From the IMG/VR virus record IMGVR_UViG_3300044960_000439: a stretch of DNA of 64,000 bases; one strand, 5' to 3'. Both the position numbers and the translations under genes were made by a program. Origin of the DNA: a virus. Below are positions 1 to 64,000 of the stretch, in pieces. Below the pieces are notes generated by a model. The model was not told the DNA's origin. It was given only the letters and a program-made list of their open reading frames with translations, and did not search any database. Each line of letters begins with the position of its first letter. Positions within the stretch are counted from its first letter, which is position 1.

Positions 1-159
1 CTAAGAAAAGTTACTATAAGCAGGAAAGGCTCTTCTGAAAAAGTAAAAGTATTGCGTAAACTCTCGGAGTGCGAATATTGCCTACTCTGTATGATTTCTA
101 CTGATAGTAAAAAACTATGCTTTGAGCAAGGGCTACCTTTCCGATCATCAAGGAAATAA
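1..159 (+). CDS. 5'-truncated member of the left-end small paralogue family
   Basis: Frame 1 reads LRKVTISRKGSSEKVKVLRKLSECEYCLLCMISTDSKKLCFEQGLPFRSSRK*, near-identical to the C-terminal halves of 162..473 and 476..802. Confidence 0.8.
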   Translation, partial: LRKVTISRKGSSEKVKVLRKLSECEYCLLCMISTDSKKLCFEQGLPFRSSRK

Positions 160-161
160 CT

Positions 162-473
162 ATGAAAATATATTTGGTACAAGATTTTTCTGGTGAAGAT
201 CGTCTCTACACAGTTGATGGACATAATATAACCTATTGTTTCAATCCAAAGCGTCAGGGATTATTATATCTGCAGTCCTACACTAGCCTAAGAAGTAAAC
301 GTGAACCAGTTTCACTAAGAATAGTTACTATAAGTAGTAAAGGCTCATCTGAAAAAGTAGCAGTCTCGCGTAAACTCTCAGAGTACGAATTTTGCTTACG
401 CTGTATGATTACTACTGATAGTAACATTCTACGCTTTGAGCAAGGACTATCTTTCCAAGCATCAAGGAAATAG
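162..473 (+). CDS. Small hypothetical protein, tandem paralogue family
   Basis: ORF track; shares LRIVTISSxGSSE..SRKLSEYE.CLRCMI.TDS with its neighbours. Confidence 0.8.
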   Translation: MKIYLVQDFSGEDRLYTVDGHNITYCFNPKRQGLLYLQSYTSLRSKREPVSLRIVTISSKGSSEKVAVSRKLSEYEFCLRCMITTDSNILRFEQGLSFQASRK

Positions 474-475
474 CT

Positions 476-802
476 ATGAAAATATCTTTAACTGAAGAAC
501 TTCCTGGCGAATATACTATTCATACAGCCGATAGGCGTAAATATATAACTTACCTTTTCGACCCAAATCGTTGTAAATCTCTATATATACAATCTTATGA
601 CTATTTAAGACCTAAAAGCGAACTAACTTCACTAAGAATAGTTACTATAAGTAGTGAAGGATCATCTGAAGAGGTAACAATATCTCGTAAACTCACCTCA
701 GAGTACGAACATTGCTTACGCTGTATGATTTCTACTGATAGTAAAAAACTACAGTTTAGCCAAGGATTACACTTTTATACAAAATATTCAGGGATGAAAT
801 GA
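476..802 (+). CDS. Small hypothetical protein, tandem paralogue family
   Basis: Clear protein- and DNA-level paralogue of 162..473. Confidence 0.8.
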   Translation: MKISLTEELPGEYTIHTADRRKYITYLFDPNRCKSLYIQSYDYLRPKSELTSLRIVTISSEGSSEEVTISRKLTSEYEHCLRCMISTDSKKLQFSQGLHFYTKYSGMK

Positions 803-855
803 CCATTAAGATTTCTCTGAAAATACTTATCATAGATATTTCTCAGTAATCCTAA

Positions 856-1206
856 ATGGTTCGATCTATGAAAGTGAAATACTCTAGAATTGAGGAAAAT
901 TACAAGATTATGGAAAGTCTATATTTATCCTCTGACAATAATGACTACATCATACTGTCAAAGAGTCCTCATGAAGATCTTCATGTATATGGATTCTTAC
1001 CAGAAATTAAAAAGGTAAGATCTGTTTCTATTGTCTCGAATAACAATGCGTCAGAAATTATTTGTTATTACTACGCACAAGCAGTGCCAGCATACTTCGG
1101 ATATATCGTTAGTCGAGTCCAACCACACGACGATGTAAATTTCGTATTAGATTATGGAATAGAACAAGAGAGTAGTACATCTCTATCTCTGATCCAACTT
1201 GTATGA
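856..1206 (+). CDS. Small hypothetical protein (MKV-type start probably 868)
   Basis: ORF track; similar size and spacing to the array; weak VRSVSIVS similarity to LRIVTIS. Confidence 0.65.
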   Translation: MVRSMKVKYSRIEENYKIMESLYLSSDNNDYIILSKSPHEDLHVYGFLPEIKKVRSVSIVSNNNASEIICYYYAQAVPAYFGYIVSRVQPHDDVNFVLDYGIEQESSTSLSLIQLV

Positions 1207-1559
1207 AAGTCATTATTTCTGGCCCTGCAAGTCCTATTCAAGGAATAGGGCAGCTTTATTCCTTCTTTATTCAAGGACGTATTAAAGAATCAGTAGCTAC
1301 TCTTAATTATATTATTCCTACTTATGCGCTATTAAATGAATATGATTTGGATAAAAGGAACGTTGTTATCGGATTGTTTTTCAATCTTGATCGCAAATTG
1401 GATTTAACTTCTATAAAAGTTATAGAAATATCCGAGCACAAATGTCACTATCTGACTACTGTTACTTTAGAACCAACTTATAGAAATAGCATAATGATAT
1501 GGAAAATGCACAATAACTATTACAAGCTAAATATCTATTCTACGAATAGTTCACAATGA
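1203..1559 (+). CDS. Small hypothetical protein
   Basis: ORF track; ATGA overlap with the upstream stop. Confidence 0.65.
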   Translation: MKVIISGPASPIQGIGQLYSFFIQGRIKESVATLNYIIPTYALLNEYDLDKRNVVIGLFFNLDRKLDLTSIKVIEISEHKCHYLTTVTLEPTYRNSIMIWKMHNNYYKLNIYSTNSSQ

Positions 1560-1585
1560 ATTCTTTAGTCTAGTGGAACAGTAAT

Positions 1586-1891
1586 ATGAAAGTGAAATTA
1601 GAAATTCTCAAGTCTGATAATTTAGCTCTCTATGCTTTGTCCTGTAAGATCAAATACGATTCAACTTATTTTAACTTTATGGATTTAGACTATGATAATG
1701 AAAATTACTGCATCAGTATTAGAACATTTCCTAAAGCTGCTAAAATTAAATATAGATTCTGTCAAGTGATTTCTAATAAAATTGTCGAATTTGCGGAATC
1801 TATTGAGAATCAAGGAGAATGTAATATTGCCATAGATTCTGTAGACTCAAGTTTAATTCTTGAAGCTATAAAGCCAATTGATGTAGAGTGA
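1586..1891 (+). CDS. Small hypothetical protein
   Basis: ORF track; MKVK start like the other array members. Confidence 0.65.
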   Translation: MKVKLEILKSDNLALYALSCKIKYDSTYFNFMDLDYDNENYCISIRTFPKAAKIKYRFCQVISNKIVEFAESIENQGECNIAIDSVDSSLILEAIKPIDVE

Positions 1892-1954
1892 TATGTCATG
1901 ATAATTAATCTTTAGCTTAAATCCCTGTTCTCAAGCTACGGGAATATCAGAAAC

Positions 1955-2266
1955 ATGAAGTTGCGACTTATATTCATTCATGATGATGTTTTCGACAGGA
2001 GAATAGAATTATTTAATGTAGATACAGGAAGGCAAAAAGTCTTTATACCATTTATACAAGCTTCTTCATTCTATTTTGAAATGATTACAGGGAGTGCCAA
2101 AAGGGGTGAGCTTCGACAGGAAGTGGAAATTTCTGTTGATCATAAAAGTAATGAGTGTGAGATAAACGTGCAAGAACGTGACTCACAGTTCGACGCGAGA
2201 GGACTCTTAACTTTATACAATTATGAAGATGAGCATGTAATGACTTTTTGTTGGGATGCAATCTGA
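1955..2266 (+). CDS. Small hypothetical protein
   Basis: ORF track. Confidence 0.65.
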   Translation: MKLRLIFIHDDVFDRRIELFNVDTGRQKVFIPFIQASSFYFEMITGSAKRGELRQEVEISVDHKSNECEINVQERDSQFDARGLLTLYNYEDEHVMTFCWDAI

Positions 2267-2618
2267 TCAGGGAGAATTAATGAAAGTTATTGTTAACTCT
2301 TATTATAAAAATAGTCATATAGATATCAATGTTCCAGGAATTGCTTGCGTCGCTTCTGTCTTTGAACATATGCCTAGTTTCGATAATGTTGTACGCTCTG
2401 TATTCATTTATGGTACTATGACAGAGTTACGTGATAGAGTACAAGTTGAGGAAAAAACATTATCGGTAAGATATAAAAATGGGTCTGAAAATACGAGGAC
2501 TTTTAAATATATGAATTGGCGTCGTTTTTCTAAGCGTATACAAACTTTTGTAGATGCTTCTGTTGATTCTTTCAATCACAACTTATCATTTGTAAAGCAA
2601 AGTTCGGTTTCAACGTAG
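2256..2618 (+). CDS. Small hypothetical protein (start probably ATG 2280, MKVIV)
   Basis: ORF track; GGGAG SD before 2280. Confidence 0.65.
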   Translation: MQSDQGELMKVIVNSYYKNSHIDINVPGIACVASVFEHMPSFDNVVRSVFIYGTMTELRDRVQVEEKTLSVRYKNGSENTRTFKYMNWRRFSKRIQTFVDASVDSFNHNLSFVKQSSVST

Positions 2619-2645
2619 GTAGGGAACGTACCGCAGGCACTAGCT

Positions 2646-3494
2646 ATGACGATTAAAGCTATATCTCTTCTTGATTCTGTTCCTGAGAAAAAGCCTAGAC
2701 CAGAAATTGAGCATTATTTCTTTCGACTAATTAAATTAGATTCATACCAATATCGACTGGAGAAGAAACAACGATTCATCATCAATGACAATCAAAATAC
2801 TACGGAAACAGAATCTCTTAAGACTGATAAAGGTGAGGTATATATAAATATTAAAAATGAAATAGACCTAGCCTCTTTTAGAAGGAATAGATCCCAAGAT
2901 TTCAACACTCGAATTAAATACGAACTGTTGATTGATTATTCACTTCCAACGTTTTTTGAACGGTTACCAATAGTTTTTATTATCAGTTATGCTCCTAGAA
3001 TGATTACTTCTATTAGTCTTAATCTAGGACTCTCTTTGGTCGCCCCGTATTGGGTACGTTTATATTTGTCTGTAGATCCTCCTGATAATTTTTATCATGA
3101 TGATGCTGAAGAAACAAGCGATAAAAGCAGTCGTCTAAACTATAGACGCATGAGTAAGAAAATTCAAATTAATAACTATTTTACTTTACGTAAGGTAAGT
3201 CCCGAAATAGAGGATAAATTAGAAGAATTTAAAACTAGAACAACGAACTTTGATGCTTCTACAATCGCTTTTGCGAAACTGTTTGCTGGCTTCTGTATGG
3301 ATAATTTCTATCAGTTCTTTTCTTACGCTGTCTGGAATACAGATCCAAAACTCAAAGATTTGTTCGTGTATTATTTTGACTACTTAATAGCTAAATTTAA
3401 TGTTCTCTTAGATCCCTCTAAGGAGAATATGCAGGAACATATTAAAGACATATTAACTTGGTCAGGAGATATAGCGATCAATGTGTTCTATTAA
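2646..3494 (+). CDS. Hypothetical protein, 282 aa
   Basis: ORF track; no recognised motif. Confidence 0.7.
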   Translation: MTIKAISLLDSVPEKKPRPEIEHYFFRLIKLDSYQYRLEKKQRFIINDNQNTTETESLKTDKGEVYINIKNEIDLASFRRNRSQDFNTRIKYELLIDYSLPTFFERLPIVFIISYAPRMITSISLNLGLSLVAPYWVRLYLSVDPPDNFYHDDAEETSDKSSRLNYRRMSKKIQINNYFTLRKVSPEIEDKLEEFKTRTTNFDASTIAFAKLFAGFCMDNFYQFFSYAVWNTDPKLKDLFVYYFDYLIAKFNVLLDPSKENMQEHIKDILTWSGDIAINVFY

Positions 3495-3555
3495 ATCTAT
3501 TTGTAATTCAATTGATAGATGATCCCTTTTCCCGGTTTTGATCAAAGGAGGTGTT

Positions 3556-3786
3556 ATGTCTAAAGCAAAGACCAAGGAAGTTAAATCCACTCCTACTTTT
3601 CGATTACGAATTATTAATACAGCTAACAAAGACAAACATTCTTTTGTAATTGATGCTAATAAAATTAACTTACTAGCTTCTGCATTAAAGCAAATTGCTT
3701 CTACTGATGTACTAGGAGCTAAAAGCATTAAATTTAAATTAAACGATCTTTTCGAGATTTATGTTGAAAGGGCTACTCAGGAGTAA
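3556..3786 (+). CDS. Small hypothetical protein
   Basis: AAAGGAGGT SD before ATG 3556, in frame with listed ORF 3538..3786. Confidence 0.7.
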   Translation: MSKAKTKEVKSTPTFRLRIINTANKDKHSFVIDANKINLLASALKQIASTDVLGAKSIKFKLNDLFEIYVERATQE

Positions 3787-3789
3787 TCT

Positions 3790-4320
3790 ATGCTCAGTGG
3801 TGCTACTATTGCTCATTTAGTAAAGAATAAGCAGGGAATTGAAATAGAACCGTTTTCTGAAGACAATATTGGGCCTAATAGCTATGATCTAACGTTACAC
3901 AACGAACTACTAGTTTATACTATGCCTATCTTGAATCTAAAGGAAGAAAATCCTACTAGAAAGATTGAAATTCCAAAAGAAGGACTAATTCTCCGCCCGG
4001 GAGAACTTTATCTAGGTAAAACTGTAGAATATGTTAAGACCTCAGATCAGTTTGTTCCTATGCTGGAAGGCAGGTCTAGTATAGGAAGATTAGGAATTTT
4101 TATTCATACGACAGCAGGTTTTGGTGATATCGGTTTTTGTGGTAATTGGACTTTAGAGATTTCTGTAATAAAACCCGTTGTAATTTACCCATTTATCAAA
4201 ATTTGCCAGATTTTCTTCCATCCTCTTTCTCATTCAGCTCCTACTCCAGTAAAATCATACTCTGGAAAGTACCAGAACTCGAAAGAAATTGTCCCGAGTA
4301 GGTTGTATGCCGAGTTCTAG
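3790..4320 (+). CDS. dcd: dCTP deaminase
   Basis: Motifs GPNSYDLTL, LILRPGELYLGKTVE, EGRSSIGRLG, AGFGDIGFCGNWTLEI, ICQIFF, YSGKYQ. Confidence 0.93.
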   Translation: MLSGATIAHLVKNKQGIEIEPFSEDNIGPNSYDLTLHNELLVYTMPILNLKEENPTRKIEIPKEGLILRPGELYLGKTVEYVKTSDQFVPMLEGRSSIGRLGIFIHTTAGFGDIGFCGNWTLEISVIKPVVIYPFIKICQIFFHPLSHSAPTPVKSYSGKYQNSKEIVPSRLYAEF

Positions 4321-4337
4321 ATCGGAGGCACGAGGCT

Positions 4338-4574
4338 ATGCCGAGCATAGACTATTCTGCTACCTTGAAGAAGTTGCCTGTCTCTATGGAAAACGATAAA
4401 TTTATTATGAAGCTCAGTGGGCTAGAACTTTCAGCTTTAGTTTGTACATTAATAGACGAAGCTATTCACATGTCTGCGACAAATGAACATACTAGTGAAT
4501 TGATCTTTGATAAAAACAATAATACAATCACTTTCACTTCTTCTGGTAGAATTTTCCCGGTCAAATTTAATTAA
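4338..4574 (+). CDS. Small hypothetical protein
   Basis: ORF track; GGAGG/GAGG SD. Confidence 0.65.
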   Translation: MPSIDYSATLKKLPVSMENDKFIMKLSGLELSALVCTLIDEAIHMSATNEHTSELIFDKNNNTITFTSSGRIFPVKFN

Positions 4575-4580
4575 ATTTGC

Positions 4581-4598
4581 GGCATAAATAAGTGGAAG
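4581..4598 (+). promoter_or_regulatory. Phage promoter-like motif GGCATAAATAAGTGGAAG
   Basis: Same motif recurs at 41729, 56100, 56743, 57861, 58722, 61544 and 61975, always + strand and upstream of genes or RNAs. Confidence 0.65.
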
Positions 4599-4691
4599 TT
4601 AGTTAATTTCAATAAGTAACTATTTCTAGATTTTACTTCTATCTCACGGTGAGATAGAAATAATTTCTCTGTTTTCTATTGGAGGTGTACC

Positions 4692-5099
4692 ATGAGTGGT
4701 ACTCGTCGCAGGCTTAATTGGGACAAATTGCTACGGTTTATCCACAATACAGTGGACGCTGGGGCTCTTCCAGTATTCCGAAAAGGAGTAGACTATACTA
4801 ATCCAGCAACATTTAAGATGATGTGCAAGAAGAAGCTAGCAGAATTTGGTGGATCCATCAAACTGGAACCCTTTTTACTAGGCAATGATGCTGTAGCAGT
4901 ACTTCCTACTGAAGTAAATACTTTTGTTGAATTCCCATGCTTTGTGTTTTTTGGTGCGACTAATAATAATGAAGGACAGGAAGACGTTGATACAGAAGAA
5001 ACAACAGAATCAGTAACAGATAAGCCTGTGTACGTTGCTAAAAAGGACCCGAATGTAAAAGTCACTATGGAGACACAGGAAGAAGAGGTACCATTCTAG
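4692..5099 (+). CDS. Hypothetical protein with an SSB-like acidic C-terminal tail (EEEVPF)
   Basis: GGAGGT SD; acidic tail ending in PF like SSB-Ct; no OB fold recognised. Confidence 0.55.
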   Translation: MSGTRRRLNWDKLLRFIHNTVDAGALPVFRKGVDYTNPATFKMMCKKKLAEFGGSIKLEPFLLGNDAVAVLPTEVNTFVEFPCFVFFGATNNNEGQEDVDTEETTESVTDKPVYVAKKDPNVKVTMETQEEEVPF

Positions 5100-5129
5100 T
5101 AGCTAGTAACTTTACTCCTGAGAGGAAAT

Positions 5130-5159
5130 TTGCCGCGTCGGGATATCCCGGCGCGGCAA
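5130..5159 (+). terminator. GC-rich 30-bp palindrome, probable terminator
   Basis: TTGCCGCGTCGGGAT/ATCCCGGCGCGGCAA with one G-T mismatch, directly after 4692..5099. Confidence 0.6.
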
Positions 5160-5164
5160 CCTCT

Positions 5165-5192
5165 TTGATAAAAATATCATTTATTGTATAAT
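5165..5192 (+). promoter_or_regulatory. sigma70-like promoter
   Basis: TTGATA-16 nt-TATAAT upstream of 5222. Confidence 0.45.
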
Positions 5193-5221
5193 TTCACAGG
5201 ATAAATAAATGATATAAAATA

Positions 5222-5947
5222 ATGGTTTCCTTGCTAGACAGATGGGATGTACACTTCGGGCGGGTAGTAGTCCAAACCCGCTCTAGCAAGGTCGAGCTAT
5301 TTGAATTGCAGCTAGATTATATCTGTAAACAATTGATTAATTGTTCCAGGGATATCCTCAGGATAAATAAGCATACTATCACTGGTACACACAAAGATAA
5401 AGTTTTATTTGAAGCTGTCTATCTCTATAAGTTGTTGGACAGAACGAGAGATGTTTTCAACAGATATCCTCCTACAAATAAGCTAGATTTCTACATGTCT
5501 TGTGACAGAATTAAGTCCTTTATAAGTAAAGAGTTAGAATCAGGGGCTTTACTTTCTACTTTGGAGTCTTTCTCCAAAAGGACAACTCCTGATGTTATCA
5601 ACACTACTGTAACCACTATTCTAGAGGATCAAGATTTAAGACGTTCTGATATCATTGAATCTTTTATCACTGTACTAGATAAGATAGATCTAGTACATTG
5701 TTTTGCATTGGAATTGAAATTGAATTTCTTAACAGAAATAGTTGAATCCAATAGATTCTTATTTATTAAATACATACATATACTGGAGAAATTTAAAGAC
5801 ACAATTGACGTTAAGTTCTTATCCCCTATAGACTACAACGTAATTACACAAAGCAATATTTTACCATCTATAAAGAAATTCAAAGACTATTTAATCTTGG
5901 TTCACAATATTCCTATAGATGATGAATATTCTATTAAACCTAAGTAG
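5222..5947 (+). CDS. Hypothetical protein, 241 aa
   Basis: ORF track. Confidence 0.7.
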   Translation: MVSLLDRWDVHFGRVVVQTRSSKVELFELQLDYICKQLINCSRDILRINKHTITGTHKDKVLFEAVYLYKLLDRTRDVFNRYPPTNKLDFYMSCDRIKSFISKELESGALLSTLESFSKRTTPDVINTTVTTILEDQDLRRSDIIESFITVLDKIDLVHCFALELKLNFLTEIVESNRFLFIKYIHILEKFKDTIDVKFLSPIDYNVITQSNILPSIKKFKDYLILVHNIPIDDEYSIKPK

Positions 5948-5964
5948 GAAAAGGGAAATTTCCC

Positions 5965-6957
5965 ATGAAATATCAACTTCCTACAGATTTAATTCACCGA
6001 TTCTTTTTTGATGTAGCTTCATTATTTCCGTCACAGTTATCAGATAGTAACGTTTCTATAAAAATTGGCTTGACTAAAAATTTGACTGTACTGCTGTCTC
6101 AAATTGAGACAAGTACAGGTTCCATAGAACTAAATAGATTTCTACATGATCCCAAATATGTTTGGGAAAGTGAATTAGAACGACAAGCATTTTACATTAA
6201 TTTTAACTCATCAAATGTTCCTAAGTTATTTGTCCCCTTATATTTATGCTCTAAGAAGAAGATAGACTCTGTAGCTTTAGACTTAATAACATCTGAATTT
6301 ATCCTAGATGGTAAATATGTACTTAAGGGGGAACCGTTAGAACCAAATAAGATAAAACTTCATTTATGGAAATCTTCTAGACTCTTGACTAAAGAGGTTG
6401 CTAAAGCTTTCAAGCAAAGTTTCCAATTTGATAACACTCTCATAGATAACTTAGCTCCTAACGACCCACTTTACTTGTTTACAATAGATGATAGAATTCA
6501 AGCTCTTACTTTCCTCTCATTCTTACTTCCTGAGAAATTTAACGTATCTAAAAGATATTATCTCTGTAAGAGAATTCTATTACCCAATTTTATTGCATCA
6601 GAAGAAAGTCATTTAGGTTCTGTATCTGTCTTCGGTTGTGCTTTCAATAAGTTGGCATACCAATGCCTTGAGCATTCTGTCTCAGAAGTTTCTAGAGACA
6701 GTAAGGTATGCTTCTCCTTTGAGGATGAATCTTACATCCTAGGACTAGATGAAGATGAATACATCTTCAAAGGTTCCTTTGGCTATAACCTAGACTTGAT
6801 AACGAAATTAGCTTCAACTATTTACAGATTTCAGACACAAGAAAATAAATTACCTAGAATAGGAGAATCTGTAAGATGTTTCACGAAGGATGTTTCTGGT
6901 AGCTGTATTCTCCAGGATGGATTCCTTATCCTAGAAGAGGACCTGGCACATGAGTAG
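5965..6957 (+). CDS. Hypothetical protein, 330 aa
   Basis: ORF track. Confidence 0.7.
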   Translation: MKYQLPTDLIHRFFFDVASLFPSQLSDSNVSIKIGLTKNLTVLLSQIETSTGSIELNRFLHDPKYVWESELERQAFYINFNSSNVPKLFVPLYLCSKKKIDSVALDLITSEFILDGKYVLKGEPLEPNKIKLHLWKSSRLLTKEVAKAFKQSFQFDNTLIDNLAPNDPLYLFTIDDRIQALTFLSFLLPEKFNVSKRYYLCKRILLPNFIASEESHLGSVSVFGCAFNKLAYQCLEHSVSEVSRDSKVCFSFEDESYILGLDEDEYIFKGSFGYNLDLITKLASTIYRFQTQENKLPRIGESVRCFTKDVSGSCILQDGFLILEEDLAHE

Positions 6958-7264
6958 TAACGGTGAGGAGAGGTCAAATGAAGAACAGTTGATGGAAAAA
7001 GCTAAAATGTACTGGTATCTCTCTTCAATTAAGAATAGTGTAGAAGATTTAGTAGCAGAATTAAGATCACAAATAATAGAACTAGCTAAGATAGAGAATA
7101 AGACAGAGATACTGGTGCCCGAATCTGGTATTCTAAAAATCGAAACAGTAATAGTTAATAAATTCGACGAGAAGAAATTTAAGCAGGCTCATCCGTCGAT
7201 TCATACTCTGTTTAAGACAGAGCAAGTACAAACTAAATTGATAAAAGAGCCGTTTGTTCGCTAA
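6950..7264 (+). CDS. Hypothetical phage protein
   Basis: ORF track; FDEKKFKQAHP segment of a type common in phage proteins. Confidence 0.65.
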   Translation: MSSNGEERSNEEQLMEKAKMYWYLSSIKNSVEDLVAELRSQIIELAKIENKTEILVPESGILKIETVIVNKFDEKKFKQAHPSIHTLFKTEQVQTKLIKEPFVR

Positions 7265-8036
7265 ATTATTTCACTTTAAGGAGTTACAAATGTATATGGC
7301 TAAAGGACAGGATGTAGACAATATCATTAAACTAACTTCTACGTGCTTTTTCCGTGGGAAAATGTCCAACCCTAAGACCCGCGAGAAGCAAGAATTGATT
7401 AAATTCTTGCGCGGCTTAAAGGCTATCGCTTTCTGGAAATTCGGAGAACACAGTAATACATATTCACGGTTGGCTAGAACATTTAAAAGGATCGGTTATG
7501 GCGGACACCCCTCTGCTGTATGCTTGAAACAGATCAAGCAAACATTGAACCTTCCCAGAGATGAATATTTCAAGTTGTGTGTTCTATGTGAACAGGTTCC
7601 CTATGAAATACTTTATTTATTCGTAGTTCACAAAGACAGAGTTAGGTTTTGGAAAAAGCTAGATAAATCAATTAAGTTTAATGTTGATGGAACCTGTAAT
7701 GTAGAAGTGGTATGTTCTTTGCTAAAAGAGCAGCTACGTAAATGTACAAAGAAGATTGAAAGAGAAAGGATTAATAGAGTAATTTCACTGCTATTGTCCA
7801 ATACAAAGCGGTTGAAGCTAGTCGAATCTTTAGTAGATCGCGTTGCAAAAGGCGGTACAAAGGACTTTTATTACAAGCTTTGCTATGTAACTCACTCAAT
7901 TCCAAAGTCTGTTAGACTTAAATTAAGTAACAATCCTATTTTATGGCATAAGCTGTATAACGAGCACATAGATTCTCTCAATGTAAGAAATCGGAAGAGA
8001 AACAAGGAAGTGTTTAAGCTTCTCAACCAAACCTAG
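7254..8036 (+). CDS. Basic hypothetical protein, possibly DNA-binding
   Basis: ORF track; K/R-rich. Confidence 0.65.
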   Translation: MFAKLFHFKELQMYMAKGQDVDNIIKLTSTCFFRGKMSNPKTREKQELIKFLRGLKAIAFWKFGEHSNTYSRLARTFKRIGYGGHPSAVCLKQIKQTLNLPRDEYFKLCVLCEQVPYEILYLFVVHKDRVRFWKKLDKSIKFNVDGTCNVEVVCSLLKEQLRKCTKKIERERINRVISLLLSNTKRLKLVESLVDRVAKGGTKDFYYKLCYVTHSIPKSVRLKLSNNPILWHKLYNEHIDSLNVRNRKRNKEVFKLLNQT

Positions 8037-8047
8037 TTCCGCGTGCG

Positions 8048-8422
8048 TTGAAGGAGTCTACCGTGGGAATTTTGCGGCCAGTAATTCTAAAGCCAACAGT
8101 GGTCATTGTCCCTGATCTTACTAATGGGAGGATTGAAGTCTATTCGAGGATTTCTCATCGACCAATCTGGGTCGGCAAACCCAATGTAGAGAAAGATCCT
8201 AGAGGATATTCTCAAGCAGCAATAACTCTAATTAAATATATAGAATCAACTAATCCTGGAGCTGACTTGGGATTTCCTACCTGGGATCCTAATCCTTCTG
8301 ATGCGACCTTCCAAGATTTGAGAGTCTACATGGTTGACTCAGATAAATTTCCTGACACAATTTTAGCTACTATGTTTCAAAGTCTTGAAAGGAAAGGGGT
8401 TATAACAAAACAGACTAAATGA
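8048..8422 (+). CDS. Hypothetical protein
   Basis: ORF track (TTG start). Confidence 0.6.
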   Translation: MKESTVGILRPVILKPTVVIVPDLTNGRIEVYSRISHRPIWVGKPNVEKDPRGYSQAAITLIKYIESTNPGADLGFPTWDPNPSDATFQDLRVYMVDSDKFPDTILATMFQSLERKGVITKQTK

Positions 8423-8452
8423 AGAAATAGAATGAGATAGATAGCTTACTTT

Positions 8453-8483
8453 GGGGCCGGCTAACAACCGGCCCCTATTTCTT
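8453..8483 (+). terminator. Intrinsic terminator-like hairpin
   Basis: GGGGCCGG-ctaacaa-CCGGCCCC followed by TATTTCTT. Confidence 0.65.
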
Positions 8484-8512
8484 ACCCTTTCCCATCATCT
8501 CAGGAGCTTTCG

Positions 8513-9661
8513 ATGGTCAAATCTAAACTAGAGATTGATACCAATCACGTTATCGTAGCTCATATGCTTGCTCGTGTCCCTTGTGTCCTCTGGGGACCTC
8601 CAGGAATTGGCAAGACGTCACGTGTGATGCAAATCGCTAAGACTGTTAACAGGAAATTTCATTCTATTACTTTGCCTATTTATCAGCCTGAAGACATCTG
8701 TGGTTATGTCAGACCTGATGATAACAGAAGAGTCACAGTAAAATATCCAATGGATGACTTTGCTTCTCTTGGCGAAGACTCTATACTCCTTCTAGACGAA
8801 TTTGGTTCTGTTTCAGAAGAAATGCAAGCTGCTTGCTGTCAGCTTCTTCTTGAGCATAGAGCTGGTAATCTATACTTACCACCCTCTATGTACGTTATGG
8901 GTGCTGGTAATGATATGGATTCTGCTATCAATGCCTATGAACTAGGAGCCCCTCTAGCAAACAGAATTTCTCATATAAAATTCACGACGCCCACTGTACA
9001 AGAAATGCGTACCTGGGCATCTACCGATGATTACAAAGTGGATCTTCCATCTATTAATTACAAAGAGTTCAAAGTTACTCTACCTTCTCCTTGGCGGCTT
9101 ACTGTAATAACGTTCTTGGAGTCTAGACCAGACTTGCAGTATGCTTTGCCAGAGAATAGAAGCCAAAGAAGCGGTCCTTGGCCTTCACCAAGGTCTTGGA
9201 TGGCTGCTGCAGATGTGTGGCAAGCTTTATCTTATATATATGGTTTCCATTCTTTTAATTATGATGAAGGTATAGCTACTCTAGCTTATCATGCTGCTCT
9301 ACCTAATGTAGGTGCTGGAGCTGCTACTGAATTCTTCTCTTGGGTAAAGACTATGGATATTCCCAAGATTGCAGATATTTTAGAAGGTAAAGTAAAATGG
9401 ACTCCTTCCAGGTTAGATCAGGCTTATGCTGCTGGTACTGCAATTCTATCAGTGCTACTAAGCACTATTAGCAAATCAGGTAAGCCTAATAAGGAAACCA
9501 AAGAGCTAGTAGAAGCAGCTTGGAATGTTCTCTTGTCTTGGTACAAGGGGAATATGAAACCAGTTGTATATTCATTATCCATTACTATGTTAAATAGGGA
9601 GGAACTTAAACGATTTAATGTTCCAATGGAAATAGTTGATCTCTTGGAGATGTCCTCTTAG
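8513..9661 (+). CDS. MoxR-like / AAA_5-type AAA+ ATPase (module 1)
   Basis: Walker A GPPGIGKT, Walker B LLLDEF, GAGN, LANRISH, PSPRSW. Confidence 0.88.
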   Translation: MVKSKLEIDTNHVIVAHMLARVPCVLWGPPGIGKTSRVMQIAKTVNRKFHSITLPIYQPEDICGYVRPDDNRRVTVKYPMDDFASLGEDSILLLDEFGSVSEEMQAACCQLLLEHRAGNLYLPPSMYVMGAGNDMDSAINAYELGAPLANRISHIKFTTPTVQEMRTWASTDDYKVDLPSINYKEFKVTLPSPWRLTVITFLESRPDLQYALPENRSQRSGPWPSPRSWMAAADVWQALSYIYGFHSFNYDEGIATLAYHAALPNVGAGAATEFFSWVKTMDIPKIADILEGKVKWTPSRLDQAYAAGTAILSVLLSTISKSGKPNKETKELVEAAWNVLLSWYKGNMKPVVYSLSITMLNREELKRFNVPMEIVDLLEMSS

Positions 9662-10994
9662 GAGTATTATTGTGGATAGGTCCTGGATAAATGTAACTTT
9701 ATCTTCTTTACTATCAGACCCCAGTATTGCTTACTTTGCTAGACCTATTCTTAAGTTTGAATACAAGCCTGATGAAACTGTTGTATATACTAAGCCAGCT
9801 AAGGATTTTATAATTCTGTATAACAAAAAATATAATGAGAAATATACTTCAGATTGCAAAGAGGTTGGGTATCTTAAATCCTCTATATTAGTTAGCGTAT
9901 TAAATTATGTATTGAATTATGTAATTAGAAGACAACATAGAGATAAGAAACTCTGGAAAATATGTGTTACTTTTGAAATAAATGAAATTTTGAGATATCT
10001 CAGAGTTGCAGGATTAGTCCTTCCACCGGAAGCTCTTCTTCCTAGTAACTTTGGTCTTCCACCCAATTTATTAGCTGAGCAGTATTACGACTTGTTAACT
10101 AATAAAAAGTCCAATAGCAATTCTAGTGGCTCGGATGAAGAAGGGGGATTCGGTTTTGATAGTAATGATGATGTAAATGATGAGAAAGCAAACGATAAAT
10201 CTGATAAAAGTGGTATATTGAAGAAAATACAAAGTAAAGTAGATAATAACAATAATTTTACTTCATCATACACCGACGAGATCTTTGACGAAGATTCTTC
10301 TTCTGAAAATATTGATACAAAAGCTTTATCTGCCCTATTTGCTAGCTCTCTAGCTCAAGCAATTAATTCTGGGCAACTTCCTGGCAATATGCCATTAGGA
10401 TTGAAAAGATTTGTAGATGCCATATTTAAGCCTGAAATAAATTGGAGACAGCAAGTTCTTGGCTTTATTAAACATATTCATGCCAAGACATTAGCTTCCA
10501 AACGTAGAACCTACTCTAGAGTAGCAAGACAAGAAATTCCTGGAATTATCCTTCCAGGAAGAATTGCTGATCAGACACGATTTGGTTTCTTATTTGATGT
10601 GTCTGGTAGCATGTCTGATGCTCAAGTATCTAAGTCTCTATCTGAGATGCTTGGATGCTTAAGGCAAATAAGAGCAGAAGCTTTAGTTTGGTCTTGCGAC
10701 ACGGACCTTCATTATATTAAGAAACTTAAATCGTCAGAGGCTAGTAAAGTTGTTAAAGAAGGTATAAAATTTATTGGTAGTGGTGGCACAGATATTGTTG
10801 ATTGCTTAGAGAAGTTATATACTGATCCTAAAGTAGATGCAAAAGAAATAAGTGCTTTTATTGTATTCACTGACGGCTATACTCATTGGCCTACTACAGA
10901 ACCTGTATGGTGGAGTAAATATCCAACCATAGTAGTACTTCTAGCTAATCACAAGATACCCAAGTGGGTGAGAAGTATTATGGTAAAAGAATGA
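9636..10994 (+). CDS. VWA-domain protein with DUF2201-like N-terminus (module 1)
   Basis: MIDAS FDVSGSM, GSGGTD, FTDG; INWRQ..L; acidic/Ser linker; adjacent to the AAA gene. Confidence 0.85.
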   Translation: MISWRCPLRSIIVDRSWINVTLSSLLSDPSIAYFARPILKFEYKPDETVVYTKPAKDFIILYNKKYNEKYTSDCKEVGYLKSSILVSVLNYVLNYVIRRQHRDKKLWKICVTFEINEILRYLRVAGLVLPPEALLPSNFGLPPNLLAEQYYDLLTNKKSNSNSSGSDEEGGFGFDSNDDVNDEKANDKSDKSGILKKIQSKVDNNNNFTSSYTDEIFDEDSSSENIDTKALSALFASSLAQAINSGQLPGNMPLGLKRFVDAIFKPEINWRQQVLGFIKHIHAKTLASKRRTYSRVARQEIPGIILPGRIADQTRFGFLFDVSGSMSDAQVSKSLSEMLGCLRQIRAEALVWSCDTDLHYIKKLKSSEASKVVKEGIKFIGSGGTDIVDCLEKLYTDPKVDAKEISAFIVFTDGYTHWPTTEPVWWSKYPTIVVLLANHKIPKWVRSIMVKE

Positions 10995-10998
10995 CTAT

Positions 10999-11044
10999 AC
11001 TGCTACTAGGTCTTAGGATCTAGTAGCAGTTTTTTTAGCTCAAA
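10999..11044 (+). terminator. Terminator hairpin with TTTTTTTAGCTCAAA tail
   Basis: ACTGCTACTAG/CTAGTAGCAGT 11-bp stem then TTTTTTAGCT. Confidence 0.75.
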
Positions 11045-11053
11045 AGTGATAAC

Positions 11054-11524
11054 ATGAAGCGCATCGTAACAAAAGTTAAGGATTTATTAAGACGTAAACC
11101 ACGTAAACATAAACTTGTCATAGACAAATTAGACATAGAAGGTTTAACCATAAAATGTCTGCGTTGTGGTCTTACTATAAGTACTAATGCTATTACATTA
11201 TCTAGGAAGATTCATCCTTTCTCTTGTGCACAGTTCTTTGAACATATAGGTTCCGTTTTAGATCAACCTTGTAAATCAAAGCCTATTACATACTTACAAA
11301 GGGTCCTGAGTTTCTCTTATTACATGTTGAGATTATACTTGATAGATAGATCTCTATTAAGCCAGTCTGAAATAAATAAAAGATTCAGCATTTGCTCCGC
11401 TTGCGCCTTCCATAATAAATTAGAAGGTAGATGTGGAGTTTGTGGTTGTAGAGTTAATTCTAAGAAGCATCCTCTAAACAAATTAGCCCATAAAACTACG
11501 TCATGTCCAAAAGGTTTTTGGTAA
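11054..11524 (+). CDS. Cys-rich Zn-binding protein (DUF6171-like C-terminus)
   Basis: RFSICSACAF..EGRCGVCGC..NKLAHKTTSCPKGFW; N-terminal CLRC. Confidence 0.65.
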   Translation: MKRIVTKVKDLLRRKPRKHKLVIDKLDIEGLTIKCLRCGLTISTNAITLSRKIHPFSCAQFFEHIGSVLDQPCKSKPITYLQRVLSFSYYMLRLYLIDRSLLSQSEINKRFSICSACAFHNKLEGRCGVCGCRVNSKKHPLNKLAHKTTSCPKGFW

Positions 11525-11533
11525 TAAACTCTT

Positions 11534-12187
11534 ATGGTATATATACTTAAATCAGGTGAATGTAATTATTACTCTCATCTATACGTACCTGAAGAGGCTC
11601 CGGTAACAACAGATAAAAGGCCTTTTATCACTCAAGAATTAGTTTCTAAAATAGAGAAAGCAATAAATAAAGGTAGGAAAGATATATCAATATGCAAGAA
11701 ATATAACGTAAGTCCTTTTGTCGTAAGTCTTATAAGGCAAAGATTACAAGAAGAAAATCTATTTGACGTTCCTTTCTTTAGAGATTTATTACTAGATGAA
11801 AAGATATCTGTACAATATGATAAATTTAAAAATTGGATGAAAGAGGAAGGTCTAAAAGCCTTTGACAAACAAGATCTTAATCTTCTATTAAAGAAATACT
11901 GTCAACCATCTTCTCTATCTTTCTCCAGATTTGTTATCCGTCTTCTTGGAAGACTTAAGTTCTTAATTTATACGGCTTTAACTGGTTTAGATACGATACA
12001 CTTGATAAGGCTGGAGAAGGCCATAGAAAAAGGATATAATTTTAGAACTCCTACTTGTTGGAATCTAGTAGTAGGGTATCCTATAGATGACTCCTATAAG
12101 AAGGTAATTCTTAGAACAGTAAGATTAGTCTTGCATAAGGTAAAACGGAAGAGTCATAATAAAAACAAATCTGTAAAAAAGAAATAA
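11534..12187 (+). CDS. Hypothetical protein, possible N-terminal HTH
   Basis: ORF track; KAINKGRKDISICKKYNVSPFVVSLIR resembles an HTH. Confidence 0.55.
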   Translation: MVYILKSGECNYYSHLYVPEEAPVTTDKRPFITQELVSKIEKAINKGRKDISICKKYNVSPFVVSLIRQRLQEENLFDVPFFRDLLLDEKISVQYDKFKNWMKEEGLKAFDKQDLNLLLKKYCQPSSLSFSRFVIRLLGRLKFLIYTALTGLDTIHLIRLEKAIEKGYNFRTPTCWNLVVGYPIDDSYKKVILRTVRLVLHKVKRKSHNKNKSVKKK

Positions 12188-12249
12188 CGTCAATTCTGTT
12201 ATTTTAAACAGAATTTTACTTGTCACAAAACTCATTGGAGTAAAGAGTT

Positions 12250-13239
12250 ATGTTCACACTGCCTTTCGTCTTAAGTCTGCTTCTTACCGGTCAAGATGAT
12301 ATTAATGTACCTCCTCTGGCTCTCAGAGAAATCATGAGAAGAGGAGCAATGGTTGTAGAAACAGATGCTAATTATCGTGAAGATAGTGAGTTAGCATCTG
12401 TAGTAGAGGCGATGGCTCCGCCTCCTGATGACTCTCATAAATGGTTTTTCACACTAGTAGTCACTGATGGCTGCAAATGGTGTGAAAAGATGAAATCTGA
12501 TTTTGATAATAATGAGAAATTAAAAGCCTGGGTAGATACTAAAGATTGGAAGAATTCCTGGGCACATTGGCAGGTTGTAAGATATGAAGATCCTACTCAA
12601 GCATGGCGATGGCAATATTTTAAACCCAAAGGTTTCCCAACATTGATTGTACAACCCCCGATAAATGGAAGCTGGGGCGATCCCAAAACTATTGTCTACC
12701 TTAGAACTGGTTATTTAGAACCAAGTAAATTAGACGCTGAGATTCGTAGAGCTATTAAATCATATTGTAGAAAAGTTCATCCAGAACACATTTCTTGGAA
12801 ATCTAGTAGAGCTAATAGTAATGCTAATACAGAAATCCCTAAAAAGGCTAATCCTCCTAAATTACTTATTACTAACACTGCTTGGTATAGCTCTAGCAAT
12901 GATGATAGTGATGTCGGCCAATACGAGGGGCCGAAGCCCCCTTTTACCCCAGCCCCGAAGGTTCCTCCGGTTCCGGTGACACCGGACGACAAATATCCAG
13001 ATCAAATTCCTCCTTACCCTTTTTACAGGGAAGTTCCAAGAACTGTTACTATCCCTATCCCGAATTTGTCGGATCCGGCATCGCTAAATACTATAATGCT
13101 AGTTATTCTTCTGGGTATGCATGGTTGGGTGATTTACAGGATACTAGCAAAGAAACTGAACATCCCACTGATGCTGACGGACGAACAGTTCAACAATCTG
13201 ATGAAAGTGTTGGGCATGAAAGACAAAGATCAGTCTTAA
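12250..13239 (+). CDS. Exported thioredoxin-fold protein with Pro-rich linker and C-terminal TM segment
   Basis: Hydrophobic N-terminus, CKWC (CxxC), GFPTLIV cis-Pro region, Pro-rich stretch, hydrophobic IMLVILLGMHGWVIY. Confidence 0.7.
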   Translation: MFTLPFVLSLLLTGQDDINVPPLALREIMRRGAMVVETDANYREDSELASVVEAMAPPPDDSHKWFFTLVVTDGCKWCEKMKSDFDNNEKLKAWVDTKDWKNSWAHWQVVRYEDPTQAWRWQYFKPKGFPTLIVQPPINGSWGDPKTIVYLRTGYLEPSKLDAEIRRAIKSYCRKVHPEHISWKSSRANSNANTEIPKKANPPKLLITNTAWYSSSNDDSDVGQYEGPKPPFTPAPKVPPVPVTPDDKYPDQIPPYPFYREVPRTVTIPIPNLSDPASLNTIMLVILLGMHGWVIYRILAKKLNIPLMLTDEQFNNLMKVLGMKDKDQS

Positions 13240-13524
13240 GCCAAGTACTTAACGTACTATTTCAGGTAGGGAAAGCCTTGTTATACTGGTTTTCTCTTCC
13301 TGTACTAGTAGATAAATGGATAACGTTGATATTTTTATTGGTATTGTTATACCTCACTGTTAAAGTTGTAACATTGTTTTTTGGTAAATAATTACTAGGA
13401 GAAAATTATGCAAGTGAATAGCGACTTGATTTATTTAGCCTTAAATGTTGTTTCTGTTGTGCTTTTATATAGGATTTGGACTGTATTAACTGAAAAATTG
13501 AAATAATGTAAGAAGAATCACACT

Positions 13525-14313
13525 ATGGTTCCAGATAATTCTGGTCCACAAGACTGTTGTTGTGATGACTATGACTATTTGGTAATAGGAGAAGGTTTCG
13601 TTGTTCCTCGCTTCGGGCGTCCTATTGTAGATGATTTCTGTTTGGGTCCTAAAGAATGGGAATACTCAGTTGTTCAGCTTCCGTCAAGTCAAGTAGATTA
13701 TCAAGTTAATGCACAACAATATAGTATAGGGGTAACTTTTAATTTTCCTGATACTATACCAGGACCTGAGGATCCTTGTTTTCTATTTTATATTCGTCCT
13801 GGTACATGGAAATATTATCATGATTACAAAACATGTGGTTTCGATGTTTATTTTACAGCTAAAAAAATATTTCCAGTAGATCCTTTTCCGCAGTTAAGAC
13901 CGGAAAAAAAAGTTAGAGTTACTGTAAATGCAACACATAAAACGCTGGGTAGTGTTTTCCCTGTAGACAGACGATATGCAGCTATCAGCTCTGCCTGGTT
14001 TGACGTAAAGGGGTGTGGTACTCTTCTTCCTTCGGTTCCTTTTTCGACTTCTTTCGGTTCTAATGCTTACTCTAAATTTTATCCGAGCCTAAGCACAACC
14101 TTCGATTGTAGCTCAAAAAACTGTCCTAGTCCTATTAATGTTACAGGTTGGACCTGTCAGAGTGAAGATATAGATCTAGATCACACGGTTGATATTTCAG
14201 GGTCACATATACGTGTCATTGTTGGGTGTAGATATAAATCCGGGTTCTCATTTTGTTTCCCATCATCTGTATCAACTAACTTTACTATTTCTGTAGAAGA
14301 AGATGATCCTTAG
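13525..14313 (+). CDS. Cys-rich, beta-rich putative virion protein
   Basis: N-terminal CCCDD; composition and position among structural-type genes. Confidence 0.5.
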   Translation: MVPDNSGPQDCCCDDYDYLVIGEGFVVPRFGRPIVDDFCLGPKEWEYSVVQLPSSQVDYQVNAQQYSIGVTFNFPDTIPGPEDPCFLFYIRPGTWKYYHDYKTCGFDVYFTAKKIFPVDPFPQLRPEKKVRVTVNATHKTLGSVFPVDRRYAAISSAWFDVKGCGTLLPSVPFSTSFGSNAYSKFYPSLSTTFDCSSKNCPSPINVTGWTCQSEDIDLDHTVDISGSHIRVIVGCRYKSGFSFCFPSSVSTNFTISVEEDDP

Positions 14314-14324
14314 TTATTTAATCT

Positions 14325-15644
14325 ATGTTAGTATTTAAATGCATAAAATGTAAATCTTTAGTTTCTGTAGAACAGCATTTTCCAATAACACATTGCGGTC
14401 TAGTTTATGATATAACCCCTTCTGGTATCCGAATAAGAGAAGAAAACGAATTTTCGACTTCTTCTGAGCCTGAAAAAGTTTCTCTAGATCAAGTAACCGC
14501 TTTAATAGTTAGCTTCCGTAGATTCGATTGTCTCCGAGAAACTATTGATTCCATATATTATCTATATCCATCTCTAAAGATATTAGTTGTAGATAACTCT
14601 GGTTCCGGTAAAGAGGATAATGAAGACTATTGGTATTGCATAAAGCATCCACAAGTAACATGGATTGACGCAGAATTTGATGCTGGGTTAGCTAGATGCA
14701 GAAATATAGGGATATCTAACATAGATACTGAATATGTCTTATATACGGACGATGATGATGCTTTACACCCTTCTTCTAGCATTGAAGATGCTATTAGAGT
14801 TTTAAATGAAACTGGGGCATCTTTAGTGTCTGGTATTCTTGTTAAAGATAAAATGGCATCTATGTGGATAAGTCAAATAGATTTGAATCTTTATAATAAA
14901 ACCCGTGAGGCCAAAGATATTGTAGAAATAAATGTGCTTAATGATAAAAAACTACTGAATTGGTTATATACAGAGAAAAGTAGGTTACCTTACATCAAAA
15001 GTGATAAGTATTTGAATATCTTCGTTGCACGTACAAGCATGTTAAAGAAATATCCTTGGAATAATAGACTTAAAATATCGGGAGAACATTATGCTCATAT
15101 TGTTACGTTAAAACAAAATTCGGTTGTTAGCGTATACTCTCCAGTATTAGTATCTTACTTAGTTCGAAACTCGAAACAAACTAGGACTGATAATTATCTT
15201 GATTTCAGAAGACGAAAACAATTTAGTAAAGAATGGGTTTCAAACTGGGAATGTATTAGTGCTCTTAACTTTCCTGTCATTAAGGAACATGAAACTGTAG
15301 ATAAACAAAGTAAGACTAAAGTAGTTGTTTCAGAAGCTTCTCGGTTGAAACCTATCAAAGCTTGTTTTAATTTACTTGGATATTCTACTATCAATGATTT
15401 ATCTGCTTTAGAAGAATTGAAGGATAGGACTACAGTTTTACTGGATTCATCTTCTCTATTGGAAATTGATTTAAATAAGCTTAATAAATACAAGCCAGAT
15501 CTATTATTCGACAAAGATTTAATCAATTTAAATAAAAATGAATCTTCCCTGGAAAAACATAGATTAAAGCATATTATAGATTGGTGGCCTTGGAATAAGC
15601 AAAGTTTGGATTTCAATATCTTCGAAGAAGTTTTGTCGGAGTAA
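14325..15644 (+). CDS. GT2 glycosyltransferase with N-terminal Zn-ribbon-like segment and degenerate sulfotransferase-like C-terminus
   Basis: VTALIVSFRR, ILVVDNS, GLARCRN, YVLYTDDD; paralogous to 20703..22040. Confidence 0.75.
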   Translation: MLVFKCIKCKSLVSVEQHFPITHCGLVYDITPSGIRIREENEFSTSSEPEKVSLDQVTALIVSFRRFDCLRETIDSIYYLYPSLKILVVDNSGSGKEDNEDYWYCIKHPQVTWIDAEFDAGLARCRNIGISNIDTEYVLYTDDDDALHPSSSIEDAIRVLNETGASLVSGILVKDKMASMWISQIDLNLYNKTREAKDIVEINVLNDKKLLNWLYTEKSRLPYIKSDKYLNIFVARTSMLKKYPWNNRLKISGEHYAHIVTLKQNSVVSVYSPVLVSYLVRNSKQTRTDNYLDFRRRKQFSKEWVSNWECISALNFPVIKEHETVDKQSKTKVVVSEASRLKPIKACFNLLGYSTINDLSALEELKDRTTVLLDSSSLLEIDLNKLNKYKPDLLFDKDLINLNKNESSLEKHRLKHIIDWWPWNKQSLDFNIFEEVLSE

Positions 15645-15760
15645 TTGAAATGTGTTTCGAATTACTAGTGCTCGTAATACTAGGTTTCATATTGTGGCAG
15701 TTCTTATCTAATAAGAATGTTAAAGATAAATAATTTACTTCTTTCTTAAGGGCTGAGATT

Positions 15761-16030
15761 ATGAGCAAATTACTATTCTACCTAACTTCTTTCACCATAG
15801 CTGCTGGCGTGTTAGCTCCAGCTCCTCCTGTAGTAAACTACCATACTTACATCTCAGAAGATGAAACAGATAATGTAACACTTCTTACTCCTGAGAGTAA
15901 AAAAGATAGTCCTAAGCCTAAAACACAAGAAAGTAATACAAAAGCTCTTAATGATAGACCTACATATTCTAATCCTAATTATTACTATCCTAGTAGTCCA
16001 CGGTTCCGTTTGTTCCCTTTTCGTAGATAG
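15761..16030 (+). CDS. Small exported protein
   Basis: Signal-peptide-like N-terminus. Confidence 0.6.
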   Translation: MSKLLFYLTSFTIAAGVLAPAPPVVNYHTYISEDETDNVTLLTPESKKDSPKPKTQESNTKALNDRPTYSNPNYYYPSSPRFRLFPFRR

Positions 16031-16041
16031 ATAGGAGTGTT

Positions 16042-16311
16042 ATGGTAAAAAGACGTAAGTCTACTAGTAGTAATGGGAAGGTTGACAATCACAAGAAGCA
16101 ACAGAATAATGGCAGTAATAACACTAATAACGAACCTAAAATCTGTTGCTTATGTGAAAAGAAGGTAGTAGACTACTACAGAAGTAAACCAAAGTTTGCT
16201 AGAAAAGAATACTATTATTGCCCACGCTGTTTTGAAGACTATATTAGAAGGTTTACTAGAGAAGCTATTTACTGTGATGAAAGGTTAAGTATCAAAGAAA
16301 AACTATTTTAA
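16042..16311 (+). CDS. Small Zn-finger protein
   Basis: CCLCEKK ... YYYCPRCFE; AGGAG SD. Confidence 0.6.
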   Translation: MVKRRKSTSSNGKVDNHKKQQNNGSNNTNNEPKICCLCEKKVVDYYRSKPKFARKEYYYCPRCFEDYIRRFTREAIYCDERLSIKEKLF

Positions 16312-16326
16312 AAGTGAGGATTATAA

Positions 16327-16524
16327 ATGAGGTACCAAGTGTATATTACAAGATCTATTAAGAATCATAATGTAATTAACAAAATGGCAGAATTTAATTC
16401 TGCATATTTAGCTACTAATAAAGCTAAGAATCTAGAAAGAAGCGGTAAGTTCAAAGAGGTTTTCGTGTATGACTACGACACTAACAGTGTCGTGTATCCC
16501 CGTTCCGATTCAGATAAGAGATAA
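16327..16524 (+). CDS. Small hypothetical protein
   Basis: ORF track; GAGGA SD. Confidence 0.6.
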   Translation: MRYQVYITRSIKNHNVINKMAEFNSAYLATNKAKNLERSGKFKEVFVYDYDTNSVVYPRSDSDKR

Positions 16525-16527
16525 GGA

Positions 16528-16926
16528 ATGGAAGCCTTACTTTGTTCCACCATTTTATCTTTAGTAGCAACAGTCCCTGTTTCAGACTTCTTTATTAGTC
16601 AGACAGTAGATATTATAGAAAAGAATCATATATACTCTGACTATGGAGATCTGAGATTTGTACAAGTAATTTTCTGGCAATGGGATGATGAAAAGAATAG
16701 ATTTCAAGTAGTTGACTGGAAACAATTTAAATCAGAAATGAAGATAGAATATTATGTAAATGGAAAAGTATCCATGACATTTTCGGAGGACGGTAGCTTT
16801 AGAAAGATATACGCAAGAACTTACTATGAAACCCATTACCAGTGGGATCCAGAAATGGAAGAACGTAAGATTCTTCCTTTGGAAAATAGAAAAAGACTGA
16901 AACCCATTTTTAGAAAATTCAACTAA
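16528..16926 (+). CDS. Exported hypothetical protein resembling a Planctomycete-conserved family
   Basis: Signal peptide then VDIIEKNHIYSDYGDLRFVQVIFWQW, recalled from Planctomycetota hypothetical proteins; not searched. Confidence 0.55.
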   Translation: MEALLCSTILSLVATVPVSDFFISQTVDIIEKNHIYSDYGDLRFVQVIFWQWDDEKNRFQVVDWKQFKSEMKIEYYVNGKVSMTFSEDGSFRKIYARTYYETHYQWDPEMEERKILPLENRKRLKPIFRKFN

Positions 16927-17633
16927 TGTCCTTTGTATACCCTTTCGGTATACGTAAATTACTATTAGATGGCAATTGGCAGACTGATGTATTTAAAGCT
17001 CTGCTGGTAAAAGGAACTTCTACTTATTCCCCAAGCCCCGATCATAAATATGTATCTGACTTAGGTACTAATTTTGAACTAGCTCTCAATGGCTATTCTA
17101 GAATTCTAGTTACTAACAAAGCTATCAATTTGCCATCGAATTCTAGAATTCTGTATTTAACATGTAATTCACTTAATTTTGGGGCTATTCAAACCACACC
17201 TCCTGGTCAGGACCTATCCGTCAAGGCTGTAATAGTCTATAGACGGGTAGGTCCTGACGACTCTACTCCGGCAGATGATGAGCTTCTTCTTTACTATGAT
17301 GGTAAAACTAGAATAAAATTAGCTGCTCCTGCTAGACCAGGAGATAATACTATTTATGTAGATCCATTATTATTTACAATGGCTCCAGGTACCGTTTTAC
17401 AATTGACAGATGGAGCTAATTATGCTACTTGTACAGTAGAAAGTTATAATAGTCCTGGTACTAGAGCTTTATCTTTAAGCAATCCAGTACAAGGTCAAAC
17501 AATATCAGAAGGCGGCTATAGCAATGATATAGATATAGCTAATCCTGGCGGTAAATTTCCTTTCACAATAGGTGGTGGTGTTATTTCTATAAACGTACCA
17601 GATACAGGAATAATAAGAGTCGTTTCTGTCTGA
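16926..17633 (+). CDS. Putative virion/tail structural protein
   Basis: FKALLVKGTSTYSPSPDHKYVSDL..FEL..GYSR pattern typical of tail-associated proteins. Confidence 0.6.
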   Translation: MSFVYPFGIRKLLLDGNWQTDVFKALLVKGTSTYSPSPDHKYVSDLGTNFELALNGYSRILVTNKAINLPSNSRILYLTCNSLNFGAIQTTPPGQDLSVKAVIVYRRVGPDDSTPADDELLLYYDGKTRIKLAAPARPGDNTIYVDPLLFTMAPGTVLQLTDGANYATCTVESYNSPGTRALSLSNPVQGQTISEGGYSNDIDIANPGGKFPFTIGGGVISINVPDTGIIRVVSV

Positions 17634-17655
17634 CATATAATAAGAGGATTAAGAC

Positions 17656-18732
17656 ATGTTAGAAAAACTGTTCTCTGCTAAGCTATTTCATTATTTCTTG
17701 AAAAGATTACGTCCTTTTGGATTTGAAACTAGAATAATAATGTATCCTGAATGTGGGAGTTATGCTCACATGACAGGTATTGAATATCCTTTATCTGGGT
17801 GTCTTTCTCATGCAACTTCTTATATCCTTGACGACCTGGATTTCTGGACTAAAGGTTTTCCTAAGAGAGCTACCCACGAACAGATAGTAAAAGCAATTCT
17901 TCGTTATCTTGCTAATAGAAAACTTGCTTTTAAGAAGAAGTTGAAAGAATTAGGCTCAAATATCATTTGGAGTTTAAGTGATTCTTATGAAAATGATTTA
18001 TTAAAATTAGAGTTTTTGAATCAAAATATTACTAACTATAGTGGCGACAGCGGTGCTGGTAGTGATTTTGATCTTAGAGGCTCCGTTACAGCCGGTAATT
18101 TCTACGTAAGTTTACATTCCAGTAGTCCAGGGGAAAGTGCAACTGAAGCACAGTTTAATAGTACTGAATTGAGCTATTCTGGATACACTAAAGTATCTAT
18201 TCCAAGAAGTACTAGCGGTTGGACTGTTAGCAATAACACCGTTCAAAATGCTGGTGAAGTTACTTTTGCCACTAATAACGGAAGCGACCAGACAGCTATG
18301 TTTAGTGCTTTAAGTAACGGGCTAACTGGTACTAAATTTAGATACTATAGGTATTCTGCTTTAACCGTTAGTAATGCTCAATGGATTCCTTTTACTTCTA
18401 TTGATGCAAGCGATTCACTCAGAATAAGTCAAACTGGTGTTACATTTGCTAATGACGACTATGTAGCTATTGCACCTGCCTATGATGGATCATTACCCGG
18501 TGGTCTTCAGGGTATGGAGACTCTTAGCAAGAAAGTCTACAAAATTGCTAATGTCAACGTTTCAGGTTCTATCATAACTTTCACCTTGAAGGACTATGAT
18601 ACTAACACCGACGTTGCTCTTAGCAGTGAAGGTTGTGGTGTACTTATCAAAGCTAAACCTCTTGTAGTAAGAGGTGGCGGAACTGATCAGCCTCGCTTTG
18701 CGGCAGGTAATATTAGAATCAAAGTAGATTAG
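17656..18732 (+). CDS. Tail-associated structural protein with an extra ~110-aa N-terminal domain
   Basis: SLSDSYENDLLKL..FYVSLHSSSPGE..ELSYSGYTKVSIPR..GWTV..NAGEVTF is a widespread phage tail protein pattern. Confidence 0.65.
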   Translation: MLEKLFSAKLFHYFLKRLRPFGFETRIIMYPECGSYAHMTGIEYPLSGCLSHATSYILDDLDFWTKGFPKRATHEQIVKAILRYLANRKLAFKKKLKELGSNIIWSLSDSYENDLLKLEFLNQNITNYSGDSGAGSDFDLRGSVTAGNFYVSLHSSSPGESATEAQFNSTELSYSGYTKVSIPRSTSGWTVSNNTVQNAGEVTFATNNGSDQTAMFSALSNGLTGTKFRYYRYSALTVSNAQWIPFTSIDASDSLRISQTGVTFANDDYVAIAPAYDGSLPGGLQGMETLSKKVYKIANVNVSGSIITFTLKDYDTNTDVALSSEGCGVLIKAKPLVVRGGGTDQPRFAAGNIRIKVD

Positions 18733-18786
18733 TTTATTTTTTAGCTATCACTTTCCCCTACTTCTAGCTTTGCTACTAGAGATACT

Positions 18787-19524
18787 ATGTTTTGGTATAT
18801 TTCAACACCATATTCTAAATATCCTCTAGGAATAGAGCAGGCTTATAAAGATGCCTGTGAAGCTGCCACCTTCTTCATGGCTAATAAAATCCCAGTATAT
18901 TGTCCCATAGCTCAAACTCATATTGCTGATGACTTATTGGACAAATTTTCTGGGGATGATTGGCTGCAGATAGATTTACAAGTTTTAAATGAGGCTTTTG
19001 GTCTGCTAGTTATTAAAATGCCAGGCTGGGAAACCTCTCATGGAGTAACAGTAGAGGTAGACTTTGCTACTAAGAAGAATAAGCCAATAATATATATTGA
19101 TTGGCCCCTACCCTCCTCTATCCCTGATGAAATAATTAAGTATATGGACGCGGTTAAAGAAAATCCAAAAGATGCTACTAGCAAAGACAAATTACCATTA
19201 GATTTAATTCCACCTATCAGTGAATATCAAGTAGCTATGTGTTTAAAGCACGGAGCAGATAAATATACAGCTTGGAATTGGAGATCTACTCCTATTAAGT
19301 TGTCTAGATACATAGCTGCTATTAAGAGACATTTGCTACAAGTAAGCTTAGGAAATTGGATAGATCCAGAATCTGGACAACCTCATGTAGCGCATATAGC
19401 AGCTACCTGTGCTATACTGATGGATGCCGCTCACCATAATTGTATAATATATGACTATCCACCAGGAACTGTGCTAGGAGAAAATCGTGATGCCCAGGCA
19501 TCCGATAATAAAGGTGGTAAATAA
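18787..19524 (+). CDS. DUF1937-like domain fused to dATP/dGTP diphosphohydrolase domain (DUF5664/PF18909-like)
   Basis: N: YISTPYS..VYCPIAQTH; C: NPKDATSKDKLPLDLIPP, GADKYTAWNWR, AIKRHL, DPESGQPHVAHIAA. Confidence 0.8.
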   Translation: MFWYISTPYSKYPLGIEQAYKDACEAATFFMANKIPVYCPIAQTHIADDLLDKFSGDDWLQIDLQVLNEAFGLLVIKMPGWETSHGVTVEVDFATKKNKPIIYIDWPLPSSIPDEIIKYMDAVKENPKDATSKDKLPLDLIPPISEYQVAMCLKHGADKYTAWNWRSTPIKLSRYIAAIKRHLLQVSLGNWIDPESGQPHVAHIAATCAILMDAAHHNCIIYDYPPGTVLGENRDAQASDNKGGK

Positions 19525-19864
19525 ATTACGAGATAAGTTTCCTCCTGCTTATCCTGTGAAGATAGTATTCAATAAGAATATTAACAGTTCCTGCTTGGGT
19601 TTATGTACTTTAGTAAAACAAGGAAGGAAAAGCATATTTAGAATATCATTGACAGACTACATAAATAACTACCCAGACGAATATCAAGATTTGGCTAGCT
19701 CTGTGATGTTAGAATCCCTAATACATGAATGGGCACACGCCCTGAATTGGTCTCACTTACATGATAATAATGAAGAACATCCTATTCATGACGAGACATG
19801 GGGTGTCTGGTATGCTAAGCTCTATAATTATATCTTTTATGAAATTAAAGATCCTTGGGTTTAA
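19487..19864 (+). CDS. Small HExxH zinc metallopeptidase-like protein
   Basis: SLIHEWAHAL plus downstream HDETWG. Confidence 0.7.
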   Translation: MMPRHPIIKVVNKLRDKFPPAYPVKIVFNKNINSSCLGLCTLVKQGRKSIFRISLTDYINNYPDEYQDLASSVMLESLIHEWAHALNWSHLHDNNEEHPIHDETWGVWYAKLYNYIFYEIKDPWV

Positions 19865-19879
19865 TTTCTACGGTGGTCT

Positions 19880-20713
19880 ATGGATAAAAGTTCTCTAAAA
19901 AATGTAGTAGTTGTTTCCGATATACATGCTGGCTGTCAAACAGGCTTGTATCCGTGTGATAAGAAATTAAAGTTAGATGAAGGTGGTGTATATTCACCTT
20001 CTCCTTTTCAAAGGAAATTATGGCAGCATTGGGTAGAATTTTGGAATGACTTTATTCCATCTATTCTAGAAAAGCAGGATTATGCTGTAGTATTCAATGG
20101 AGATGCTTTAGATGGAGTTCATCATGGTTCTGTAACTCAAGTAACACATAATTTAAATGATCAAATAAAAATTGCATATAATATATTAAAGCCAGTAGTA
20201 GATAAAGCTAAGGGTAATTATTATCACATCCGTGGTACAGAAGCTCACTCTGGTAAAAGCGGTCAATATGAAGAATTACTAGCAACTATGTTAAATGCTG
20301 TCCCTACTCAGAGGGGCCAATATGCTAGAAATGAACTTTGGTTAAAAGTAGGTGACGGAGTTATTCATTTCCTTCATCATATTGGTACTACATCTAGCGT
20401 TTCTTACGAATCTACGGCACTGATGAAAGAATTATCTGAATGCTTCGTAGAGGCAGCTAGATGGAATAGAAAACCTCCAAGTTTAATTGTAAGATCACAT
20501 AGGCATAGATTCTGTGAAGTTGCTATTCCTAGTAAGTATGGTAAAGTAAGATGCATAGTTACACCTGCTTGGCAAGGTAAGACGCCCTTTGTATGGAAAG
20601 TAGCTGGGGCTAGATTATCTACGCCAATGGTGGGTGGGATTGTAATAAAGTGGTGTGATATAACTAAGACTTACCTCGTATTCGAGAAGATTTGGTCTGT
20701 AGATGTATCCTAA
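19880..20713 (+). CDS. Calcineurin-like metallophosphoesterase
   Basis: VVSDIHAG, NGDALDG, GTEAH, HHIG, SHRH. Confidence 0.8.
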   Translation: MDKSSLKNVVVVSDIHAGCQTGLYPCDKKLKLDEGGVYSPSPFQRKLWQHWVEFWNDFIPSILEKQDYAVVFNGDALDGVHHGSVTQVTHNLNDQIKIAYNILKPVVDKAKGNYYHIRGTEAHSGKSGQYEELLATMLNAVPTQRGQYARNELWLKVGDGVIHFLHHIGTTSSVSYESTALMKELSECFVEAARWNRKPPSLIVRSHRHRFCEVAIPSKYGKVRCIVTPAWQGKTPFVWKVAGARLSTPMVGGIVIKWCDITKTYLVFEKIWSVDVS

Positions 20714-22040
20714 CAAGCCACCAACTTACTCTCTTTCTGATGTAACTATAGTCATTAACTTCTTTTATAGATTAGATTTACTGAAAGAATGTATTAGAAG
20801 GATTAGATCAAATCATCCAAGTATTAAAATAATAGTATTTAATAGATCTGGATTAGAATTATTAAAAGTATATCCTGACGCCAAAGAAGATTTTGAGTTT
20901 ATCAAACATCATCCTCAAGTTACCCTAATCAACCTTCCTTACAATCATTCTGAAACAAATATCAAGAACTATTTATTACAAGATGTTACTCGTAAAACTC
21001 CTCTCATCTTCTACTGTGATGAATCCATTCATTTTACTCCTAAGAGTAAATTAGATCATTTACTAGACATAATTAACTACCATGATGCTGATGTAGTCAG
21101 CGGCTGTATTGCTGACAGTGATGATTATGTCTATGTCACTACAGCTAATATTACATATGAATTAGATGAGAATAATAATTTCAAGACAATCCATCTAGTA
21201 GACCCATCTGAATTGGTGTTACATGGAAATAAGCATGAAGTTAAGAAAGTGGATTATGTAACAGATTTCTATCTATTTAAAACAGAAATATTAGCTCGAA
21301 CTAAATGGGACGAGAATCTACAACCTCCGTACGATGATATTGAATTCTTTACTAAGCTTAAACAAAGAAAATGTAATGTAGTTGTAACCCCATCTTTTAT
21401 TGTCAGAAAAGAAAATAGAACCAAATACAAGTTATATTATTCAATTACTGATGTATTACCAGAAAAACCTTACTTTCAAGTAGATATAAAAACTAAAGGT
21501 TACAAAACTTATATCCCTCTAGGTAGTTATTTTGAGGAACCAAGGATCGGTCGTCCTGATATTGTAGTATTAACTACAGGATACTCTGGTAGTAGAGTTA
21601 TAGTTAAACTTCTCAGTTTATTAGGCTACAAAATACCAGATTTAGATGATGAATTTCAAGAATCCTCGGCAGTACTGAAATGGGTGTCACATCATGTAAA
21701 ATCGCGTTCGATACGTGGAGACTTACATGAATTAGAATCCATCATATCTACCTGGCCTCGTCCTTGGGTATTTAAGGATCCAAAGATTACGCCTTTTCTT
21801 GAAGATTTAATGTTTATATTTGAAAAGTACAAACCATTATTGATAGTAAATAGAAAACAAGAAGAAGATATAACAAACAGCTGGAAAAATAAGGAAGATG
21901 CCAATTTTACTAAATTTGAGAGATTCAAAGAAAGACTTGAAAGTATCGACAAATTTGCTGCTTATTGGCCCTGGGATAAGATTGAATTATCTTATGAAGA
22001 TATCAGAGATTTCGTAAAGTGGTGGGATAGACCGCTTTAG
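20703..22040 (+). CDS. GT2 glycosyltransferase - sulfotransferase-like fusion
   Basis: GT2-type N-domain (VTIVINFF..HPQVT..IFYCDE); C-domain VVLTTGYSGS..LLSLLG and PWVFKDPK. Confidence 0.72.
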   Translation: MYPNKPPTYSLSDVTIVINFFYRLDLLKECIRRIRSNHPSIKIIVFNRSGLELLKVYPDAKEDFEFIKHHPQVTLINLPYNHSETNIKNYLLQDVTRKTPLIFYCDESIHFTPKSKLDHLLDIINYHDADVVSGCIADSDDYVYVTTANITYELDENNNFKTIHLVDPSELVLHGNKHEVKKVDYVTDFYLFKTEILARTKWDENLQPPYDDIEFFTKLKQRKCNVVVTPSFIVRKENRTKYKLYYSITDVLPEKPYFQVDIKTKGYKTYIPLGSYFEEPRIGRPDIVVLTTGYSGSRVIVKLLSLLGYKIPDLDDEFQESSAVLKWVSHHVKSRSIRGDLHELESIISTWPRPWVFKDPKITPFLEDLMFIFEKYKPLLIVNRKQEEDITNSWKNKEDANFTKFERFKERLESIDKFAAYWPWDKIELSYEDIRDFVKWWDRPL

Positions 22041-22144
22041 ATATCATTTCTTTTTAATTCTATTTTGATATTGAATCTGGCTAGTTTTTAGTAGACAATT
22101 TACTGACATACTGTCAGTGCTAATTCCTTCTAGAGGATAGATTC

Positions 22145-22807
22145 ATGTTAAAGCTAGTCAAAGATTTAGTCTTTTTAGCAGCACTTCTCTATGGTCTTTT
22201 CTGGTTATTCTCTCATGCATTTGAATTAAATTCAAGCAGATTAATACCAGAAACTCCTCCTGGTCCCCCCGATCTTCCTATTATTAAAAATAATAACTAT
22301 GCTACTAGTATGGAGTTACGTCCTGAAGACAGAGCACATTTCAGAAATCCAGATGGTTCCTGCGTGCAATGCTCTATTGGTATGGTAGGAATGCATATCA
22401 ACAAACCTGAATGGACCTACGTATTATGGGATTCTGAGTATGGTCCTGCCCAAAGGGGAGGTTCTGGTCCCTCTAGGGTCGAAAGATATGCTCAGCAACG
22501 TGGTATGAAAATATTTAACGTTACTGGTGATTCCTATGAAGATACTAGACCTTGGATGCTGTGGGCAGCTAAAACTAATAGATTTGCTGCTATCGGAGCT
22601 GGTACAAGACATTTCCAAACGCTCTACGGATACGATCCTAATAGTGAAAGACCTTGGAAGGTATGCAATAACAATTCCACCTGGAAAATAGATAGTTATA
22701 CTGAAGACGAGTTTAGAAGATTACATATGGCTTCTGGTCCTTGGGTAGTAGTACCTAATGAACCAGCAAGTCCTAAAGCACCTGCTGTAGTAGAATGGTG
22801 GAAGTGA
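22145..22807 (+). CDS. Exported or membrane-anchored papain-like (C39-like) cysteine peptidase
   Basis: N-terminal TM segment, NPDGSCVQCS (Cys), RHFQTLYG (His), CNNN (Asn). Confidence 0.6.
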   Translation: MLKLVKDLVFLAALLYGLFWLFSHAFELNSSRLIPETPPGPPDLPIIKNNNYATSMELRPEDRAHFRNPDGSCVQCSIGMVGMHINKPEWTYVLWDSEYGPAQRGGSGPSRVERYAQQRGMKIFNVTGDSYEDTRPWMLWAAKTNRFAAIGAGTRHFQTLYGYDPNSERPWKVCNNNSTWKIDSYTEDEFRRLHMASGPWVVVPNEPASPKAPAVVEWWK

Positions 22808-22855
22808 TAAATTCTACAACTTCATTTATGTTGTTAGTACAGTTACACAATTTTT

Positions 22856-23830
22856 ATGTCCACTTTGCGTGATTTTTATTTTGCATGCCAGAAGAATCTC
22901 AGAAAAGTTTTAATAGATATTTTTTCTGGTACTAGTTCTACACCCAATTTTAGTCAACTCACTATGTGTTCTGTTACTGGTCCTTTAGATGTCGATGAGG
23001 ATGGCAATCCAACCTTTGGAGAGATTGTTGATCAAGCTGGACTGGAAGAAGGTCCAACTAAAATATCATCATGGATAGGCCTCATTAGGTACGTATTTAA
23101 GTTTGATACTTCTGATGAAGAAAGAAGAAGAGCTGGTTATCATATACTAAAACTAGATGATAAAGTAGTTTACGGTTATGATTTATCCGCTCCTCTGGGT
23201 AAGGGTTTTCCGTACTATGTTAGAATAGATGTTTCTATTCATAATTTTATCAACTGTGGCTGGTTTGCATACCCTGTGGGTTATTTATTTGATAAAAAAA
23301 CATATACTGAATATTTTGGAGCAATAGATGGTACCTCAGAACCAGAAACGAAGCGTCCGTGGTGTCCTCCTCCAGGTAGGCTTAACAGTCTAGCATTTAA
23401 GAGTGCGTATAAGAAATATACAGAGGCTATAGCAGATGTTTTTATATCTGGCTCTATATCTTCTTTCTTTAATGAACTTACTATTCACAATAAAAAAAAT
23501 GTAAAGTGTTGGGATTGTATAGATCTTTTTTCCTACTTTTCTGATTATGACTGTTTCGATGTATCAGATGCTGATAAAAAAGTAACAATAAGAAGAGATA
23601 AGGTCGATAAATTTAATATGCGTTGTATAGGACCAATTTTAGGACAAGAAGATAGATGTAGATATATATTTACTGTACCTGGAAATTCCTCAAAATTTAG
23701 ATGGGCTGGATTATTATTTCAGGATATAGCGCATTATATGGATCGATACATTGATCGCAGTAATCTTAATGATGGAGGAAAACCTATAAAGGTAGTCATT
23801 CATTTTAATATTGTTCCAGACATAATCTAA
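22856..23830 (+). CDS. Hypothetical protein, 324 aa
   Basis: ORF track. Confidence 0.7.
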   Translation: MSTLRDFYFACQKNLRKVLIDIFSGTSSTPNFSQLTMCSVTGPLDVDEDGNPTFGEIVDQAGLEEGPTKISSWIGLIRYVFKFDTSDEERRRAGYHILKLDDKVVYGYDLSAPLGKGFPYYVRIDVSIHNFINCGWFAYPVGYLFDKKTYTEYFGAIDGTSEPETKRPWCPPPGRLNSLAFKSAYKKYTEAIADVFISGSISSFFNELTIHNKKNVKCWDCIDLFSYFSDYDCFDVSDADKKVTIRRDKVDKFNMRCIGPILGQEDRCRYIFTVPGNSSKFRWAGLLFQDIAHYMDRYIDRSNLNDGGKPIKVVIHFNIVPDII

Positions 23831-23861
23831 CTATATTTTTATTAATTTATAAATACCTGTT

Positions 23862-24242
23862 ATGCCTAAACAGACACTCCCCCTCCAAGCTAAATTATAT
23901 TGGAAATTAGAGAAGAAAAGTGTTAATCCATCTTTTCTTCCTTTACATAATTTCATTTACAGACTGACTAAAGGAAGATTGGCTCTATTTACAACTATTA
24001 CAGAGGTAATGTACGGTGACGATCAGGGAATAGTGTTGGTCAAACGTAAAGAAGGTGATAAGTTTGTTTATTATTGGCAGAGACAAGTTCCTGATAAGAA
24101 AACATTTCTGGATGAATTAAATATAAATATAAAAGAAGATGATACTGTTGTAGATACATATAGTAGTACTACTAATCAGACCAATGTAACCTTGAATGTC
24201 CATAATAATGGAACTGATGTTACATCTAATCCTCCAACATAA
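23862..24242 (+). CDS. Hypothetical protein
   Basis: ORF track. Confidence 0.6.
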   Translation: MPKQTLPLQAKLYWKLEKKSVNPSFLPLHNFIYRLTKGRLALFTTITEVMYGDDQGIVLVKRKEGDKFVYYWQRQVPDKKTFLDELNINIKEDDTVVDTYSSTTNQTNVTLNVHNNGTDVTSNPPT

Positions 24243-24342
24243 TATAATTAATGACGTTTATTATTAATATTCTTATAATATCCAAGACTTTACTTTTGGG
24301 AGTAAAATAAGCAACTAGTAAACAGTAACTAGGAGAAAAGAA

Positions 24343-24726
24343 ATGCCGCTTACAAATGCTGGAAGAGACTACCTTGCTCAAGTAATATTTTCTAACTTAA
24401 CTAAGTATGATAATGCAAACGCTTATATAGGTGTTGGTGATGGAACGACTGCCTTTGATAAGACTCAAACGGATCTTACAGGAACTAACAAATTCAGAAA
24501 AGGGATGGTTACTGGGTTTCCAAATCAATCTGGGGTCAACCCAAATCAAGTAGTATTTAAATCCTCTTTCGCTACTTCAGATGCAAACTTTACTTGGCAG
24601 GAATATGGAATATTTAATGCAGCTACTGGCGGTACTATGCTTTGTCGTAAGCAAGAGAATATAGGTTCCAAGACCTCACAGCAAGTTTGGGATTTTACTG
24701 TTACATTGACATTTAATAATCCGTAA
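24343..24726 (+). CDS. Phage tail-associated structural protein
   Basis: LTNAGRD..AYIGVGDGTTAF..TQTDL..NKFRKGM..DANFTWQEYGIFNAATGGTML.RKQE..GSKTS, a recognisable tail protein family pattern; AGGAG SD. Confidence 0.8.
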   Translation: MPLTNAGRDYLAQVIFSNLTKYDNANAYIGVGDGTTAFDKTQTDLTGTNKFRKGMVTGFPNQSGVNPNQVVFKSSFATSDANFTWQEYGIFNAATGGTMLCRKQENIGSKTSQQVWDFTVTLTFNNP

Positions 24727-24785
24727 CAGTAATACTCAGTAATTAATATCAAGTTTATCGTATTTCAAGAGGATGACACTTAATT

Positions 24786-25001
24786 ATGTGTAAGTGTGTC
24801 AATTCTGGCTGTACAGAATCTACACTTTCTATCCTAGAGCAGAAGATAGCAACTCTAGAATCTAAAATAAAGAAGCTAGAACAAGCTATTTGTGATATCT
24901 GTACAGCCTTAGATCAAGACTTAGGTAGCAGATCAGATTACACTTATATTAATATACTTGATAAATTTTATGAAAATAACCACAAACTTAAAAACAGTTA
25001 G
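24786..25001 (+). CDS. Small Cys-containing coiled-coil protein
   Basis: ORF track; heptad stretch LEQKIATLESKIKKLEQ. Confidence 0.55.
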   Translation: MCKCVNSGCTESTLSILEQKIATLESKIKKLEQAICDICTALDQDLGSRSDYTYINILDKFYENNHKLKNS

Positions 25002-25022
25002 TGGTTTTAATAGGAGTAAGAA

Positions 25023-25639
25023 ATGTCCCGTGAAGCAATAAGACAGCTTATTCAGCAGCGTCAACTTCAGGTACTCCAGAGGAGATAGCTGCTGCATTAA
25101 ATGCTAAGACAGAAAGTATTCCCAATTCAGAATTAGTTACTAGCACTGGTTTAATACTTAAAATAGGTCCAGATTTAGCTAGACAAGCGTTAGCTGGATT
25201 TAAATTAGCTGCTGATGCAGATCCATTGTTACAATCTCAGTGGGTTAAATTTAATACTACTGGAATTGATTTATCTCATCCAGTGGCTCAGCAGATGATA
25301 CAGCAGCTGACTACTCAAGGAGTATTCAGTGCAGAAGTCAGTGCTGCATTACAAAATATTAGTGTTATTCAGAAATCTCCTGTTGAAATGTTACTAGGTG
25401 ACGGCGTAACAGTAACTGCTGATGATGTAAGTGCTGCTATAGAACCACCTGTTATTACGAATAAACGGCTAATCTTGAATATAGTTGCTACTAGTGATGG
25501 TCGTGTGACCGGCAGTGCAGTATTACAAGAAGCAACGGACCGTGCAGTCGTAAATAGTTATACTCGTAATGATATTGTAAATGCGATCATTGCGAATATC
25601 CGTGATACTGTATTAGCTTACGTACGTGGAGGCCAATAA
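25023..25639 (+). pseudogene. Frameshifted gene (~205 aa when joined)
   Basis: AGGAG SD + ATG 25023 reads MSREAIRQLIQQRQL then stops at 25086. The -1 frame reads SGTPEEIAAALNAKTE.. into ORF 25226..25639 with no start of its own. One extra T at ~25067 (CTT TCA) joins them. Confidence 0.6.
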
Positions 25640-25642
25640 GCT

Positions 25643-25918
25643 ATGGCTTATCGTGCAATAGATTCTTCTGATGAAATCTTATTTGATACTACTGAAATCA
25701 AACATATTTTAGTACCAGTCTTTAAGGATGAAGTGCTATCAATTACTTTACAAGAAGTATCTTATGGAGGAGGGGTAGAACATAAAATAGATGGCGATAG
25801 CTTTGGAATAACAGTACAAGAACAAGTAGAAGTAGTTAAAAAGAATGCCGTCTTTTCTGTTGCTCAAGTTAGATTTAAACTATCCCCTGTATTATTAGTA
25901 TCTGCACACTTCAAATAA
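25643..25918 (+). CDS. Hypothetical (structural-region) protein
   Basis: ORF track. Confidence 0.6.
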   Translation: MAYRAIDSSDEILFDTTEIKHILVPVFKDEVLSITLQEVSYGGGVEHKIDGDSFGITVQEQVEVVKKNAVFSVAQVRFKLSPVLLVSAHFK

Positions 25919-25943
25919 TCACGTATTTTACGGAGTATGACTT

Positions 25944-26837
25944 ATGGTTAGTTCCTTACTTACAAATTTATCTATTCTTAACAATCTTGTGGAAACAGAT
26001 TTGTTTTACATTAGATCTGAAACGTCTTCTCCTAAAGACAGAAGATTAACTTTCAGAATGTTACTTAAGAATATCCTAATGAAGGAAAATAAGAATAGAG
26101 TAGGGTTAACCTGGGAAAAATCAGGAAATAATACAGTTACTTTTTCTTCTGGTATCTTTATTTCTGACGATACTGATATTAATAATAGAATGCTAGGAGT
26201 ATTTAACTCTTCAATGACTAAGCGTATCAATGTTAACTGGGTATCTGGTGATAATCAGGGAATGTTAGATAGTGGTTCTATTTCTAACGATACCTGGTAT
26301 TACTTATGGGCTATTGCTAATTACGATTACACACCAGATATATTAGCTAGCTCTAATACAATACCTTCCTTACCAACTAACTTTATTTACAGAAGGCTTA
26401 TAGGATGCATTAGATATTTAAATGGTCAGTTAGCAGACATGAAAGCAGAATATGAAGGGGATAGAATAGTAGTAAGATATCTGAATCCTAGTCAGTTTCC
26501 TCTAGCTATAGATGCAACACTAGCCAATGCTAATACAATATATTCATTTAATTTAAGTGCTAGTGGAGTACAGGTCATTCCTCCTTTTGCTGGTAGGATG
26601 ACTATAAATTGCAATGTATACTGTAATAATCCTGTTTACTTCACTACAGAAGATGAAACAAATTTAAATGTTAGTACCTCTGCTCCACCCCTAGCTACTT
26701 GTGGGATTCCAAATACTAGTGCTTTTTACAATCTGACTTTGACCTGCAAAAATGCTACCATCAAAGTCACCACCAGTACAGCTAATACTACCCTACGTAT
26801 GTCAATTAATTCTTTCTATTTTCCTAACTTTCAATGA
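25944..26837 (+). CDS. Tail fibre-like protein
   Basis: LDSGSISNDTWYYLWAI..PSLPTNFIYRRLIGCI pattern seen in tail-fibre proteins. Confidence 0.65.
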   Translation: MVSSLLTNLSILNNLVETDLFYIRSETSSPKDRRLTFRMLLKNILMKENKNRVGLTWEKSGNNTVTFSSGIFISDDTDINNRMLGVFNSSMTKRINVNWVSGDNQGMLDSGSISNDTWYYLWAIANYDYTPDILASSNTIPSLPTNFIYRRLIGCIRYLNGQLADMKAEYEGDRIVVRYLNPSQFPLAIDATLANANTIYSFNLSASGVQVIPPFAGRMTINCNVYCNNPVYFTTEDETNLNVSTSAPPLATCGIPNTSAFYNLTLTCKNATIKVTTSTANTTLRMSINSFYFPNFQ

Positions 26838-26859
26838 TTAGCTTCTTAGGAGGCTCCTT

Positions 26860-27993
26860 ATGTTCGTGAAGTGGGCTAATATCTATAGAGATATTCTGTT
26901 TCAATCTGATTACTTTGAAGATCTAATAGAAGCTAAATATGTAAAAGAAATAAAGCATCCTGAATTACCATTAGTATTGTTAGATTATACAAATGAAGCA
27001 CAGTTTTCTAGAAACTGGGATCCTAGACTAAGAATTGCCAGAGGCTTAATTCTAGAAATTAACAGTAAGAATCCTGCTGAAGTAATAAAAATAGTAGCCA
27101 ATCCATTTCCCCGTTTTGCTAATCTCGGTGAGATAAAAGAAACAGAAGTAAATAATCTACCTGATAACTTGTTCATTTCTAATAAGTTAGATGGTTCTTT
27201 AGTTATATGTTGGTATTACAACTATAAGTGGTATTTCTCTACTCGTGGTTCTTTTAAATCTAAACAATCTTTAGATGCATGTCTCTGGTTTAATGAACAT
27301 TTTTCTACTAATAAATTAGATCCTAGCTATACATACCTCTTTGAGTGGATTTCTCCTGACAATAGAATAGTAGTAAATTATGGAGATAGAAAAGAATTAG
27401 TTCTGTTAGCTGTCAGAAAGACAGAATTTGGTGAAGAAATCCATCCATCAGAATTAAAATATTTTGCCAAAGATATTGGGGTTAACTATATTGAATTTAA
27501 TAAATTTAAGTTTGGATTAGATAAGATAGAATTTGGAGAACCTACTAAAGATGAAGGTAGAGTTCTCTATTCACATAGTCCATATCTTAGAGTCAAAGTA
27601 AAATCTCCAGAATATGTAAAGTTACATAAAGATATTACCAATCTCTGCCTTAATAATAGTAAGTGGACTATATTTGACTTAGTTAAGAACAATACCTTAC
27701 ATGAAACTATAAGGTTCTTACCTCAAGAATATAAAGATATGGTTTTAGAAAGAGCCACTGAACTATTAGATTTGTATAATTCTATAATTTCTGAAGCCAA
27801 ATTATTATTGGAAAGGACTAAGCATCTAACGAGTCGCAAAGAAAAAGCGTTGTTAGTTAATGAAATAGCACCTAAAATAAGCGGGGTATTCTTCTCTCTA
27901 TTAGAGAATAGAGAAGAGGAAGCTAAAGTACGTGCTTGGAGAATAGTTGCTAAATATTTAGAAGAGAAAGAGCCTGTATCTGTTCAACAGTAA
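26860..27993 (+). CDS. T4 Rnl1-family RNA ligase
   Basis: ARGLIL, PFPRFANLGE, motif I KLDGSL, STRGSF, FEWISPDNRIVV, EGRV, VKVKSPEY. Confidence 0.9.
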   Translation: MFVKWANIYRDILFQSDYFEDLIEAKYVKEIKHPELPLVLLDYTNEAQFSRNWDPRLRIARGLILEINSKNPAEVIKIVANPFPRFANLGEIKETEVNNLPDNLFISNKLDGSLVICWYYNYKWYFSTRGSFKSKQSLDACLWFNEHFSTNKLDPSYTYLFEWISPDNRIVVNYGDRKELVLLAVRKTEFGEEIHPSELKYFAKDIGVNYIEFNKFKFGLDKIEFGEPTKDEGRVLYSHSPYLRVKVKSPEYVKLHKDITNLCLNNSKWTIFDLVKNNTLHETIRFLPQEYKDMVLERATELLDLYNSIISEAKLLLERTKHLTSRKEKALLVNEIAPKISGVFFSLLENREEEAKVRAWRIVAKYLEEKEPVSVQQ

Positions 27994-29307
27994 ACAACCC
28001 TCAACTAAAGTCGAAGGTTTTATTGTAGGACGTAGCAAGCATGCTTGCCCACATCCCCAACATTAGGCGTGTTTACAGCCGCCCTTGGCAGCGGGGCACC
28101 ACTACCAATCCGGGCAAGGTTTCGACTGGCATTGCAGTCGGCGTGCGCCCGGAGACCACACTGATCACACACGAAACGATGCTTGATGCGCCGCCCCAAC
28201 GCCCCGCAGCAAGAACATGTCTGGCTGGTGTAAGCGGGGTTGGTGTACTCGACCACGATTCCGACGGCCTTGGCCTTGTATTCGACAAAGGTCTGAAGTT
28301 GCCGAAAAGCCCAGCGATTCAGTCTCGCTCTCATGCGCTTACCAGCCTGGATGCTGCTGCGTATGTGGCGCAAGTTTTCCATCACGATCTTGAAAGCACC
28401 AATGCGCAGCGCTTCGGCAACAATCGCTTTGCTCGTTTCGTGGTTGATATGTCTGACACGTCGCCGCTCTCTGCCAGAGACCTGCCTAAGCTTCTGTTTG
28501 GCGCTTTGGCTGCCGTTGGACTGCAAACGACGACGAAGGGCAAGGTATTGATCGCGCTTGTGGCGCAGCTCCCCGCCGCCCCATACCTTGCCAGTGCTGG
28601 TGGCAGCGAGATTGTTTTCTCCGACATCCACCCCCATAACGGGGCCGGATGTCATGGGTTCAGTATCATCAGACTCGACGACGAGGTCGAAATACCATCG
28701 TCCCTTACGACAAACCAACTCGGCTTCTTTGGCTTTGCCCGACGCAAGGATGCGACGCTGGTGCTCTCCAAGCAGCACGGTGATGGTTATGCGGCCGGAA
28801 AGAGTGTAGAGGCTCAAGCGCTCCCCTTTGAAAGAATATGTGCGCTTGTCGAAATGGACGCTCGCGCGTTTGAAACGGATCGCAGGAACTGGGGCGTCCT
28901 TTTTAATGCGACCAAGCTCTTTTTGCGCCTTGTAGGCTTTGCAGACCGAGAAGATGGCATTACAGACCATTTGCGAGCCCAGTGGCGTTTCCTTGCGCAG
29001 CTTGGCATAGGCCAGATGGTGCAGCGCCACGCGGTTCCAGCAGCGGTGCTCCATTACTATTGGCACCAAGCTGTTGCAGGCCTCGGCATAAGCCGACTGC
29101 AACGCCGTCAAGGCCGCCGCTTGGTTAGGATCAACATTGAGGCGAATCGAAGCGGTGCGCAGCATAGTTTATCGCCGCTTGGTGATATGAATAGACGCAA
29201 TTCCTATTGGCAACTATGCCAATCACGTAAAACATTATACATTATATGGTGCGCTTCGCGCGACTTCAATCCTATCGCGATTGAAATCGCGGGTCTCTCT
29301 GTGGAGC
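27990..29307 (-). mobile_element. IS200/IS605-family element, tnpB-only (IS1341-like)
   Basis: Visibly GC-rich island. Left-end hairpin CGCGATTTCAATC..GATTGAAGTCGCG after TTGAC (minus strand). Right end ..CCTTCGACTTTAGTTGAGGGTTGTTTAC. Promoter TTGAAG-17-TATAAT on minus strand. Exact boundaries uncertain by a few nt. Confidence 0.85.
28020..29165 (-). CDS. tnpB: TnpB RNA-guided endonuclease
   Basis: RuvC GVDVGEN / IVMENL / HADCNASRN; Zn finger CSCCG..CDQCG; TSQTC; intact D-E-D. Confidence 0.93.
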   Translation of the reverse strand: MLRTASIRLNVDPNQAAALTALQSAYAEACNSLVPIVMEHRCWNRVALHHLAYAKLRKETPLGSQMVCNAIFSVCKAYKAQKELGRIKKDAPVPAIRFKRASVHFDKRTYSFKGERLSLYTLSGRITITVLLGEHQRRILASGKAKEAELVCRKGRWYFDLVVESDDTEPMTSGPVMGVDVGENNLAATSTGKVWGGGELRHKRDQYLALRRRLQSNGSQSAKQKLRQVSGRERRRVRHINHETSKAIVAEALRIGAFKIVMENLRHIRSSIQAGKRMRARLNRWAFRQLQTFVEYKAKAVGIVVEYTNPAYTSQTCSCCGALGRRIKHRFVCDQCGLRAHADCNASRNLARIGSGAPLPRAAVNTPNVGDVGKHACYVLQ

Positions 29308-29321
29308 GTCAATGATAGTAA

Positions 29322-32300
29322 ATGGCAGATTACCTACTCATCGGAGACGGTCTTGGAAGACTATATCTCGAATCCGATGATCCAACAAGTCCTTCTTTTC
29401 TGCTGCTAGACGTTGTTGGTGTATCTGCCTCAGATTCTACCACTACCACACCAGGGGATTATAGCTTTACCTGGCCAGACAGAGCACCTTACATCATAGT
29501 AAGATGTACTGGCGCAGGGGCTGGTTGCGTTAGAGTTTTTGATAATTCCGTTAATAACTATTTACTCGTTAGAGGTGGTGGGGGTGGTGGTTATTCTAGA
29601 GTTAAACTAACTAGACCAATAGAAAAAGATGTAGAGAAATTTCATGTAGGAAATAAAGGACTTGCAGAATCTAGTTCTAATACTGAATCTCAAGGAGAGG
29701 CATCCTGGTTTGGTAGATATAACAATAGCATTAAAATAATAGGGAATGGTGCTTATAGAGATCAAGGAGGAACAGGAGCTTGTACTTCTGTATCAGATGG
29801 TTCTACTATCTTAAGCTATTTTCTTGCTACCGGAGGTAATGGATGTACTGCAGATTATACTTACGATCCGAGCCTTGGGTTAATAATAAATAAATGTGGA
29901 TGCCCTGGTCATCCCGGATCAGATTCAGGTGATGGAGCTGATGGTAATTGCGGGTACAACGATGTCAATAACCCTTGCGATGGAATCCCTCAGGATCCTG
30001 GTTCTGGAGGTGCCCGTTGTAGTTCCTTTAATGATGGAAAAGATGGTTCAGTAAGGATAATAGTAGAGGCACCAGGTAGCGTTGGGATTAAATTTACAGT
30101 ACAACCTACTGATACACCAGTAAATATAGTAATAGCTCCTCCTATAGAAGTATCTTCTTATTTTATTAACTACAATGTATTAGGAGGCAGTGAATCTCAA
30201 GTAACTATTAGCAAAGATTCAAGTTCTCCGGGAGGTACGTTATCTGGTACTCTAACTAAAAATGTTGTAGAAGATCATTTATTTGTTTTTGACGATATCA
30301 AGATAAATCAAGCTGGTACTGGGTATAAGCTTGTAGCTACTTCATACCCAAATAATTATCAGGATACCAGTAGCTCTTTTGATATATTTGTTAATTTAGT
30401 CAACTTAAACTCATCTTTCTTTAATACTCCTGACTACTCTCCTTCCATAGTAAATGCGATTGGATCTAACTTATCAGTTTTCACTGGGACTAGAACTAGT
30501 GAAAGTCGTAGTTCAGTATTGCCTAATTTAAAGACTGAAGACAGTACAGCAGGAACCAAGGCTTCTTCTGTAGAATTTAAAAATAATATCTATACTTCTA
30601 TTTCTTATTCAGAATCTACCCTAGCTTCTCTAAAAACTAATAACTACTTTAATTTAAATGACATTTGTACTGACACTGTTTCTTCTATAGTTAGCCCTAA
30701 AGTATCGCTAAGAACAGTAGATAGTACTACTAATCCTGTCTCATCTTTAGCAACAGCAAATAATTTACTATCTACAACTGATATCTCTGTTGAGTATCAG
30801 AATAATACTCTAACTACTTCTTCTCTATTAACTTCTACGGAAGTATCTACTAGATATTATGCTAATACTTTAGCTGCTTCTTCTTTCTTAACATGTAGTT
30901 ATTTTACAGCTAATTATGATGTAACTATTCCAGCAGCTAAATTATATTTACTTACTCAAGATAATAGTATTCATTACCACGGAGGAGAAGCTACTACACA
31001 AGTATTTATACAGGCTTTTTGGGATGACTTCTCACAGAATTTTATCAAATCAAATCTAGATAATAAATTAAGCCTGAACTTACCTGAAGACTCTATATAT
31101 AGAAGTACATATAAATTAGCTTTCATAAGTAATATAGATATAGATTCCCAAGTTAATAGTTTTGAATCTGCTTTCCTTGGGTCAAAAACAACTACGAGCA
31201 GTAATGAAATAAATAATTACTTTGATTCGAATTCGTTGGGATTCAAATCCACTTTTGAATTAAAGCTATATAATGCCGATTATCATCAAGCGCTACTTTC
31301 TGCTAGATCTGCAATAAATAGTTATACACTTAATTATGAATATGGTTCTGCTTTCTTAAGTCTCTTTCTAGAGACAGCTTCTGATATTAGAGATAATAGT
31401 GCTTTCTATGAAGCTGCTACACTAACAAATAAATTATATCTAAATACAATTACAGTCGAAACGGAATCAGATAGTTTACTTCTGGGAGGAAAATTATATC
31501 TATCTGTACAAGATAGTATTTCTACTTATAGTCAGCATATTCCATCTGTAATCAATTATATCTATGTAAATGATTATCAAATTGAATATTCAAGTCTTTT
31601 TTCTGTTATAACTTTATTATTAGAAACTAACTTTCTAAACAAAGACTTCTCTACAAATCTTGTTTCTTTCTATTCAGTAATTAATTCTATACATAGAGTA
31701 TCTCAATATATAAAATCTGCTATCTCTTCTTCACTTATCCTTAATACAAATGAAAATAGTCCCAGATTTGCTAGTAGCAAACTAATAATATTAGCTACTG
31801 CTTTCTTAAATGACTCAGTTACTATCTCTGATAGTTTCCATTCTGGTATTTACCTTCTTTGTATATCTTCATTTGTTAATGAGACTAGTGAAAGAAATAA
31901 TGGTTATTTATCTCAATCTATATCTAGCTCTTACCAAGAAGCCACAGACTTAGCTTCTGCTTTATCTATAAGTTTATCTACTGAAGCGGCATCTGTAGAT
32001 AGTTTCTCTACAGGCTATCTAGCTAGCCAATTATCTTTCAAAACATACTTAACGTCTGAAGATACTGATATCAGTACTGAGACGAATAAATTATCTACAT
32101 TATCTTATATTAATCTCATTTTAGTTAATACTGAATCTTCACTGCACTTCTTATTAATACAAGGAGAATTAATAACATGGTCTACAGATCATCAGACAAA
32201 TTATGAATCATCAACTTTAGATAATATCATGTCTCTATTCACAGAAGAGACTCAAACTACTGCAGAACTTCCTGATGCAGTAGTAGCTCTTTCACTGAAT

Positions 32301-34238
32301 GCTGATTTCTCTAAGTCTTCTTTCCATGAAGCTCCAGATCCTGTTTGTGGAGTAATTGCTTATTCTGATTTCACTCCAACTAATATATCTGCACAGTTTG
32401 TACTATTAGCCTTTGATTATTCAATGGCTATAGACTTCTTGCTGATAGAAGACGGCAAGAGCAGATTGAAGATTGGTTCCGGTGAATTAGATGATTTAGG
32501 GTATTTAAGCCTAGATCCTTATATGTTCTCTGATGGTGATTATATTCAATTAGGTCCATCCTCTTGGTTATATACCATTCCTGACAGATTACCTTACATT
32601 ACTGCAGAAGTTCTAGGAGGTGGTGCTGGTGCTACATCCAAGTCTGGTTATTTCTTACTCTCTGTAGGAGGTGGAGGTGGTGGTTATGCTAGATCTATTT
32701 TAACCAGAGATATTGAATTTGATACTATATTTCTGAAAGCTGGCGGTAAAGGTCTTCCTGCAGAATTCTTTGGGGAAACCATAAGATTAGATTCTGAAGG
32801 TGAACCTTCTTATATAACTAAGCATCCAAACTCTACTGATTATTTCTTGTATGCCAGTGGAGGAAGAAATAGATTTGGAGGTTCTGGTTTTGTCACTAGA
32901 GGAACCAATGCTTTTGTTGCTTTAGGAGGCAACGGATGTGAAGGAGAGGTATTTTACGATTCTATCGTACTCTATGGCTGCGGTGGAAAAGCTGGATCTG
33001 CAGCTGGGGATGGGGAGGATGGAGAATGTGTAGATTCTAGTACTTTTTGCCCTACACCACAAGATTATGGTAATGGTGGCAATGCCAATCCTTTCTGGCA
33101 GCAGCATGGTAATGACGGTTTCGTAAGAATTAGCTGGGATAATCCATATATATTCAGAAAGATTGCTTTCATTCAGCACCCTGGTACTTCTTATGCAACA
33201 GAAGCCATTAAACCGTATTCTGATATAGTTCTTGTCAATTCTTTCTATAATTATGAATATCCTCAGTCAATTGGTTTAGTTACAATTAGCATAGAACATG
33301 ATCCTAATGGAGGATTAGCTACTTTAAGCGGTACTCTAAGTAATACACCAAGAGAAGGATCATGGATATTTGAAGATCTATCTATAGATCTAAGTGGTAA
33401 AGGGTACAAATTAAGAGCAACAGCAGATCTTACTTATAACTTAATTAATTCTAATTACGATATTAGCGATCCTTTTGATATCCTAATCTTTGTAGATCTA
33501 GAATGTTCTTTCAGTTCAAATAACTATACCAATAGGAATTTTGTATCTGCGAGAACTCCAGTAGAAGCTAACTACTCTAGTAACAACTATACAGCACCAG
33601 AAGCCATAGTTGGAGTTATTGCTAATTCCTTAGATAATAGAATCTCTGTCGGTTATAATGTTATGAAAATATCATCTAGACTAAGAACAACAATTCAAAA
33701 TAATGAATTTATAAATAATGCTAAAATAGATTTCAAGACAGGATTATTTGTAACTGATAGTAGTACCAACCAAGAAGCTGAACGTATTTCTTCCTATTCT
33801 AATATTCCTACTGCTTATGATTCCAGTATTTCTACTACTTATGGTAAACTGACATTTAAAACAGGTCTTTTCCTCCCAGAAGTAAATTTAGAATTTGATA
33901 ATAGAATATTCTTAGGAACTAAGAGTGCTGCTTTTCTTCAAGAACAAGAGATATCTAGAGATTCTTTCAAACTAGATTTCACAGTACAGTTAGTCACTAG
34001 AGACTTTAATCCATTAGACTATCAGTCTCTAGATACTTTCTATGTAAGCATATCTCCTTATCCAGTAGAGACTTACGCTGCAGATTTATTAGATTTATTC
34101 TATGATGTAACAATTAATCTTGATACGCAATATGTTAATGTCAGTCCATTATCTATAGAATTCTTGGAAAGAAATAAAGATTTTATAGTTAGGTTCAATC
34201 TACGCCCGATCTTAGATATAAGATGGAGATTTATATAG
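29322..34238 (+). CDS. Large tail/receptor-binding-type virion protein, 1638 aa: two glycine-rich + Ig-like modules and Ser/Thr-rich stalks
   Basis: Module 1 aa 1-~360 (GGGGGGYSR, FTVQP). Module 2 from aa 1035 (MAIDFLLIEDG, GGGGGGYAR, FIQHP). S/T-rich spacers between. Confidence 0.75.
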   Translation: MADYLLIGDGLGRLYLESDDPTSPSFLLLDVVGVSASDSTTTTPGDYSFTWPDRAPYIIVRCTGAGAGCVRVFDNSVNNYLLVRGGGGGGYSRVKLTRPIEKDVEKFHVGNKGLAESSSNTESQGEASWFGRYNNSIKIIGNGAYRDQGGTGACTSVSDGSTILSYFLATGGNGCTADYTYDPSLGLIINKCGCPGHPGSDSGDGADGNCGYNDVNNPCDGIPQDPGSGGARCSSFNDGKDGSVRIIVEAPGSVGIKFTVQPTDTPVNIVIAPPIEVSSYFINYNVLGGSESQVTISKDSSSPGGTLSGTLTKNVVEDHLFVFDDIKINQAGTGYKLVATSYPNNYQDTSSSFDIFVNLVNLNSSFFNTPDYSPSIVNAIGSNLSVFTGTRTSESRSSVLPNLKTEDSTAGTKASSVEFKNNIYTSISYSESTLASLKTNNYFNLNDICTDTVSSIVSPKVSLRTVDSTTNPVSSLATANNLLSTTDISVEYQNNTLTTSSLLTSTEVSTRYYANTLAASSFLTCSYFTANYDVTIPAAKLYLLTQDNSIHYHGGEATTQVFIQAFWDDFSQNFIKSNLDNKLSLNLPEDSIYRSTYKLAFISNIDIDSQVNSFESAFLGSKTTTSSNEINNYFDSNSLGFKSTFELKLYNADYHQALLSARSAINSYTLNYEYGSAFLSLFLETASDIRDNSAFYEAATLTNKLYLNTITVETESDSLLLGGKLYLSVQDSISTYSQHIPSVINYIYVNDYQIEYSSLFSVITLLLETNFLNKDFSTNLVSFYSVINSIHRVSQYIKSAISSSLILNTNENSPRFASSKLIILATAFLNDSVTISDSFHSGIYLLCISSFVNETSERNNGYLSQSISSSYQEATDLASALSISLSTEAASVDSFSTGYLASQLSFKTYLTSEDTDISTETNKLSTLSYINLILVNTESSLHFLLIQGELITWSTDHQTNYESSTLDNIMSLFTEETQTTAELPDAVVALSLNADFSKSSFHEAPDPVCGVIAYSDFTPTNISAQFVLLAFDYSMAIDFLLIEDGKSRLKIGSGELDDLGYLSLDPYMFSDGDYIQLGPSSWLYTIPDRLPYITAEVLGGGAGATSKSGYFLLSVGGGGGGYARSILTRDIEFDTIFLKAGGKGLPAEFFGETIRLDSEGEPSYITKHPNSTDYFLYASGGRNRFGGSGFVTRGTNAFVALGGNGCEGEVFYDSIVLYGCGGKAGSAAGDGEDGECVDSSTFCPTPQDYGNGGNANPFWQQHGNDGFVRISWDNPYIFRKIAFIQHPGTSYATEAIKPYSDIVLVNSFYNYEYPQSIGLVTISIEHDPNGGLATLSGTLSNTPREGSWIFEDLSIDLSGKGYKLRATADLTYNLINSNYDISDPFDILIFVDLECSFSSNNYTNRNFVSARTPVEANYSSNNYTAPEAIVGVIANSLDNRISVGYNVMKISSRLRTTIQNNEFINNAKIDFKTGLFVTDSSTNQEAERISSYSNIPTAYDSSISTTYGKLTFKTGLFLPEVNLEFDNRIFLGTKSAAFLQEQEISRDSFKLDFTVQLVTRDFNPLDYQSLDTFYVSISPYPVETYAADLLDLFYDVTINLDTQYVNVSPLSIEFLERNKDFIVRFNLRPILDIRWRFI

Positions 34239-34330
34239 AATTAATATTGGCTAGATGTATACCATGAATTTAGACTGAAGGGATACCTAGAAGTAACTAA
34301 CATAAATTATGTTGTACCGGGGAATACTAA

Positions 34331-34600
34331 ATGCACAACGTTAAAGCATTCTTAGAAGGTTTGATAGTAAACGAAGTTTTAACTAAAACTGCCTCTTTTG
34401 AAAAACTTGCGTTTCCACCTGTATATGCTATACCTCAAGCTTTACAGACTGCAAACGCTTTACGGGCTGCGAAGGACTTATGGCAAAGGCGGAGAGCTTC
34501 ACAGAAACCACTAGCAATAGATATGGAAGGAAAACCTCCATCTAAAGATGGAGCAATCAAGATAATGAAAGAATGGCTACAGGAAAGACTGGCTAAATAA
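34331..34600 (+). CDS. Small protein with N-terminal KAFLEGLIVNEVLTKTASFEKLA leader
   Basis: N-terminal 27 aa nearly identical to 34831..35370. Confidence 0.7.
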   Translation: MHNVKAFLEGLIVNEVLTKTASFEKLAFPPVYAIPQALQTANALRAAKDLWQRRRASQKPLAIDMEGKPPSKDGAIKIMKEWLQERLAK

Positions 34601-34830
34601 GTAATAGAATCCAAAGAAACTTTATCTGGATGTACTTCAGTAGGTCTTATGAGAATGTTTAAAAATCTTGGAAAGAAATAAAGATTTTATAGTTGGATTC
34701 ACTCTCCGTCTGGTCTTAGCTGTAAAGCGGATACTTATATAGATTTGATATTGGCTAGACACACGCACTAGACTAAAAGAAATAGCTAGGAGTAATTAAC
34801 GTAAACTAATGCTGTATAGGAGAATACTAA

Positions 34831-35370
34831 ATGTATAATGCTAAAGCATTTTTGGAAGGTTTGATAGTAAATGAAGTTTTAACTAAAACTGCCTCTTTCG
34901 AAAAACTGGCACAACAACCTGGTATGTTTTCCCCAAATTGGGTTGAGGCTATTGGAGCTTTGCAGACACAAAGAGCCGCGCAAAGGGCAGCAGATGCTGC
35001 ACATAGAGAGGCATTTTCACAGCAGAGAAAGGAAATTAATGACTTACAAAAACAGAGAGAGGACTTAGGTCTTAATCCGCTATTACAAAGAATGCCTCCG
35101 GCGCAAAGAGCTATTATAGCTAGAAGAATTAGAGAGGGAAAATTACCTACAGAGGACGAGATAAGGACGTGGGCACAAAAGTATCCGGGACGACCGAAAA
35201 ACATAAGTCCCGCTGGTCCAGCATCTAAAGCGACTACACCAGGAATGGAAGCACCAGGAATTAAGCCCCCAGCTTCTCCACCGTATCCACCATACCCGCC
35301 GTATCCACCATACCCACCTTCTCCTTCACCACCAACTCCTCCAACGAGTGATAATAATATCAAAGCGTAA
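34831..35370 (+). CDS. Protein with the same leader and a Pro-rich (PPY)4 tail
   Basis: AGGAG SD; shared leader; PPYPPYPPYPPYPPSPSPPTPP. Confidence 0.7.
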   Translation: MYNAKAFLEGLIVNEVLTKTASFEKLAQQPGMFSPNWVEAIGALQTQRAAQRAADAAHREAFSQQRKEINDLQKQREDLGLNPLLQRMPPAQRAIIARRIREGKLPTEDEIRTWAQKYPGRPKNISPAGPASKATTPGMEAPGIKPPASPPYPPYPPYPPYPPSPSPPTPPTSDNNIKA

Positions 35371-35378
35371 CAGGATCT

Positions 35379-35894
35379 TTGCCAATGCTTTCTCTCATTG
35401 TTGCCAAATCTGAAAATGGTGTTATTGGATCTTCTTTAAAAGAAGGATTACTATGGAATCTCAAAGATGATCTCAAATTATTTAAAAAGCATACTTTAGG
35501 TAAATCTGTGATCATGGGTAGTACTACCTTTAAAACTCTTAAGACCAATCTACCGGGTAGAACATGCTATGTTCTAAGTAAAAGACCATTCAGAGTTCCT
35601 GTTCTTCATGAAAATCAATATGCTACCAATGATCTGGATTTTGCTATCACTAGCTCTCTAAAAGAGAATAAAGAGGCTGTAATTATTGGTGGTAGACAAG
35701 TCTATTCTCTTGCTCTAAGTAAATACAAAATAGATAAATTGTATATCACTACTGTCCAAGCTTACCTAGAAGGAGATATCCTTTTTCCTGAAATAGACCT
35801 AAATAACTATGCTCTAGTAGAAGAAAAGGCTTTCCTTAAAAATGAAAGGAACGAATTCCCTTTCATTTTCAGAGAGTACAAACTCAAAAATTGA
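35379..35894 (+). CDS. folA: Dihydrofolate reductase
   Basis: SLIVAKSENGVIG, LLWNLKDDLKLFKKHT, VIMGSTTF, LPGR..VLS, IIGGRQVY, LYITTV, EGDILFP. Confidence 0.92.
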   Translation: MPMLSLIVAKSENGVIGSSLKEGLLWNLKDDLKLFKKHTLGKSVIMGSTTFKTLKTNLPGRTCYVLSKRPFRVPVLHENQYATNDLDFAITSSLKENKEAVIIGGRQVYSLALSKYKIDKLYITTVQAYLEGDILFPEIDLNNYALVEEKAFLKNERNEFPFIFREYKLKN

Positions 35895-35936
35895 CGGCAT
35901 AATGAACTGAAGAGCTTCTATTTATTTGTGAATCGT

Positions 35937-36023
35937 GCTTGATCTGCTATTTGATCCTCCATATTTTGATCCACTGACTTTGGTCTATTCATTTGCGGTA
36001 TCTATTTGATCGTGTATTTGATA
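35937..36023 (+). repeat. Cluster of five (TA)TTTGAT(C/A)-type direct repeats in an intergenic region
   Basis: GCTTGATC 35937, TATTTGATC 35948, TATTTTGATC 35962, TATTTGATC 36003, TATTTGATA 36015. Confidence 0.6.
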
Positions 36024-36026
36024 TGA

Positions 36027-37148
36027 ATGCGTGTGGAAGTATCTATGATCGAGTATGCTACCAAGCCGTTGCGAGTGTATGATTATGCTTATCTAACCAA
36101 ATTTATTTACTTAAGACTAACCTTTGACTTTCTTCCTGATCTGGGAAAGCAACCTGCTATTAAGGAACAGTTAAAACCAAAAGCCAAGTTTGTAGATCTA
36201 ACTGACATTGAAACTCAGCATCTCCTTTCAAATCTACTGAAAATCTCTATGGACCTGCTTCAGCAAGCCTATGGCGTATCTGATGATAAGATCGCGCATT
36301 GCTACCAAACTTTGCTTACTGACCTACAGACAGATCTTTGTAATAAGCCTACCGAAGAGGCTGACAAATTACTCCAGGAATTAAAATCTAGGTTTCTGAC
36401 TGAAGAATGCCTAGATGAACAAGACTATAACTTTGTTCTAGGAAGTGCTTGTCTTAAGACGGTTACCATTGTAGCTGCCCCTTCTTGCTTTGATGAGGAG
36501 GCCTTAAAGGGTAAACCCTACAAAGTCATTGACCTAGAAGGGATGTTTGATAAAGCAATCAAGATTATCTCAATGGATGGATTAGATCCAAAAGATAGAT
36601 TCCCAGTATCTATAGATACGCAATGCTTTTTAGATACTGGATATATGAATAAAATTAAGAAACTAGCTAAAAAGCTTGGAAATGAGGAACTGAAATGTCT
36701 TAATGAGTTTAATCTAAATGAAGTTAATCTAGATGATGTTCCAGGAAAAGTTAGAACCACGTTAAATAGCTACGTAGAAAAGTATCGGTATTTATTCTGC
36801 AGTGACTTAGTTAATCCTAAAGCTATACTGCTCTGGGCTCTTAAGCAAAGGAGGTGGCTTAAAAAAGCATATAAAAGTGACAAAGCAAAATATCTCAGTG
36901 ATGAGTTGTTCCTCCTGTCAATGTTGATTGCTCAAACTGCTTATGCTGCAACTTCTAAACTAGGATCACTAGGGCAAGCTGCATCTTATTATCCAAAGAA
37001 ACTATTGAATCGTTCTATTGAAAAATTACTAAACGATAGGAGGAACGAGAAAGCTCTAGCTTCATCACCTATGTTCTATGCTCTGTACTTCACGGAGCAT
37101 AAACTGATGCCAGCGTTAGCTGAGTATCGAAAGAAGTACATCAAATAA
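36027..37148 (+). CDS. Hypothetical helical protein, 373 aa
   Basis: ORF track. Confidence 0.7.
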   Translation: MRVEVSMIEYATKPLRVYDYAYLTKFIYLRLTFDFLPDLGKQPAIKEQLKPKAKFVDLTDIETQHLLSNLLKISMDLLQQAYGVSDDKIAHCYQTLLTDLQTDLCNKPTEEADKLLQELKSRFLTEECLDEQDYNFVLGSACLKTVTIVAAPSCFDEEALKGKPYKVIDLEGMFDKAIKIISMDGLDPKDRFPVSIDTQCFLDTGYMNKIKKLAKKLGNEELKCLNEFNLNEVNLDDVPGKVRTTLNSYVEKYRYLFCSDLVNPKAILLWALKQRRWLKKAYKSDKAKYLSDELFLLSMLIAQTAYAATSKLGSLGQAASYYPKKLLNRSIEKLLNDRRNEKALASSPMFYALYFTEHKLMPALAEYRKKYIK

Positions 37149-37207
37149 TTGTTATTCTTAATCACTTATCTAAATCTGTATTTACTCTCCTACAGAAAGG
37201 AGTACAT

Positions 37208-37801
37208 ATGCGCTGTCTCAAGATTCCCCGGGAAGCACTGTCTATTCTCGCCACACATGAAATGTATTGTCTTATTAATGAGCTTAAAGACGTAATAAAA
37301 GAGATGGGTAGTTTTGAAATTGAGTTTATGGAGAAATACACCCCTTCTCAGACTGACTTGACGGACAAAAATCTAGCTCCGCTGGGTGTACTCAAACAGT
37401 TGCATGACGTTGAAGAAATCGCATTACGGAGCTTAGCAGCCTTGGGACTTTGTTGCTTCTATAATTATGAACAACTAGCTGGTTATAACTATTTGCCTGA
37501 AGCAATAATTGATGAAATTAGGGGAAAATCTTCAGAGATAACTACTGTAATTGTATTTCACCCATACGATGGCTTACTTGCTAGTTTGTTTGTTGTAATT
37601 ACTGCTATATTCAAGAATGCTAAAAATAATGGTTCAGCTATTACCAATGAAGATATTTCGAAAATGCTATTTAAAATACTTAAGAGTCTAAAGCAATTAG
37701 AGTACGACGTAGAAACGTTTGTTGCTATTAATTTGATTGTGCTTGGTGGTGGTACTTTAGAGAGTATCTCAATTTACAGCCAGCAGATGCAATGCAATTA
37801 A
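37208..37801 (+). CDS. Hypothetical protein, tandem duplicate A
   Basis: Paralogue of 37878..38453 (SLAALGLCC, ITAIFKNAKNNG, QQMQCN); shared CTCCTACAGAAAGGAGTA RBS. Confidence 0.8.
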   Translation: MRCLKIPREALSILATHEMYCLINELKDVIKEMGSFEIEFMEKYTPSQTDLTDKNLAPLGVLKQLHDVEEIALRSLAALGLCCFYNYEQLAGYNYLPEAIIDEIRGKSSEITTVIVFHPYDGLLASLFVVITAIFKNAKNNGSAITNEDISKMLFKILKSLKQLEYDVETFVAINLIVLGGGTLESISIYSQQMQCN

Positions 37802-37877
37802 CTCTTTCTGTTCTAATTTATTGCTCTGCTTTTTATTAACCCAGATTTGTAGTCTTCTCCTACAGAAAGGAGTATCT

Positions 37878-38453
37878 ATGTATCAGCTCAATATTCCCAA
37901 AATAGCGATACGTGCTATCATTAGGCCTGAAACGTACCATGTGCTTTACTCGAAAAGAGACGTAATACAAGAGATGCTCTCTTTTGGGTTTGAGTTTATT
38001 AAGAAATATAAACCTTCTGAAACTGATTTAATGCATAAAAATCTGGGTCCGCTGACTTTGTTCAAACAATTGAATGCTACGGAAGAAGAAGTATTAAAGA
38101 GCTTAGCAGCCCTGGGACTTTGCTGTCTAGATAACTACAAACAGTTTCAGGTTCCAATCCTTGATGCCCTTGAAGGAGAAGCATCAGAATTAATGACTGT
38201 AATCACATTTCCTCCCTACCAGGAGGCAATTATCCGCTCGTTTATTGCAATTACTGCTATATTCAAGAATGCTAAAAATAATGGCGTGGGTATTAGTAAC
38301 GAAGATATTTTTAAAATGTTATTGAAAATACTCAAGAACCTAAAAGAACTAGAGAACGATGTAGAAACGTTTGTTGCTATTAATTTGATTTTGCTCGGTG
38401 CTTTGATTATAGAGAGTGTCTCAATTTACAATCAACAGATGCAGTGCAACTAA
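37878..38453 (+). CDS. Hypothetical protein, tandem duplicate B
   Basis: AAAGGAG SD before ATG 37878, in frame with listed 37821. Confidence 0.8.
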   Translation: MYQLNIPKIAIRAIIRPETYHVLYSKRDVIQEMLSFGFEFIKKYKPSETDLMHKNLGPLTLFKQLNATEEEVLKSLAALGLCCLDNYKQFQVPILDALEGEASELMTVITFPPYQEAIIRSFIAITAIFKNAKNNGVGISNEDIFKMLLKILKNLKELENDVETFVAINLILLGALIIESVSIYNQQMQCN

Positions 38454-38557
38454 TTCCTTTTCTATTTTAATTGCCATTCTACTTTGTTGTTTCTATATTT
38501 GTCTTTCTAACTTACAGGATGAAAGGTAATCAACTCTTTCCCCCAAGGAGGAACAAG

Positions 38558-39649
38558 ATGGACCTAGTTCTACAAACGGCTGTGGAAATTCTCCGCTACA
38601 ATCAACTACTTGCGGAGATGGATTCTTCTAAAGGGAAGGTTCCGTTTCTTTGGCCGTGTTTTATTGGTGAGACTGGAACTGGCAAGACGGCCCGAGCCGA
38701 ACAATTGAGCAAAATCTTTAATATGCCACATCATAGTCTCTTATTGCAGACTATGGATCCAATTGAAATTGGCGGGGCTCCCCGAGCTAGGGGAGGTAAG
38801 CTTGTGTGGCATTTGGATTCCTGGACTGAGAAGCAAGGAATTATCTTCTTAGATGAATTGGATAAACCAGACAAAGATCATTACAGTGCTGTCCTTAGTA
38901 TGCTGACGGACAGAAGGATCCGTCATGTTAAATTGGAGAATGCACTATTTGTAGCGGCTATGCAACCAGTAGAAAGAGAGTTGTTCTTGTCTCACAAAAC
39001 GAGGCAAGCTCTCTCCGCTAGGTTGGTGTTCTTACCGGTGAATGAAGTAGATTCTTTCAATTATGTGTGCAATAAGCACTACAGAATTCCCATTAAATTG
39101 CAGGCTAGTGAATACGACCTCCCTGTTCTGGATAAGATTAGTCCGCGACAACTTGACTGGCTTCTGGGTTTCTATGATTACATGACTCCCAGTCCAGAAG
39201 TATTAAATCTAGTTGTTCGTGGAGTTGTTCATAGTAAACACGTTAAGACCATAATGAAATTGCTAGAAGCTAAGACTACAGGGCATGCACTTGAATTAGG
39301 TCCCATGCTTAGGGTTCTAGCAAAGAATCCGTCTCTAGTTGATAAAGCTGATTTTGCCACTATTTCTATGGTATTCACTAGGGGCGTTACTGAACCAGGG
39401 TGGACGCCTGAAGTTCTTGAAAAGATTATGCGTAGGGTATTGACGGAAGTAGAAATCCCTCAAATCCATGAAACGTTGAAACAAATGCTCACGACTATTG
39501 TGGATAGCAAAGCTGATGTTAATGAAGCAAGAAATATGTTTGAACCATTAACTTTTGAGCAGTGGACCGAGGTAATGAACAAAGTTGTTAACAGCTCTGT
39601 TGATTTCTACATGGAAAAGTATGGAGATAAAATAAATGAGAAGAAATGA
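38558..39649 (+). CDS. MoxR-like / AAA_5-type AAA+ ATPase (module 2)
   Basis: AAGGAGG SD before ATG 38558; Walker A GETGTGKT; Walker B IFLDEL; FVAAMQP; ALSARL; SPRQLDWL. Confidence 0.88.
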   Translation: MDLVLQTAVEILRYNQLLAEMDSSKGKVPFLWPCFIGETGTGKTARAEQLSKIFNMPHHSLLLQTMDPIEIGGAPRARGGKLVWHLDSWTEKQGIIFLDELDKPDKDHYSAVLSMLTDRRIRHVKLENALFVAAMQPVERELFLSHKTRQALSARLVFLPVNEVDSFNYVCNKHYRIPIKLQASEYDLPVLDKISPRQLDWLLGFYDYMTPSPEVLNLVVRGVVHSKHVKTIMKLLEAKTTGHALELGPMLRVLAKNPSLVDKADFATISMVFTRGVTEPGWTPEVLEKIMRRVLTEVEIPQIHETLKQMLTTIVDSKADVNEARNMFEPLTFEQWTEVMNKVVNSSVDFYMEKYGDKINEKK

Positions 39650-40874
39650 GATAGGACATCTAGGAAATATTTTGCCAACTGAGGTTTGTGATTGGTTGAC
39701 TGAAAATGTTGATATAACTGCTTCAATCGGAGATCACAACGTTAGTTTATCTCTGACTGAAGAAGGGCATGTAATGAATATTGATCCAATATTTTTTAAT
39801 AATCTTACAGATGATGCCAAAAAGACTGTCCTCTTACAAGCAATTATGCATATTGTAAGAGGAGATTGTATCAACATGAGGCAAGTTGATTATCCAGAGA
39901 TCTGGAATATTGCGTCTGAAATTGTAATTAATGAACAGATTGGTGATTTAGGTCCTGCTCAAATTCAGACTGGCAGGCAATTTCTCACGTATCAGGATAT
40001 CAGGCAAGAGAAATGGCCAGAGTATACTCCACCTACAGGGTGGATTTATAACAAGTTAATTAGAGATTTGAAGAAGAAATTTGGTGAAAGCTCTTCCCTT
40101 GAGGAAGGATTACAACCACTTCCATCCGATATAAACGAGGATGATAATAAGGAGAATCTTACTAATTCTCACCTTCCAATTGACTACATGACTTATGCTA
40201 CTAAAGAAGGCAATTACCTTTATGTAAGAGTTAATCCTGCAGAAGGTGATTTGGATAAGTGCAAGGAAGCCTATGCTTCTACCTTTCTACAGGCCCCTAG
40301 TAGCTTTCTTGGTGGACATGATCTTCCAGATTACGATAGAAATCTGGAATATAAGCCAACACCTGAACCGAAAGTATTACGAGTTTTAGAATGCATTCTT
40401 TCTCAAATAACTAGTTATCAAGGTGATACTAAAGTAACTAATAAAACGTGGTTTAAAGAACACAGATCAAGTAGATATTCTAAAGGGACTCGTAGACTAC
40501 GGAGACTTACAATAGAAGTTGGTGTAGACGTTTCTGGTAGCATGGCAGAACATCTACTGAGGGTAATTGGAATAGCAGAATGGCTCAAGCAAACGCATGA
40601 CGTTACTGTAATTGCTTGGGCTGATAGAGCTGCAAAAGTAGATAATTCCAATTACAGTAAAGTATCAGTAGGAGGCGGTACAAATCCAACCTCCGTATTG
40701 AAAATGATTAAGAAAGATAACCCTGATGTTGCAGTCATTATGACTGATGGTTATTTCTGTGAAGCTGCCGAGCCGATTCCCACTTGCCCTGTAATTTGGA
40801 TTCTAGTAAATAACGCAACAGAAAGTGATATATTTAAGAGACCAATTGATCAGGTAGTTAAATTGACAGATTAG
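39636..40874 (+). CDS. DUF2201-like + VWA protein (module 2)
   Basis: WNIASEIVIN, MIDAS VDVSGSM, GGGTN, MTDG; HExxH replaced by QAIMH. Confidence 0.85.
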   Translation: MRRNEIGHLGNILPTEVCDWLTENVDITASIGDHNVSLSLTEEGHVMNIDPIFFNNLTDDAKKTVLLQAIMHIVRGDCINMRQVDYPEIWNIASEIVINEQIGDLGPAQIQTGRQFLTYQDIRQEKWPEYTPPTGWIYNKLIRDLKKKFGESSSLEEGLQPLPSDINEDDNKENLTNSHLPIDYMTYATKEGNYLYVRVNPAEGDLDKCKEAYASTFLQAPSSFLGGHDLPDYDRNLEYKPTPEPKVLRVLECILSQITSYQGDTKVTNKTWFKEHRSSRYSKGTRRLRRLTIEVGVDVSGSMAEHLLRVIGIAEWLKQTHDVTVIAWADRAAKVDNSNYSKVSVGGGTNPTSVLKMIKKDNPDVAVIMTDGYFCEAAEPIPTCPVIWILVNNATESDIFKRPIDQVVKLTD

Positions 40875-40884
40875 TATCAACAAG

Positions 40885-40906
40885 CCGCATATCTTCGGAT
40901 ATGCGG
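40885..40906 (+). other. Perfect 9-bp cUUCGg tetraloop hairpin 4 nt upstream of tRNA-Val
   Basis: CCGCATATC-TTCG-GATATGCGG. Confidence 0.7.
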
Positions 40907-40910
40907 TAAC

Positions 40911-40984
40911 GGGCCAGTAGCTCAGCCGGTCAGAGTACCTGCCTTACACGCAGGGGGTCGCAGGTTCGAGTCCTGCCTGGCCCA
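40911..40984 (+). tRNA. tRNA-Val(UAC)
   Basis: Acceptor GGGCCAG/CTGGCCC; anticodon arm CCTGC-CTTACAC-GCAGG; T loop GGTTCGAGTCC; CCA not encoded. Confidence 0.95.
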
Positions 40985-41024
40985 CTCGATGTTTAAAATG
41001 AAATCCTCAACGTTAGAGTTAAAG

Positions 41025-41276
41025 ATGATAATAAAGGTAAATAGCCTTACTCATAACTTAATGATTTGTTATGCTAGTTCTGATGAACCAATAGCTGCTT
41101 TAATCTTTTACGACAAAGAAGAAACTTCAATCCGTTTATTCGGTAAAACGACTAAACTTAATGAAGGAATAGCTGTTTATTTAAACCAGGAAAACACTAT
41201 CTGTAATGTTCGTTCTGACGCGATTAAAAGACTAGAGATAGGAAGTGTCAGAAATGAACTTATGTTAATAAGATAA
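41025..41276 (+). CDS. Small hypothetical protein (small-paralogue family)
   Basis: In frame with listed 40989; LFGKTTKL.EGI.V shared with 41395..41658. Confidence 0.65.
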   Translation: MIIKVNSLTHNLMICYASSDEPIAALIFYDKEETSIRLFGKTTKLNEGIAVYLNQENTICNVRSDAIKRLEIGSVRNELMLIR

Positions 41277-41394
41277 AGAAAAAGCTAAAATCCAATAAAT
41301 ATGGGTCTACATATCTGAGGAGGTGAAGGCTTTGATTTCGAGTTCTATCTAGTCTACTAGATATTTAAATTGAAATCCTCAACTGGAGAAATAA

Positions 41395-41658
41395 ATGCAA
41401 GTAAAGTTAATCATACATGACCCTAACGTATTCGGTTTTCGTACTGCTTTTAATACATCAATAGCTTATTTAAACTACAAGCTTGCAGATAGAACCACAA
41501 CTAGTCTATTTGGCAAAACAACTAAACTTAGTGAAGGGATAACTGTTTAGTTAAATCAGGAAAAGGTTAAACGTAGTTTGAATTATGATATAACCAGAAT
41601 AGTAGAGATAGAAAGTTTTAAAGACAGACTTACGTTAATAAGACAAAGAAAAAGCTAA
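41395..41658 (+). pseudogene. Paralogue of 41025..41276 with an in-frame amber stop
   Basis: MQVKLII..SLFGKTTKLSEGITV*LNQEK..; TAG at 41548 aligns with TAT (Tyr) in the sister gene. Confidence 0.7.
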
Positions 41659-41728
41659 TTCTAGTAATAGACAGGCAAGTATTCTAAGCAGAGATAAGGT
41701 AAAAATGTAAACTAAACGCATAATTTGC

Positions 41729-41746
41729 GGAATAAATATCTGGGAG
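41729..41746 (+). promoter_or_regulatory. Phage promoter-like motif GGAATAAATATCTGGGAG
   Basis: Preceded by AATTTGC exactly like the 4581 copy; ends 9 nt before the orphan CRISPR repeat. Confidence 0.6.
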
Positions 41747-41755
41747 TCCTTTCGC

Positions 41756-41791
41756 GTTGCAATGCCTGCGAAGAGGCTTGGTTTCTTCGAC
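41756..41791 (+). CRISPR. Orphan CRISPR repeat (36 nt) GTTGCAATGCCTGCGAAGAGGCTTGGTTTCTTCGAC
   Basis: The last 33 nt match repeat 45505..45537 except for 2 positions; 3' stem CGAAGA/TCTTCG followed by AC. Confidence 0.8.
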
Positions 41792-41840
41792 ATTTGTAAG
41801 GACTTTTGGTAGCTACATTTTAATCCCGGGAGGAAAAGCT

Positions 41841-42551
41841 ATGAGGTACCTATCTCTCCTTATTGGCCTGCTTTCTATTTGTATTACCATTACTTCTCAA
41901 GCACAAAATCTCAAAACACTTAATGACCCAAATGTTGAAGTAAGGATTTTGTGTGATGGTGTACAAATTACTAATACGAGTCCTGCAGAAGTCAGTGTAT
42001 TTGATTGGACTGTAGTAATTGGACAGAGAACTGATGATCATTATCCTCAGCCGTTGTGTTGTGCTTATATTTTAGATGGTAAATACGATCCAGTTATCAC
42101 TTACACTTCATTTGGAACTCCAAAGCAAGGTCTTCGCGAGAACGTTAGAGGCGGTGGTTTCTATTTTCATTGCACAATCCCACCACGTAATTCTGTCGTA
42201 CTAAGGGCTCTAGTACTTGGTTTCGGTAATGCTCACGCTATTACAAATATTCCGAAAAACGCAGTTTATAAACGAGTTAATAGAAATCTTGGTAGAAAAC
42301 ATGCTTTTGGAATCTATGCTTGCATGTCTACAATTCAAACTGCAATAGATAAGGGAGTCACTAAAGAAGAAGATTTGAAATCGACCAAAGAGATTGGTAT
42401 CCTGCTATTAGCTTTTTACGAAGAAAAATTTCCAGAATATGCGAGAATACGAGCTGTCATTTCAGAAGACTTTTATAAACAGCTAAGAGATCATTTCAGT
42501 GATATGCAACGCACAGGAGAACAACTATATAAAACAGTCTTTTGCGAGTAA
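41841..42551 (+). CDS. Exported hypothetical protein
   Basis: GGGAGG SD before ATG 41841; signal peptide MRYLSLLIGLLSICITITSQA; the listed TTG start 41757 lies inside the CRISPR repeat. Confidence 0.75.
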   Translation: MRYLSLLIGLLSICITITSQAQNLKTLNDPNVEVRILCDGVQITNTSPAEVSVFDWTVVIGQRTDDHYPQPLCCAYILDGKYDPVITYTSFGTPKQGLRENVRGGGFYFHCTIPPRNSVVLRALVLGFGNAHAITNIPKNAVYKRVNRNLGRKHAFGIYACMSTIQTAIDKGVTKEEDLKSTKEIGILLLAFYEEKFPEYARIRAVISEDFYKQLRDHFSDMQRTGEQLYKTVFCE

Positions 42552-42663
42552 TTAACTCTAATAAGATTTGCAAGATTAACAAGTCCAAGGCGAATTTGGA
42601 CGGTCAATTATCCTTCCACAGTTGCAAAAATATAGTCTATGACACTGTCGTGTACCACAAACG

Positions 42664-42775
42664 CCGGTGGTAATGTTGAGCTACCGGAAACGCTATGGGC
42701 GGGCGGTCCGCCCATGTAATCACCAGCCAGAGTGCTGGCGGCGAGCCGGCTTGGCCGAGACGACCGGAGGAGTGT
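42664..42775 (+). other. GC-rich multi-hairpin leader
   Basis: CCGGTGG/CTACCGG, ATGGGCGG/CCGCCCAT and CCAGC/GCTGG stems before the GGAGG SD of 42780. Confidence 0.45.
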
Positions 42776-42779
42776 TGCT

Positions 42780-43544
42780 ATGTCTGCTATTGTTAAGGTT
42801 ACCGTTCAGCGTACCAAGGATTGGGTGCGCGCACGGCGATTGGAAACCGGGGAAAACGTCCCGGAAACAATCGAAGTTGAGGTCCTAGCAGATCAGTTAC
42901 CTCGCGAAGTCCGGGAGCTACTGATCGAAGCCGGGGGCGGATCATACCCCGACGAATTCGCTGGCGATATCCGGCAGGACTACCTATGGATGTATCGGTC
43001 CGACTTGCGGTACGGGCGTGTACCGATCATCGTAGATGCCGACCAACCGACGCCGGAGTCAATAGCCGCGGCGATTCTGACTGCCGACAAGGAACGGCGT
43101 CGGATGAAGATGGAAGTTGAGGAAAAGATTCGTCAGCGTGAAGAACGAGAGCGTGCACTTGCCGAAGAATGGGCGCGGCTGCCCCTGGAGCAGCGGGCCA
43201 GTGCGGCTGGCGTGTGCGTTGCCCGCGACCCCGAGACGGGTACCATGAGCGCCTATGGGGTGCAATTGTACGATATCTCGGCGCTGAAGAAGTACGTACC
43301 AGAGGCGTTGGACGAGGCGGTCCTGGAGGTGGAACGCCTTCGCGAAATCGAGCGTGGCAGAGAGGCGATCAAGCATCGCGCTCTGCTGGCTGAATTACTC
43401 GGCTTAGTACCAGAAGACGCGCTGCGGCATGCCGTTAAACGTGCCGCCATTGATGGTATCGCCGGGAAACCGGCGTCAATTGAAGAAGTGCGGAAACAAG
43501 TCCATCAAGCCTGCCAGGCTGGCGGCGTCCGCATAAGTATTTAA
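42780..43544 (+). CDS. GC-rich hypothetical protein with coiled-coil
   Basis: GGAGG SD before ATG 42780, in frame with listed 42732; codon style distinct from the AT-rich backbone. Confidence 0.75.
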   Translation: MSAIVKVTVQRTKDWVRARRLETGENVPETIEVEVLADQLPREVRELLIEAGGGSYPDEFAGDIRQDYLWMYRSDLRYGRVPIIVDADQPTPESIAAAILTADKERRRMKMEVEEKIRQREERERALAEEWARLPLEQRASAAGVCVARDPETGTMSAYGVQLYDISALKKYVPEALDEAVLEVERLREIERGREAIKHRALLAELLGLVPEDALRHAVKRAAIDGIAGKPASIEEVRKQVHQACQAGGVRISI

Positions 43545-43564
43545 CAAACGTTGCGTTTATTACA

Positions 43565-43596
43565 GGCGGCCGGTGTGTACTCAAGCACCGGCCGCC
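43565..43596 (+). other. Perfect 11-bp hairpin between 42780..43544 and the Cas12m-like gene
   Basis: GGCGGCCGGTG-tgtactcaag-CACCGGCCGCC; no U tract. Confidence 0.6.
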
Positions 43597-43717
43597 GTTG
43601 TATCGGAAATCAGCGCTTCCTACTTCGCCCTGCAGTAAGAGATGCTCTAACGAATGTTGTCTATTCTAGTGGAACTGAGGGTTCTTTATCTCTAGGAATG
43701 GGAATAGGAGGACTATC

Positions 43718-45379
43718 ACGCCATTCGGCAGAATAGCCGGCCCAACTATTGTCTATAAATATGGGGCGAAAAAACCAACTACAAACGCAGAAGCGATTTT
43801 GGACCAGTTGCGCAAAGCACATCAGTACCGCAACAAGCTTGTCGAAATAGAGCTTCAACGACGCAAACTCGTCGAAGAAGCTGTCAAGAATATCGAAAGT
43901 GATGTCCGCCATTTGACGGACAAGTTAGAACAGCTTGAACTGGACATTGACTATACGGTTAGAAAAATCAGCAACCACAAACAGAAGAATCAGACTCGAA
44001 CTATCCCTGTCGAATTGAAAGAACGTCTCAAATCATTGAAAACTCAGTACAGAGAAGCGCTGCGGCGTATGAAAAAGGCCAAGAAAGCCGCGTACGCTCG
44101 TCCAGAAACGCAGGAGGCATTGAATCGAATTGAAGGAAAAGTGAGGGCTGAACACAAAAAAGCCCGTAATTTGTGTGGGCTCTATTGGGGTACTTACTGC
44201 CACGTAGAGCAGATCATCCCATGTATCAGAAAAGGACCGCCGCCGAAATTCCGCCGTTTCGACGGCAGCGGTGTATTAGCGGTCCAGCTTCAAAAGGGAG
44301 AAAACATTGCACGGTTGGAGAGCGGCGAAGACCGTCGCATCCGCATTGAGGGCTGCGGCAAGCGACGCATATTATGGCTGCGCATCGGATCGGACGAGAA
44401 CCGCGATCCGATCTGGGCGACGATTCCATTTACTTATCATCGTGAAATTCCAAGCGATGCGAAAATCAAGTGGGTGAAAGTCAAAGCCCAACGCATTGCA
44501 TGCCAAACTGAGTGGGAGGTGCTCTTTACGCTGGAACGGAGTTCCGGCTGGAAAAAGCCCGACCTAGCTCAGGATGGAGCAGTTGCCATCGACATCGGTT
44601 GGCGCAATTTCGATGATCGCATTCGCGTAGCATACTGGATTGGTAGTGACGGACGCGAAGGCGAAATTGCACTGCCCCATAACATGGTTGGCAAGGCGCT
44701 TGAACAAGTTGAGCATTTACGATCATTGCGAGACAAGAATTTTAACGAGATTAAGCAGCAACTGCTTGACGCTATCGGTGCGCTCCAGATTCCGGAGTGG
44801 CTAAAGGAGGTTACGAAAACGCTGCATCAGTGGCGTAGTCAAGGAAGACTGGCGGCGCTGGCCATTCGATGGCGGCAACAGCGATTCGATGGTGACAATG
44901 ATATATTTGCTCTACTAGAAACGTGGCGGGTCCGCGACAAGCACCTTTACGAATGGGAGGCACATCTCCGCGTGAAGGCTATTCGTTGCCGCAACGATTA
45001 TTTTGCCAACGTCGTAGCCGATTTGTCTCGTCGTTACAAGACAGCGGTTGTTGAGGATTTTGACTTGCGGAACGTTACACAGGTCGATCCGATACAAACG
45101 GAACAAATTGGCGATGGACGTCAGCTCTATCGTGCACACATCGCCGCGGCCGGTGGCTTACGGCAGATGATTAAGAATCGCTTTGCCGAAACGCAGATCG
45201 TGTCTGCCGTGCTCACAACGCAGACCTGCACGGAGTGCGGCGAAATCATGAACTTCGACGCGGCCGAGAGCGTATTTAGCAAATGTTCACATTGTGGCCA
45301 TGCGTTTGATCAAGACCGCGCAGCGGCGATTAACCTGATGCGACGATACGAGGAAAGGCTAGTTGCTGCGAACAGCTAG
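43718..45379 (+). CDS. cas12m: Type V-U1/V-M (Cas12m-like) TnpB-derived RuvC effector, ~553 aa, apparent ACG start
   Basis: IVYKYGAKKP..LDQLRKAHQYRNKLVEIE, LYWGTY, KFRRFDGSGVLAVQLQ, PIWATIPF..HREIP, RuvC-I VAIDIGWR, QWRS.GRLAAL..RW, RuvC-II VVEDFDLR, Zn finger CTECG..CSHCG, RuvC-III FDQDRAAAINL; CRISPR repeats downstream. Frame is open from 43679; the listed TTG 43799 cuts off conserved residues. Confidence 0.85.
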   Translation, partial: TPFGRIAGPTIVYKYGAKKPTTNAEAILDQLRKAHQYRNKLVEIELQRRKLVEEAVKNIESDVRHLTDKLEQLELDIDYTVRKISNHKQKNQTRTIPVELKERLKSLKTQYREALRRMKKAKKAAYARPETQEALNRIEGKVRAEHKKARNLCGLYWGTYCHVEQIIPCIRKGPPPKFRRFDGSGVLAVQLQKGENIARLESGEDRRIRIEGCGKRRILWLRIGSDENRDPIWATIPFTYHREIPSDAKIKWVKVKAQRIACQTEWEVLFTLERSSGWKKPDLAQDGAVAIDIGWRNFDDRIRVAYWIGSDGREGEIALPHNMVGKALEQVEHLRSLRDKNFNEIKQQLLDAIGALQIPEWLKEVTKTLHQWRSQGRLAALAIRWRQQRFDGDNDIFALLETWRVRDKHLYEWEAHLRVKAIRCRNDYFANVVADLSRRYKTAVVEDFDLRNVTQVDPIQTEQIGDGRQLYRAHIAAAGGLRQMIKNRFAETQIVSAVLTTQTCTECGEIMNFDAAESVFSKCSHCGHAFDQDRAAAINLMRRYEERLVAANS

Positions 45380-45501
45380 GTACGATAATATAGATATTAA
45401 TCGCTCGTAATATACAAGTTGAAACAACGTAATAGATGTCACAACGACTGCTACCAAAAAGAGGTCCAACATGTTATAAAGAACATAGTTAGATGAACGC
45501 T
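45380..45501 (+). promoter_or_regulatory. Probable CRISPR leader
   Basis: AT-rich non-coding 122 nt between effector stop and first repeat; contains ATGTT/AACAT inverted repeat. Confidence 0.5.
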
Positions 45502-45598
45502 CGTGCAATGCCTGCGAAGAGGCTTTATTTCTTCGACAGTGAAATGGATGATCAGAAGGGAACGTGTAATGCCTACGGAGAGGCTTCATTTCTTCGAC
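45502..45598 (+). CRISPR. CRISPR mini-array: two 36-nt repeats and one 25-nt spacer
   Basis: R1 45502-45537 CGTGCAATGCCTGCGAAGAGGCTTTATTTCTTCGAC; spacer AGTGAAATGGATGATCAGAAGGGAA; R2 45563-45598 CGTGTAATGCCTACGGAGAGGCTTCATTTCTTCGAC (4 mismatches to R1). Confidence 0.85.
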
Positions 45599-45612
45599 GA
45601 GGCGTCAGTACT

Positions 45613-45685
45613 GGGCCGGTAGCTCAGTGGTGAGAGCGGGCGCCTTATAAGCGTCAGGTCGCAGGTTCAATTCCTGCCCGGCCTA
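45613..45685 (+). tRNA. tRNA-Ile(UAU)
   Basis: Acceptor GGGCCGG/CCGGCCT; anticodon arm GGCGC-CTTATAA-GCGTC; T loop GGTTCAATTCC. Confidence 0.92.
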
Positions 45686-45719
45686 CTGTTTCATCCCCTT
45701 CCCCATATAGGAGGACAAT

Positions 45720-46466
45720 ATGACGAAGGTACGAAACATTGCTCTGTTCATTTTGATTTTCTCTCTTGGATTCGTAGGTTGTAAGTCTAAGGACGTTGTA
45801 GGACAGAAATATATTGATCCCTATGACATGGCTATTGATTATGTATACGAAGATGGAATTCTTAAAATTATCAATAATTCAAACAAACCTGTAGAGCTTG
45901 CTACACCAACGGTGTTTTTGGGATTCCCCTCTAAAGAGGGTGAAAATATGTTTTTCCTCCTTCTTAAGGAGGGAACGCACTCATTGACCCTTTATGATTT
46001 TGGTGGCGAGGACTACGTTGAGGATATTTATCCTTCAAACGATAATTCCAAAGTTAAAGAGATCTTGGTTGTTGACTTGAAGCCCAAGGAAGTTAGGGAA
46101 TATCCCGTAATTGCCGTTGCTATTCCTACCGAGGGATTTAGTTATCTGGTTGGAGACGGTACTTATGCTGTCCTTCCAGTAATCGGACACCACGAAAAGC
46201 GTTGGATCACCTTTATTGCTCTGTCATTCCTGGCAGAAGTATTGGATAAAGACAACTCTGATCTATACAAGAAAGCATTGGCTCTTGCTTTGCGATTCAT
46301 TTGGGTAGGACCAAATGATGACACTGAATTGAAAAGTATTGAAAAAGACTTGTTGCAAGAAGGCTGGTCAGAAGATGTTATCTCAGTTGCCTTTTCTGTC
46401 TTTGGAATGGCAAGGGAGAAAGCCAGGAAACATTTGAAGGATATTACGAAGATTAAAAGAATCTGA
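45720..46466 (+). CDS. Predicted lipoprotein
   Basis: AGGAGG SD; signal peptide with lipobox GFVG-C. Confidence 0.75.
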   Translation: MTKVRNIALFILIFSLGFVGCKSKDVVGQKYIDPYDMAIDYVYEDGILKIINNSNKPVELATPTVFLGFPSKEGENMFFLLLKEGTHSLTLYDFGGEDYVEDIYPSNDNSKVKEILVVDLKPKEVREYPVIAVAIPTEGFSYLVGDGTYAVLPVIGHHEKRWITFIALSFLAEVLDKDNSDLYKKALALALRFIWVGPNDDTELKSIEKDLLQEGWSEDVISVAFSVFGMAREKARKHLKDITKIKRI

Positions 46467-46497
46467 AGGATTCATACCCCCCCCCAAGGAGCAAAAT

Positions 46498-47592
46498 ATG
46501 AATAATGACATTACTATCAAGGCGGCGAAATCTATTCTTGAGTACAATATCATTCTTGGGTGTCAAGATCAGGAAGACAAACAAGGTTATATTTGGCCAT
46601 GTTTCATTGGACCGACTGGCAGCGGGAAGACTGCCAGGGCTGAGAAGTTGGCCAAGGAGTTGGGTTTGAAGCAGCACAAATTGCTGCTTCAGACGATGAA
46701 TCCAGAAGAAGTTGGTGGGATTCCTCGTCCCGTTGGTGACAACCTTCATTGGTTCCTTGATTCTTGGGCTGAAGATAATAGCTGTATTATCTTGGATGAG
46801 CTTGATAAGCCGGATCGTGAGCACTGGTCCACGATCCTTTCTTTGTTGACTGACCGTAAATTGCGTCATAAGCAACTAAATAGTACTGTCTTTGTGGCTG
46901 CTATGCAGCCTGTCGATGTTGAAATGTTCTTGTATGAAGAAACTGGCAGGGCACTCAGTGCCCGGCTTTGTTTTCTTCCCATTAATGAGAATGACTCATT
47001 TGAATTCGTTAGTAAGAAACATGGAAGGAAAAACTTGTTCCATCATGTTGGAGAAATTAAACTTCCAGTTTTGGAAGACGTGAAGGCCCGGCAATTGGAT
47101 TGGCTCGCTGGCTTTGTGGATTCTATGAATCCGGAAGCCTCGGTCTTGAATTTGGTGGTGAATGGGATCGTTCACCACAGGCATAGGGCCAAAGTCTTTG
47201 AATGGCTTGAAGCCAGGTTGGTTACTGAACTTGAGCCTGAAAGATTACTCAAGATTCTCGGCAGGAAGCCTGAATTGCATGATGAACTGGATATTGCTAC
47301 TGTCAATTTGCTCTGGCAGAATGCCAGTACTCTCTACGGTTGGACTGAAGAGATTTTAGAGAAGGTTTTGACCAGGATTTCTTGTGAAGTTGAACGCGAG
47401 CAGGCGTTCAATGTAATGAGAAATATGGTTGATAATTTGAAAAAGTATCCGGAAGATCAGGATGGCTATAAACCATTTGTTGAACCATTGACTTATGAAC
47501 AATGGTGTCGAGTTGTGGATAAAGTTTCCAACAATATTGTAAAGTACTTTACCGCAAAGGAGAATAAAAATGGACAATCTAAACAAGGATAG
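46498..47592 (+). CDS. MoxR-like / AAA_5-type AAA+ ATPase (module 3)
   Basis: GPTGSGKT, IILDELDKP, FVAAMQP, ALSARL; close paralogue of module 2. Confidence 0.88.
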   Translation: MNNDITIKAAKSILEYNIILGCQDQEDKQGYIWPCFIGPTGSGKTARAEKLAKELGLKQHKLLLQTMNPEEVGGIPRPVGDNLHWFLDSWAEDNSCIILDELDKPDREHWSTILSLLTDRKLRHKQLNSTVFVAAMQPVDVEMFLYEETGRALSARLCFLPINENDSFEFVSKKHGRKNLFHHVGEIKLPVLEDVKARQLDWLAGFVDSMNPEASVLNLVVNGIVHHRHRAKVFEWLEARLVTELEPERLLKILGRKPELHDELDIATVNLLWQNASTLYGWTEEILEKVLTRISCEVEREQAFNVMRNMVDNLKKYPEDQDGYKPFVEPLTYEQWCRVVDKVSNNIVKYFTAKENKNGQSKQG

Positions 47593-48766
47593 TCCATATT
47601 ATTACTATAATTTGTTTCCTGTTGAACTCAGTGATTGGATGAAGAAATATATTAATATTCAATGGAATAACGATTTGCCATCGGCAGCTGTAAAGCTGTC
47701 GGCTGATAAAGGTTATATCATTGAATTAAACAAAGAGTTTATGGGGAAGCTCTCTGACAATTGTAAGAAGAAAGTAATTCTGCATGAAATTAGTCACGTC
47801 ATTCGTGGCGATTGTCTGACGATAAAAAAGTGTGAGCGTCCCCTTGATTACAACATAGCCAGTGATGCTCACATCAACACCCAAATTGGTGATCTGACTG
47901 AATTAGAGGAGGAGGCTGGTACTAAAGTTGTTACTTACGAAAGGATTCGTGAAGAAGATTGGCCGGAAGGGATGCCTTCCACTAAAGTAATTTATGACCT
48001 CCTTAATAAGAAGAGGAAACAGCAATCTTCTAAGGGGAAGGAAAGTTCTTCTGAAGAAGGAGGTGACGACAATAATTGTGGTACTGATAAAAAGTTCATT
48101 CTTTCAGGTGACGTTAAAGGTACTGAAGGTGATTTTGAGATTTGCATTGATAAACATACAGAAGCAATAGCAACTGTTCCTAAAGCATTAGGTGCGGGTA
48201 TTAATATCAGATTTGATAATTTTGATAGTAAAGTTTATGAAGTGCGACCGAAGCCAGAACCCAAAATATTGACGGCTTTGAAGAAATTGCTTCGCTATGT
48301 AGTACCAAAATATGGTACTACGAAAGTGAAGGTAAAGACTTGGACGAGGGAAAATCGCTCTAATGATTTGTTTCGTGGTTACATGCGTAAACGTAAGGTG
48401 AAAGTATGCCTTGCTGTTGATGTTAGTGGCAGCATGCGTGAGTATGTCCCAAACATACTCGGCATTGCTGCTGATATGAAGCATAAATTAGATACGGAGA
48501 TTATTGTTTGGGCAGACTATGCCCAGAAAATTCGTGGTGTTGATGATAAATGGGATGTTGGCTGGGGAACCGACGTAAACCCAGCAATTGAATTGATTAA
48601 CAAAATTAATCCTGATATTTCTGTAATTGTTACTGACGGTGATTTTTATCGTAATATTGAGAAAATACCAAAGACACCAGTGCTTTGGGTGCTTTATGGT
48701 GATTTCAGTTGCTCACACAAATTGGTTAAGAAGGCGGTGGATCAAATCATCAAAATTTCAGCATAA
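47570..48766 (+). CDS. DUF2201-like metallopeptidase + VWA protein (module 3)
   Basis: Intact ILHEISH (HExxH), YNIASDAHIN, MIDAS VDVSGSM, GWGTD, VTDG. Confidence 0.87.
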   Translation: MDNLNKDSPYYYYNLFPVELSDWMKKYINIQWNNDLPSAAVKLSADKGYIIELNKEFMGKLSDNCKKKVILHEISHVIRGDCLTIKKCERPLDYNIASDAHINTQIGDLTELEEEAGTKVVTYERIREEDWPEGMPSTKVIYDLLNKKRKQQSSKGKESSSEEGGDDNNCGTDKKFILSGDVKGTEGDFEICIDKHTEAIATVPKALGAGINIRFDNFDSKVYEVRPKPEPKILTALKKLLRYVVPKYGTTKVKVKTWTRENRSNDLFRGYMRKRKVKVCLAVDVSGSMREYVPNILGIAADMKHKLDTEIIVWADYAQKIRGVDDKWDVGWGTDVNPAIELINKINPDISVIVTDGDFYRNIEKIPKTPVLWVLYGDFSCSHKLVKKAVDQIIKISA

Positions 48767-48785
48767 TTTGTTTTAAATATTGAGT

Positions 48786-48858
48786 GGGGCTGTAGCTCAA
48801 AGGATAGAGCAAGGGATTTCTAATCCCTAGGTTGCAGGTTCGAGTCCTGCCAGCCCTA
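48786..48858 (+). tRNA. tRNA-Arg(UCU)
   Basis: Acceptor GGGGCTG/CAGCCCT; anticodon arm AGGGA-TTTCTAA-TCCCT; GGTTCGAGTCC. Confidence 0.95.
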
Positions 48859-48894
48859 GTAACGTTTGAATGCCACACTATCAGAGGTGAAAAA

Positions 48895-49149
48895 ATGAGA
48901 ATAATGAGAATAAAATGCGATATTTATGTATCCTATTCGTCCTTCTTTACCAACAATTACTCAGAGATACTTTATGAGGAACATGATATTGTTGAAATAA
49001 TTGGTAAATATAAACAAAAAGAGCTTGACGCATTTGTAGTTAATGCTGAACCAGACCATAACATATCTAGATATCCGTGTTCATCCGAAGTGCATAAAAT
49101 ATTTTATTTTCAGGATAGAATTGGCGTGGCACTTGAACAAAATAATTAA
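48895..49149 (+). CDS. Small hypothetical protein (first gene of right-hand array)
   Basis: GAGGTG SD before ATG 48895; the listed 48832 start overlaps the tRNA. Confidence 0.65.
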   Translation: MRIMRIKCDIYVSYSSFFTNNYSEILYEEHDIVEIIGKYKQKELDAFVVNAEPDHNISRYPCSSEVHKIFYFQDRIGVALEQNN

Positions 49150-49184
49150 ATAGACGAAGGAGACTAACCGCCTGGAAGGATATT

Positions 49185-49436
49185 ATGAAAGTTAAAGATG
49201 ACGGATACAGTTCGATTTGGGACGACAAGTCACGGAAAATAATGTTCGTTACGCATAAGTGTAAGATTCAATTACTTGGTACATTTACAACTAAAGTCAA
49301 TAACATAACTATAAAAGAATCTGGTAATATCTCGCTAAGTAATTGGTATATTAATTACACTGGTATAAAATTCGTACATTGTGTGAACGATAAAAACGAT
49401 GAATATGAAATTATTGTAGCTGTTGAGGATAAATAA
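49185..49436 (+). CDS. Small beta-rich paralogue, array member
   Basis: Shared pattern MK(V/I)..W....I.L.G....V.I.E.G.IS....V.F...Y.I.VAV. Confidence 0.75.
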   Translation: MKVKDDGYSSIWDDKSRKIMFVTHKCKIQLLGTFTTKVNNITIKESGNISLSNWYINYTGIKFVHCVNDKNDEYEIIVAVEDK

Positions 49437-49555
49437 TCTAATAGAATTCATCAATTTATCTCTAAAAGATGAGATAAATTTGATAGCTGTATCCGAAAAG
49501 GAGGAACAATGAAAATCAAATAGATAAATAATGGCAACTACCAAAGAGGACAGTT

Positions 49556-49816
49556 ATGAAAGTTAAATATGCCGGCGATTCGATTTGGGTCTACAAATCA
49601 GGGAAAATAATGTCCTTTGAATATAATCGTAATATTCATTTATTTGGTGCAACTACAACAGATGCTGCTAAGCCCAGTAGTGTAATCATACACGAATCCG
49701 GTCGTATCTCACGATACAAATCGAATTTTAATTACGTTTCTTTCATAAAATTCGTGTGTCGTTGGAAAGTCCAAAACTGTAAATATGAAATTAATGTAGC
49801 TGTTGGGGATGAATAA
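49556..49816 (+). CDS. Small beta-rich paralogue, array member
   Basis: Same family pattern. Confidence 0.75.
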   Translation: MKVKYAGDSIWVYKSGKIMSFEYNRNIHLFGATTTDAAKPSSVIIHESGRISRYKSNFNYVSFIKFVCRWKVQNCKYEINVAVGDE

Positions 49817-49888
49817 TCTAATAGAATTCATCAATTTATCTCTAAAAGATGAAATAAATCTGATAACTGTATCTGAAAAGGAGGAATA

Positions 49889-50149
49889 ATGAAAATCAAA
49901 TATGATAGCTCATGGTTATTCGCGTGGCGTACTGATTCGTTTAAAGAAGTTCTTAAGGTTGATCTGAACAACATAAAATTACTTGGTGCTCCTATAGAAG
50001 CTTTTAGCAAAATAAGTATTGTGACTGTACTAAGTACAGGTTACGTATACCCACATACAACATCTCATGGGATACATATATCTTTAGTACGGTTTTACAA
50101 ACATGATACGGATAACTATGCAGTTAAAGCAGTGACTAAACATGAATGA
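49889..50149 (+). CDS. Small beta-rich paralogue, array member
   Basis: Same family pattern; AAAGGAGG SD. Confidence 0.75.
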   Translation: MKIKYDSSWLFAWRTDSFKEVLKVDLNNIKLLGAPIEAFSKISIVTVLSTGYVYPHTTSHGIHISLVRFYKHDTDNYAVKAVTKHE

Positions 50150-50211
50150 CTTAGTATTAATAATTAGTATTAATAATGAAATTGAGTAAAATATGATGAG
50201 CATGCCGGAGG

Positions 50212-50472
50212 GTGGCTATGAAAATCAAAGCTGACTGGTGTTGGCATGATATCTTGCGACATGTAATTATTTCTGATAATTCGAATGTTGTGAGGTTACT
50301 TGGCGCACCTGCGAGACTTATTTCAACAGAAACAAAGTCAGTATTAGTAGACGATGCGGGTTTAGTTTCATGTGAAAACATACAGTGTCGTTATAGTTCG
50401 TTTGTCAGGTTTATTCATTGGGATACAAACAACTTAAGTAAATACGCCCTGGAAGCAGTTATTAAGCAATAA
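50212..50472 (+). CDS. Small beta-rich paralogue, array member
   Basis: Same family pattern. Confidence 0.75.
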   Translation: MAMKIKADWCWHDILRHVIISDNSNVVRLLGAPARLISTETKSVLVDDAGLVSCENIQCRYSSFVRFIHWDTNNLSKYALEAVIKQ

Positions 50473-50543
50473 TGACTGCGTATAATTTCATTGACATTTA
50501 TTACGATATGAGATGATTTAATGACTATCTAAGGAAGGAAGCT

Positions 50544-50801
50544 ATGAAAATTAGATATGATAAGGCATTCGTATTTTGTGATCCAGCATTGAGATCAATT
50601 ATTATTAGTGATTCAACTAATTTGAAATTGTGTGGAGAATCTGTAAAAGCGTATGATGCCTACAATCTTGCAACTATAGATGAAACTAATCGTATTTCAC
50701 CTTATAGGAAGTATGTGTTATCATATTCCAGTACTTTTGTCGCGTTTAAGCACGATATATATAACGAATATACGATTGAAGTATCAGTTAAACCTGAGTA
50801 A
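50544..50801 (+). CDS. Small beta-rich paralogue, array member
   Basis: Same family pattern; CTATCTAAGGAAGG RBS. Confidence 0.75.
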   Translation: MKIRYDKAFVFCDPALRSIIISDSTNLKLCGESVKAYDAYNLATIDETNRISPYRKYVLSYSSTFVAFKHDIYNEYTIEVSVKPE

Positions 50802-50859
50802 GTTGATATATCTATTGAGATAAGATAGTGGGATAACTTCTATCTAAGAAAGGAAAACT

Positions 50860-51111
50860 ATGAAAGTCATGTGTAGTAAGTTGTCTACCATATGGATTGA
50901 TAAACTACACAAGTCGATTTTCGACGCTGGAGCTGATAGCATAATATTATGCAGTAAATACGTAGAAGATGCTGTTAAAATGAATGCAATAGTAATTCCG
51001 GAGGTTGGTAAACTTTACCAACATGGAGTGTGTCTTAGACATAGTTCCCTAATTAGGTATGACTACGTTGGCACACATGAATTTGAACTTACGGTAGCGA
51101 TTAAGAACTAG
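50860..51111 (+). CDS. Small beta-rich paralogue, array member
   Basis: Same family pattern; 31-nt RBS/start identical to that of 51180. Confidence 0.75.
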   Translation: MKVMCSKLSTIWIDKLHKSIFDAGADSIILCSKYVEDAVKMNAIVIPEVGKLYQHGVCLRHSSLIRYDYVGTHEFELTVAIKN

Positions 51112-51179
51112 GTAACTATGTAATTTTACTAATATCCATTGTGATAAGAAATGACCTAGCTATCTAAGAAAGGAAAACT

Positions 51180-51437
51180 ATGAAAGTCATATATGAGGAC
51201 TTGCATGAGTCATGGCTTGACAAATCGCAAGGGTCGGTCATTGGCAAAGCATTAGGTGAAGTGATGTTATTCGGTGCGCGAAGAGAATATCAGAATACGT
51301 TGAACGAGGTGAAAATCCCAGAAATCAGCAATATTTCACAATATGTAAATTATCTCAAATTTGATTCCATGATTACGTTTAGGTGTTTCGGATCAGAGGA
51401 AGCTGTACTTAAGGCAGCAATCAAAGTAAGTAGTTAG
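51180..51437 (+). CDS. Small beta-rich paralogue, array member
   Basis: Same family pattern. Confidence 0.75.
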   Translation: MKVIYEDLHESWLDKSQGSVIGKALGEVMLFGARREYQNTLNEVKIPEISNISQYVNYLKFDSMITFRCFGSEEAVLKAAIKVSS

Positions 51438-51488
51438 TAGTAATCTTCTGTTTGAAGAATTTGGAACTAATATCAGTAAAAGGTTGCC

Positions 51489-51722
51489 GTGAAAATAACC
51501 CCGCGCAACGATAGTTATGGTTCCTCTTTGTATGATGAATCAGGAAAAACTGTATTCTATACAGATGGGACAGACGGAGGTACGATCTGTCTTGTTGGTA
51601 AAGATAATATGAGGGAACCTAGTACTTGGTGGTTTTATCAAGATAAATACAAAAACAGTAGCAAGTATTCCTACGGAAATATTGCTTTTGTAGCAGAGTT
51701 TATTCGGGTAACTATAACATAG
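51489..51722 (+). CDS. Small protein, near-identical to 55749..55973
   Basis: CLVGKDNMREP.TWWFYQDKYKNSS.YSYGNI.FV.EFIRVTIT shared. Confidence 0.75.
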   Translation: MKITPRNDSYGSSLYDESGKTVFYTDGTDGGTICLVGKDNMREPSTWWFYQDKYKNSSKYSYGNIAFVAEFIRVTIT

Positions 51723-51790
51723 TATTAGAAGAATTAAAACGAGGACTATTAAGTACTTTGTCAAGAATGTCTCACTCAAAGGAGAAATAT

Positions 51791-52054
51791 ATGATCGACG
51801 AAATCCCTACTAATTCAGTTGCATATGTTTATGCTTTTACTGAGAAAGACGGCAAGGCCATTTTCAGAGGCGTTGCCGCAGATTGGACTAATAAGACCAG
51901 TCCAGTTTATATATGGGATGGTCAGTCTTGGGTAAATATGGGACTTATAGTAGATGATCTTACTTCTGAGAGTAAACTTGATCTATGTTCATTGCTAGAT
52001 GCCCGCAAGGAAGACATCTGGGAAATCAGCGAGCCGACCGATTTATTTGATTAA
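51791..52054 (+). CDS. Small hypothetical protein
   Basis: AAGGAG SD before ATG 51791, in frame with listed 51758. Confidence 0.65.
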   Translation: MIDEIPTNSVAYVYAFTEKDGKAIFRGVAADWTNKTSPVYIWDGQSWVNMGLIVDDLTSESKLDLCSLLDARKEDIWEISEPTDLFD

Positions 52055-52071
52055 TACTTATTAGTAACTAC

Positions 52072-52144
52072 GGGGTCGTAGCTCAGCGGGTAGAGCATCG
52101 GACTTTTAATCCGAAGGTCATGGGTTCGAGTCCCATCGGCCTCA
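52072..52144 (+). tRNA. tRNA-Lys(UUU)
   Basis: Acceptor GGGGTCG/CGGCCTC; anticodon arm TCGGA-CTTTTAA-TCCGA; GGTTCGAGTCC. Confidence 0.95.
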
Positions 52145-52149
52145 CAGAA

Positions 52150-53388
52150 ATTGCGGCGCGGAAACCCCGGACTTCAGTCCGGGGAGGAAGCGCCGTCTCT
52201 TGATCTGCTCTGCGGTATGTGATACTATACAGTATGCCACAGCGCACCGTTGTATGCAAGATAAATCCAGCCCCGGTGGCGGCTAACGCCCTCAAGGATA
52301 CTGTAGAGAAGTACGCGCTCGCCTGTGATGCTATCCTCGCCGTAACCATCCGTGAGAAGACTTCCAACAAGGTTAAGCTCCATCACGCCTGCTACAGGGA
52401 GATCAGGGAGCGCTTCGGCCTCTCTGCCAACCTGACCGTCCGCGCCATTGCCCGCGTGGCGTGGGCGGTCAAGGCAGCAAGGTGCAAGGGACGAGTCGTC
52501 AAGAAGTTCAAGCCGACGAGCATAGACTATGACGAACGCATCTTCTCCTATCGCGAGAATGAGGAGGTAGTGTCCCTATCTACCACGAATGGACGTGTCC
52601 GCGTCCCCCTTGTACTCGGACAGTACCAGCGAGATGCATTGCGCGGGAAGAAACCCACCGCCGCAAAGCTCGTCTATCGGAACCGTGAATGGTACATCCA
52701 CATCGTCATAGAGTATGATCCGGGCCCGCGGTCCAACCCGAGCTGCGCCATCGGCGTGGATCGAGGTGTCTACAATATCGCTACTACCTCCACAGGGAAG
52801 TTCTATTCCGGACGTAAAGCCACGCACGTGCGCGAGAAGTTCGCGTCGCGGAGAAAGGCTCTCCAGAGCTTGGGCACGAAAGGCGCAAAACGCGCCCTGA
52901 AACGGCTGAGCGGACGGGAGAGCCGGTACATCCGCGACCTGAACCATCGAATCTCGAAGGCCATCGTTGCGGAGGCGGTTCGGAGAAACGCCGTGATCAA
53001 GTTGGAGGACTTGACCGGCATCCGGGATCGCCTCAAGCGGCTCAGCCGCGCTTGGAATCGGAAGGTCAACGCTTGGGCTTTCCGAGCACTGGAGACGATG
53101 ATCCGGTACAAGGCCGAACGTGCTTGGGTCGAAGTCGTTTCGGTTCCTGCTCGTGACACGAGCCGCGAATGTTCCAAGTGCGGAGCCGTGGGCGAAAACT
53201 CTCGAAGCGGGGCACATTTCAGGTGCGCCGTCTGCGGCTATCGTCTGGCCGCCGACTTGAATGCCGCAAGGACGATTTCTGGGAGGCATGCCTGCACAGA
53301 AATGGTCGCCGTCAACCGACCTATGGTGGCGGGGTTGCATTCGTGCACCTCAGCTACAAGCCCCGCACTTTAGTGCGGGGTAGTTGAC
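52150..53388 (+). mobile_element. IS200/IS605-family element, tnpB-only, inserted just 3' of tRNA-Lys
   Basis: LE hairpin CGGCGC..CCCCGGACTTCAGTCCGGGG..GCGCCG; RE CCCCGCACTTTAGTGCGGGGTAGTTGAC; GC-rich; promoter TTGATC-17-TACTAT; left boundary approximate. Confidence 0.87.
52234..53373 (+). CDS. tnpB: TnpB RNA-guided endonuclease
   Basis: RuvC GVDRGVYN / IKLEDL / AADLNAART; Zn finger CSKCG..CAVCG; ATG 52234 lies 5 nt after the -10 box (leaderless). Confidence 0.93.
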   Translation: MPQRTVVCKINPAPVAANALKDTVEKYALACDAILAVTIREKTSNKVKLHHACYREIRERFGLSANLTVRAIARVAWAVKAARCKGRVVKKFKPTSIDYDERIFSYRENEEVVSLSTTNGRVRVPLVLGQYQRDALRGKKPTAAKLVYRNREWYIHIVIEYDPGPRSNPSCAIGVDRGVYNIATTSTGKFYSGRKATHVREKFASRRKALQSLGTKGAKRALKRLSGRESRYIRDLNHRISKAIVAEAVRRNAVIKLEDLTGIRDRLKRLSRAWNRKVNAWAFRALETMIRYKAERAWVEVVSVPARDTSRECSKCGAVGENSRSGAHFRCAVCGYRLAADLNAARTISGRHACTEMVAVNRPMVAGLHSCTSATSPAL

Positions 53389-53401
53389 AGGAGGACTCTC
53401 T

Positions 53402-54409
53402 ATGTTAAATATGGTAGAGTATTATGTGTCGATTTCAGTTGTGAGAGACGTTGTACTACAACTATTTAAGATTATCCTTGCTGAAAAGGATATGGCTAAT
53501 GACAAGGACGGCTTTACTGATTTCACCAAATCAGTAGCCAAAAGTGCCTTGCAGAAATTGCTGCCATATTATGAGCCTGACAGAGAATCAAAGAAATTTG
53601 AAGATAGGATATTGAAAGAAATTTATGACGCAGAAATTAATCTTGATCATGTAAGCTCGTTAGATGAAAAACTAATGAGATTACGTGAAGTACTTAGTGC
53701 TATTTCAGATGAAGATCTTGATAACTTATGTGAAGCAGCAAAGTTGTTTGTTGGTATCTTCTTCTACATTGCTAATCAAGAACCCAATAATATTTTCCTT
53801 TTTGATTCAGTACGAGATAAAGTAAAACGATTAGTAGAAAGTGAATCAGAATATAAATTCCCATTACTAGTAGATATTGGTGATTTGTTCATAGTTAGTT
53901 TAGTTAAAGGTAAGCAATCTGTTCTGAACGATAAAAACATTGCATTATTACTTGACTACAAATTGATAGCATCTAAAGAGAAGCATTACAAATTTATCAT
54001 TCACTACTTGAAAAACGAGCCTGCTTATCTTGATTTTTATCAATTAAAGCAGGTTTATAAAGAAATTGAAGATTGTCTAGATAAATTGAGTGAAAGATTT
54101 GATAGCAAAGCTACTATTAAATGCCTTTGCTATCTGCAGTATGCAAAGACTACTGCAGAAAAACTTGACAAAGAAAAATACGACTCTCTACTTGAGAAGG
54201 TAGAAAAGATCCTGGGGCCACTTGATCCGTACGTTACTATGGCGGTGCTGAGTGATAAATTGCTAGCACCCTTCTTGTTCGTATGCAATGAAGATGTTCT
54301 TATTCCTACTTTCAGGAGAATCAAAAATGAGCAATTAACCTTCACTAACGAATTGCTGGAAAGTAATTTGCGTTCTTTATTTGGAAGTGGCGAGCTACGT
54401 CTTGAGTAG
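53402..54409 (+). CDS. Hypothetical helical protein
   Basis: AGGAGG SD right after the IS right end; ATG 53402. Confidence 0.72.
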   Translation: MLNMVEYYVSISVVRDVVLQLFKIILAEKDMANDKDGFTDFTKSVAKSALQKLLPYYEPDRESKKFEDRILKEIYDAEINLDHVSSLDEKLMRLREVLSAISDEDLDNLCEAAKLFVGIFFYIANQEPNNIFLFDSVRDKVKRLVESESEYKFPLLVDIGDLFIVSLVKGKQSVLNDKNIALLLDYKLIASKEKHYKFIIHYLKNEPAYLDFYQLKQVYKEIEDCLDKLSERFDSKATIKCLCYLQYAKTTAEKLDKEKYDSLLEKVEKILGPLDPYVTMAVLSDKLLAPFLFVCNEDVLIPTFRRIKNEQLTFTNELLESNLRSLFGSGELRLE

Positions 54410-54446
54410 TCCTTGTTCACCTAATATCAAAAAAGGAGGATCAGCT

Positions 54447-55097
54447 ATGTCTAAGCATGAGCAGAATCAGCTAGAGCATGTTCACTTCCGTCATCGGAAT
54501 GAGGTGCTGGCCTTTAAGGCCACGCAGGAATGCGTGGTGTTCCGTACTGTGAAGGGGCACTTCGTCATCATTGGTGACGTTGTTTCGATTCACCTTGGTG
54601 ATTCGAATAGCTTCCAAAGTGTTGTCGTTAGTGAAGTTGTAGAGAAGTTTGGCGGTCTCGGGACGTACAAGGATGTGATTGTCCCAGCACCGCTGCGTAA
54701 AGCGGTGTACGAGTACTTTGTCAAGGAAACCAGTGACGAACCTGCCTTGTTCCGGATTCCGAATGGGGAATTTTACTTCCCAGAGAAGGTTTACAATGTC
54801 TCCTACTGGAGAAAGTTGTGTTCTCTTGAACCGCGGCCGGGGTACGAGAAGGTCCGCTTCGTGTGTAAGCGGACCAAGATTAAATCCGGTGAAAGTTGGG
54901 CGGTCGGTATCTACGCCGGGCGCAGGATGTGGCCTAAGCTCTTTGGTCATGCCATTGGATACGGGTCTCCGCTTCAAATTGTCGATGCTTTGCCGAATGT
55001 TGTGGTAGAGGACCTTGGTCATCCGTTGGATGATTATCATGCTGATAACGTTGTAGATGCAGTGGAGGTGAAAGCTTGTCACCTCCACCCAGAGTAG
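54447..55097 (+). CDS. GC-richer hypothetical protein
   Basis: AAAGGAGG SD before ATG 54447; followed by a terminator. Confidence 0.72.
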   Translation: MSKHEQNQLEHVHFRHRNEVLAFKATQECVVFRTVKGHFVIIGDVVSIHLGDSNSFQSVVVSEVVEKFGGLGTYKDVIVPAPLRKAVYEYFVKETSDEPALFRIPNGEFYFPEKVYNVSYWRKLCSLEPRPGYEKVRFVCKRTKIKSGESWAVGIYAGRRMWPKLFGHAIGYGSPLQIVDALPNVVVEDLGHPLDDYHADNVVDAVEVKACHLHPE

Positions 55098-55112
55098 TAA
55101 ATTGATATTTAA

Positions 55113-55176
55113 TAGCTAAAAAAAGCAGCACTAGGGCGGGGTGGGAATAATCCCATCCCGCCTATCTCTTTTTATT
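55113..55176. terminator. Bidirectional terminator-like hairpin
   Basis: GGCGGGGTGGGA-ATAA-TCCCATCCCGCC; T-tract on + side; TTTTTTTAGCTA on the minus side (55113-55124). Confidence 0.7.
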
Positions 55177-55204
55177 TGACCGGTAGTACAGTTTTACATC
55201 TATC

Positions 55205-55591
55205 ATGGAGGAACATATGGATCTCCAGTCTTTATTGAATAAGTATTTGTGCAAGGAAGCTACTCAATTAGAGACAGCTGCAATCTGTACTACAGATGTA
55301 ATTTGTACTGAATATGCTGGGATGCGGCATCCCGCATTGATTAATTATTGGGATATTGAAAATGTATTTAATATCAGCTTGCTTGCTAATGGAAAAATAA
55401 AAATGACTAGTGATAGTTTAAGATATGAATCTAGATTTGGAAACCTAGTGCTGACAGCTAAGTATGCTCCATTAGTAGTAGCTAATTGTCTATTAGAAAT
55501 ATTCGTAAAACAGTGGAAGGGAACTTTGCAGCTTCCCAGCTCTTGTTCACAGTTCATTTTTAACACCCCTAAAGCTTCAGCAGCTTCTTGA
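55205..55591 (+). CDS. Hypothetical protein
   Basis: ORF track; GGAGG inside the 5' end suggests ATG 55217 as start. Confidence 0.6.
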   Translation: MEEHMDLQSLLNKYLCKEATQLETAAICTTDVICTEYAGMRHPALINYWDIENVFNISLLANGKIKMTSDSLRYESRFGNLVLTAKYAPLVVANCLLEIFVKQWKGTLQLPSSCSQFIFNTPKASAAS

Positions 55592-55644
55592 GCTAAAAAA
55601 TTGCCGGGGACCACACGATCTCGCACGGTAGGAACCCGCACGTA

Positions 55645-55709
55645 GCAGCTCCTGCATCAAGTGTAAGGCAAAGTCTAGGTGACTATAGACTTGCCTTGGC
55701 AGGAGCTGC
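55645..55709. other. Long two-segment hairpin in non-coding DNA
   Basis: GCAGCTCCTGC/GCAGGAGCTGC (11 bp) enclosing AAGGCAA(A)GTCTA/TAGACTTGCCTT (12 bp). Confidence 0.6.
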
Positions 55710-55748
55710 ATCTTTAAACCCGAAATTCCGGTAAGTCAGCAAGTTGCC

Positions 55749-55973
55749 ATGAAAATAACCCCTCGCAATAGTAATTTTGGCTCCTTTTTGCATGATGAGT
55801 CAGGGAACACTGTATTCCATATAGATGCGCGTATGGTCTGTCTTGTTGGTAAAGATAATATGAGGGAACCGACTACCTGGTGGTTTTATCAAGATAAATA
55901 CAAAAACAGCAGCAATTATTCGTATGGAAATATTGTTTTTGTAGAAGAGTTTATTCGGGTAACTATAACATAG
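55749..55973 (+). CDS. Small protein, duplicate of 51489..51722
   Basis: Near-identical protein and DNA. Confidence 0.75.
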   Translation: MKITPRNSNFGSFLHDESGNTVFHIDARMVCLVGKDNMREPTTWWFYQDKYKNSSNYSYGNIVFVEEFIRVTIT

Positions 55974-56099
55974 TATCAAATTAGACTAAAAATAGTGTTA
56001 TATGCACTAAAAAACACAGTATAAGGGCTAAAAATACGCGATTTCGCCCCTATTGAATCTAAAAATAGGCCTAAATATGGAATATTTAGGCTAAAATAA

Positions 56100-56117
56100 G
56101 GCATAAATAAGTGGAAG
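56100..56117 (+). promoter_or_regulatory. Phage promoter-like motif GGCATAAATAAGTGGAAG
   Basis: Identical to 4581; followed by hairpin GGTCTGCA-TTG-TGCAGATC. Confidence 0.7.
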
Positions 56118-56164
56118 GTCTGCATTGTGCAGATCGGAATGTGTCCACTTCCCGAGAGGGACAA

Positions 56165-56575
56165 ATGAGTCACGCTCAAAAGATTTGGCAGTCGCTTTGT
56201 ATGCATCGTGGCAAGGTTGTGATGGTAGTGCTTCTCATGACCACCCTTTTCGCTGCCTTCTACATTTTGAACAGCAATTCCGGCCTTGATAGGAAAGCAC
56301 AGGCAATTGCGGTTCAGTTGTCAAAACGAATTGGTGTACCATACAACGAGGCTTATTTGATTGCCAAGAGTACGTTGAAGGAAGCTGAGAAATTGCCTGA
56401 ACGCGGCAGCTTCTTCGAGAATATTTGGTACGGGTCTCCACGGGCCCGTTATTTGGAAAACACTATTGAGACGAGATTGAGGCGAGCCGGCATGTCCGGA
56501 TTTTGGTTGGGTAGTGAAGTCCGTACTTCGGTTCGCAGCGGCCTCCGTGAGGCCGCCGAGCCGCAGAAGAAGTAG
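56165..56575 (+). CDS. Membrane-anchored hypothetical protein
   Basis: GAGGG SD before ATG 56165; TM segment VVMVVLLMTTLFAAFYIL. Confidence 0.7.
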   Translation: MSHAQKIWQSLCMHRGKVVMVVLLMTTLFAAFYILNSNSGLDRKAQAIAVQLSKRIGVPYNEAYLIAKSTLKEAEKLPERGSFFENIWYGSPRARYLENTIETRLRRAGMSGFWLGSEVRTSVRSGLREAAEPQKK

Positions 56576-56583
56576 TTGTCCTG

Positions 56584-56627
56584 GGGCCTGCTGACCTACT
56601 CAGTAGGCCTCTTTTTTAGCTAAAAAA
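56584..56627 (+). terminator. Hairpin plus perfect palindrome TTTTTTAGCTAAAAAA
   Basis: GGCCTGCTGA/TCAGTAGGCC stem then 56612-56627 palindrome. Confidence 0.7.
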
Positions 56628-56742
56628 TAAATGCACGATATTTAATCTCGTGCACGTATTTATACGTGCGTTTTATTGCTTAGTTTAAGGTGCTTTTTTG
56701 CATTAATTGCACGTTCGTCAATGGACTTAGCTATAGAATTAA

Positions 56743-56760
56743 GGCATAAATAATTGGTGG
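56743..56760 (+). promoter_or_regulatory. Phage promoter-like motif GGCATAAATAATTGGTGG
   Basis: Followed by GGTGGAAA/TTTCCACC hairpin. Confidence 0.7.
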
Positions 56761-56822
56761 AAATTAGTTGTTTTCCACCGGCCATTCCCCGGGCCATTGA
56801 CGGGGAACAGGAAAGCAAGAAT

Positions 56823-57146
56823 ATGACTAGCACTAACAAGGTTGCAGGCTCAAGGATCGTTGTGTTTGAGGCAGAACTTGTGGAAATCTTGAAACAGAAG
56901 TCGCTGGCAGCCGCTGCCGGTTATTTGCATTCGCAAAACCTTCGCTACAACGGTAGCGCCTACCGCTACCGTTGCTTGTCTTCTGGCGATTTGTTCGACT
57001 TGCGCCGGCTGCCCGACGGGCGGCTAGTGCTGCGGAAATTGACTCCGCTCGGTGAGTTCCAGCATCCTCGGGCCGCTGATGCATTCGTGTACTCGGCGCG
57101 TGAAAACGCGCCGAAAGGAAAAGAATACTTCTGGGTCAAGATCTGA
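56823..57146 (+). CDS. GC-rich hypothetical protein
   Basis: ATG 56823 in frame with listed 56754; hairpin AGCGCGGC/GCCGCGCT follows the stop. Confidence 0.65.
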   Translation: MTSTNKVAGSRIVVFEAELVEILKQKSLAAAAGYLHSQNLRYNGSAYRYRCLSSGDLFDLRRLPDGRLVLRKLTPLGEFQHPRAADAFVYSARENAPKGKEYFWVKI

Positions 57147-57228
57147 CCCAGAGAGCGCGGCTTGCCCAAGGCCGCGCTATATAAATGAAAACTTGGGCTT
57201 TCTTTTTTACCTAAAGAGGAGCCCAGAT

Positions 57229-57867
57229 ATGTTACTAGCTCCACAGATATTTGAAGAAGAATTATCTTATCTCAAATGTGTGGATATTTGTTCTGACAAA
57301 TATGTTGTCACTAAATCTGATTTAGTTACGTTTGTTTCTTCTATTGGTGAGATGGAATTATTTGACGTGATTGGTAGGGAAGAATTTGATTCCAATAGAA
57401 TTAAGAAAGAATTAGAGCATGTGGAAGCCACTACAATTGCTGATCTAGTTCTAGATTATTTGAATTATGACTTTGATTCATATTTGCATGAATATGCGAA
57501 AGAACTTGGAAAAGAATTTGATGACTGCGTTGTTACTTGTTCTGAGGAAACAGAATTTGCTGCCTCCGATATTTTAGATACTTGTAACACGCTACTTAGC
57601 GTAGAAGTTGCTATCAAACAATATTTTGATGGTGTAAATAAAGAATTATTTGGATTGTTTTGTGACAAACGTCGTCATTTTGATACCTTACTTCAGATGC
57701 AAGATAATTTGAATGTATTAGCTCGTTATGTAAATTTGAATGAACTTAAAAATTGGCGTAAGCTTTGGAAGCCAAGGGTGAAGATTGATATCCCTTGGTG
57801 GCTTGATGGAACGCTGGAATTTCTGTGCAAGGATGCACAGAGAAAAGTTAAGAAAAAGAGTGAATAA
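57229..57867 (+). CDS. Acidic hypothetical protein
   Basis: GAGGAG SD before ATG 57229, in frame with listed 57052. Confidence 0.7.
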   Translation: MLLAPQIFEEELSYLKCVDICSDKYVVTKSDLVTFVSSIGEMELFDVIGREEFDSNRIKKELEHVEATTIADLVLDYLNYDFDSYLHEYAKELGKEFDDCVVTCSEETEFAASDILDTCNTLLSVEVAIKQYFDGVNKELFGLFCDKRRHFDTLLQMQDNLNVLARYVNLNELKNWRKLWKPRVKIDIPWWLDGTLEFLCKDAQRKVKKKSE

Positions 57868-57878
57868 ATAATTGGGTA
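57861..57878 (+). promoter_or_regulatory. Phage promoter-like motif variant TGAATAAATAATTGGGTA
   Basis: Matches the consensus except the first base; upstream of 57899. Confidence 0.55.
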
Positions 57879-57898
57879 GTTCCACCCAAGGAGGTGCT

Positions 57899-58198
57899 AT
57901 GAAACGCTTTCCAGGTATTTGTTTCGTCTTCATTTTGTTGATCCTGTCTGCTGGTAATTTGACGGTGTACGCTTCGAATAATGAATTGAACCAACCTCTT
58001 GAAAAGCAAGAGGTTATTAATATTTGCAAAGTGCTACTTGATGGGTATATGACTTTTATGATTGAGAAGAATAATTGTGAGCGGCTTGCCGCTGAAGCAC
58101 TTTATAAGCATTTGATCGAGCCTGCTAACGTTCTGTTGAATCATTTGTTTCCAAAGTATGCGAGGAAAATGGAGTACAGATTTGTGCAGGATAAGTGA
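57899..58198 (+). CDS. Small exported protein
   Basis: AAGGAGGT SD; signal peptide MKRFPGICFVFILLILSAG. Confidence 0.7.
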   Translation: MKRFPGICFVFILLILSAGNLTVYASNNELNQPLEKQEVINICKVLLDGYMTFMIEKNNCERLAAEALYKHLIEPANVLLNHLFPKYARKMEYRFVQDK

Positions 58199-58204
58199 AT
58201 TAAT

Positions 58205-58245
58205 AGCCCCAGGAAATTACTCCTGGGGCTTTATTTTAGCTAAAA
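58205..58245 (+). terminator. Hairpin plus TTTTAGCTAAAA
   Basis: AGCCCCAGGA-aattac-TCCTGGGGCT then TTATTTTAGCTAAAA. Confidence 0.75.
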
Positions 58246-58262
58246 CTGTTCAAGGAAGAACT

Positions 58263-58742
58263 ATGATTGATTCTGATTTCGAAATTATAGAACGAAATCT
58301 GAATAGTAGATTTATTTGTCGTAGTTCTTCTGTATATGGAGATTTAGCAAAAGTAATTTCTGTAGAGACTATACATAAATTGCATAACGGAGAACCTGTA
58401 ACTATTTATGTTTGTCTCACCAGATACTTTTATCCTTGCATATTTATCTCTGATTCGAGAAAGGCTAAAGATTATTTATTAGATAAGAAAGCTAAATTAG
58501 AACTGACTATAGAGGAAAATGAATACTTTTCACAACGTGATGTATGCGTTTTTAATTCATTTATCATTTCTCTAAGCCCGCTTCATATGTCAGTTGATGA
58601 TTTGATAGCCCATATTGGAGATATAATCAGCAATATTACTGATTGTATAATTTATGTAATTAATAATAGAACTAAAGATACATTAGACTGGAGACTGGAT
58701 TGTGTAACAAATGGAAAATATGGCATAAATAAGTGGACGTGA
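58263..58742 (+). CDS. Hypothetical protein
   Basis: ATG 58263 after the terminator, in frame with listed 58158. Confidence 0.6.
   Translation: MIDSDFEIIERNLNSRFICRSSSVYGDLAKVISVETIHKLHNGEPVTIYVCLTRYFYPCIFISDSRKAKDYLLDKKAKLELTIEENEYFSQRDVCVFNSFIISLSPLHMSVDDLIAHIGDIISNITDCIIYVINNRTKDTLDWRLDCVTNGKYGINKWT
58722..58739 (+). promoter_or_regulatory. Phage promoter-like motif GGCATAAATAAGTGGACG
   Basis: Immediately upstream of the structured GC-rich block. Confidence 0.65.
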
Positions 58743-59057
58743 GTCCACCCTCCTCCGGGAGGGTTTTAGGTTGGGTGCCAGAAACCCTGTAGCTGCGAGC
58801 ACAGCTACATGGCGGAGGCTAACCGACGTGAGGGAGTCGGGGGTACATGCACAGCCCGGTATTCGACATGCTCGGGTCGAATACAAGGGATGCATGTGCC
58901 ACGGGTTCGAGACCCAAAACCCCTCTTTTTAGACCTGCAGCGAATTGCCCTTTCTAGGGATGTCCCCGCGCTGCAGGTCGTTAACCTATCAAGGGAATCT
59001 CTGCCTTTTTTAGATAAAAAGGTAGGGATTGGGACGTCCCAGCCTGGCCGCTAGGCT
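58740..59057 (+). ncRNA. Candidate ~320-nt structured non-coding RNA of unknown class
   Basis: At least 8 stems, several with G-U pairs (details in findings); GC-rich island with no credible CDS; directly behind a promoter motif. Confidence 0.55.
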
Positions 59058-59076
59058 TTAGTGGCAGGAGCTAGAT

Positions 59077-59769
59077 ATGAAGAACCTAAAAAACATTTGC
59101 ACGCGAGTTGAAGCTCGGGAGTATTTGGAATCGCTTGATTTGCCTGAGTCTGTAATTGAGGCGCTCTTGAAGGAGACCGCACTTGATCGACACAATTGGA
59201 GGACGAGTCGGGCACTTGAAGCAGCGAAAAATTGGGTCGTTAGTTGTTGGGGGATGGAGGAACATAAAATTGGGGAGTATGTTGTGGCGGCGCAGGTTAG
59301 CGCCGTCTTGCTTGCTGATTGCTTTGGTATTGGAGGTCATTTGGGCGTTTCGGGTGCCGGCACTAAAAGACACCCGGCTTTGGTAGGCCTTGGAAAAGGC
59401 CGGAAGAATTGTAGTGATGGTCCAGCTTGGTCGGCGGCAATTCGCGCCGCCGTCGATAATTGTCGTGGATATTTTGCCCCGTCATATATGGATGGTATTT
59501 GCTTGGCTTATTATGTTGATTATTGGAATATGTTGACCCTGCTTAATTCGAAACTTATTCCATTTGAATGGCAATTGACGATTGCCCGTGAGGGGTTGAG
59601 GAGGTCCTTTGGGCTTGATCCTTGGTTCCCGGACTTGTTGGACTTTGTTAGGGCTGACGAGAACACTTGCACGGGTTGGGCTCAATTGGTTGACTACTTG
59701 ACTGAGGAATTGGAAAAAGCAAGGCAACAAGCTGAAGAGGAGCAGCCTGAGGAGGCTGCTTCGACTTAA
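59077..59769 (+). CDS. Hypothetical protein, 230 aa
   Basis: AGGAG SD; ORF track. Confidence 0.72.
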   Translation: MKNLKNICTRVEAREYLESLDLPESVIEALLKETALDRHNWRTSRALEAAKNWVVSCWGMEEHKIGEYVVAAQVSAVLLADCFGIGGHLGVSGAGTKRHPALVGLGKGRKNCSDGPAWSAAIRAAVDNCRGYFAPSYMDGICLAYYVDYWNMLTLLNSKLIPFEWQLTIAREGLRRSFGLDPWFPDLLDFVRADENTCTGWAQLVDYLTEELEKARQQAEEEQPEEAAST

Positions 59770-59836
59770 TTGCTACGTATTATTTGTTTGGCTACTTGTT
59801 TTTTTAGCTCAAATATTTCGGAAAGGAGGGTTATTT

Positions 59837-60907
59837 ATGAAAATCTCTAGCATGCATCTCACTAATGTTGGTCCAATTAAGGATGCTCAAGTTAATTTTG
59901 GCGATTTAACGATATTATTAGGACCTAATGATCTAGGTAAAAGCATTTTTTTACAGCTATTTAGGCTAGCACTTGATTATGGATACATTAATGATGAATT
60001 AACAAAGTATGGAATAGATTGGAATGGTTCTTTATCTCTGTTTCTTGAATCGTATCTAGGAACTGGATTACAGAGCGTTTGGCAAAATGATAGTAGTATT
60101 AAACTAAATGGTAAGCCAATAAATTTGAAGCAAATGGTACAAAAGCCAAGCAAAGCAATAGAACCCACTGTATTTTATATTCCCGCCCAGCGGCTTTTGA
60201 TGTTCACCCACAACTGGATTAAACCTTTCACAGAATTTAGATATATGGATCCGTTTGCCATTAAAGATTTTAGCGAAACGCTCCGTAGGGCAGTAGATCA
60301 TAGAATGATGAAGAAGAGAAATTATTTGAAGCCTTGGCTTTTGAAGGCAATTAGTAAGGATATTTTTGGAAATTTAAATTTAGATATTGCTATATATTCT
60401 TTTAGGAAAAGCATTGTGCTTGGAGATAGTAAGAAGGATACTGTCATTCCTATTGATAATTGCTCTATAGGACAAAGAGCTTTTGTTCCTCTGCTTCTAG
60501 GAATTCAATGGTTATTGCATGAGGCAGCTGATAAGAAAGGTAATTCAATTAAGTGGGTAATTATTGAAGAACCTGAATTAGGTTTACAATTATGCACTCA
60601 TTCTTCTCTCTTTTCTTCTATCTTTCATACATTATTTCTATTGATTACTGGGCTGCTTCAAAAGGGCTATAACGTTTGCATTAGTACACATTCTGAGCAG
60701 GTATTTGCTTTTGCTTGGTTAGCTCGTTACTTGAAGTCTTGCAGCAAATATCCGTCAGGATTGATTACCTGGCTTCAACCAAATAATTCAACGGAATTAG
60801 AGGATTCAGTTAAATATTTATGTAAAAGAAATGTTATGGTCTATGAATTTGACAATAGCGGGCTGGCTGCGGATATTTCACAAGAATATTGTCATAGTAT
60901 GATGTAA
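59837..60907 (+). CDS. ABC-type (AAA_15/AAA_21-like) ATPase
   Basis: N-terminal MKISSMHLTNVGPI, Walker A GPNDLGKS, YIPAQR, signature-like SIGQR, Walker B IIEEPELGL, H-loop STHSE. Confidence 0.82.
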   Translation: MKISSMHLTNVGPIKDAQVNFGDLTILLGPNDLGKSIFLQLFRLALDYGYINDELTKYGIDWNGSLSLFLESYLGTGLQSVWQNDSSIKLNGKPINLKQMVQKPSKAIEPTVFYIPAQRLLMFTHNWIKPFTEFRYMDPFAIKDFSETLRRAVDHRMMKKRNYLKPWLLKAISKDIFGNLNLDIAIYSFRKSIVLGDSKKDTVIPIDNCSIGQRAFVPLLLGIQWLLHEAADKKGNSIKWVIIEEPELGLQLCTHSSLFSSIFHTLFLLITGLLQKGYNVCISTHSEQVFAFAWLARYLKSCSKYPSGLITWLQPNNSTELEDSVKYLCKRNVMVYEFDNSGLAADISQEYCHSMM

Positions 60908-60938
60908 AACTGATTTTTTAGCATGGAGGTTTTGAGAA

Positions 60939-61250
60939 GTGAGCATTTATTTTCCGGTCGGCAAACCTAATATCATTAGATGGTATTCCCCTGACGGGAA
61001 GCACTCGGCGGTGCTACATGTGACGAGCACCACGAATCCGAGGGCTAATGATACCTTGACATTTTACTTCCGGGATTACAATGGTAACCCAGCGACAGCG
61101 CTTGATGGATTAGTTCTATCCTTAGATGGGGTCACCTCTGTCATTGGTACAGAGGTGCGGGCATACGTAGACAGGAATATATTAGCTACTGTATTTAGCC
61201 CTAAGATGACTTTGAAGGTAGGTAATGATATTTGGATTATGAATAAATGA
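60939..61250 (+). CDS. Small hypothetical protein
   Basis: GGAGGT SD, GTG start. Confidence 0.65.
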   Translation: MSIYFPVGKPNIIRWYSPDGKHSAVLHVTSTTNPRANDTLTFYFRDYNGNPATALDGLVLSLDGVTSVIGTEVRAYVDRNILATVFSPKMTLKVGNDIWIMNK

Positions 61251-61379
61251 GATGAAGATAGTAGCAGGGGCCAGATGATCCCCTGACGGGGACAGGGGAC
61301 ACACGATTCAGCTGCATATAGTTTAGGCTTGATCGTAATTCGATAATAAAATAAGATTATATCTAGCCCCCTCCTTGCG

Positions 61380-61423
61380 CCCCCGGTCGCGCCCTTGTGG
61401 CGTGGCCGGGGGTTTTTTATTTT
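61380..61423 (+). terminator. Strong intrinsic terminator
   Basis: CCCCCGGTCGCGCC-cttgt-GGCGTGGCCGGGGG then TTTTTTATTTT. Confidence 0.8.
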
Positions 61424-61543
61424 CGCAGCTTCAAGCATTTGCTTCTTTTTTAGCTCAATGAGAAAGAAGAAGAGGGGCTACTTGTTTTCGGGTGCCCGCA
61501 TTCGGAAAGGCTTCTGGGGGCCAGACGAACGCGCTGCTAAGCT

Positions 61544-61561
61544 GGAATAAATAATTGGGAG
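61544..61561 (+). promoter_or_regulatory. Phage promoter-like motif GGAATAAATAATTGGGAG
   Basis: Followed by GGCCCC/GGGGCC hairpin. Confidence 0.7.
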
Positions 61562-61611
61562 GCCCCTGCTGTGGGGGCCGATTTGAGTCCACGTACATAA
61601 GGAGCATAAGC

Positions 61612-61797
61612 ATGTACGTGGTTATCTTCTCGTATTCTGAACGGGGGCCGGTGCGGCGGCTCCCGTTCAAGGCTAAGAGCCGGGCTATTCGGGCGGCCCG
61701 GCTCCTTGAGAAGGCAGGCCTTCGGGCTTGCCTCATTAGCCCGTATCCCCTGCGGACTTCCCCGCAGGGGAACAAGGAAATGAAGCCCCGGGTTTGA
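61612..61797 (+). CDS. Small basic GC-rich protein (MYVVIFSY..)
   Basis: AAGGAG SD before ATG 61612; has its own promoter motif and terminator. Confidence 0.65.
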   Translation: MYVVIFSYSERGPVRRLPFKAKSRAIRAARLLEKAGLRACLISPYPLRTSPQGNKEMKPRV

Positions 61798-61974
61798 TCC
61801 TGGGGCGGCTCCTGGGAGGTCGGTCTCTACTCCCAGGAGTAAAAAGCATAGAGACCTTCTTTTTTAGCTAAAAAACAATGATTTTTTAGTTAATAATAAA
61901 AGCTAATTAGTTAGTAACAAAGCTAGTTTTTTTATAAGCAAGCTATAGCTGTATGGGCAAGGTAGGAAGTAGCA

Positions 61975-61992
61975 GGCATAAGTAATTGGAAG
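61975..61992 (+). promoter_or_regulatory. Phage promoter-like motif GGCATAAGTAATTGGAAG
   Basis: Followed by GGCCTCC/GGAGGCC hairpin. Confidence 0.68.
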
Positions 61993-62039
61993 GCCTCCGC
62001 CGTGGAGGCCGAATTCGTTCCGCGTCCGGGAGGGGAAAA

Positions 62040-62252
62040 ATGTACGCGGTGCTAATATACCATACGAAGGGCAGCGACCTGACAGGCCACGAGGTCGAGC
62101 GGGTGAACTTCACCACCCTCTCGGCGGCCGAGGAGGCCGCCGAGAAGGCTCAGCACGAGGGCAAGGATGCCATCGTGCTGCACATCATCCGCCAGCCCTA
62201 CCGATTTACGGTAGGGCCCGACGGGATCATCCGGGACATTGAGTGGTGCTAG
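62040..62252 (+). CDS. Small GC-rich protein (MYAVLIYH..)
   Basis: GGGAGG SD before ATG 62040; terminator 62270-62317 follows. Confidence 0.68.
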   Translation: MYAVLIYHTKGSDLTGHEVERVNFTTLSAAEEAAEKAQHEGKDAIVLHIIRQPYRFTVGPDGIIRDIEWC

Positions 62253-62269
62253 CCGCTCGGTGTCCCACT

Positions 62270-62317
62270 AGCCCCAGCCGCGCCAGGACGGCGTTGCTGG
62301 GGCTTTCTTTTTTAGCA
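62270..62317 (+). terminator. Terminator hairpin with TTTTTTAGC tail
   Basis: AGCCCCAGC..GCTGGGGCT then TTCTTTTTTAGCA. Confidence 0.75.
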
Positions 62318-62586
62318 CTAATCCCCTTACTTCTTTTTTAGCTAAAGAAAACAATATTTGCTTTTTAATTCATTACATTAACAACTGTTGTCATTATATA
62401 GCATACTTCCTTTCTTTATCGCTCTTTCATTTATAGCTACCTCTCGCTCATTCTCTCTCTATCTTTACTGCTTTTATTCTATACTCGCATTCTATTAAAG
62501 GTAAGTAATAGTAACACATAATCGCCTATTGTATTATTGTTAATGTATATAGAGATGTATATTTATATTGTCTATGGATTATTCAA

Positions 62587-63090
62587 TTGCTTATTTATAT
62601 ATATCACTCTTCTAGAGTAGATCTTATATTTAAGCTACTATGAATGACAAGCATGGATAAGCACTCCTTCGCTCTTCTATATATATAGCTCGCTTGTTTG
62701 TTATACATTGCTTATTTCTATGTTACTCTTTGAGAGTAAATATATCAGTCATTATTACTGAAATGATAAACAGAGATAAGCACTCCTTCGCTCTTCTACG
62801 TATACATATTCAGCTATAGCTATCGTCTTAATGTACTTAATATGCTTATCTATATATTACTCTTCGAGAGTAAATATGATATTCAATCTATTATGAATGA
62901 TGGATATGGATAAGCATACACATACTCTCTCTTATATATCTATATCTCCTTTTTAATATACTTAATTTGCTTATTCCTATGTTACTCTTTGAGAGTAAAC
63001 ATATCATTCATATTTCTGGAATGACAAACAAGTTTCTGGAATGACAAACAAGGATAAGTACTCACTCTCTTCTATATATTCTCTCTCTTC
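62587..63090 (+). repeat. Four degenerate ~121-134-bp tandem repeats with internal palindromes
   Basis: Units start at 62587, 62708, 62842 and 62967; each TGCTTAT..TTACTCT-N3-AGAGTAA..AATGA..GATAAG(C/T)A; unit 4 contains an exact 20-nt duplication at 63013/63033. Confidence 0.75.
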
Positions 63091-63487
63091 TATCCATCGC
63101 TATTACCGCTCTCTCTTCTATATACTTCTACGATACAGCTTCCTCCCAGGAGTAATATCTCTCTTAGAAGCAGCTAATAGCTATGCAGTTGAATGCTATT
63201 ACTTACTTAGTAATTATTATTGTTAATAACGATAGAAATCTAATAAAAATGAGCAAAAAAGTCGTTTTATAGGAAGCCCGTTTTAGCCACGAAATTAAAA
63301 ATAGGTATTAGAGATCGTTGAGTGCTAGCGGGCTCTAGAACGCTTCCTATTGCGTTTAAACGCATGCTTTGCTGTCTCAAAATGAGACTTCGCTCCTCGA
63401 AGGAAAATTTCCAGTCTCAATAAAAATCCTAATTTTCACTAAAAATTTCCCAGAAAATTTGCCCTAACTTAGAATTGCTCTTGACTT

Positions 63488-63518
63488 TTGACACTTTTTC
63501 TGGGAGAAAAAGTGTCAA
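63488..63518. repeat. Perfect 14-3-14 inverted repeat
   Basis: TTGACACTTTTTCT-GGG-AGAAAAAGTGTCAA. Confidence 0.8.
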
Positions 63519-63660
63519 CTTTTGATAATCAACACAACTTACGTCAATTCCTCCTATCACTTTCCATCCTTTCCAGTCAGTCTCAATAAGAATTTTAGTT
63601 ATTAATGTTAATCAACTTAGTAATGATTCATAATAATAGTACTCAAGATATCCCAGCACT

Positions 63661-63775
63661 ATTACTATTGTAAGCAGATTACTATCGTAAACTAATTACT
63701 ATCGTAAACTATTATTGACGTAAACTAATTACTGACGTAAGCGATATTACTATCGTATACTATCGTATACTATTG
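63661..63775 (+). repeat. Six ~17-bp iteron-like tandem repeats (consensus ATTACTATCGTAAACTA)
   Basis: Units at 63661, 63678, 63695, 63711, 63728 and 63746. Confidence 0.75.
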
Positions 63776-63897
63776 CATTAGCGATAAGTAGCAGCCTTTG
63801 AGTAGCTGCTTAAGTTATCTTAGGTCGGCTTAAGAGCGCCGCCAAAATTTTCACCTCCTGCATATGAAGACACCCCGCACGGGGGTAGAAGGGGGCT

Positions 63898-64000
63898 AGC
63901 CAAGAAGAGAGAAAAGAGTATCCATTTATTATTCTATACAGATATCAATGTATATAAACAGCCAAAAGAAGAGAAGAGAGTATCTATTTATTCTATAGCC
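63898..64000 (+). repeat. Purine-rich direct repeat (2 copies, runs off the window)
   Basis: GCCAA(A)AGAAGAGA..GAGTATC(C/T)ATTTATT..CTATA at ~63899 and ~63961. Confidence 0.6.

Follow-up and report, generated by a model that had tools for sequence, protein, structure and literature searches.

The window analysed here, a 64,000-nt stretch of DNA, belongs to a large hot-spring phage whose genes are mostly ORFans. Three of its loci each code for a MoxR-like AAA+ ATPase and, next to it, a partner in which a zincin-like domain is joined to a VWA domain, and only one of the three partners has an intact HExxH motif. Are these modules successive copies of one unit in which a peptidase is gradually being lost, or are they separate machines for which cutting is dispensable? 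An earlier, sequence-only reading of the same DNA favored the former: it described a stepwise loss of the zinc-peptidase motif and a duplication of the whole arrangement of AAA, VWA, tRNA and small genes. The question reaches beyond this phage. The pair, known from N4 as gp24/gp25, is among the most widespread phage gene pairs without a tested function, and three diverged copies in one genome amount to a natural experiment. Three matched pairs also lend themselves to questions of specificity, namely which ATPase works with which VWA partner and which client each serves.

Three pairs of a known phage family

A six-frame profile search recovered all three ATPase/DUF2201_N-DUF2201 pairs that the sequence-only reading had listed, all in the same orientation, and no others in the window. 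The ATPase gene comes first in every pair and the VWA gene is adjacent to it. In module 1, the gene for a 382-aa ATPase (8513..9661, + strand) is separated by a 10-nt gap from that of a 440-aa VWA partner (9672..10994, +); the start of the latter was moved from the TTG at 9636 to the GTG at 9672 on the basis of an AGGAG site and of agreement with the orthologue P0003. In module 2, the 363-aa ATPase (38558..39649, +), whose ATG start at 38558 was confirmed and is preceded by AAGGAGG, overlaps its 412-aa partner (39636..40874, +) by 14 nt. The overlap is 23 nt in module 3, which consists of a 364-aa ATPase (46498..47592, +) and a 398-aa partner (47570..48766, +). A C-run plus AAGGAG leader is common to modules 2 and 3. 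The leader of ATPase1 contains a GC-rich 8-bp hairpin (8453..8475, +; terminator/hairpin scan), and an intrinsic terminator, in which a 14-bp stem is followed by TTTTTTAGCT, ends the unit (10999..11040, +; terminator scan). Module 1 is its own two-gene unit, bounded by a strong terminator.

In all three modules, the Pfam families AAA_5 (ATPases) and DUF2201_N plus DUF2201 (partners) scored above their curated gathering cut-offs. ATPase1 is a canonical phrog_1297/AAA_5 MoxR-like protein (phrog_1297 E = 7e-46), and its nearest relative, P0208 (51% identity), keeps all the ATPase motifs. ATPase2 and ATPase3 represent a divergent lineage (E = 5e-13 and 3e-12, respectively); their match to phrog_1297 is confined to the N-terminal AAA core, the first ~115 profile positions, and their C-terminal halves differ. 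The partners match phrog_1314 over almost their full length (E = 4e-40, 7e-31 and 2e-30 for VWA1, VWA2 and VWA3). The profile of MoxR proper, AAA_3 (PF07726), gave 16.6 bits for ATPase1 against a cut-off of 27 and no match for ATPase2 or ATPase3; the closest database relatives of a profile of the three ATPases carry PF07726, and several of them are named MoxR family ATPase. By these profile assignments, the pair is the N4 gp24/gp25-type phage couple of a MoxR-like ATPase and a metallopeptidase-vWA protein (PHROG 1297+1314). It has been named N4 gp24/gp25-like in LUZ7 and is linked also in phiFa, in a Moorella phage and in a Vibrio jumbo phage; for N4 itself, the function of gp24/gp25 is listed as unknown (PMC2784036). 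With gp24 (AAA ATPase) and gp25 (vWFA) of the N4-like phages (Schitoviridae), the window pairs share protein families, gene order, orientation, linkage and the DUF2201_N plus DUF2201 build of the partner. They differ in number, each phage record found containing one match to the query and the window phage three, and in the HExxH motif, which is kept by 177 of 193 relatives (92%), with losses that are scattered, independent and in several cases of the H-x-x-x-H type, but is missing from two of the three window modules. What stands out here is how many copies of the system one phage carries; the kind of system is not new.

Structure models were examined for both module 3 proteins. In the AF2 model of VWA3 (pLDDT 87), all listed fold matches fall on the VWA domain (Z up to 12.5), whose fold resembles the MIDAS domain of MDN1, NorD and Ro60. 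The AF2 model of ATPase3 is of moderate confidence (pLDDT 68), and its top Foldseek matches mix MCM, the MoxR-class protein NorQ, FtsH and Lon at similar E-values; NorQ is matched in its complex with NorD, and MCM scores equally well.

Catalytic motifs and selection

The Walker and MIDAS motifs are retained throughout, as had been claimed from the sequence. Walker A (GxxGxGKT) and Walker B (LDE) are intact in the three ATPases, which also have both conserved Arg residues, and the MIDAS motif (DxSxS...T...D) is complete in the three partners. Across the family alignment, the MIDAS residues D284, S286, S288 and D356 are present in 98/98 sequences and T334 in 97/98. ATPase1 has the sensor-1 Asn and also the LANR motif. 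In ATPase2 and ATPase3, AAMQP stands in place of the AAxN found in 77 of 81 relatives, a deviation limited to 4 of the 81 ATPase sequences, and both also lack five other family positions. With this near-invariant Asn and the other positions missing, ATP hydrolysis by these two proteins may not be taken as assured.

The zinc site is another matter. At the HExxH position VWA3 reads HEISH, VWA2 QAIMH and VWA1 VSVLN, which bears out the earlier observation that the motif is intact only in module 3. The full zincin set, HExxH plus an Asp about 23 residues on, is found only in VWA3 (H72, E73, H76 and D99), where a disordered acidic linker connects this head to the VWA domain with its MIDAS. VWA2 has Q, A, H and E at these positions, the third-ligand Asp being replaced by Glu; VWA1 has V, S, N and T, with T at the position of D99, and all three of its zinc-site positions are lost. 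Judged by these residues, modules 1 and 2 would not be classed as peptidases, and VWA3 is a putative one. Even within the module 3 type the catalytic Glu is not fixed: P0001, an orthologue at 91% identity, reads HVISH.

Loss of the zinc site has not been accompanied by relaxed constraint. In comparison with L002, a relative at 91% identity that keeps both modules 2 and 3, dN/dS was 0.023 for ATPase2, 0.027 for VWA2 and 0.083 for ATPase3, and the QAIMH of VWA2 is identical in L002. Module 2 is therefore not decaying; it is under strong purifying selection, tighter than module 3. The motif state of module 1 recurs in its orthologue P0003 (92% identity), where the MIDAS is likewise intact. The sequence-only reading had spoken of an expanded, sub-functionalised toolkit. 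The presence of three intact pairs agrees with this, and the strong selection on module 2 makes sub-functionalised working copies plausible. That two copies without a protease site are under equal or stronger constraint points to ATP-driven binding or remodelling through the MIDAS, and not to cutting, as the activity that the family conserves.

Origin of the copies and their downstream genes

A phylogeny of the three pairs, which the sequence-only reading had suggested, places them in two deep lineages. In the VWA tree, a split with 100* support separates a 16-row clade containing VWA2 and VWA3 (SH-aLRT 93) from a separate clade (99*) containing VWA1. A single clade for all three was rejected by the AU test (p = 0.0014, log-likelihood difference 92). 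VWA1 is a full-length homologue of the module 2/3 clade (hhalign probability 97.6% over 347 columns), and module 1 is of the common type. It may have been set apart from modules 2 and 3 either by an ancient duplication or by a separate acquisition, both being compatible with the long-branch trees. Between modules 2 and 3, full-length identity is 46% for the ATPases and 32% for the VWA partners. G001, a related 50-kb phage (98% complete), has one module only, whose identity to module 3 is 65% for the ATPase and 48% for the VWA partner, against 47% and 35% for module 2. The resulting tree, (VWA2,(G001,VWA3)), has 99/96* support, and the ATPase path lengths are congruent with it. On this branching order, the duplication that gave rise to modules 2 and 3 is old, lies within a divergent sub-lineage and preceded the split from G001, and module 3 is the copy common to the window phage and G001. 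The notion that the modules had independent origins consequently holds in part, for module 1 against the two paralogous ones. Since module 1 lies in a different deep branch, its loss of the peptidase motif and that of module 2 were independent events, and the proposed stepwise loss does not stand.

The tRNAs that were said to follow modules 2 and 3 at once are indeed there: a tRNA-Val(TAC) (40911..40985, +) 37 nt past the VWA2 stop, in a position conserved in L002 and preceded by a 9-bp hairpin with a TTCG loop (40885..40906, +), and a tRNA-Arg(TCT) (48785..48859, +) 19 nt past the VWA3 stop. They are different isoacceptors, and their identity of 66% is the background for the tRNA set compared; the most similar tRNA pair (78%) is formed by tRNA-Arg and the tRNA-Met downstream of the G001 module. 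Small paralogous genes had been noted after both modules. After module 3 there is an array of seven (49185-51437), coding for fast-diversifying proteins of ~85 aa, but the gene after tRNA-Val (40989-41276) stands alone and is unrelated both to the array and to the gene after tRNA-Arg. Module 1 has neither a tRNA nor a small-gene array. Thus only the gene pair itself is demonstrably paralogous, and the claim of a duplicated four-part unit is not supported. The tRNAs read A-ending codons favored by the phage (GTA 0.42, ATA 0.34, AGA 0.54, AAA 0.63). The best account of them is that they serve codon supply and lie where transcription units meet, without belonging to the machines.

Modules 2 and 3 also flank a 526-aa gene with a Cas12f1-TNB domain (43799-45379), the Cas12m cassette that they had been said to bracket. 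The position is as described; L002 keeps both modules, lacks the Cas12-like gene and has a TnpB in its place, and the bracketing is for this reason positional only. Among the other genes of the window is one for a PDC-M56A-like candidate defence ATPase.

Proposed client remodelling and its alternatives

Which activity could such pairs have? An identical domain logic was described for the MoxR AAA+/metallopeptidase-vWA pair of group 2.2 jumbo phages (Iyer et al. 2021, PMC7824862), for which chaperoning with peptidolytic processing has been proposed (PMC7824862). That proposal requires an active peptidase, whereas two of the window modules, from their residues, could not be peptidases and the catalytic Glu of the third type is polymorphic. 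A virion-assembly role, also proposed for the jumbo-phage pair, finds no support in the genes that neighbor the window modules. The bacterial NorQ-NorD, RavA-ViaA, CbbQ-CbbO and CobS-CobT systems resemble the window pairs in combining an AAA+ hexamer with a dedicated VWA/MIDAS partner; unlike the window proteins, NorD, ViaA, CbbO and CobT have no zincin-like head, and their clients are metalloenzymes. In NorQ-NorD, the VWA partner inserts a finger into the pore and the linker is remodelled (PMC13036017). The p618 (MoxR-type) and p892 (VWA-linked) proteins of Acidianus two-tailed virus (ATV) are tail-development chaperones implicated in virion morphogenesis, and together with RavA-ViaA they provide precedents for the mechanism (PMC3893208). 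The likeness of the ATV pair, by description alone, is that of a viral MoxR-type ATPase with its partner; ATV is an archaeal virus and its pair, in contrast to those of the window, has no peptidase-like domain.

We consider it fairly probable (roughly two chances in three) that the window encodes three separate, working N4 gp24/gp25-type pairs from two deep lineages, which carry out client-specific remodelling and for which proteolysis is dispensable. Each couple pairs an AAA_5 ATPase with an adaptor in which a zincin-like head is followed by a disordered acidic linker and, at the C terminus, by a VWA domain bearing the MIDAS. On the model of NorQ-NorD, RavA-ViaA and ATV p618-p892, a hexamer of each ATPase would grip its own VWA partner and pull on it using ATP, while a client protein, held by the MIDAS and the zincin-like head, would be remodelled, assembled or released. 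Proteolysis would not be the core activity, because the Walker motifs and the MIDAS were kept whereas the zinc site was lost twice and module 3 orthologues differ in the catalytic Glu. In modules 1 and 2 the head is most likely a non-cutting binding domain, with a different client for each module.

Two alternatives take the motif losses as their starting point. HEISH, QAIMH and VSVLN look like a graded series, and modules 2 and 3 are true paralogues that share a leader and are each directly followed by a tRNA, as would be expected if one unit of AAA, VWA, tRNA and small gene had been copied within the genome with progressive loss of the motif from module 3 to 2 to 1. We regard this as very improbable, given that VWA1 belongs to the other deep clade and the AU test contradicts a single one, that the tRNAs share only background similarity and the small genes are unrelated, and that the module 2/3 duplication predates the split from G001, which leaves no room for recent in-genome copying. 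Still harder to credit is the idea that only module 3 works, with modules 1 and 2 as redundant pseudo-enzymes in decay. Neither of the two retains the HExxH site or the third-ligand Asp, and a single module of the third type suffices for G001; but both have unbroken open frames and good ribosome-binding sites, dN/dS in module 2 is below that of module 3, QAIMH is the same in L002, P0003 shares the motif state of module 1 and its intact MIDAS, and P0208 keeps all motifs of ATPase1.

The remaining alternatives concern the targets of the machines. The pairs might be conflict devices for counter-defence or superinfection exclusion, whose heads recognise three host or rival-phage proteins and whose ATPases disable them, with or without proteolysis. 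Bacterial vWA-MoxR systems are proposed as conflict systems (PMC7159879), modules 2 and 3 flank a variable hotspot with TnpB-family elements, a candidate defence ATPase is present, and module number varies between the window (three) and G001 (one). We nevertheless hold this to be unlikely: PADLOC gives the pairs no model match beyond a generic P-loop, the very low dN/dS of module 2 is unlike that of an arms-race sensor, and the pair is a conserved neighbor of replication genes, not part of an accessory island, in N4-like phages, phiFa and the Moorella phage. Only slightly less probable is a variant of client-specific remodelling in which the three machines are client-dedicated, two of them with non-cutting recognition heads, and module 3, its tRNA and the small gene form a functional unit, the ~85-aa paralogues being clients or decoys. 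A broader functional tie to the downstream genes, with small proteins or tRNA transcripts as clients or co-processed products, seems more doubtful again. Module 1 ends in its terminator with no tRNA or array, the tRNA of module 2 is accompanied by no array member, codon supply fully explains the tRNAs, and the genes that come after the pair in other phages are those of helicases or polymerases. Arguments for such a tie are the 78% similarity of tRNA-Arg to the tRNA-Met of G001 and the arrangement in G001, where the sole tRNA lies ~500 nt downstream of the module and the ORF directly after it is the only outside match to the array profile (E = 5e-4, a weak 14 bits). The order of module, tRNA and small gene recurs in G001, and may there be more than a shared unit boundary.

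The three ATPase/VWA pairs

We searched all six frames of the window with profiles of the AAA+ ATPases and of their VWA partners, proteins in which an N-terminal zincin-like head is joined by an acidic linker to a C-terminal VWA domain. The search gave three genes for the ATPase and three for its partner, with no degenerate remnant of either; this copy count covers the 64-kb window only, the contig being at least 77.7 kb long. The genes form three modules: M1 (ATPase1, 8513-9661; VWA1, 9672-10994), M2 (ATPase2, 38558-39649; VWA2, 39636-40874) and M3 (ATPase3, 46498-47592; VWA3, 47570-48766). The start of VWA1 is the GTG at 9672 and not the TTG at 9636, in agreement with its orthologue P0003 and with an AGGAG site upstream. 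All three ATPases passed Pfam AAA_5 and were assigned to phrog_1297, while all three partners passed DUF2201_N and DUF2201 and were assigned to phrog_1314. The three pairs proposed by the sequence-only reading are borne out, and so is its choice of the ATG at 38558, behind AAGGAGG, as the ATPase2 start.

Walker A, Walker B and two arginines are invariant across 81 ATPases, ATPase1-3 included. Of the five MIDAS residues of the partners, D, S, S and D occur without exception in the 98 sequences compared and T occurs in 97; VWA1-3 have all five. The window thus holds three intact pairs with conserved ATPase and MIDAS motifs. Two changes, from AAxN to AAMQP at sensor 1 and from PLANRFxH to ALSARLxF, are confined to 4 of the 81 ATPases, namely those of M2 and M3 and their orthologues.

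The predicted structure of VWA3 (pLDDT 87) begins with a domain of a sheet plus helices, in which HExxH falls on helix 63-79 and D99 on helix 91-106; a disordered acidic linker connects this domain to the VWA fold at the C terminus. In a fold search the VWA part matched the MDN1 MIDAS domain, CMG2, Ro60 and NorD, reaching a Z of 12.5; the matches listed all fall on the VWA domain. The VWA profile found nothing significant among the sequences of solved structures. The ATPase3 model, of moderate confidence (pLDDT 68), matched NorQ as solved in its complex with NorD, along with MCM, FtsH and Lon, and midasin is the best solved match by sequence. The linker between head and VWA domain (VWA3 residues ~150-180 and the matching regions of VWA1 and VWA2) is disordered, acidic and Ser-rich, and unconserved in the family apart from a G-S-x-E-E-G motif that is invariant among VWA1-3.

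The window pairs are of the N4 gp24/gp25 type, as determined by tblastn against annotated phages; the matching genes of LUZ7 are annotated as N4 gp24-like and N4 gp25-like, the best match of VWA1 is in Thermus phage phiFa, and a Moorella phage and a Vibrio jumbo phage likewise carry the two genes as a linked pair. At E <= 0.001, a 50%-clustered library contains 8,182 representatives of the family. N4 gp24/gp25 are listed with unknown function (PMC2784036). For the pairing of MoxR with a metallopeptidase-vWA protein that they described in jumbo phages, Iyer et al. (2021) suggested a role in virion assembly with proteolytic processing (PMC7824862). In other phages the pair adjoins replication genes, whereas M1-M3 adjoin ORFans, the neighbouring genes having almost no Pfam or PHROG matches. 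No PADLOC defence model matches the pairs. The three pairs represent a known phage system in an unusually high copy number. With almost every gene on the + strand, a GC of about 0.35 with a few high-GC islands, and four dispersed tRNAs, the window has the look of a portion of a large phage. A megablast search of the phage collection with 12 kb of the window found no match, and sigma-70 promoter-like sites showed no excess over shuffled sequence.

Descent of the pairs and fate of the zinc site

The zinc site (H72, E73 and H76 with the conserved D99, in VWA3 numbering) is intact in VWA3; the same positions read Q, A, H, E in VWA2 and V, S, N, T in VWA1. From this gradient the sequence-only reading had proposed a stepwise loss of the peptidase motif, and the phylogeny of the pairs bears directly on that proposal. 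Judged by full-length identity (46% between the ATPases and 32% between the VWA proteins), M2 and M3 are clear paralogues. M1 is more distant: ATPase1 shares 29% identity with ATPase3 over 135 residues; VWA1 has no significant BLASTP match to VWA2 or VWA3, but its full-length homology to the VWA2/VWA3 clade was confirmed by hhalign with a probability of 97.6%. In a 53-row IQ-TREE phylogeny, a branch with support 100 parts two groups. One is a 16-row clade containing VWA2 and VWA3 (SH-aLRT 93), and the other contains VWA1, in a 14-row clade with support 99, together with phiFa, LUZ7 and the Vibrio and Moorella phages. Constraining the three window lineages to unite cost 92 log-likelihood units and was rejected (p-AU 0.0014). 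The ATPase tree is in agreement as far as it goes: a clade with support 100, set on a very long branch, unites ATPase2, ATPase3 and the ATPase of G001, a related phage genome with a single module, and P0208 (51% identity) is the partner of ATPase1. Because its branches are very long, this tree cannot position the two lineages relative to each other. The three pairs come from two lineages.

Two relatives refine this picture. G001, an IMG/VR genome of 50.5 kb estimated to be 98% complete, carries one module only, an orthologue of M3. Identity of the G001 ATPase is 65% with ATPase3 and 47% with ATPase2, and that of the G001 VWA protein, whose HEVSH is intact, 48% with VWA3 and 35% with VWA2. The outgroup-rooted tree is (VWA2,(G001,VWA3)) with support 99/96, so the M2/M3 duplication predates the split from G001, in which the M2 lineage was either lost or never received. 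The other relative, L002, is a metagenome contig of 9.9 kb that matches the window at about 91% identity; besides M2 and the start of M3 it carries tRNA-Val, a variable stretch, tRNA-Ile and orf248. Searches of IMG/VR for close relatives with ATPase3, ATPase1 and the proteins P0060, P0048 and P0208 confirmed none, and in scans of genome collections with P0048 and P0208 the sole match was a 28-residue P-loop stretch in a Clostridiaceae MAG. P0208, the nearest non-self relative of ATPase1, with the 51% identity extending over the full length, is deposited as a protein of a Nitrososphaerota archaeon MAG on an 8.9-kb contig; either a viral contig was binned into an archaeal MAG or this is a hint about the host.

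Comparison with L002 gave dN/dS values of 0.023 for ATPase2, 0.027 for VWA2 and 0.083 for ATPase3; the copy without HExxH is thus the more constrained one, and the QAIMH of VWA2 is identical in L002. P0003, 92% identical to VWA1, has an equally degraded zinc site and an intact MIDAS. Even in the M3 lineage, P0001 (a cluster of 11 sequences, and one of two 91%-identical VWA3 orthologues) reads HVISH. Across the family HExxH is kept in 177 of 193 relatives, and the 16 exceptions are scattered, 8 of them keeping both histidines without the glutamate. Since these losses are scattered and the MIDAS is invariant, the peptidase site has been lost repeatedly and independently, the MIDAS never. Together with the rejection of a single clade, this rules against a stepwise series. 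Of the expanded, sub-functionalised toolkit that had been envisaged, the expansion stands and the copies are probably functional; the series falls away. The zinc site is dispensable, and purifying selection acts on M2 and on ATPase3. The chief value of this three-pair phage is as evidence against proteolysis as the family's core activity.

By analogy with NorQ-NorD (PMC13036017) and with RavA-ViaA and ATV p618/p892 (PMC3893208), each ATPase hexamer would engage its own VWA partner, and force would pass via the linker to a client gripped by the MIDAS and the zincin-like head. The heads of M1 and M2 would then bind without cutting.

tRNAs, small genes and the region between M2 and M3

M2 and M3 had also been read as copies of one duplicated unit of ATPase, VWA, tRNA and small gene. 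tRNA-Val starts 37 nt past VWA2, preceded by a TTCG hairpin, and tRNA-Arg starts 19 nt past VWA3. Their identity (66%) does not exceed the background among the five tRNAs compared, and they are therefore not copies of one unit. The small gene that follows tRNA-Val is related neither to the one behind tRNA-Arg nor to the array of seven ~85-aa genes at 49185-51437, so that a duplicated unit is not supported, and small paralogues behind M2 are not either. All four tRNAs of the window read phage-favoured A-ending codons, and codon preference suffices to account for them. M1 closes with a terminator (a 14-bp stem and the tail TTTTTTAGCT); a transcription unit that ends with the VWA gene would be the simplest rule shared by the modules. 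In G001 the sole tRNA (Met), most similar to the tRNA-Arg of the window (78% identity), lies about 500 nt downstream of the module. Directly after it, a 70-aa ORF (31292-31504; L006 about 11887-12099) is the sole outside match of the profile made from the seven array genes, and a weak one (14 bits, E = 5e-4). This arrangement indicates that M3, tRNA and small gene already stood in this order in the ancestor of the M3 lineage. The small gene behind tRNA-Val in the window (40989-41276) and its counterpart at L002 2652-2921 share a protein identity of only 35%, against 98% for the adjacent VWA2; it is either very fast-evolving or no real gene.

The Cas12-like gene between M2 and M3 (526 aa, 43799-45379), whose bracketing by the two modules had been noted, is absent from L002. 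In its place the M2-M3 interval of L002 (3545-4717 and 7247-7378, against 41300-45540 in the window) has an IS605-type TnpB of 390 aa, with copies of a 33-40-nt repeat kept. The interval is a variable insertion hotspot and not a guarded cassette, and no link of the modules to the Cas12-like gene is supported. Recombination between M2 and M3 as the source of the variable region was rejected, with only 65% nucleotide identity over 345 nt. The window itself has a canonical IS605-family TnpB (OrfB_IS605 plus Cas12f1-like TNB) at 52219-53373. This gene lies in an island of high GC immediately behind tRNA-Lys (52072-52145), and the sequence flanking it matches the surroundings of a TnpB homologue in L002.

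Other genes of the window

The 1.3-kb segment at 28041-29315, just upstream of a 1638-aa ORF, has a GC of 0.51 against 0.35 for the genome and holds ORFs of 424 aa (+) and 381 aa (-), with no Pfam or PHROG match. At 26860-27993 lies a T4 Rnl1-type RNA ligase gene (PF09511, E = 9e-18), which in a phage with four tRNAs suggests tRNA repair against host anticodon nucleases. The 356-aa ABC/OLD-type ATPase at 59837-60907 matches PADLOC PDC-M56A, a candidate defence protein, nearly end to end (E = 8e-88) and may serve in defence or exclusion on behalf of the phage that carries it. The adjacent ~105-aa genes at 162-473 and 476-802 (60% identity, E = 1e-35) are a tandem duplication that opens a run of ~100-120-aa genes.

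What the first reader, a model, noticed from the sequence alone, without database searches (positions are those of the whole stretch)
41729..41840. Orphan CRISPR repeat with its own phage promoter motif, inside the 5' leader of a secreted-protein gene
Seen: a third repeat copy (41756-41791, the most canonical, starting GTTGCAATG) lies 3.7 kb upstream of the array. It starts 9 nt after a copy of the recurring promoter motif and ends 49 nt before the ATG of an exported protein. The following sequence ATTTGTAAGGACTTTTGGTAGCTAC.. would be the guide. Inference, options: (a) a stand-alone crRNA gene; (b) a Cas12m processing site that cuts the mRNA leader and so controls 41841..42551; (c) the three repeats are one array split by a 3.7-kb cassette (exported protein, hypothetical, cas12m) that could excise or move by recombination between repeats.
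Basis: partly seen in the sequence, partly recalled or inferred. Interest (0 to 1): 0.8.

Follow-up and report, generated by a model that had tools for sequence, protein, structure and literature searches.

The report
Solitary Cas12m CRISPR repeat in phage leader
A hot-spring phage that carries its own DNA-binding CRISPR protein (Cas12m) has one extra CRISPR repeat, a 40-base insertion in the tip of the hairpin that begins one of its messenger RNAs; six related DNA sequences (five distinct versions) lack it and one other has it at the same base, so it is a recently gained, possibly mobile unit and not a piece of a split array.

Summary
41756-41791 is a true copy of the Cas12m repeat and the best-scoring of the three in the window. 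It lies 12 nt after a recurring promoter-like motif and 49 nt before the ATG of a gene whose product has a signal-peptide-like N-terminus.

Comparison with relatives changes the interpretation. Six related metagenomic contigs (five distinct alleles) keep the same promoter, leader and gene start but lack exactly 41752-41791 (TCGC plus the repeat). One more distant relative, L037, has the unit at the identical base. The two carriers belong to different clades whose nearest relatives lack it. The unit was therefore gained or transferred; it is not left over from an array split by a cassette, so option (c) is rejected.

The insertion sits in the apical loop of a conserved 5' hairpin that follows the promoter motif. 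In another relative a second solitary repeat interrupts the anticodon of tRNA-Lys.

Published Cas12m processing would cut a roughly 50-nt crRNA out of this leader. The only matches to its guide are the uninterrupted leaders of sister phages. Function is unproven: there are no RNA data, the PAM for this clade is unknown, the start codon of cas12m in this window is ACG, and the array is decayed.

This is a new variant of known solitary repeat units.

The parts
41729..41743 (+). promoter-like motif GGAATAAATATCTGG, one of 8 copies in the window
   Evidence: 8 matches, all + strand, 0.37 expected; function as a promoter is inferred
41740..41751 (+). 5' arm of the conserved leader hairpin, now separated from its 3' arm by the insertion
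   Evidence: the repeat-less relatives L033 and L031 fold into a 10-13 bp hairpin here (z -3.75 and -2.9)
41752..41791 (+). 40-nt inserted unit, TCGC plus the 36-nt repeat; absent from six related contigs, present in L037
   Evidence: alignments A2, A4; 39/40 identical to the first array repeat of L031 with its 4 upstream nt
41756..41791 (+). solitary Cas12m CRISPR repeat
41792..41816 (+). would-be guide; it is the loop and 3' arm of the leader hairpin
   Evidence: the only matches are leaders of sister phages
41828..41833 (+). ribosome-binding site GGGAGG
   Evidence: read from the sequence
41841..42551 (+). 236-aa protein (P0003) with a signal-peptide-like N-terminus; native low G+C; no known family
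42692..45400 (+). high-G+C cassette (0.5-0.6 against 0.35) holding the hypothetical gene and cas12m; its left edge is a breakpoint shared with relatives
42780..43544 (+). hypothetical protein P0002, about 254 aa from the ATG at 42780
43718..45379 (+). cas12m; the conserved start codon ATG reads ACG here, and the rest of the frame is intact
45502..45598 (+). mini-array: two repeats and one 25-nt spacer (45538-45562); the second repeat is degenerate
45613..45686 (+). tRNA-Ile(UAU); conserved right border of the variable island

Best explanation
The orphan is a solitary repeat unit: a copy of an array repeat plus 4 upstream nt. It was inserted, in the sense orientation, into the apical loop of the 5' hairpin of a conserved promoter-leader module that drives the first gene of a variable island. 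It would therefore be transcribed as the 5' end of that mRNA (inferred). If Cas12m is made, it should bind the repeat and cut after repeat nt 2-3 and about 17-18 nt into the leader. That would release a roughly 50-nt crRNA whose guide is the 3' arm of the leader hairpin, and leave the mRNA with a new 5' end about 19 nt before its ribosome-binding site (inferred from published Cas12m biochemistry). The only DNA found that matches this guide is the uninterrupted leader of sister phages. In those phages the guide sequence is preceded by CTT instead of the repeat. The carrier could thus silence the island promoter of co-infecting repeat-less relatives while being protected itself, and could also couple its own island mRNA to the Cas12m level. 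Shown: identity of the repeat, the insertion polymorphism, the hairpin-loop position and the guide matches. Inferred: transcription, processing, targeting.
For: The repeat is real and the best-preserved copy. It is a clean 40-nt presence/absence polymorphism at one nucleotide position. The unit occurs in two clades whose nearest relatives lack it, so it has spread or was gained twice. The carrier L037 has an intact cas12m and a 6-repeat array. The unit is in the sense orientation behind a promoter-like motif. The position is permissive: it is the apical loop of a hairpin, and the outer stem can still form. Other solitary repeats of the family lie 11-42 nt before start codons, including that of cas12m itself in G002. 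Ten of the eleven solitary copies inspected are in the sense of the local genes. The guide of the window equals the L033/L034 leader over 21 nt, and the guide of L037 equals the L035 leader. Spacers of the L037 array occur in run X5 together with the repeat-less L035 allele. Published processing sites: bioRxiv 10.64898/2026.03.26.714355; single crRNA and no tracrRNA: PMC11013384.
Against: There is no RNA evidence at all. The published Cas12m PAM is 5'-TTN (PMC10442227, PMC11013384), whereas the putative target has CTT. In this window the cas12m start codon is ACG, and the array is decayed to one spacer with a degenerate second repeat. The system may therefore be dying in this lineage. Most relatives do without the unit. 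The three differences between the two copies fit neutral drift. Some solitary repeats in G002 and L020 lie inside reading frames, not in leaders.
Confidence: 0.4

Rival explanations
1. It is a neutral relic. A repeat unit was copied from an array into a tolerant spot, a hairpin loop, by illegitimate recombination. It then passed between co-infecting relatives by ordinary homologous recombination across the highly conserved leader flanks. It does nothing.
For: The unit is absent from six related contigs (five distinct alleles), so it is dispensable. The flanks are mosaic between clades, which shows frequent gene conversion here. cas12m has ACG at its start and the array is decayed. The 3 differences in 40 nt between the two copies match flank divergence. 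A sister unit destroys a tRNA gene in L032, which looks like damage rather than design.
Against: The same nucleotide position and the same 4-nt extension are found in two clades. The orphan is the best-preserved repeat in the window. There is a strong sense-orientation bias among solitary copies. Both insertions with a known empty site follow YTT in a hairpin loop.
Confidence: 0.33
2. It is purely cis-regulatory: a Cas12m binding and cleavage site on the island mRNA that gives feedback control of the downstream genes, cas12m included, with no DNA target.
For: In the window, in L037 and in G002 the unit lies upstream of the transcription unit or gene that contains cas12m. In G001 and at the integrase-like gene of G002 the ribosome-binding site lies within 11-17 nt of the repeat, inside the stretch Cas12m would hold as guide.
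Against: In the window the ribosome-binding site is 37 nt from the repeat, outside a 17-20 nt guide. A strong hairpin after the middle gene (43566-43597) may end the transcript before cas12m. L033 expresses the same genes without the unit.
Confidence: 0.15
3. It is an RNA anti-CRISPR decoy of the Racr type: the solitary repeat soaks up a host-encoded Cas12m that uses the same repeat.
For: Solitary repeats in phages are known to act this way (PMC10651486). Relatives L031 and L032 keep repeats but have no cas12m in the contigs seen.
Against: The phage lineage carries its own cas12m with the same repeats. No host with this repeat family was found; genome hits are Actinobacteria, Deltaproteobacteria and Omnitrophota MAGs, not evident mat hosts. 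There is no terminator after the unit.
Confidence: 0.07
4. One reading: the three repeats are one array split by a cassette that can excise through repeat-repeat recombination.
For: The direct repeats flank the 3.7 kb, so recombination between them is physically possible.
Against: The empty site is a continuous conserved leader hairpin, not an array. The high-G+C cassette starts at 42692, not at the repeat. No joined allele was found in 4 runs and 12 related contigs.
Confidence: 0.03

Closest known systems
Solitary repeat units in viruses, and RNA anti-CRISPRs (Racr; PMC10651486)
   Same: A single CRISPR repeat in a phage genome, outside any array, behind a likely promoter.
   Different: Here the phage lineage encodes the matching effector itself. 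The unit has no terminator and is part of an mRNA leader. It is type V-M, and its insertion polymorphism is seen directly in natural relatives.
Virus-borne mini-arrays used in conflicts between related viruses (recalled from Medvedeva et al. 2019 and Faure et al. 2019; not read here)
   Same: A minimal repeat and guide carried by a virus, with the guide matching close relatives.
   Different: The guide was not acquired as a spacer. It is the resident sequence next to the inserted repeat.
crRNA-like regulators (CreR, CreA, crlRNA, tracr-L, scaRNA; bioRxiv 10.1101/2024.12.27.630466, found by search and only the start of its abstract seen)
   Same: A repeat-like element outside the array, near cas genes, that could tie gene expression to the effector.
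   Different: No partially complementary promoter target with a PAM was found in the window. The repeat is canonical, not degenerate.
Characterised Cas12m systems (MmCas12m2, GoCas12m, PmCas12m; PMC10442227, PMC11013384, bioRxiv 10.64898/2026.03.26.714355)
   Same: Effector family, 36-nt repeat with two stems, array downstream of the gene, no adaptation genes.
   Different: This one is carried by an AT-rich hot-spring phage on a high-G+C island, with a decayed two-repeat array, an ACG start codon and an extra solitary repeat.
Homing endonuclease genes (analogy only)
   Same: The insertion splits the site that the encoded activity would recognise, so the carrier is immune and empty alleles are targets.
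   Different: Cas12m binds but does not cut DNA. No conversion bias has been shown.

Membership tests
Type V-M (Cas12m) CRISPR repeat | Sequence matches the repeats that flank cas12m | tested here: met
   94% identical to array repeat 1; 58.4 bits against the family model
Type V-M (Cas12m) CRISPR repeat | Conserved 3' stem supported by compensatory changes | tested here: met
   6-bp stem, 3 pairs with double changes, 100% paired
Type V-M (Cas12m) CRISPR repeat | Member of a regularly spaced array | tested here: not met
   solitary, 3746 nt from the array
Type V-M (Cas12m) CRISPR repeat | Transcribed and processed into crRNA by Cas12m | not testable with these tools
   (kind any, no dedicated RNA search) listed only DNA runs
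Cas12m effector (gene 43718-45379) | Full-length similarity to Cas12m including the RuvC and zinc-ribbon parts | tested here: met
Cas12m effector (gene 43718-45379) | Intact gene with a usable start codon | tested here: inconclusive
   ATG of three relatives is ACG here, 6 nt after GGAGG; the frame is otherwise open
Racr-type RNA anti-CRISPR | Solitary repeat in a viral genome with its own promoter and terminator | tested here: not met
   promoter-like motif present but no terminator; the unit runs into an ORF
Racr-type RNA anti-CRISPR | Mimics the repeat of the host's CRISPR system | not testable with these tools
   host unknown; one search found the family only in unrelated MAGs
crRNA-like regulator (CreR, crlRNA, tracr-L) | Pseudo-spacer partly complementary to a promoter next to a PAM | tested here: not met
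   no match longer than 9 nt from guide position 1 anywhere in the window
Array split by an inserted cassette (option c) | Relatives with the repeats adjacent and the cassette absent, or an empty site that is an array | tested here: not met
   the empty site is a continuous leader hairpin

The most novel reading that the evidence does not exclude
Solitary Cas12m repeats behave as selfish, homing-like units. The unit inserts between a T-rich PAM-like motif and the adjacent sequence, which turns that sequence into a guide against every uninterrupted allele in sister phages. The carrier is immune because the PAM is displaced. Cas12m bound as a roadblock at empty sites then favours copying of the unit into them. 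This would explain the same-site presence in two clades, the sense bias, and the second unit in the tRNA-Lys anticodon loop after TTT.
Probability: 0.12. Interest if true: 0.9.

Novelty: new variant of a known kind. Interest (0 to 1): 0.6.

Why it matters
Solitary CRISPR repeats in phages are known, but how they arise and what they do when the phage owns the matching effector is open. This locus gives a natural before-and-after series: the filled site, several empty sites, a second filled site in another clade, and co-occurring carriers and non-carriers in hot-spring mats. The insertion event, its site preference (hairpin loops after YTT) and its consequences can therefore be tested directly. 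If the unit makes a guide from resident sequence, a new CRISPR guide could arise without spacer acquisition, and a DNA-binding-only effector could act in competition between sister phages.

Tried and rejected
- **Conversion tract.** I first thought the 26 nt after the repeat were pasted in with it, because they differ at 7 positions from L031. I dropped this when more relatives showed two alleles of that stretch, each with and without the repeat. The differences keep the hairpin.
- **Protospacer searches for the guide and the array spacer.** Window and cultured phages: nothing above chance.
- **Spacers of relatives.** Genome collection and viral contigs: no hit, so no PAM could be derived for this clade.
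- **Further copies in the window.** Covariance-model search, filters off: none.
- **Relatives through the neighbouring VWA-like protein.** Viral contigs: none.
- **Relatives through P0003.** Metagenome contigs: none. Relatives came through protein clusters and exact look-ups instead.
- **G001.** Shares the repeat but has no other similarity to the window.
- **Upstream/downstream duplication around the window's orphan.** None found.
- **Function of P0003 and P0002.** Pfam, NCBIfam, PADLOC and the Atlas gave none.
- **Whole genome.** None is held for this window.

Full report
**What is there**

The window is part of a large AT-rich phage (about 35% G+C) with nearly all genes on the + strand. It comes from hot-spring and microbial-mat metagenomes.

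Three copies of one 36-nt repeat exist, at 41756-41791, 45502-45537 and 45563-45598. I built a covariance model from 18 members of the repeat family. It scores the three copies 58.4, 54.7 and 45.2 bits and finds nothing else in the 64 kb.

The 3' stem CGNNGA/TCNNCG is kept by compensatory changes across loci.

The gene at 43718-45379 is a Cas12m: PADLOC Cas12u1 9e-94, PDB 23vw 2e-64.

The motif GGMATAAATANNTGG occurs eight times, all on the + strand, against 0.37 expected. One copy is at 41729-41743, 12 nt before the orphan repeat.

The repeat ends 49 nt before the ATG of a 236-aa protein with a signal-peptide-like N-terminus and no known family.

**Surroundings**

G+C rises from 0.35-0.40 to 0.50-0.61 between about 42600 and 45400. 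The foreign-looking cassette is thus the hypothetical gene P0002 plus cas12m. The signal-peptide gene has native composition.

The same repeat family is otherwise found with cas12m in GC-rich viral contigs and GC-rich bacterial MAGs.

**Relatives**

I obtained twelve contigs of sister phages through protein clusters and exact look-ups.

- The region between tRNA-Val and tRNA-Ile is hypervariable, with shared breakpoints at 42692-42696 and 45601.
- L033 has the signal-peptide gene, P0002, cas12m and an 8-repeat array.
- L037 has the signal-peptide gene, a small gene, cas12m and a 6-repeat array.
- L031 has an IS605-type TnpB instead of cas12m but keeps P0002 and two repeats.
- In L040 the same promoter and leader drive a different, GC-rich gene.

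**The decisive comparison**

I aligned the promoter-leader region of eight contigs (A4; also A2).

- L031, L033, L034, L035, L036 and L038 are almost identical to the window on both sides but lack exactly 41752-41791, that is TCGC plus the repeat. L040 lacks it as well.
- Run X5 holds the repeat-less form at about 80x, and run X7 holds it too.
- L037 has the unit at the identical nucleotide: TCGA plus a 35-nt repeat, three differences, stems intact.
- By gene identity the window groups with repeat-less L033/L034 (95%). L037 groups with repeat-less L035/L036 (91%). The two groups are only about 75% alike.

Ancestral presence would need several precise 40-nt deletions without flanking direct repeats. 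Two gains, or transfer by gene conversion across the conserved flanks, is the simpler reading.

The unit is 39/40 identical to the first array repeat of L031 together with its four upstream bases. This points to an array repeat as the source.

This contradicts option (c). The empty site is a continuous leader, not an array, and no allele joins 41791 to the array. The one apparent 41791->45505 joint in X5 (26-nt side) is best read as a short repeat fragment at the end of contig L028 that fits both the orphan and the array repeat.

**Where exactly it sits**

In repeat-less relatives the promoter motif runs into a 10-13 bp hairpin (L033 z = -3.75, L031 z = -2.9). Four of the five other motif copies I folded in the window are clearly followed by a 5' hairpin; the fold at 4589 is weak.

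The 40 nt lie at the top of that hairpin, after CCUU, and the outer stem can still form around the insertion. The two alleles of the 3' arm differ by changes that keep pairing.

A second solitary unit occurs in relative L032: 13 nt plus a repeat, sense strand. It is inserted between anticodon positions 35 and 36 of tRNA-Lys(UUU), after CUUU. ARAGORN no longer calls that tRNA.

Both insertions with a known empty site are thus in hairpin loops just after YTT.

**Solitary repeats elsewhere**

- A GC-rich Cas12m-bearing viral contig (G002) has seven solitary copies besides its array. One lies 42 nt before the cas12m ATG, one 11 nt before an integrase-like gene, and one 33 nt before a small ORF. 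Others lie inside reading frames.
- An unrelated AT-rich phage fragment (G001) has one copy 17 nt before a start codon.
- Ten of the eleven solitary copies inspected are in the sense of local transcription.

**Mechanism**

Published work shows that Cas12m uses a single crRNA without tracrRNA and binds but does not cut DNA (PMC11013384, PMC10442227). PmCas12m cuts pre-crRNA after repeat nt 2-3 and at guide nt 17-18, giving about 33+17 nt (bioRxiv 10.64898/2026.03.26.714355).

Applied here, Cas12m would excise a crRNA from the 5' end of the island mRNA. Its guide would be the 3' arm of the leader hairpin. The rest of the mRNA would be left with a new 5' end about 19 nt before its ribosome-binding site.

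The guide has no match in the window, in cultured phages or in other loci, except the uninterrupted leaders of sister phages. The window's guide equals L033/L034 over 21 nt, and L037's guide equals L035. Spacers of the L037 array are present in run X5, where L035 dominates.

In those targets the guide sequence is preceded by CTT. The published PAM is TTN, although other orthologues are described as having T- and C-rich PAMs. PAM licensing is therefore open.

**Cautions**

- There are no RNA data.
- In this window the conserved cas12m ATG is ACG, 6 nt after GGAGG; the frame is otherwise intact and 93% identical to L033.
- The array is reduced to one spacer, which is a diverged homologue of an L033 spacer, and the second repeat is degenerate. 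The system may be decaying in this lineage.
- Most relatives lack the unit.

I therefore give 0.40 to a functional, Cas12m-processed unit, 0.33 to a neutral relic, 0.15 to a purely cis-acting site, 0.07 to a decoy and 0.03 to option (c).

**Novelty**

Solitary repeat units and crRNA-like regulators are known. Three things look new:

- a type V-M unit in a phage that owns the effector;
- its direct capture as an insertion polymorphism at the apex of an mRNA leader hairpin, with a sister event in a tRNA anticodon loop;
- the possibility that a guide is created from resident sequence.

I rate it a new variant of a known kind, interest 0.6.

Noticed in passing
window 43707-43720: The cas12m start codon conserved as ATG in L029, L033 and L037 reads ACG in the window (a single T to C change), 6 nt after GGAGG. 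The next canonical in-frame start, TTG at 43799, would remove 27 conserved N-terminal residues.
   Followed up: yes
L032 5219-5267 (window equivalent 52106|52107): A solitary repeat plus 13 nt is inserted inside the anticodon of tRNA-Lys(UUU) in a sister phage. The 13 nt resemble the 3' end of a spacer in the L033 array. The tRNA is no longer detected.
   Followed up: partly
L015 1371-1465 and 7442-7554 (viral contig G002): Two solitary repeats have the first 20 nt (2 mismatches) or 12 nt (exact) of their downstream flank repeated 19-65 nt upstream on the same strand. One of these repeats lies in frame inside a DUF3799 PDDEXK nuclease gene, flanked by a duplicated HRQAAF. The cause is unknown: an insertion footprint or a self-target.
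   Followed up: partly
window 4581, 56100, 56743, 58722, 61544, and L040 560-660: The promoter-like motif is followed by a 5' hairpin that starts in its TGG (clear at four of the five folded copies; weak at 4589). In L040 the same motif, hairpin and leader drive an unrelated GC-rich gene, so the module looks like a reusable expression platform for cargo.
   Followed up: partly
L031 3545-4717: A sister phage carries a 390-aa IS605-type TnpB in the same island where the window has cas12m, yet keeps two CRISPR repeats before tRNA-Ile.
   Followed up: no
window 45538-45562 and L033 4895-4919: The window's only spacer is a diverged homologue of a 25-nt spacer in L033; both begin AGTGAAAT. The spacers are inherited and mutating rather than newly acquired.
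   Followed up: partly
L017 and L020 (last or solitary repeats); L016 around 7810-7850: The last 10-11 nt of the repeat are duplicated directly after the repeat in L017 and L020. In G001, partial 3' ends of repeats precede the solitary copy.
   Followed up: no
window 28000-30000 and 52200-54000: Two further high-G+C islands (about 0.50) lie in the 0.35 backbone. The second starts right after tRNA-Lys.
   Followed up: no
window 49185-51437: A run of eight tandem paralogous genes of about 85 aa. Their number and order vary among relatives (L027, L029, L032).
   Followed up: no

Follow-up and report, generated by a model that had tools for sequence, protein, structure and literature searches.

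The cas12m gene on a 64,000-nt stretch of viral DNA (IMG/VR record IMGVR_UViG_3300044960_000439; the whole stretch is called the window below) carries ACG at the codon where all of its relatives have ATG or methionine. We judge, with moderate confidence, that this is a lineage-specific ATG>ACG knock-down, which would make the gene a strong hypomorph or a fresh near-null allele and not a conserved regulatory device. An earlier note on this DNA had left open a start that throttles a potentially toxic effector, a knock-down mutation and a sequencing error; the knock-down is the best supported of these, given the state of the codon in the relatives. The gene and the start-region, hairpin and array features described below all read on the + strand.

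The start region of cas12m and its ancestral state

The cas12m frame is closed upstream by a TGA (43676..43678, from direct reading of the sequence) and is open from 43679 to its stop codon at 45377-45379. The list of open reading frames shows no ATG, GTG or TTG in this frame between 43679 and the TTG at 43799. The Shine-Dalgarno (SD) site AGGAGG (43706..43711) is followed by the six nucleotides ACTATC and then, from 43718, by ACG CCA TTC GGC, where translation would give T-P-F-G-R-I-A-G-P-T-I-V-Y-K-Y-G. The spacing of 6 nt between SD and ACG falls within the preferred (modal) spacing of the window, 6-7 nt; the conserved N-terminus is thus provided with an SD at working distance and with no canonical start codon. 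Counted from the ACG (43718..43720), the full-length coding sequence has 553 codons and a stop (43718..45379). The first canonical in-frame start, TTG (43799..43801), has no good SD ahead of it and is the codon at which gene callers begin a 526-aa product (P0122, P0123). Another candidate near-cognate codon for initiation, ATC (43715..43717), belongs to the ancestral spacer (relatives have ...AATC ATG) and is just 3 nt away from the SD; none of the 25 GGAGG-start pairs of the window has this spacing. Across the window, 81 SD motifs ahead of long frames are accompanied by a canonical start; apart from that of cas12m, those without one are all weaker motifs ahead of shorter frames, and no convincing non-canonical start was found among them. 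The segment 59738-59755 was considered as a second non-canonical start and rejected: it is the end of the preceding gene, and the true start is the ATG at 59838.

A search of 5.8 billion proteins yielded 253 relatives, the best five of which are 86-93% identical and 553-556 aa long. The closest proteins, P0002 and P0124 (93-94% identical, 553 aa), start with MPFGR. Each of 26 aligned homologues begins with M(P/A)FG or MFG, in several cases MPFG, exactly opposite the T-P-F-G of the window, and P22, Y28 and G29 (alignment numbering), downstream of this motif, are invariant. At the DNA level, ATG stands at the ACG codon behind an SD-like site in 15 of the 15 related loci that carry the motif. The start region of one such locus, L004, reads AGGAGGACTAATC ATG GCA, and that of the window AGGAGGACTA-TC ACG CCA, with an SD-to-start spacer that is 1 nt shorter in the window. 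Because SD and ACG have homologous counterparts in the AGGAGG...ATG of L004 and the GGGGG...ATG of a second related locus, L005, sequence comparison indicates that their arrangement is not due to chance. The homologue starts, the 15 ATG loci and the L004 alignment together indicate that the SD and the start codon were inherited and that the ACG is derived by a T>C change at 43719, by which the ancestral start codon was lost. No start other than ATG or Met was found among the 26 proteins and 15 loci, and the ACG is private to the lineage of the window. Short protein fragments of near-identical strains were not found by the search, the IMG/VR relatives of the protein are only ~40% identical, and megablast of 41500-46000 against a phage collection gave no match.

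These results bear out the reading of the region in the earlier note. Its coordinates for the open frame (43679), the TTG (43799), the AGGAGG (43706-43711) and the ACG (43718) were all found to be correct on re-reading, and its placement of the N-terminus at 43718 agrees with the Met or ATG aligned there in 26/26 homologues and 15/15 loci. The note had accepted that homologues beginning at the LDQL position, near the TTG, would overturn this placement; among the aligned homologues none begins there.

The encoded protein and selection on its N-terminus

The protein of the window is a real Cas12m, the effector of type V-M systems. The gene is an ordinary member of its family, and it is the carrier that is unusual. 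The solved Cas12m 23vw_A matches with an E-value of 1.8e-68 over residues 13-542, that is, over most of the length; other solved chains match at about 1e-21 to 1e-22 (8hhl, 8hio) and 1.2e-19 (8pm4), and the Cas12f1-like TNB zinc ribbon PF07282 at 4.9e-08. An AlphaFold (AF2) model of the 553-aa protein, built on 80 sequences with a pLDDT of 91.2, aligns over 533 residues with GoCas12m (8pm4; Z 26.7, rmsd 2.6 A) and over 528 residues with Cas12m2 (8hhl; Z 26.2), and its Z of 18 against TnpB is well below these Cas12m values. The predicted fold has the WED domain, coiled-coil REC, RuvC and zinc ribbon of Cas12m. A D-E-D triad is found in RuvC (D292, E446, D531/D533), matching the published clades 3 and 4, which have DED/NED triads (PMC10442227), and a C-terminal CxxC...CxxC ribbon is formed by C504, C507, C523 and C526. 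Orthologues with D-E-D have been reported to bind DNA without cutting it (PMC11013384). The likeness to the type V-M effectors Cas12m2 (8hhl), GoCas12m (8pm4) and 23vw extends to sequence, fold, zinc ribbon and an adjacent array of the family repeat. In alignment A1 the first D of the RuvC triad and the E vary among relatives (P0012, P0014, P0016, P0022 and others), with N in place of the D and A, D, G or K in place of the E, whereas neither the DQD motif nor any of the four cysteines of the zinc ribbon varies.

In the model, codons 10-17 (TIVYKYGA, 43745..43768) form the first beta-strand, in which Y13 and G16 are nearly invariant. This strand falls in the segment that corresponds, in the alignment, to the N-terminal part of the solved Cas12m chains, where the WED domain is located, and residue 7 of the model aligns with residue 1 of 8pm4 and 8hhl. 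A long helix is predicted at residues 24-59. The very N-terminus has a function in Cas12m2, where the WED-domain residue Met4 stacks against the first base pair of the guide-target heteroduplex (PMC10442227). A protein started at the TTG (residue 28) would, according to the model, lose strand 10-17 and begin inside helix 24-59.

Measured against L004 and L005, codons 2-27 have a dN/dS of 0.08-0.11 and the rest of the gene 0.07-0.09. Because the two regions do not differ, codons 2-27 have been coding throughout the history of the lineage, and the residues upstream of the TTG, which had been described from the letters as conserved-looking, are conserved by this measure. For the window branch in a three-taxon comparison, values derived from the pairwise ones are dN ~0.048, dS ~0.54 and omega ~0.09, and such an omega leaves only a small fraction of the branch for neutral drift. 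By a rough estimate, a 1.66-kb frame without function would acquire a stop or a frameshift after about 1% neutral divergence. Only seven amino-acid changes are confined to the window, a count comparable to that of the sisters, and M1T is the only one of the seven on a family-conserved column. No further disabling lesion and no relaxed selection were found in the 553-codon frame, and in this respect the gene does not resemble a start-loss pseudogene. No damage apart from the changed start was seen in the gene, which leaves two cases: the mutation is very recent, or it is tolerated and the gene still works. A start lost very recently would give the same picture.

Initiation at the ACG codon and competing readings

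Through a T>C transition at 43719 the ancestral ATG became ACG, and the ribosome binding site was left intact at its preferred spacing. Because the start codon has changed, the full-length 553-aa protein would be made only by near-cognate initiation, either at the ACG, with which fMet-tRNA would pair through two of three bases, or, less likely, at the ATC one codon upstream. The product would keep its N-terminal Met. Measurements in other bacteria suggest an output of roughly 0.1-10% of the ATG rate, and the amount of protein is probably cut to a trickle. In Escherichia coli, initiation from AUA, AUC, AUU and CUG is 1-2% of that from AUG, and from the codons outside these four near-cognates and AUG, GUG and UUG, among them ACG, it is 0.1-1%; ACG-sfGFP was recovered at full length with an N-terminal Met (10.1101/063800). 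The change of ATG to ACG rendered a kanamycin-resistance gene "defective" and non-functional under selection, and made the start of GFP "cryptic" (10.1101/263657; PMC13067763). It is because ACG is weak in E. coli and defective in reporters that the allele is read as a hypomorph or near-null. These engineered reporters and the 64-codon survey involve the same substitution as cas12m, with initiation that is reduced and non-zero and with an N-terminal Met; however, they are laboratory constructs in E. coli, and the host, temperature and IF3 stringency of the window may differ. In Staphylococcus aureus, AUA and AUU starts that follow an extended SD work at 10-30% of AUG (PMC13009471), so that output in the host of the window may exceed the level expected from E. 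coli. One metatranscriptome run was compared with the region of the window, and no reads were obtained from it.

Start codons are known to be turned into near-cognates by point mutation, and there is a precedent in phages. The tape-measure gene (tmp) of mycobacteriophage Corndog has ACG at the position of the ATG in its sister phages Dylan and Catdawg, and peptides place the start of its translation at or before the ACG; the protein is essential and its amount is normal (PMC4351075). Like Corndog tmp, cas12m has a single lineage-specific ACG at the ATG of its relatives and lacks a canonical start ahead of the conserved N-terminus. Unlike tmp, for which peptides are available, it is an accessory gene with a strong SD. 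Regulated near-cognate starts are represented by the AUU of E. coli infC and, in S. aureus, by the AUA of infC, ccpN and citZ and the AUU of cvfC1 (PMC13009471). They share with cas12m a weak codon behind a strong or extended SD, a proper spacing and an expectation of lower output, but their codons are AUN near-cognates conserved across species, whereas the ACG of cas12m has a mismatch at the middle base and occurs in no relative. The knock-down is favoured by the state of the array, which is down to one short spacer as against 4-12 repeats in relatives; the absence of any other decay, the retention of a perfect SD and the omega of ~0.09 count against it. If the gene is dead, its death must have been very recent.

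The same observations bear on the reading in which the ACG is a working and selected start, the AGGAGG at 6 nt ensuring a low or very low dose of a DNA-binding effector that suits the phage through a smaller burden, less off-target silencing or less self-targeting. We regard this as possible but rather unlikely. The gene is intact, with an omega of ~0.09 and a preserved SD, Corndog tmp provides a working ACG position in a phage, and non-canonical starts behind extended SDs serve as attenuators in Firmicutes. Furthermore, near-identical cassettes covering the start region are present on contigs from two other studies (X5, 99.3% identity; X6, 98.1%), which may have either ACG or ATG at this codon. 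Against this, the ACG is private to one lineage, with 0 non-ATG starts among the 26 proteins and 15 loci, so that conservation of the non-canonical codon among orthologues, the hallmark of infC-type regulated starts, is absent; no other gene of the window has such a start, and the partner array has shrunk. Since the ACG occurs in no relative, nothing points to an evolved throttle. The throttle suggested in the earlier note agrees with a gene free of decay and is not supported by conservation. That the molecule really has ATG and the C at 43719 is a sequencing or assembly error, as the note had also considered, is very improbable. The difference is a single base and the comparison was one between contigs, but an independent 10,577-nt contig (mean depth 16.5), obtained by k-mer assembly from a run of the hot-spring sample that is the probable source, has the same base and 0 differences from the window over the 4.3 kb of 41500-45800. 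In addition, all sampled words of 43300-44300 are present in two runs of one hot-spring sample, and the exact TTG-started 526-aa product is found on two JGI and two Logan contigs. Because the independent contig agrees, an assembly error is unlikely, the agreement being one between contigs and compatible with a minority T allele.

The 526-aa product of the TTG at 43799 is most likely not the functional protein. The TTG is the first canonical in-frame start and is used in both the JGI and the Logan gene calls, but starting there would remove 27 residues conserved at an omega of ~0.1, take away strand 10-17 with the nearly invariant Y13 and G16, and cut into helix 24-59; no homologue begins at this position, and a good SD is lacking. 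There is accordingly very little probability that the annotated product is the functional one. The protein collection in which the 526-aa form occurs has no entry for the ACG-started translation, which shows that gene callers shortened the protein. More unusual routes, namely an ATC at 43688 behind GAGGG, or an upstream ORF from the ATG at 43698 combined with frameshift, bypass or re-initiation, are highly unlikely. The GAGGG (43677-43681) does lie 6 nt before the ATC, the ORF from 43698, in another frame, overlaps the SD and ends at 43736, and bypass has been proposed as an alternative for Corndog tmp (PMC4351075). However, an N-terminal extension is found in no homologue, the ATG at 43698 is not spaced usably from an SD, and neither a slippery site nor a signal for bypass was seen; the upstream ORF with a frameshift was rejected for want of any supporting signal.

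The main practical consequence is that databases carry this Cas12m shortened by 27 residues (526 aa; P0122, P0123) and without its first beta-strand, and that cloning of this Cas12m should make use of the 553-aa form, with Met as residue 1. The ACG allele is a natural test of the amount of Cas12m that a phage requires. Should it prove to be maintained in several strains, it would be one of the rare instances of ACG initiation in a bacterial virus, and if it is also working and selected, it would be a natural ACG-initiated phage gene with a translational throttle on a Cas effector. If it is not maintained, it would mark the beginning of the loss of a CRISPR module that was acquired recently and whose array is already down to one spacer.

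The cassette, its array and the carrier

Unlike known Cas12m loci, that of the window combines a low-GC phage-like contig (~35% GC), an island of 50-60% GC (about 42550-45600), a one-spacer array and a mutated start codon. The phage-family proteins of the contig include a T4-type RNA ligase (6e-58), phage ATPases and an HNH endonuclease. The mini CRISPR array (45504..45599) consists of two repeats of ~35-36 nt, the second 83% like the first, and one spacer of 25-26 nt; a solitary copy of the repeat lies 3.7 kb upstream (41758..41792). The arrays of relatives have 4-12 repeats with a period of 72-74, and the array of the window is therefore reduced. The core of its repeat is also present in arrays of 4-12 units beside homologues that are only 40% identical, in keeping with a family repeat adjacent to cas12m. 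L005 has the same order of upstream gene, cas12m and array, with an ATG start. The idea that the start mutation was an escape from self-targeting finds no support, because no second site matching the 25-nt spacer was found in the window when up to 3 mismatches were allowed.

The upstream gene (42732-43544) is a 270-aa ORF of 59% GC that travels with cas12m and matches nothing in Pfam or PHROG; in L004 a homologue (74.5%) is found 1.5 kb upstream of cas12m, and the 3' end and the following hairpin are 92% identical in L005. This GC-rich hairpin (43565..43596), with an 11-bp stem and no T-tract, is conserved in L005 and gave no terminator call in the scan; a scan for sigma-70 promoters found none between 43300 and 43900. 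The element GGCATAAATAA recurs before genes, with exact copies at 4581, 56100, 56743 and 58722 and near copies at 41729 and 61544, and may be a phage promoter element. Because the sequence from the upstream hairpin to cas12m contains no copy (43545 to 43717 was covered), cas12m may depend on read-through from 41729. The SD is paired with an upstream GUUCU(U/C) in the predicted folds of window 43680-43714, L004 7963-7990 and L005 270-312; this possible SD-occluding stem is no better than in shuffled sequence (z -1.6, 0.2 and 0.0, respectively).

Four tRNA genes are found within 40911-52145 (Val-UAC, Ile-UAU, Arg-UCU and Lys-UUU). All of them read A-ending codons, and the tRNA-Ile gene begins 14 nt after the last CRISPR repeat. 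In X5, the repeat of the array occurs in repeat-spacer-repeat joins with GC-rich spacers of 36-39 nt at a depth of ~98, and it is also present on a 73-kb contig in X1, one of the probable source runs; a full array with this repeat must therefore be present in another organism of the same community, probably one of higher GC, which could be a donor or host. Depth in X5 is ~80 for the phage backbone flanks as against ~13 for the cas12m cassette, and in the dominant contig of X5 about 600 other letters replace 42026-42691. A join of 45198 to 45457 across the 3' end of cas12m occurs in both X5 and X6. The cassette seems to be variable or to be present in only part of the phage population. The array at L005 1997-2210, beside the 87%-identical relative, is irregular as well, with periods of 58, 72 and 54 and spacers of ~18-36 nt. 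The downstream flank of this array has only 42-46% GC, so that the relative, too, may be carried by a mobile element.

Follow-up and report, generated by a model that had tools for sequence, protein, structure and literature searches.

A type V-M CRISPR-Cas12m locus with a one-spacer array on a hot-spring phage, probably acting by RNA-guided DNA binding

The stretch of viral DNA analysed here (64,000 nt in full, hereafter the window) carries a cas12m gene followed by a leader, two CRISPR repeats enclosing a single spacer, and a tRNA gene, with a further solitary repeat lying 3.7 kb upstream of the array and 2 kb from cas12m (Table 1). The source material was hot-spring and mat metagenomes. Nearly all genes of the window are on one strand, and they include a T4-type RNA ligase, an endolysin, tail-fibre domains, a dCTP deaminase, and four tRNAs, content that supports the phage context. 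No capsid or terminase gene was found within the 64-kb window, and the designation "phage" is therefore based on the accessory and tail-fibre genes.

Table 1 Features of the cas12m locus, in window coordinates.
Feature	Position	Strand	Remarks
Promoter-like motif GGAATAAATAT	41729..41739	+	16 nt upstream of the solitary repeat; kept in L004 and L007
40-nt insertion	41752..41791	+	TCGC plus 36-nt solitary repeat (41756-41791); in the 5' leader of the exported-protein gene
GC-rich ORF (58% GC)	42732..43544	+	Left part of the island; 270 aa from GTG, 254 aa from ATG 42780
Shine-Dalgarno AGGAGGA	43706..43712	+	5 nt ahead of codon 43718; read from sequence
cas12m	43718..45379	+	553 codons, the first ACG; TAG stop at 45377-45379; RuvC and CxxC..CxxC zinc finger
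Leader	45380..45501	+	122 nt, AT-rich; well conserved in AT-rich siblings, homologous in GC-rich L001 and L006
CRISPR repeat 1	45502..45537	+	36 nt
Spacer	45538..45562	+	Sole spacer; 25 nt, 40% GC
CRISPR repeat 2	45563..45598	+	36 nt; 4 differences from repeat 1, every pair kept
Linker and tRNA-Ile(UAU)	45599..45686	+	14-nt linker, tRNA at 45613-45686 (ARAGORN, Rfam); adjoins the last repeat

The cas12m reading frame (+1) is uninterrupted from 43679 to its stop codon, and all sequence segments that the initial annotation had quoted as typical of V-U1/Cas12m were found in the 553-codon frame. LYWGTY, GWR, and QW(RS) correspond to almost invariant columns in the family alignment of 65 members. 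The RuvC triad is formed by D292 (44591-44593), E446 (45053-45055), and D533 (45314-45316), and the zinc-finger cysteines are C504, C507, C523, and C526. Searched as a single sequence against PDB, the protein matched 23vw ("DNA-binding protein Cas12m") over its full length (E 3e-68), followed by Cas12m2 (E 1e-21) and GoCas12m (8pm4, E 1.5e-19). The family profile matched five Cas12m chains in full length, with E values from 8e-157 (23vw) to 3e-58, whereas TnpB and Cas12f reached 2e-13 or worse and only in the C-terminal part with RuvC and zinc finger. Cas12m4a, Cas12m2, and GoCas12m were also among the full-length matches in the PDB searches, in which each of the solved Cas12m structures aligned from end to end, and MsCas12m was 32% identical over the full length (E 4e-78). 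An AlphaFold2 model (pLDDT 91.6, pTM 0.82) superimposed on 8hhl (Cas12m2) and 8pm4 (GoCas12m) with a TM score of 0.85 and an rmsd of 3.3-3.5, compared with TM scores of at most 0.43 for Cas12f and TnpB structures. The predicted fold is that of Cas12m, which is characterised by a WED domain, a long-helix REC domain, a RuvC domain with helical insertion, and a zinc-finger TNB domain. The profiles, the MsCas12m match, and the model thus bear out the assignment to V-U1/Cas12m rather than TnpB, and no clustering with IS-associated TnpB was seen in either profile or fold. The product of 43718-45379 is a full-length Cas12m of type V-M (formerly V-U1).

The array was as first described, with a 122-nt leader, two 36-nt repeats, and one 25-nt spacer, and the arrays of relatives corroborate it. 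Because the same repeat builds arrays of 6-13 units, with differing 33-39-nt spacers, behind the orthologous gene in relatives, the two-repeat array is not a product of chance. As in the characterised Cas12m systems, the repeat contains a pseudoknot of GCC with GGC and a stem of 6 bp, and it ends in AC. Base pairs between repeat positions 9-11/20-22 and 14-19/29-34 were filled in 98.6% of the pair cells, compared with 35-55% in slid controls, and compensatory changes occur at two repeat pairs. The segments GCAATGCCT..AGGCTT..AC recur in the repeat of MsCas12m, in which the stem differs in a compensated manner, and the stem positions of the PmCas12m crRNA (bioRxiv 10.64898/2026.03.26.714355) are those of the phage repeat. 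By this comparison, the repeats of the phage and of MsCas12m are orthologous, and the Cas12m crRNA pseudoknot is kept. We found no reverse-complement copy of the repeat (allowing up to 12 mismatches) in the window or in the related loci, and therefore no tracrRNA candidate; an inverted repeat involving the array was likewise not found in the window. Sigma-70 and terminator scans gave background-level signals only, and no terminator-like site was found between the array and tRNA-Ile.

A GC-rich island (~42690-45690) encloses the gene and its array, with 50-61% GC vs ~35% in the backbone. The 270-aa ORF in the island had no match in Pfam, NCBIfam, or Atlas and gave no structure lead; its region is homologous in the GC-rich phage L001 and in the siblings L003, L004, and L019, and is missing from L007. 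The island is 75-83% identical to L001, and the GC3 of cas12m is 0.48-0.54 in AT-rich phages vs 0.61-0.63 in GC-rich phages. Its composition and similarity are best explained by a probable origin in GC-rich phages of the same habitat, in support of the horizontally acquired, GC-richer cassette proposed in the initial annotation. The absence of cas1, cas2, and cas4 also held: no Cas1, Cas2, Cas4, Y1-transposase, or resolvase Pfam domain was detected in the 82 ORFs of at least 70 aa in the window, and none for cas1/2/4 was listed among the precomputed Pfam hits of genes called in loci L001-L007. Sibling phages (~80-93% identity) have locus states with eight, six, or two repeats, and they differ in the presence or absence of both the solitary repeat and cas12m. 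A neighbour-gene search of IMG/VR returned no additional siblings.

The characterised or solved members of type V-M are MsCas12m (Allomeiothermus silvanus plasmid pMESIL02), GoCas12m (8pm4), MmCas12m/Cas12m2 (8hhl and 8hio), PmCas12m, and 23vw. The phage protein has the D-E-D triad in common with MsCas12m, which is also of hot-spring origin, and with 23vw, and the locus resembles type V-M in its pseudoknot repeat, the lack of a tracrRNA candidate, and the lack of cas1/2/4 in the window. Unlike the type V-M references, it is carried by a phage and not by a plasmid or chromosome, has only one 25-nt spacer, begins with an ACG codon, and is accompanied by an extra solitary repeat. Type V-M systems have already been described on plasmids and "some prophages" (PMC11656645), and a phage-encoded Cas12m accompanied by an array but by no cas1/2/4 is already known (bioRxiv 10.64898/2026.09.14.751636; KX853510). 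MvCas12m of myxophage MV-1 is likewise a phage-encoded D-E-D protein with an adjacent array, no cas1/2/4 or tracrRNA, and no protospacer identified (bioRxiv 10.64898/2026.09.14.751636). By its description, MvCas12m has 610 aa, eight spacers, and a GC-rich myxobacterial host, whereas the present system has 553 aa, one spacer, and an AT-rich hot-spring phage as carrier, with siblings that show gain or loss of repeats and gene. The virus Rctr197k (KX853510, a 197-kb Caudoviricetes) encodes a 30%-identical homologue (98% query cover) with an annotated CRISPR of ~22 36-nt stem-plus-AC repeats behind the gene on the same strand. It differs from the phage locus in its long array, in the annotation of the gene as "similar to transposase", and in its source, a methane-oxidising enrichment.

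We consider it probable that this type V-M CRISPR-Cas12m locus, on a large AT-rich hot-spring-mat phage, silences its target by RNA-guided binding. By analogy with MsCas12m, GoCas12m, MmCas12m, and PmCas12m (PMC11013384, bioRxiv 10.64898/2026.03.26.714355), the leader would drive a short pre-crRNA comprising repeat, 25-nt spacer, repeat, 14 nt, and tRNA-Ile. Cas12m would then hold the pseudoknot of the repeat, whose variable 5' end it would trim without involvement of RuvC, as pre-crRNA processing by Cas12m is independent of RuvC (PMC11013384). The resulting complex would locate a T-rich PAM, open an R-loop of ~18-20 bp, and remain bound to the target without cutting, so blocking its transcription or replication. 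Within these loci, PAM-dependent binding without cleavage is hinted at by TTG, TTA, and CTT ahead of repeat-adjoining sequences in siblings and by the loss of the RuvC triad in 10 of 65 relatives. A rival phage or plasmid would be the probable target, and possibly a sibling phage.

Neither the sole spacer nor the spacers of siblings yielded a protospacer in the sets searched, and the sole spacer had no match within the window. No exact 20-mer of the spacer matched IMG/VR or the JGI metagenomes, and blastn with the array as query gave only chance-level matches among INPHARED phages (E 0.3 or worse). When all 95 distinct spacers and flank guides were compared with all loci in the study, only array-to-array or homologous-flank matches were obtained, and in five whole IMG/VR records only the repeats of the L004, L007, and window arrays had a match. 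In two metatranscriptome runs from a study with a close strain of this phage, 0 reads were obtained in ~12% of each run.

The activity of Cas12m in this particular genome is uncertain, and its output probably low, because ACG replaces the ATG of the family and the array is down to a single spacer. The ACG codon at 43718-43720 is absent from the table-11 starts, and the first in-frame ATG, GTG, or TTG is TTG 43799, which would yield a protein of 526 aa and, in the model, delete a confidently modelled strand (residues 10-17) at the beginning of the fold. ATG stands exactly at 43718 in all five relatives with 86-93% identity, behind the same Shine-Dalgarno sequence GGAGGACT, which is kept across all relatives compared. 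A ~98%-identical strain from another hot-spring run has T at 43719, and hence ATG. ACG and ATC are weak but real initiation codons in bacteria.

The lost start codon is one of several observations that would fit a decaying remnant, with an array collapsed to one inherited spacer and a locus awaiting deletion. The two repeats have diverged from each other, and the repeat-spacer-repeat unit corresponds at 84% to one from within the eight-repeat array of L004, as a repeat-repeat deletion would leave; 16 of the 25 spacer positions are common to a 25-nt L004 spacer. The sibling L019 has retained a mini-array and lost cas12m, and from this loss and the minimum size of the present array it follows that the locus may be disappearing. 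However, the ORF is intact over all 553 codons, with a dN/dS of 0.07-0.10 (0.10 pairwise against siblings), and substitutions unique to the window are not in excess (8, vs 6-28 in other relatives). Judged by these substitution patterns, cas12m of this genome is under strong purifying selection. Both repeats keep every base pair, the Shine-Dalgarno sequence is perfect and correctly spaced, and the ACG change could be very recent. We regard decay as a minor, though real, possibility beside a functional DNA-binding system.

The solitary repeat has one mismatch to the family repeat consensus, has the same strand as cas12m, and lies 46 nt before the ATG (41838) of an exported-protein gene (41838-42551). 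The motif GGAATAAATAT in front of it is the only exact copy in the window, and we infer a promoter role for it. The insertion is a clean 40-nt indel relative to L004 and is present likewise in L007. Upstream of its own mini-array, L019 lacks any repeat, its copy of the insertion site not having been located. A similar solitary unit occurs 18 nt ahead of an ATG in the AT-rich viral contig L011 and is seen again in a contig of 73 kb that has equal depth in the source run. Further solitary or degenerate units occur in L001, L006, and L012. The L011 contig (G001) was considered as part of the same genome and set aside, as its overlap with the window is the repeat alone and equal depth is merely suggestive.

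Viral mini-arrays of one or two spacers and solitary promoter-side repeats are thought to serve inter-virus conflict or CRISPR inhibition (PMC6858448, PMC10651486). Such viruses are usually without cas genes and exploit or jam those of the host, a cas-less pattern seen in L019, whereas the present phage has its own effector. An RNA anti-CRISPR (Racr) is a single viral repeat close behind a promoter and away from cas genes that inhibits a Cas complex. The repeat at 41756-41791 may be of this kind: it is solitary, lies behind a promoter-like motif, and is part of a 40-nt sibling indel, yet a cas12m gene of the same phage is 2 kb away. If Cas12m acts by guided binding as proposed above, the solitary repeat behind its promoter-like motif would make the leader of the next gene a second guide RNA. 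Alternatively, Cas12m may regulate the phage's own transcripts by binding or processing solitary repeats in their leaders, as happens with crRNA-like RNAs, or these repeats may be Racr decoys directed at the Cas12m of hosts or rival phages, the mini-array being secondary in either case. The position of the repeat between motif and start codon, its conservation in L007, and the similar units elsewhere favour such a role, and promoter-proximal solitary repeats have been described in viruses, some of them RNA anti-CRISPRs (PMC10651486). However, guides from the solitary and terminal repeats, like the other guides, had no seed (partial) self-target in the window, and the long arrays with diverse spacers retained by relatives point to interference as the core role. 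We hold regulation as the main function to be rather unlikely, and it is compatible with, not exclusive of, silencing by guided binding.

Three unambiguous junctions between a repeat and phage DNA were identified, namely the terminal repeat of the window with tRNA-Ile, the terminal repeat of L007, and the 40-nt solitary insertion. In the sibling copies without the junction, TTG, TTA, or CTT precedes the DNA, which is compatible with the published Cas12m PAMs (TTN, YTN). Of these sites, two sit just past a phage promoter-like motif; in siblings, tRNA-Ile has its own such motif, the variant GGCATAAATA, and TTG precedes the shared sequence. A fourth PAM-like junction (L019/L003 vs L004) was dropped because microhomology in the alignment leaves it ambiguous. 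It is conceivable, though we give the idea little credence, that phage repeats capture guides by recombination without Cas1-Cas2 and are directed against sibling phages at sites close to promoters. If so, a junction-bearing phage would make a guide that silences the "empty" allele in a sibling infecting the same cell, or drives recombination there, the phage's own copy would be shielded by the repeat end GAC, and TnpB-like homing logic would persist in a Cas12m system.

The initial annotation had noted that RuvC keeps D, E, and D, and had proposed a DNA binder or nuclease. The retention was confirmed, but it does not in itself speak for cleavage, because D-E-D orthologues only bind and the triad has been replaced repeatedly in the family, with 10 of the 65 relatives, intact in other respects, now without it. 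In published assays, four D-E-D Cas12m proteins, among them the thermophile-derived MsCas12m, bound DNA with no target cleavage and no collateral cleavage of DNA or RNA, and H-D-D and N-D-D orthologues likewise bind, none of them cleaving (PMC11013384). The closest solved chain, 23vw, also has D-E-D in the alignment and was deposited as a "DNA-binding protein". An active RNA-guided nuclease, in which the thermophilic D292/E446/D533 clade cuts its DNA target, is improbable in our view. In its favour, the other 55 of the 65 relatives keep the triad, the published non-cleavage assays were done at 37 C (PMC11013384), and the authors of MvCas12m propose nuclease activity from D-E-D (bioRxiv 10.64898/2026.09.14.751636). 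For the present protein, binding without cleavage would be an extrapolation from ~32%-identical orthologues assayed at 37 C to a hot-spring system with an intact D-E-D.

The phage Cas12m has a RuvC and zinc-finger core in common with TnpB/omega-RNA systems (IS200/IS605) and with nuclease-dead TnpB-like repressors, and the geometry of the solitary repeat resembles that of omega-RNA, with a T-rich motif (TAM), an inserted RNA scaffold, and the flank as guide. An insertion sequence of TnpB type, with the "repeats" as omega-RNA scaffold, would fit the Pfam result, in which the TNB zinc ribbon alone was recognised, and the true TnpB elsewhere in the window (52219-53373), but we reject it almost completely: the NCBIfam models NF038280 and NF040570 scored 31.6 bits (cut-off 350) and 27.2 bits (cut-off 100), similarity to the TnpB of the window is confined to 63 C-terminal residues, no OrfB_IS605 (PF01385), TnpA, Y1 or serine recombinase domain, or second copy was found in the window, the protein has 553 aa vs ~400 aa, full-length similarity, profile, and fold are those of Cas12m, and relatives have multi-spacer arrays. 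The reported lack of IS ends agrees with the absence of a transposase and the single copy of the gene in the window, and the island is not a unit element because its content varies between siblings.

This locus provides an independent, well-documented case of a phage-borne Cas12m DNA-binding CRISPR effector. The carrier is a large AT-rich phage of hot springs, and the D-E-D protein shares only ~32% identity with its closest characterised orthologue. The locus is valuable mainly for comparison. The sibling series of locus states permits tests of the targets of phage Cas12m, of array change without Cas1-Cas2, and of solitary repeats as guides, phage-gene regulators, or decoys. As a tool, the protein would be a compact (553 aa) programmable DNA binder, probably thermostable, of modest practical interest.

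The product of cas12m belongs to the Cas12m family rather than to ordinary TnpB, as the initial annotation had proposed. In Pfam it matched only the TNB zinc-ribbon domain, and the NCBIfam TnpB models scored far under their cut-offs. Searched as a single sequence against solved structures, it aligned along its entire length with 23vw ("DNA-binding protein Cas12m", E 3e-68) and also matched Cas12m2 (1e-21), GoCas12m (8pm4, 1.5e-19) and Cas12m4a (4e-13); TnpB and Cas12f structures matched at the C-terminus only (E 0.003 or worse). A profile built from a 65-member family alignment placed Cas12m chains at 8e-157 through 3e-58 and all others at 2e-13 or worse. The AlphaFold2 model (pLDDT 91.6, pTM 0.82) superposed on Cas12m2 and GoCas12m with a TM of 0.85, and on Cas12f and TnpB with ≤0.43. 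MsCas12m, a biochemically characterised protein encoded on the Allomeiothermus silvanus plasmid pMESIL02 from a hot spring, shares 32% identity with it over the whole sequence (E 4e-78). An IS-associated TnpB identity is ruled out by the sub-cut-off NCBIfam scores, the full-length Cas12m matches and the TM values, and profile and fold group the protein with Cas12m instead of with such TnpBs. The window also contains a bona fide TnpB (gene 52219-53373, 384 aa, phrog_506, with OrfB_IS605 and TNB domains). It lies at 52072-53373 on an island of 57% GC immediately following tRNA-Lys(UUU), and is a second foreign RNA-guided-nuclease gene in this phage. Its similarity to Cas12m was confined to 63 C-terminal residues.

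RuvC I, II and III retain D, E and D (D292/E446/D533), in line with the first reading. In published work (PMC11013384; PmCas12m, bioRxiv 10.64898/2026.03.26.714355), Cas12m orthologues bind dsDNA next to a PAM without cutting it, whether their triad is D-E-D, H-D-D or N-D-D. They also silence both plasmids and phages, and they process pre-crRNA independently of RuvC. Ten replacements of the triad (NAD, NDD, NGD, DRD, NED, DEH) are seen among the 65 relatives, in proteins that are otherwise intact. Since D-E-D orthologues bind without cleaving and intact relatives have replaced the triad, crRNA-guided binding and silencing is the favoured activity. Cleavage at high temperature by this D-E-D protein appears improbable.

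The initial length of ~553 aa is correct by homology, but the window copy has no normal start codon. Homologues P0001-P0005 (86-93% identity, 553-556 aa) begin with M(A/P)FGR at window codon 43718, where all five related loci have ATG with a conserved GGAGGACT ahead and the window has ACG. The first canonical start, TTG at 43799, would remove residues 1-27, including the confidently modelled strand TIVYKYGA, predicted to lie at the beginning of the fold. Position 43719 is T in a ~98%-identical strain from another hot-spring run and C in the window's probable source run, a reading not independent of the window. Pairwise dN/dS of cas12m was 0.07-0.10 for every pair, window included, and the window copy had 8 unique substitutions, inside the range of its relatives (6-28). 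These values suggest that the ACG change is recent, tolerated, or an error, and do not indicate long decay.

Features of the Cas12m locus in the window and in related loci (L001 and L006, GC-rich phage contigs; L003, L004, L007 and L019, AT-rich sibling phages)
Feature	Coordinates	Strand	Description
cas12m frame, window	open from 43679 to stop 45377-45379	+	frame read from sequence
Leader	ahead of repeat 1 at 45502	+	122 nt
CRISPR repeat 1	45502-45537	+	36 nt
Spacer	between repeats 1 and 2	+	single, 25 nt
CRISPR repeat 2	45563-45598	+	36 nt; 4 positions differ from repeat 1
Solitary repeat, window	41756-41791	same as cas12m	1 mismatch to consensus
L001/L002 array			10 repeats
L006 array			13 repeats
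L004/L005 array			8 repeats
L003 array			6 repeats
L007 array			6 repeats
L008/L009 array (IMG/VR)			9 repeats; 39% identical protein
L007 locus			270-aa island gene absent
L004 locus			extra genes between array and tRNA
L019 locus	L019:6308-7470		270-aa gene and perfect two-repeat mini-array (coordinates are for these); locus also has a 390-aa TnpB; no cas12m

The leader, both repeats and the single spacer were found as initially described. The leader is conserved among sibling phages and recognisable in GC-rich phages, and the repeat also lies behind the orthologous gene in the relatives, whose spacers differ from one another and are mostly 33-39 nt. Across 32 repeat variants, a pseudoknot GCC(9-11)/GGC(20-22) plus a stem 14-19/29-34 had 98.6% of cells paired, against 35-55% in slid controls, and two pairs showed compensatory changes. 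The pairing coincides position for position with that described for the PmCas12m crRNA. Common to this repeat and that of MsCas12m are GCAATGCCT, AGGCTT and the final AC, and every stem difference between the two is compensated. No reverse-strand repeat copy was found in the window and related loci, so no tracrRNA is indicated. The closest match to the window's repeat-spacer-repeat unit was a unit inside the L004 array (84%), as would be expected from deletion between repeats. The spacer searches proposed for finding a target yielded no protospacer for the window spacer in IMG/VR, JGI metagenomes, INPHARED, the related loci or the window itself, and none for the sibling spacers in the related loci or, for L004 and L007, in five whole IMG/VR records. 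Degenerate two- or three-repeat mini-arrays with spacers of 9-35 nt (L001:7479-7562, L006:1321-1472) lie ~0.7 kb upstream of cas12m, before the small genes preceding it, and might be an autoregulatory unit.

The window, from hot-spring and microbial-mat metagenomes, has 4 tRNAs, nearly all genes on the same strand, and genes for T4-type RNA ligase, endolysin, tail-fibre domains, dCTP deaminase and DHFR. A domain search of its 82 ORFs across 64 kb found no Cas1, Cas2, Cas4 or transposase, which bears out the reported lack of adaptation genes. The island at ~42690-45690 (50-61% GC, backbone ~35%) matches the GC-rich (58%) contigs L001 and L006 at 75-83% identity, and cas12m GC3 is 0.48-0.54 in AT-rich and 0.61-0.63 in GC-rich phages. 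This suggests transfer from a GC-rich phage lineage followed by partial amelioration, agreeing with the proposed horizontal acquisition of a GC-richer cassette. In all AT-rich siblings the locus occupies the same position, before tRNA-Ile, with varying content. L019 has flanks of 91% identity; its mini-array, with one 37-nt spacer before tRNA-Ile, could be usable only with Cas12m supplied in trans. Its TnpB, inside the cas12m locus, is similar to the window TnpB, which lies elsewhere, after tRNA-Lys(UUU).

Compared with L004, the solitary repeat is a cleanly inserted 40-nt segment that L007 also has; it lies 16 nt past a promoter-like motif and 46 nt ahead of the ATG of an exported-protein gene. 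L001, L006 and L012 have further solitary or degenerate units, and so does the AT-rich viral contig L011 (L011/L020, IMG/VR, 86.9 kb, 33.6% GC), where a solitary Cas12m-type repeat lies 18 nt ahead of an ATG. The L011 unit also occurs in a 73-kb contig of source run X1. Given its equal depth (16.9 vs 16.5 for the window's contig), this contig may belong to the same large phage genome as the window. Solitary repeats located behind promoters form an established class in viruses, some being RNA anti-CRISPRs (PMC10651486). At three unambiguous repeat/phage-DNA junctions, the homologous sibling site is preceded by TTG, TTA or CTT, and two of the three closely follow the promoter-like motif; a fourth junction was ambiguous and was set aside. 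Such triplets agree with Cas12m PAMs in the literature (TTN, YTN) and are the basis for an improbable reading in which the repeats would capture guides by recombination. The pattern is weak and only suggestive, with p roughly 0.03 for T at position -2 in AT-rich DNA (n = 3).

Phage-borne Cas12m loci as such are already known, and the window adds another case. Subtype V-M has been placed on plasmids and "some prophages" (PMC11656645), and a preprint of September 2026 presents a myxophage Cas12m (D-E-D triad, eight spacers, cas1/2/4 lacking) as the first found in a phage (bioRxiv 10.64898/2026.09.14.751636). GenBank virus KX853510 (Virus Rctr197k, 197-kb Caudoviricetes; 3444-6900) encodes a homologue of Cas12m under the annotation "similar to transposase". 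An annotated CRISPR with ~22 repeats comes after the gene, and the whole is an unrecognised phage V-M locus. The window locus is more useful through its series of sibling loci, qualified by its ACG start.

Other window features were also observed. A third GC-rich island (28041-29315, 56% GC) holds a 424-aa ORF overlapped by an opposite-strand 381-aa ORF, with no Pfam, PHROG or PDB match. Three paralogous pairs of a MoxR-like AAA ATPase and a DUF2201 (VWA/metallopeptidase-like) protein lie at 8513-10994, 38471-40874 and 46498-48766, two of them ending at a tRNA. The nucleotide-metabolism set in 1-29312 (the dCTP deaminase and RNA ligase, dATP/dGTP pyrophosphohydrolase (MazZ-like) and nucleoside 2-deoxyribosyltransferase), together with the DHFR gene further along, may point to modified DNA bases. 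Among bacterial genomes, a 3.1-Mb Solirubrobacterales MAG has 25 near-identical Cas12m-type repeats with irregular spacers of 10-67 nt (L013:2703-4421), and no cas12m homologue was detected in it with the window query. A Verrucomicrobiae MAG encodes two intact cas12m homologues (~32% identity) and one fragmented copy; two of its loci (L015, L017) have a two-repeat mini-array behind the gene with a similar spacer in both, and the third (L016) has a single repeat, resembling duplicated or mobile units.
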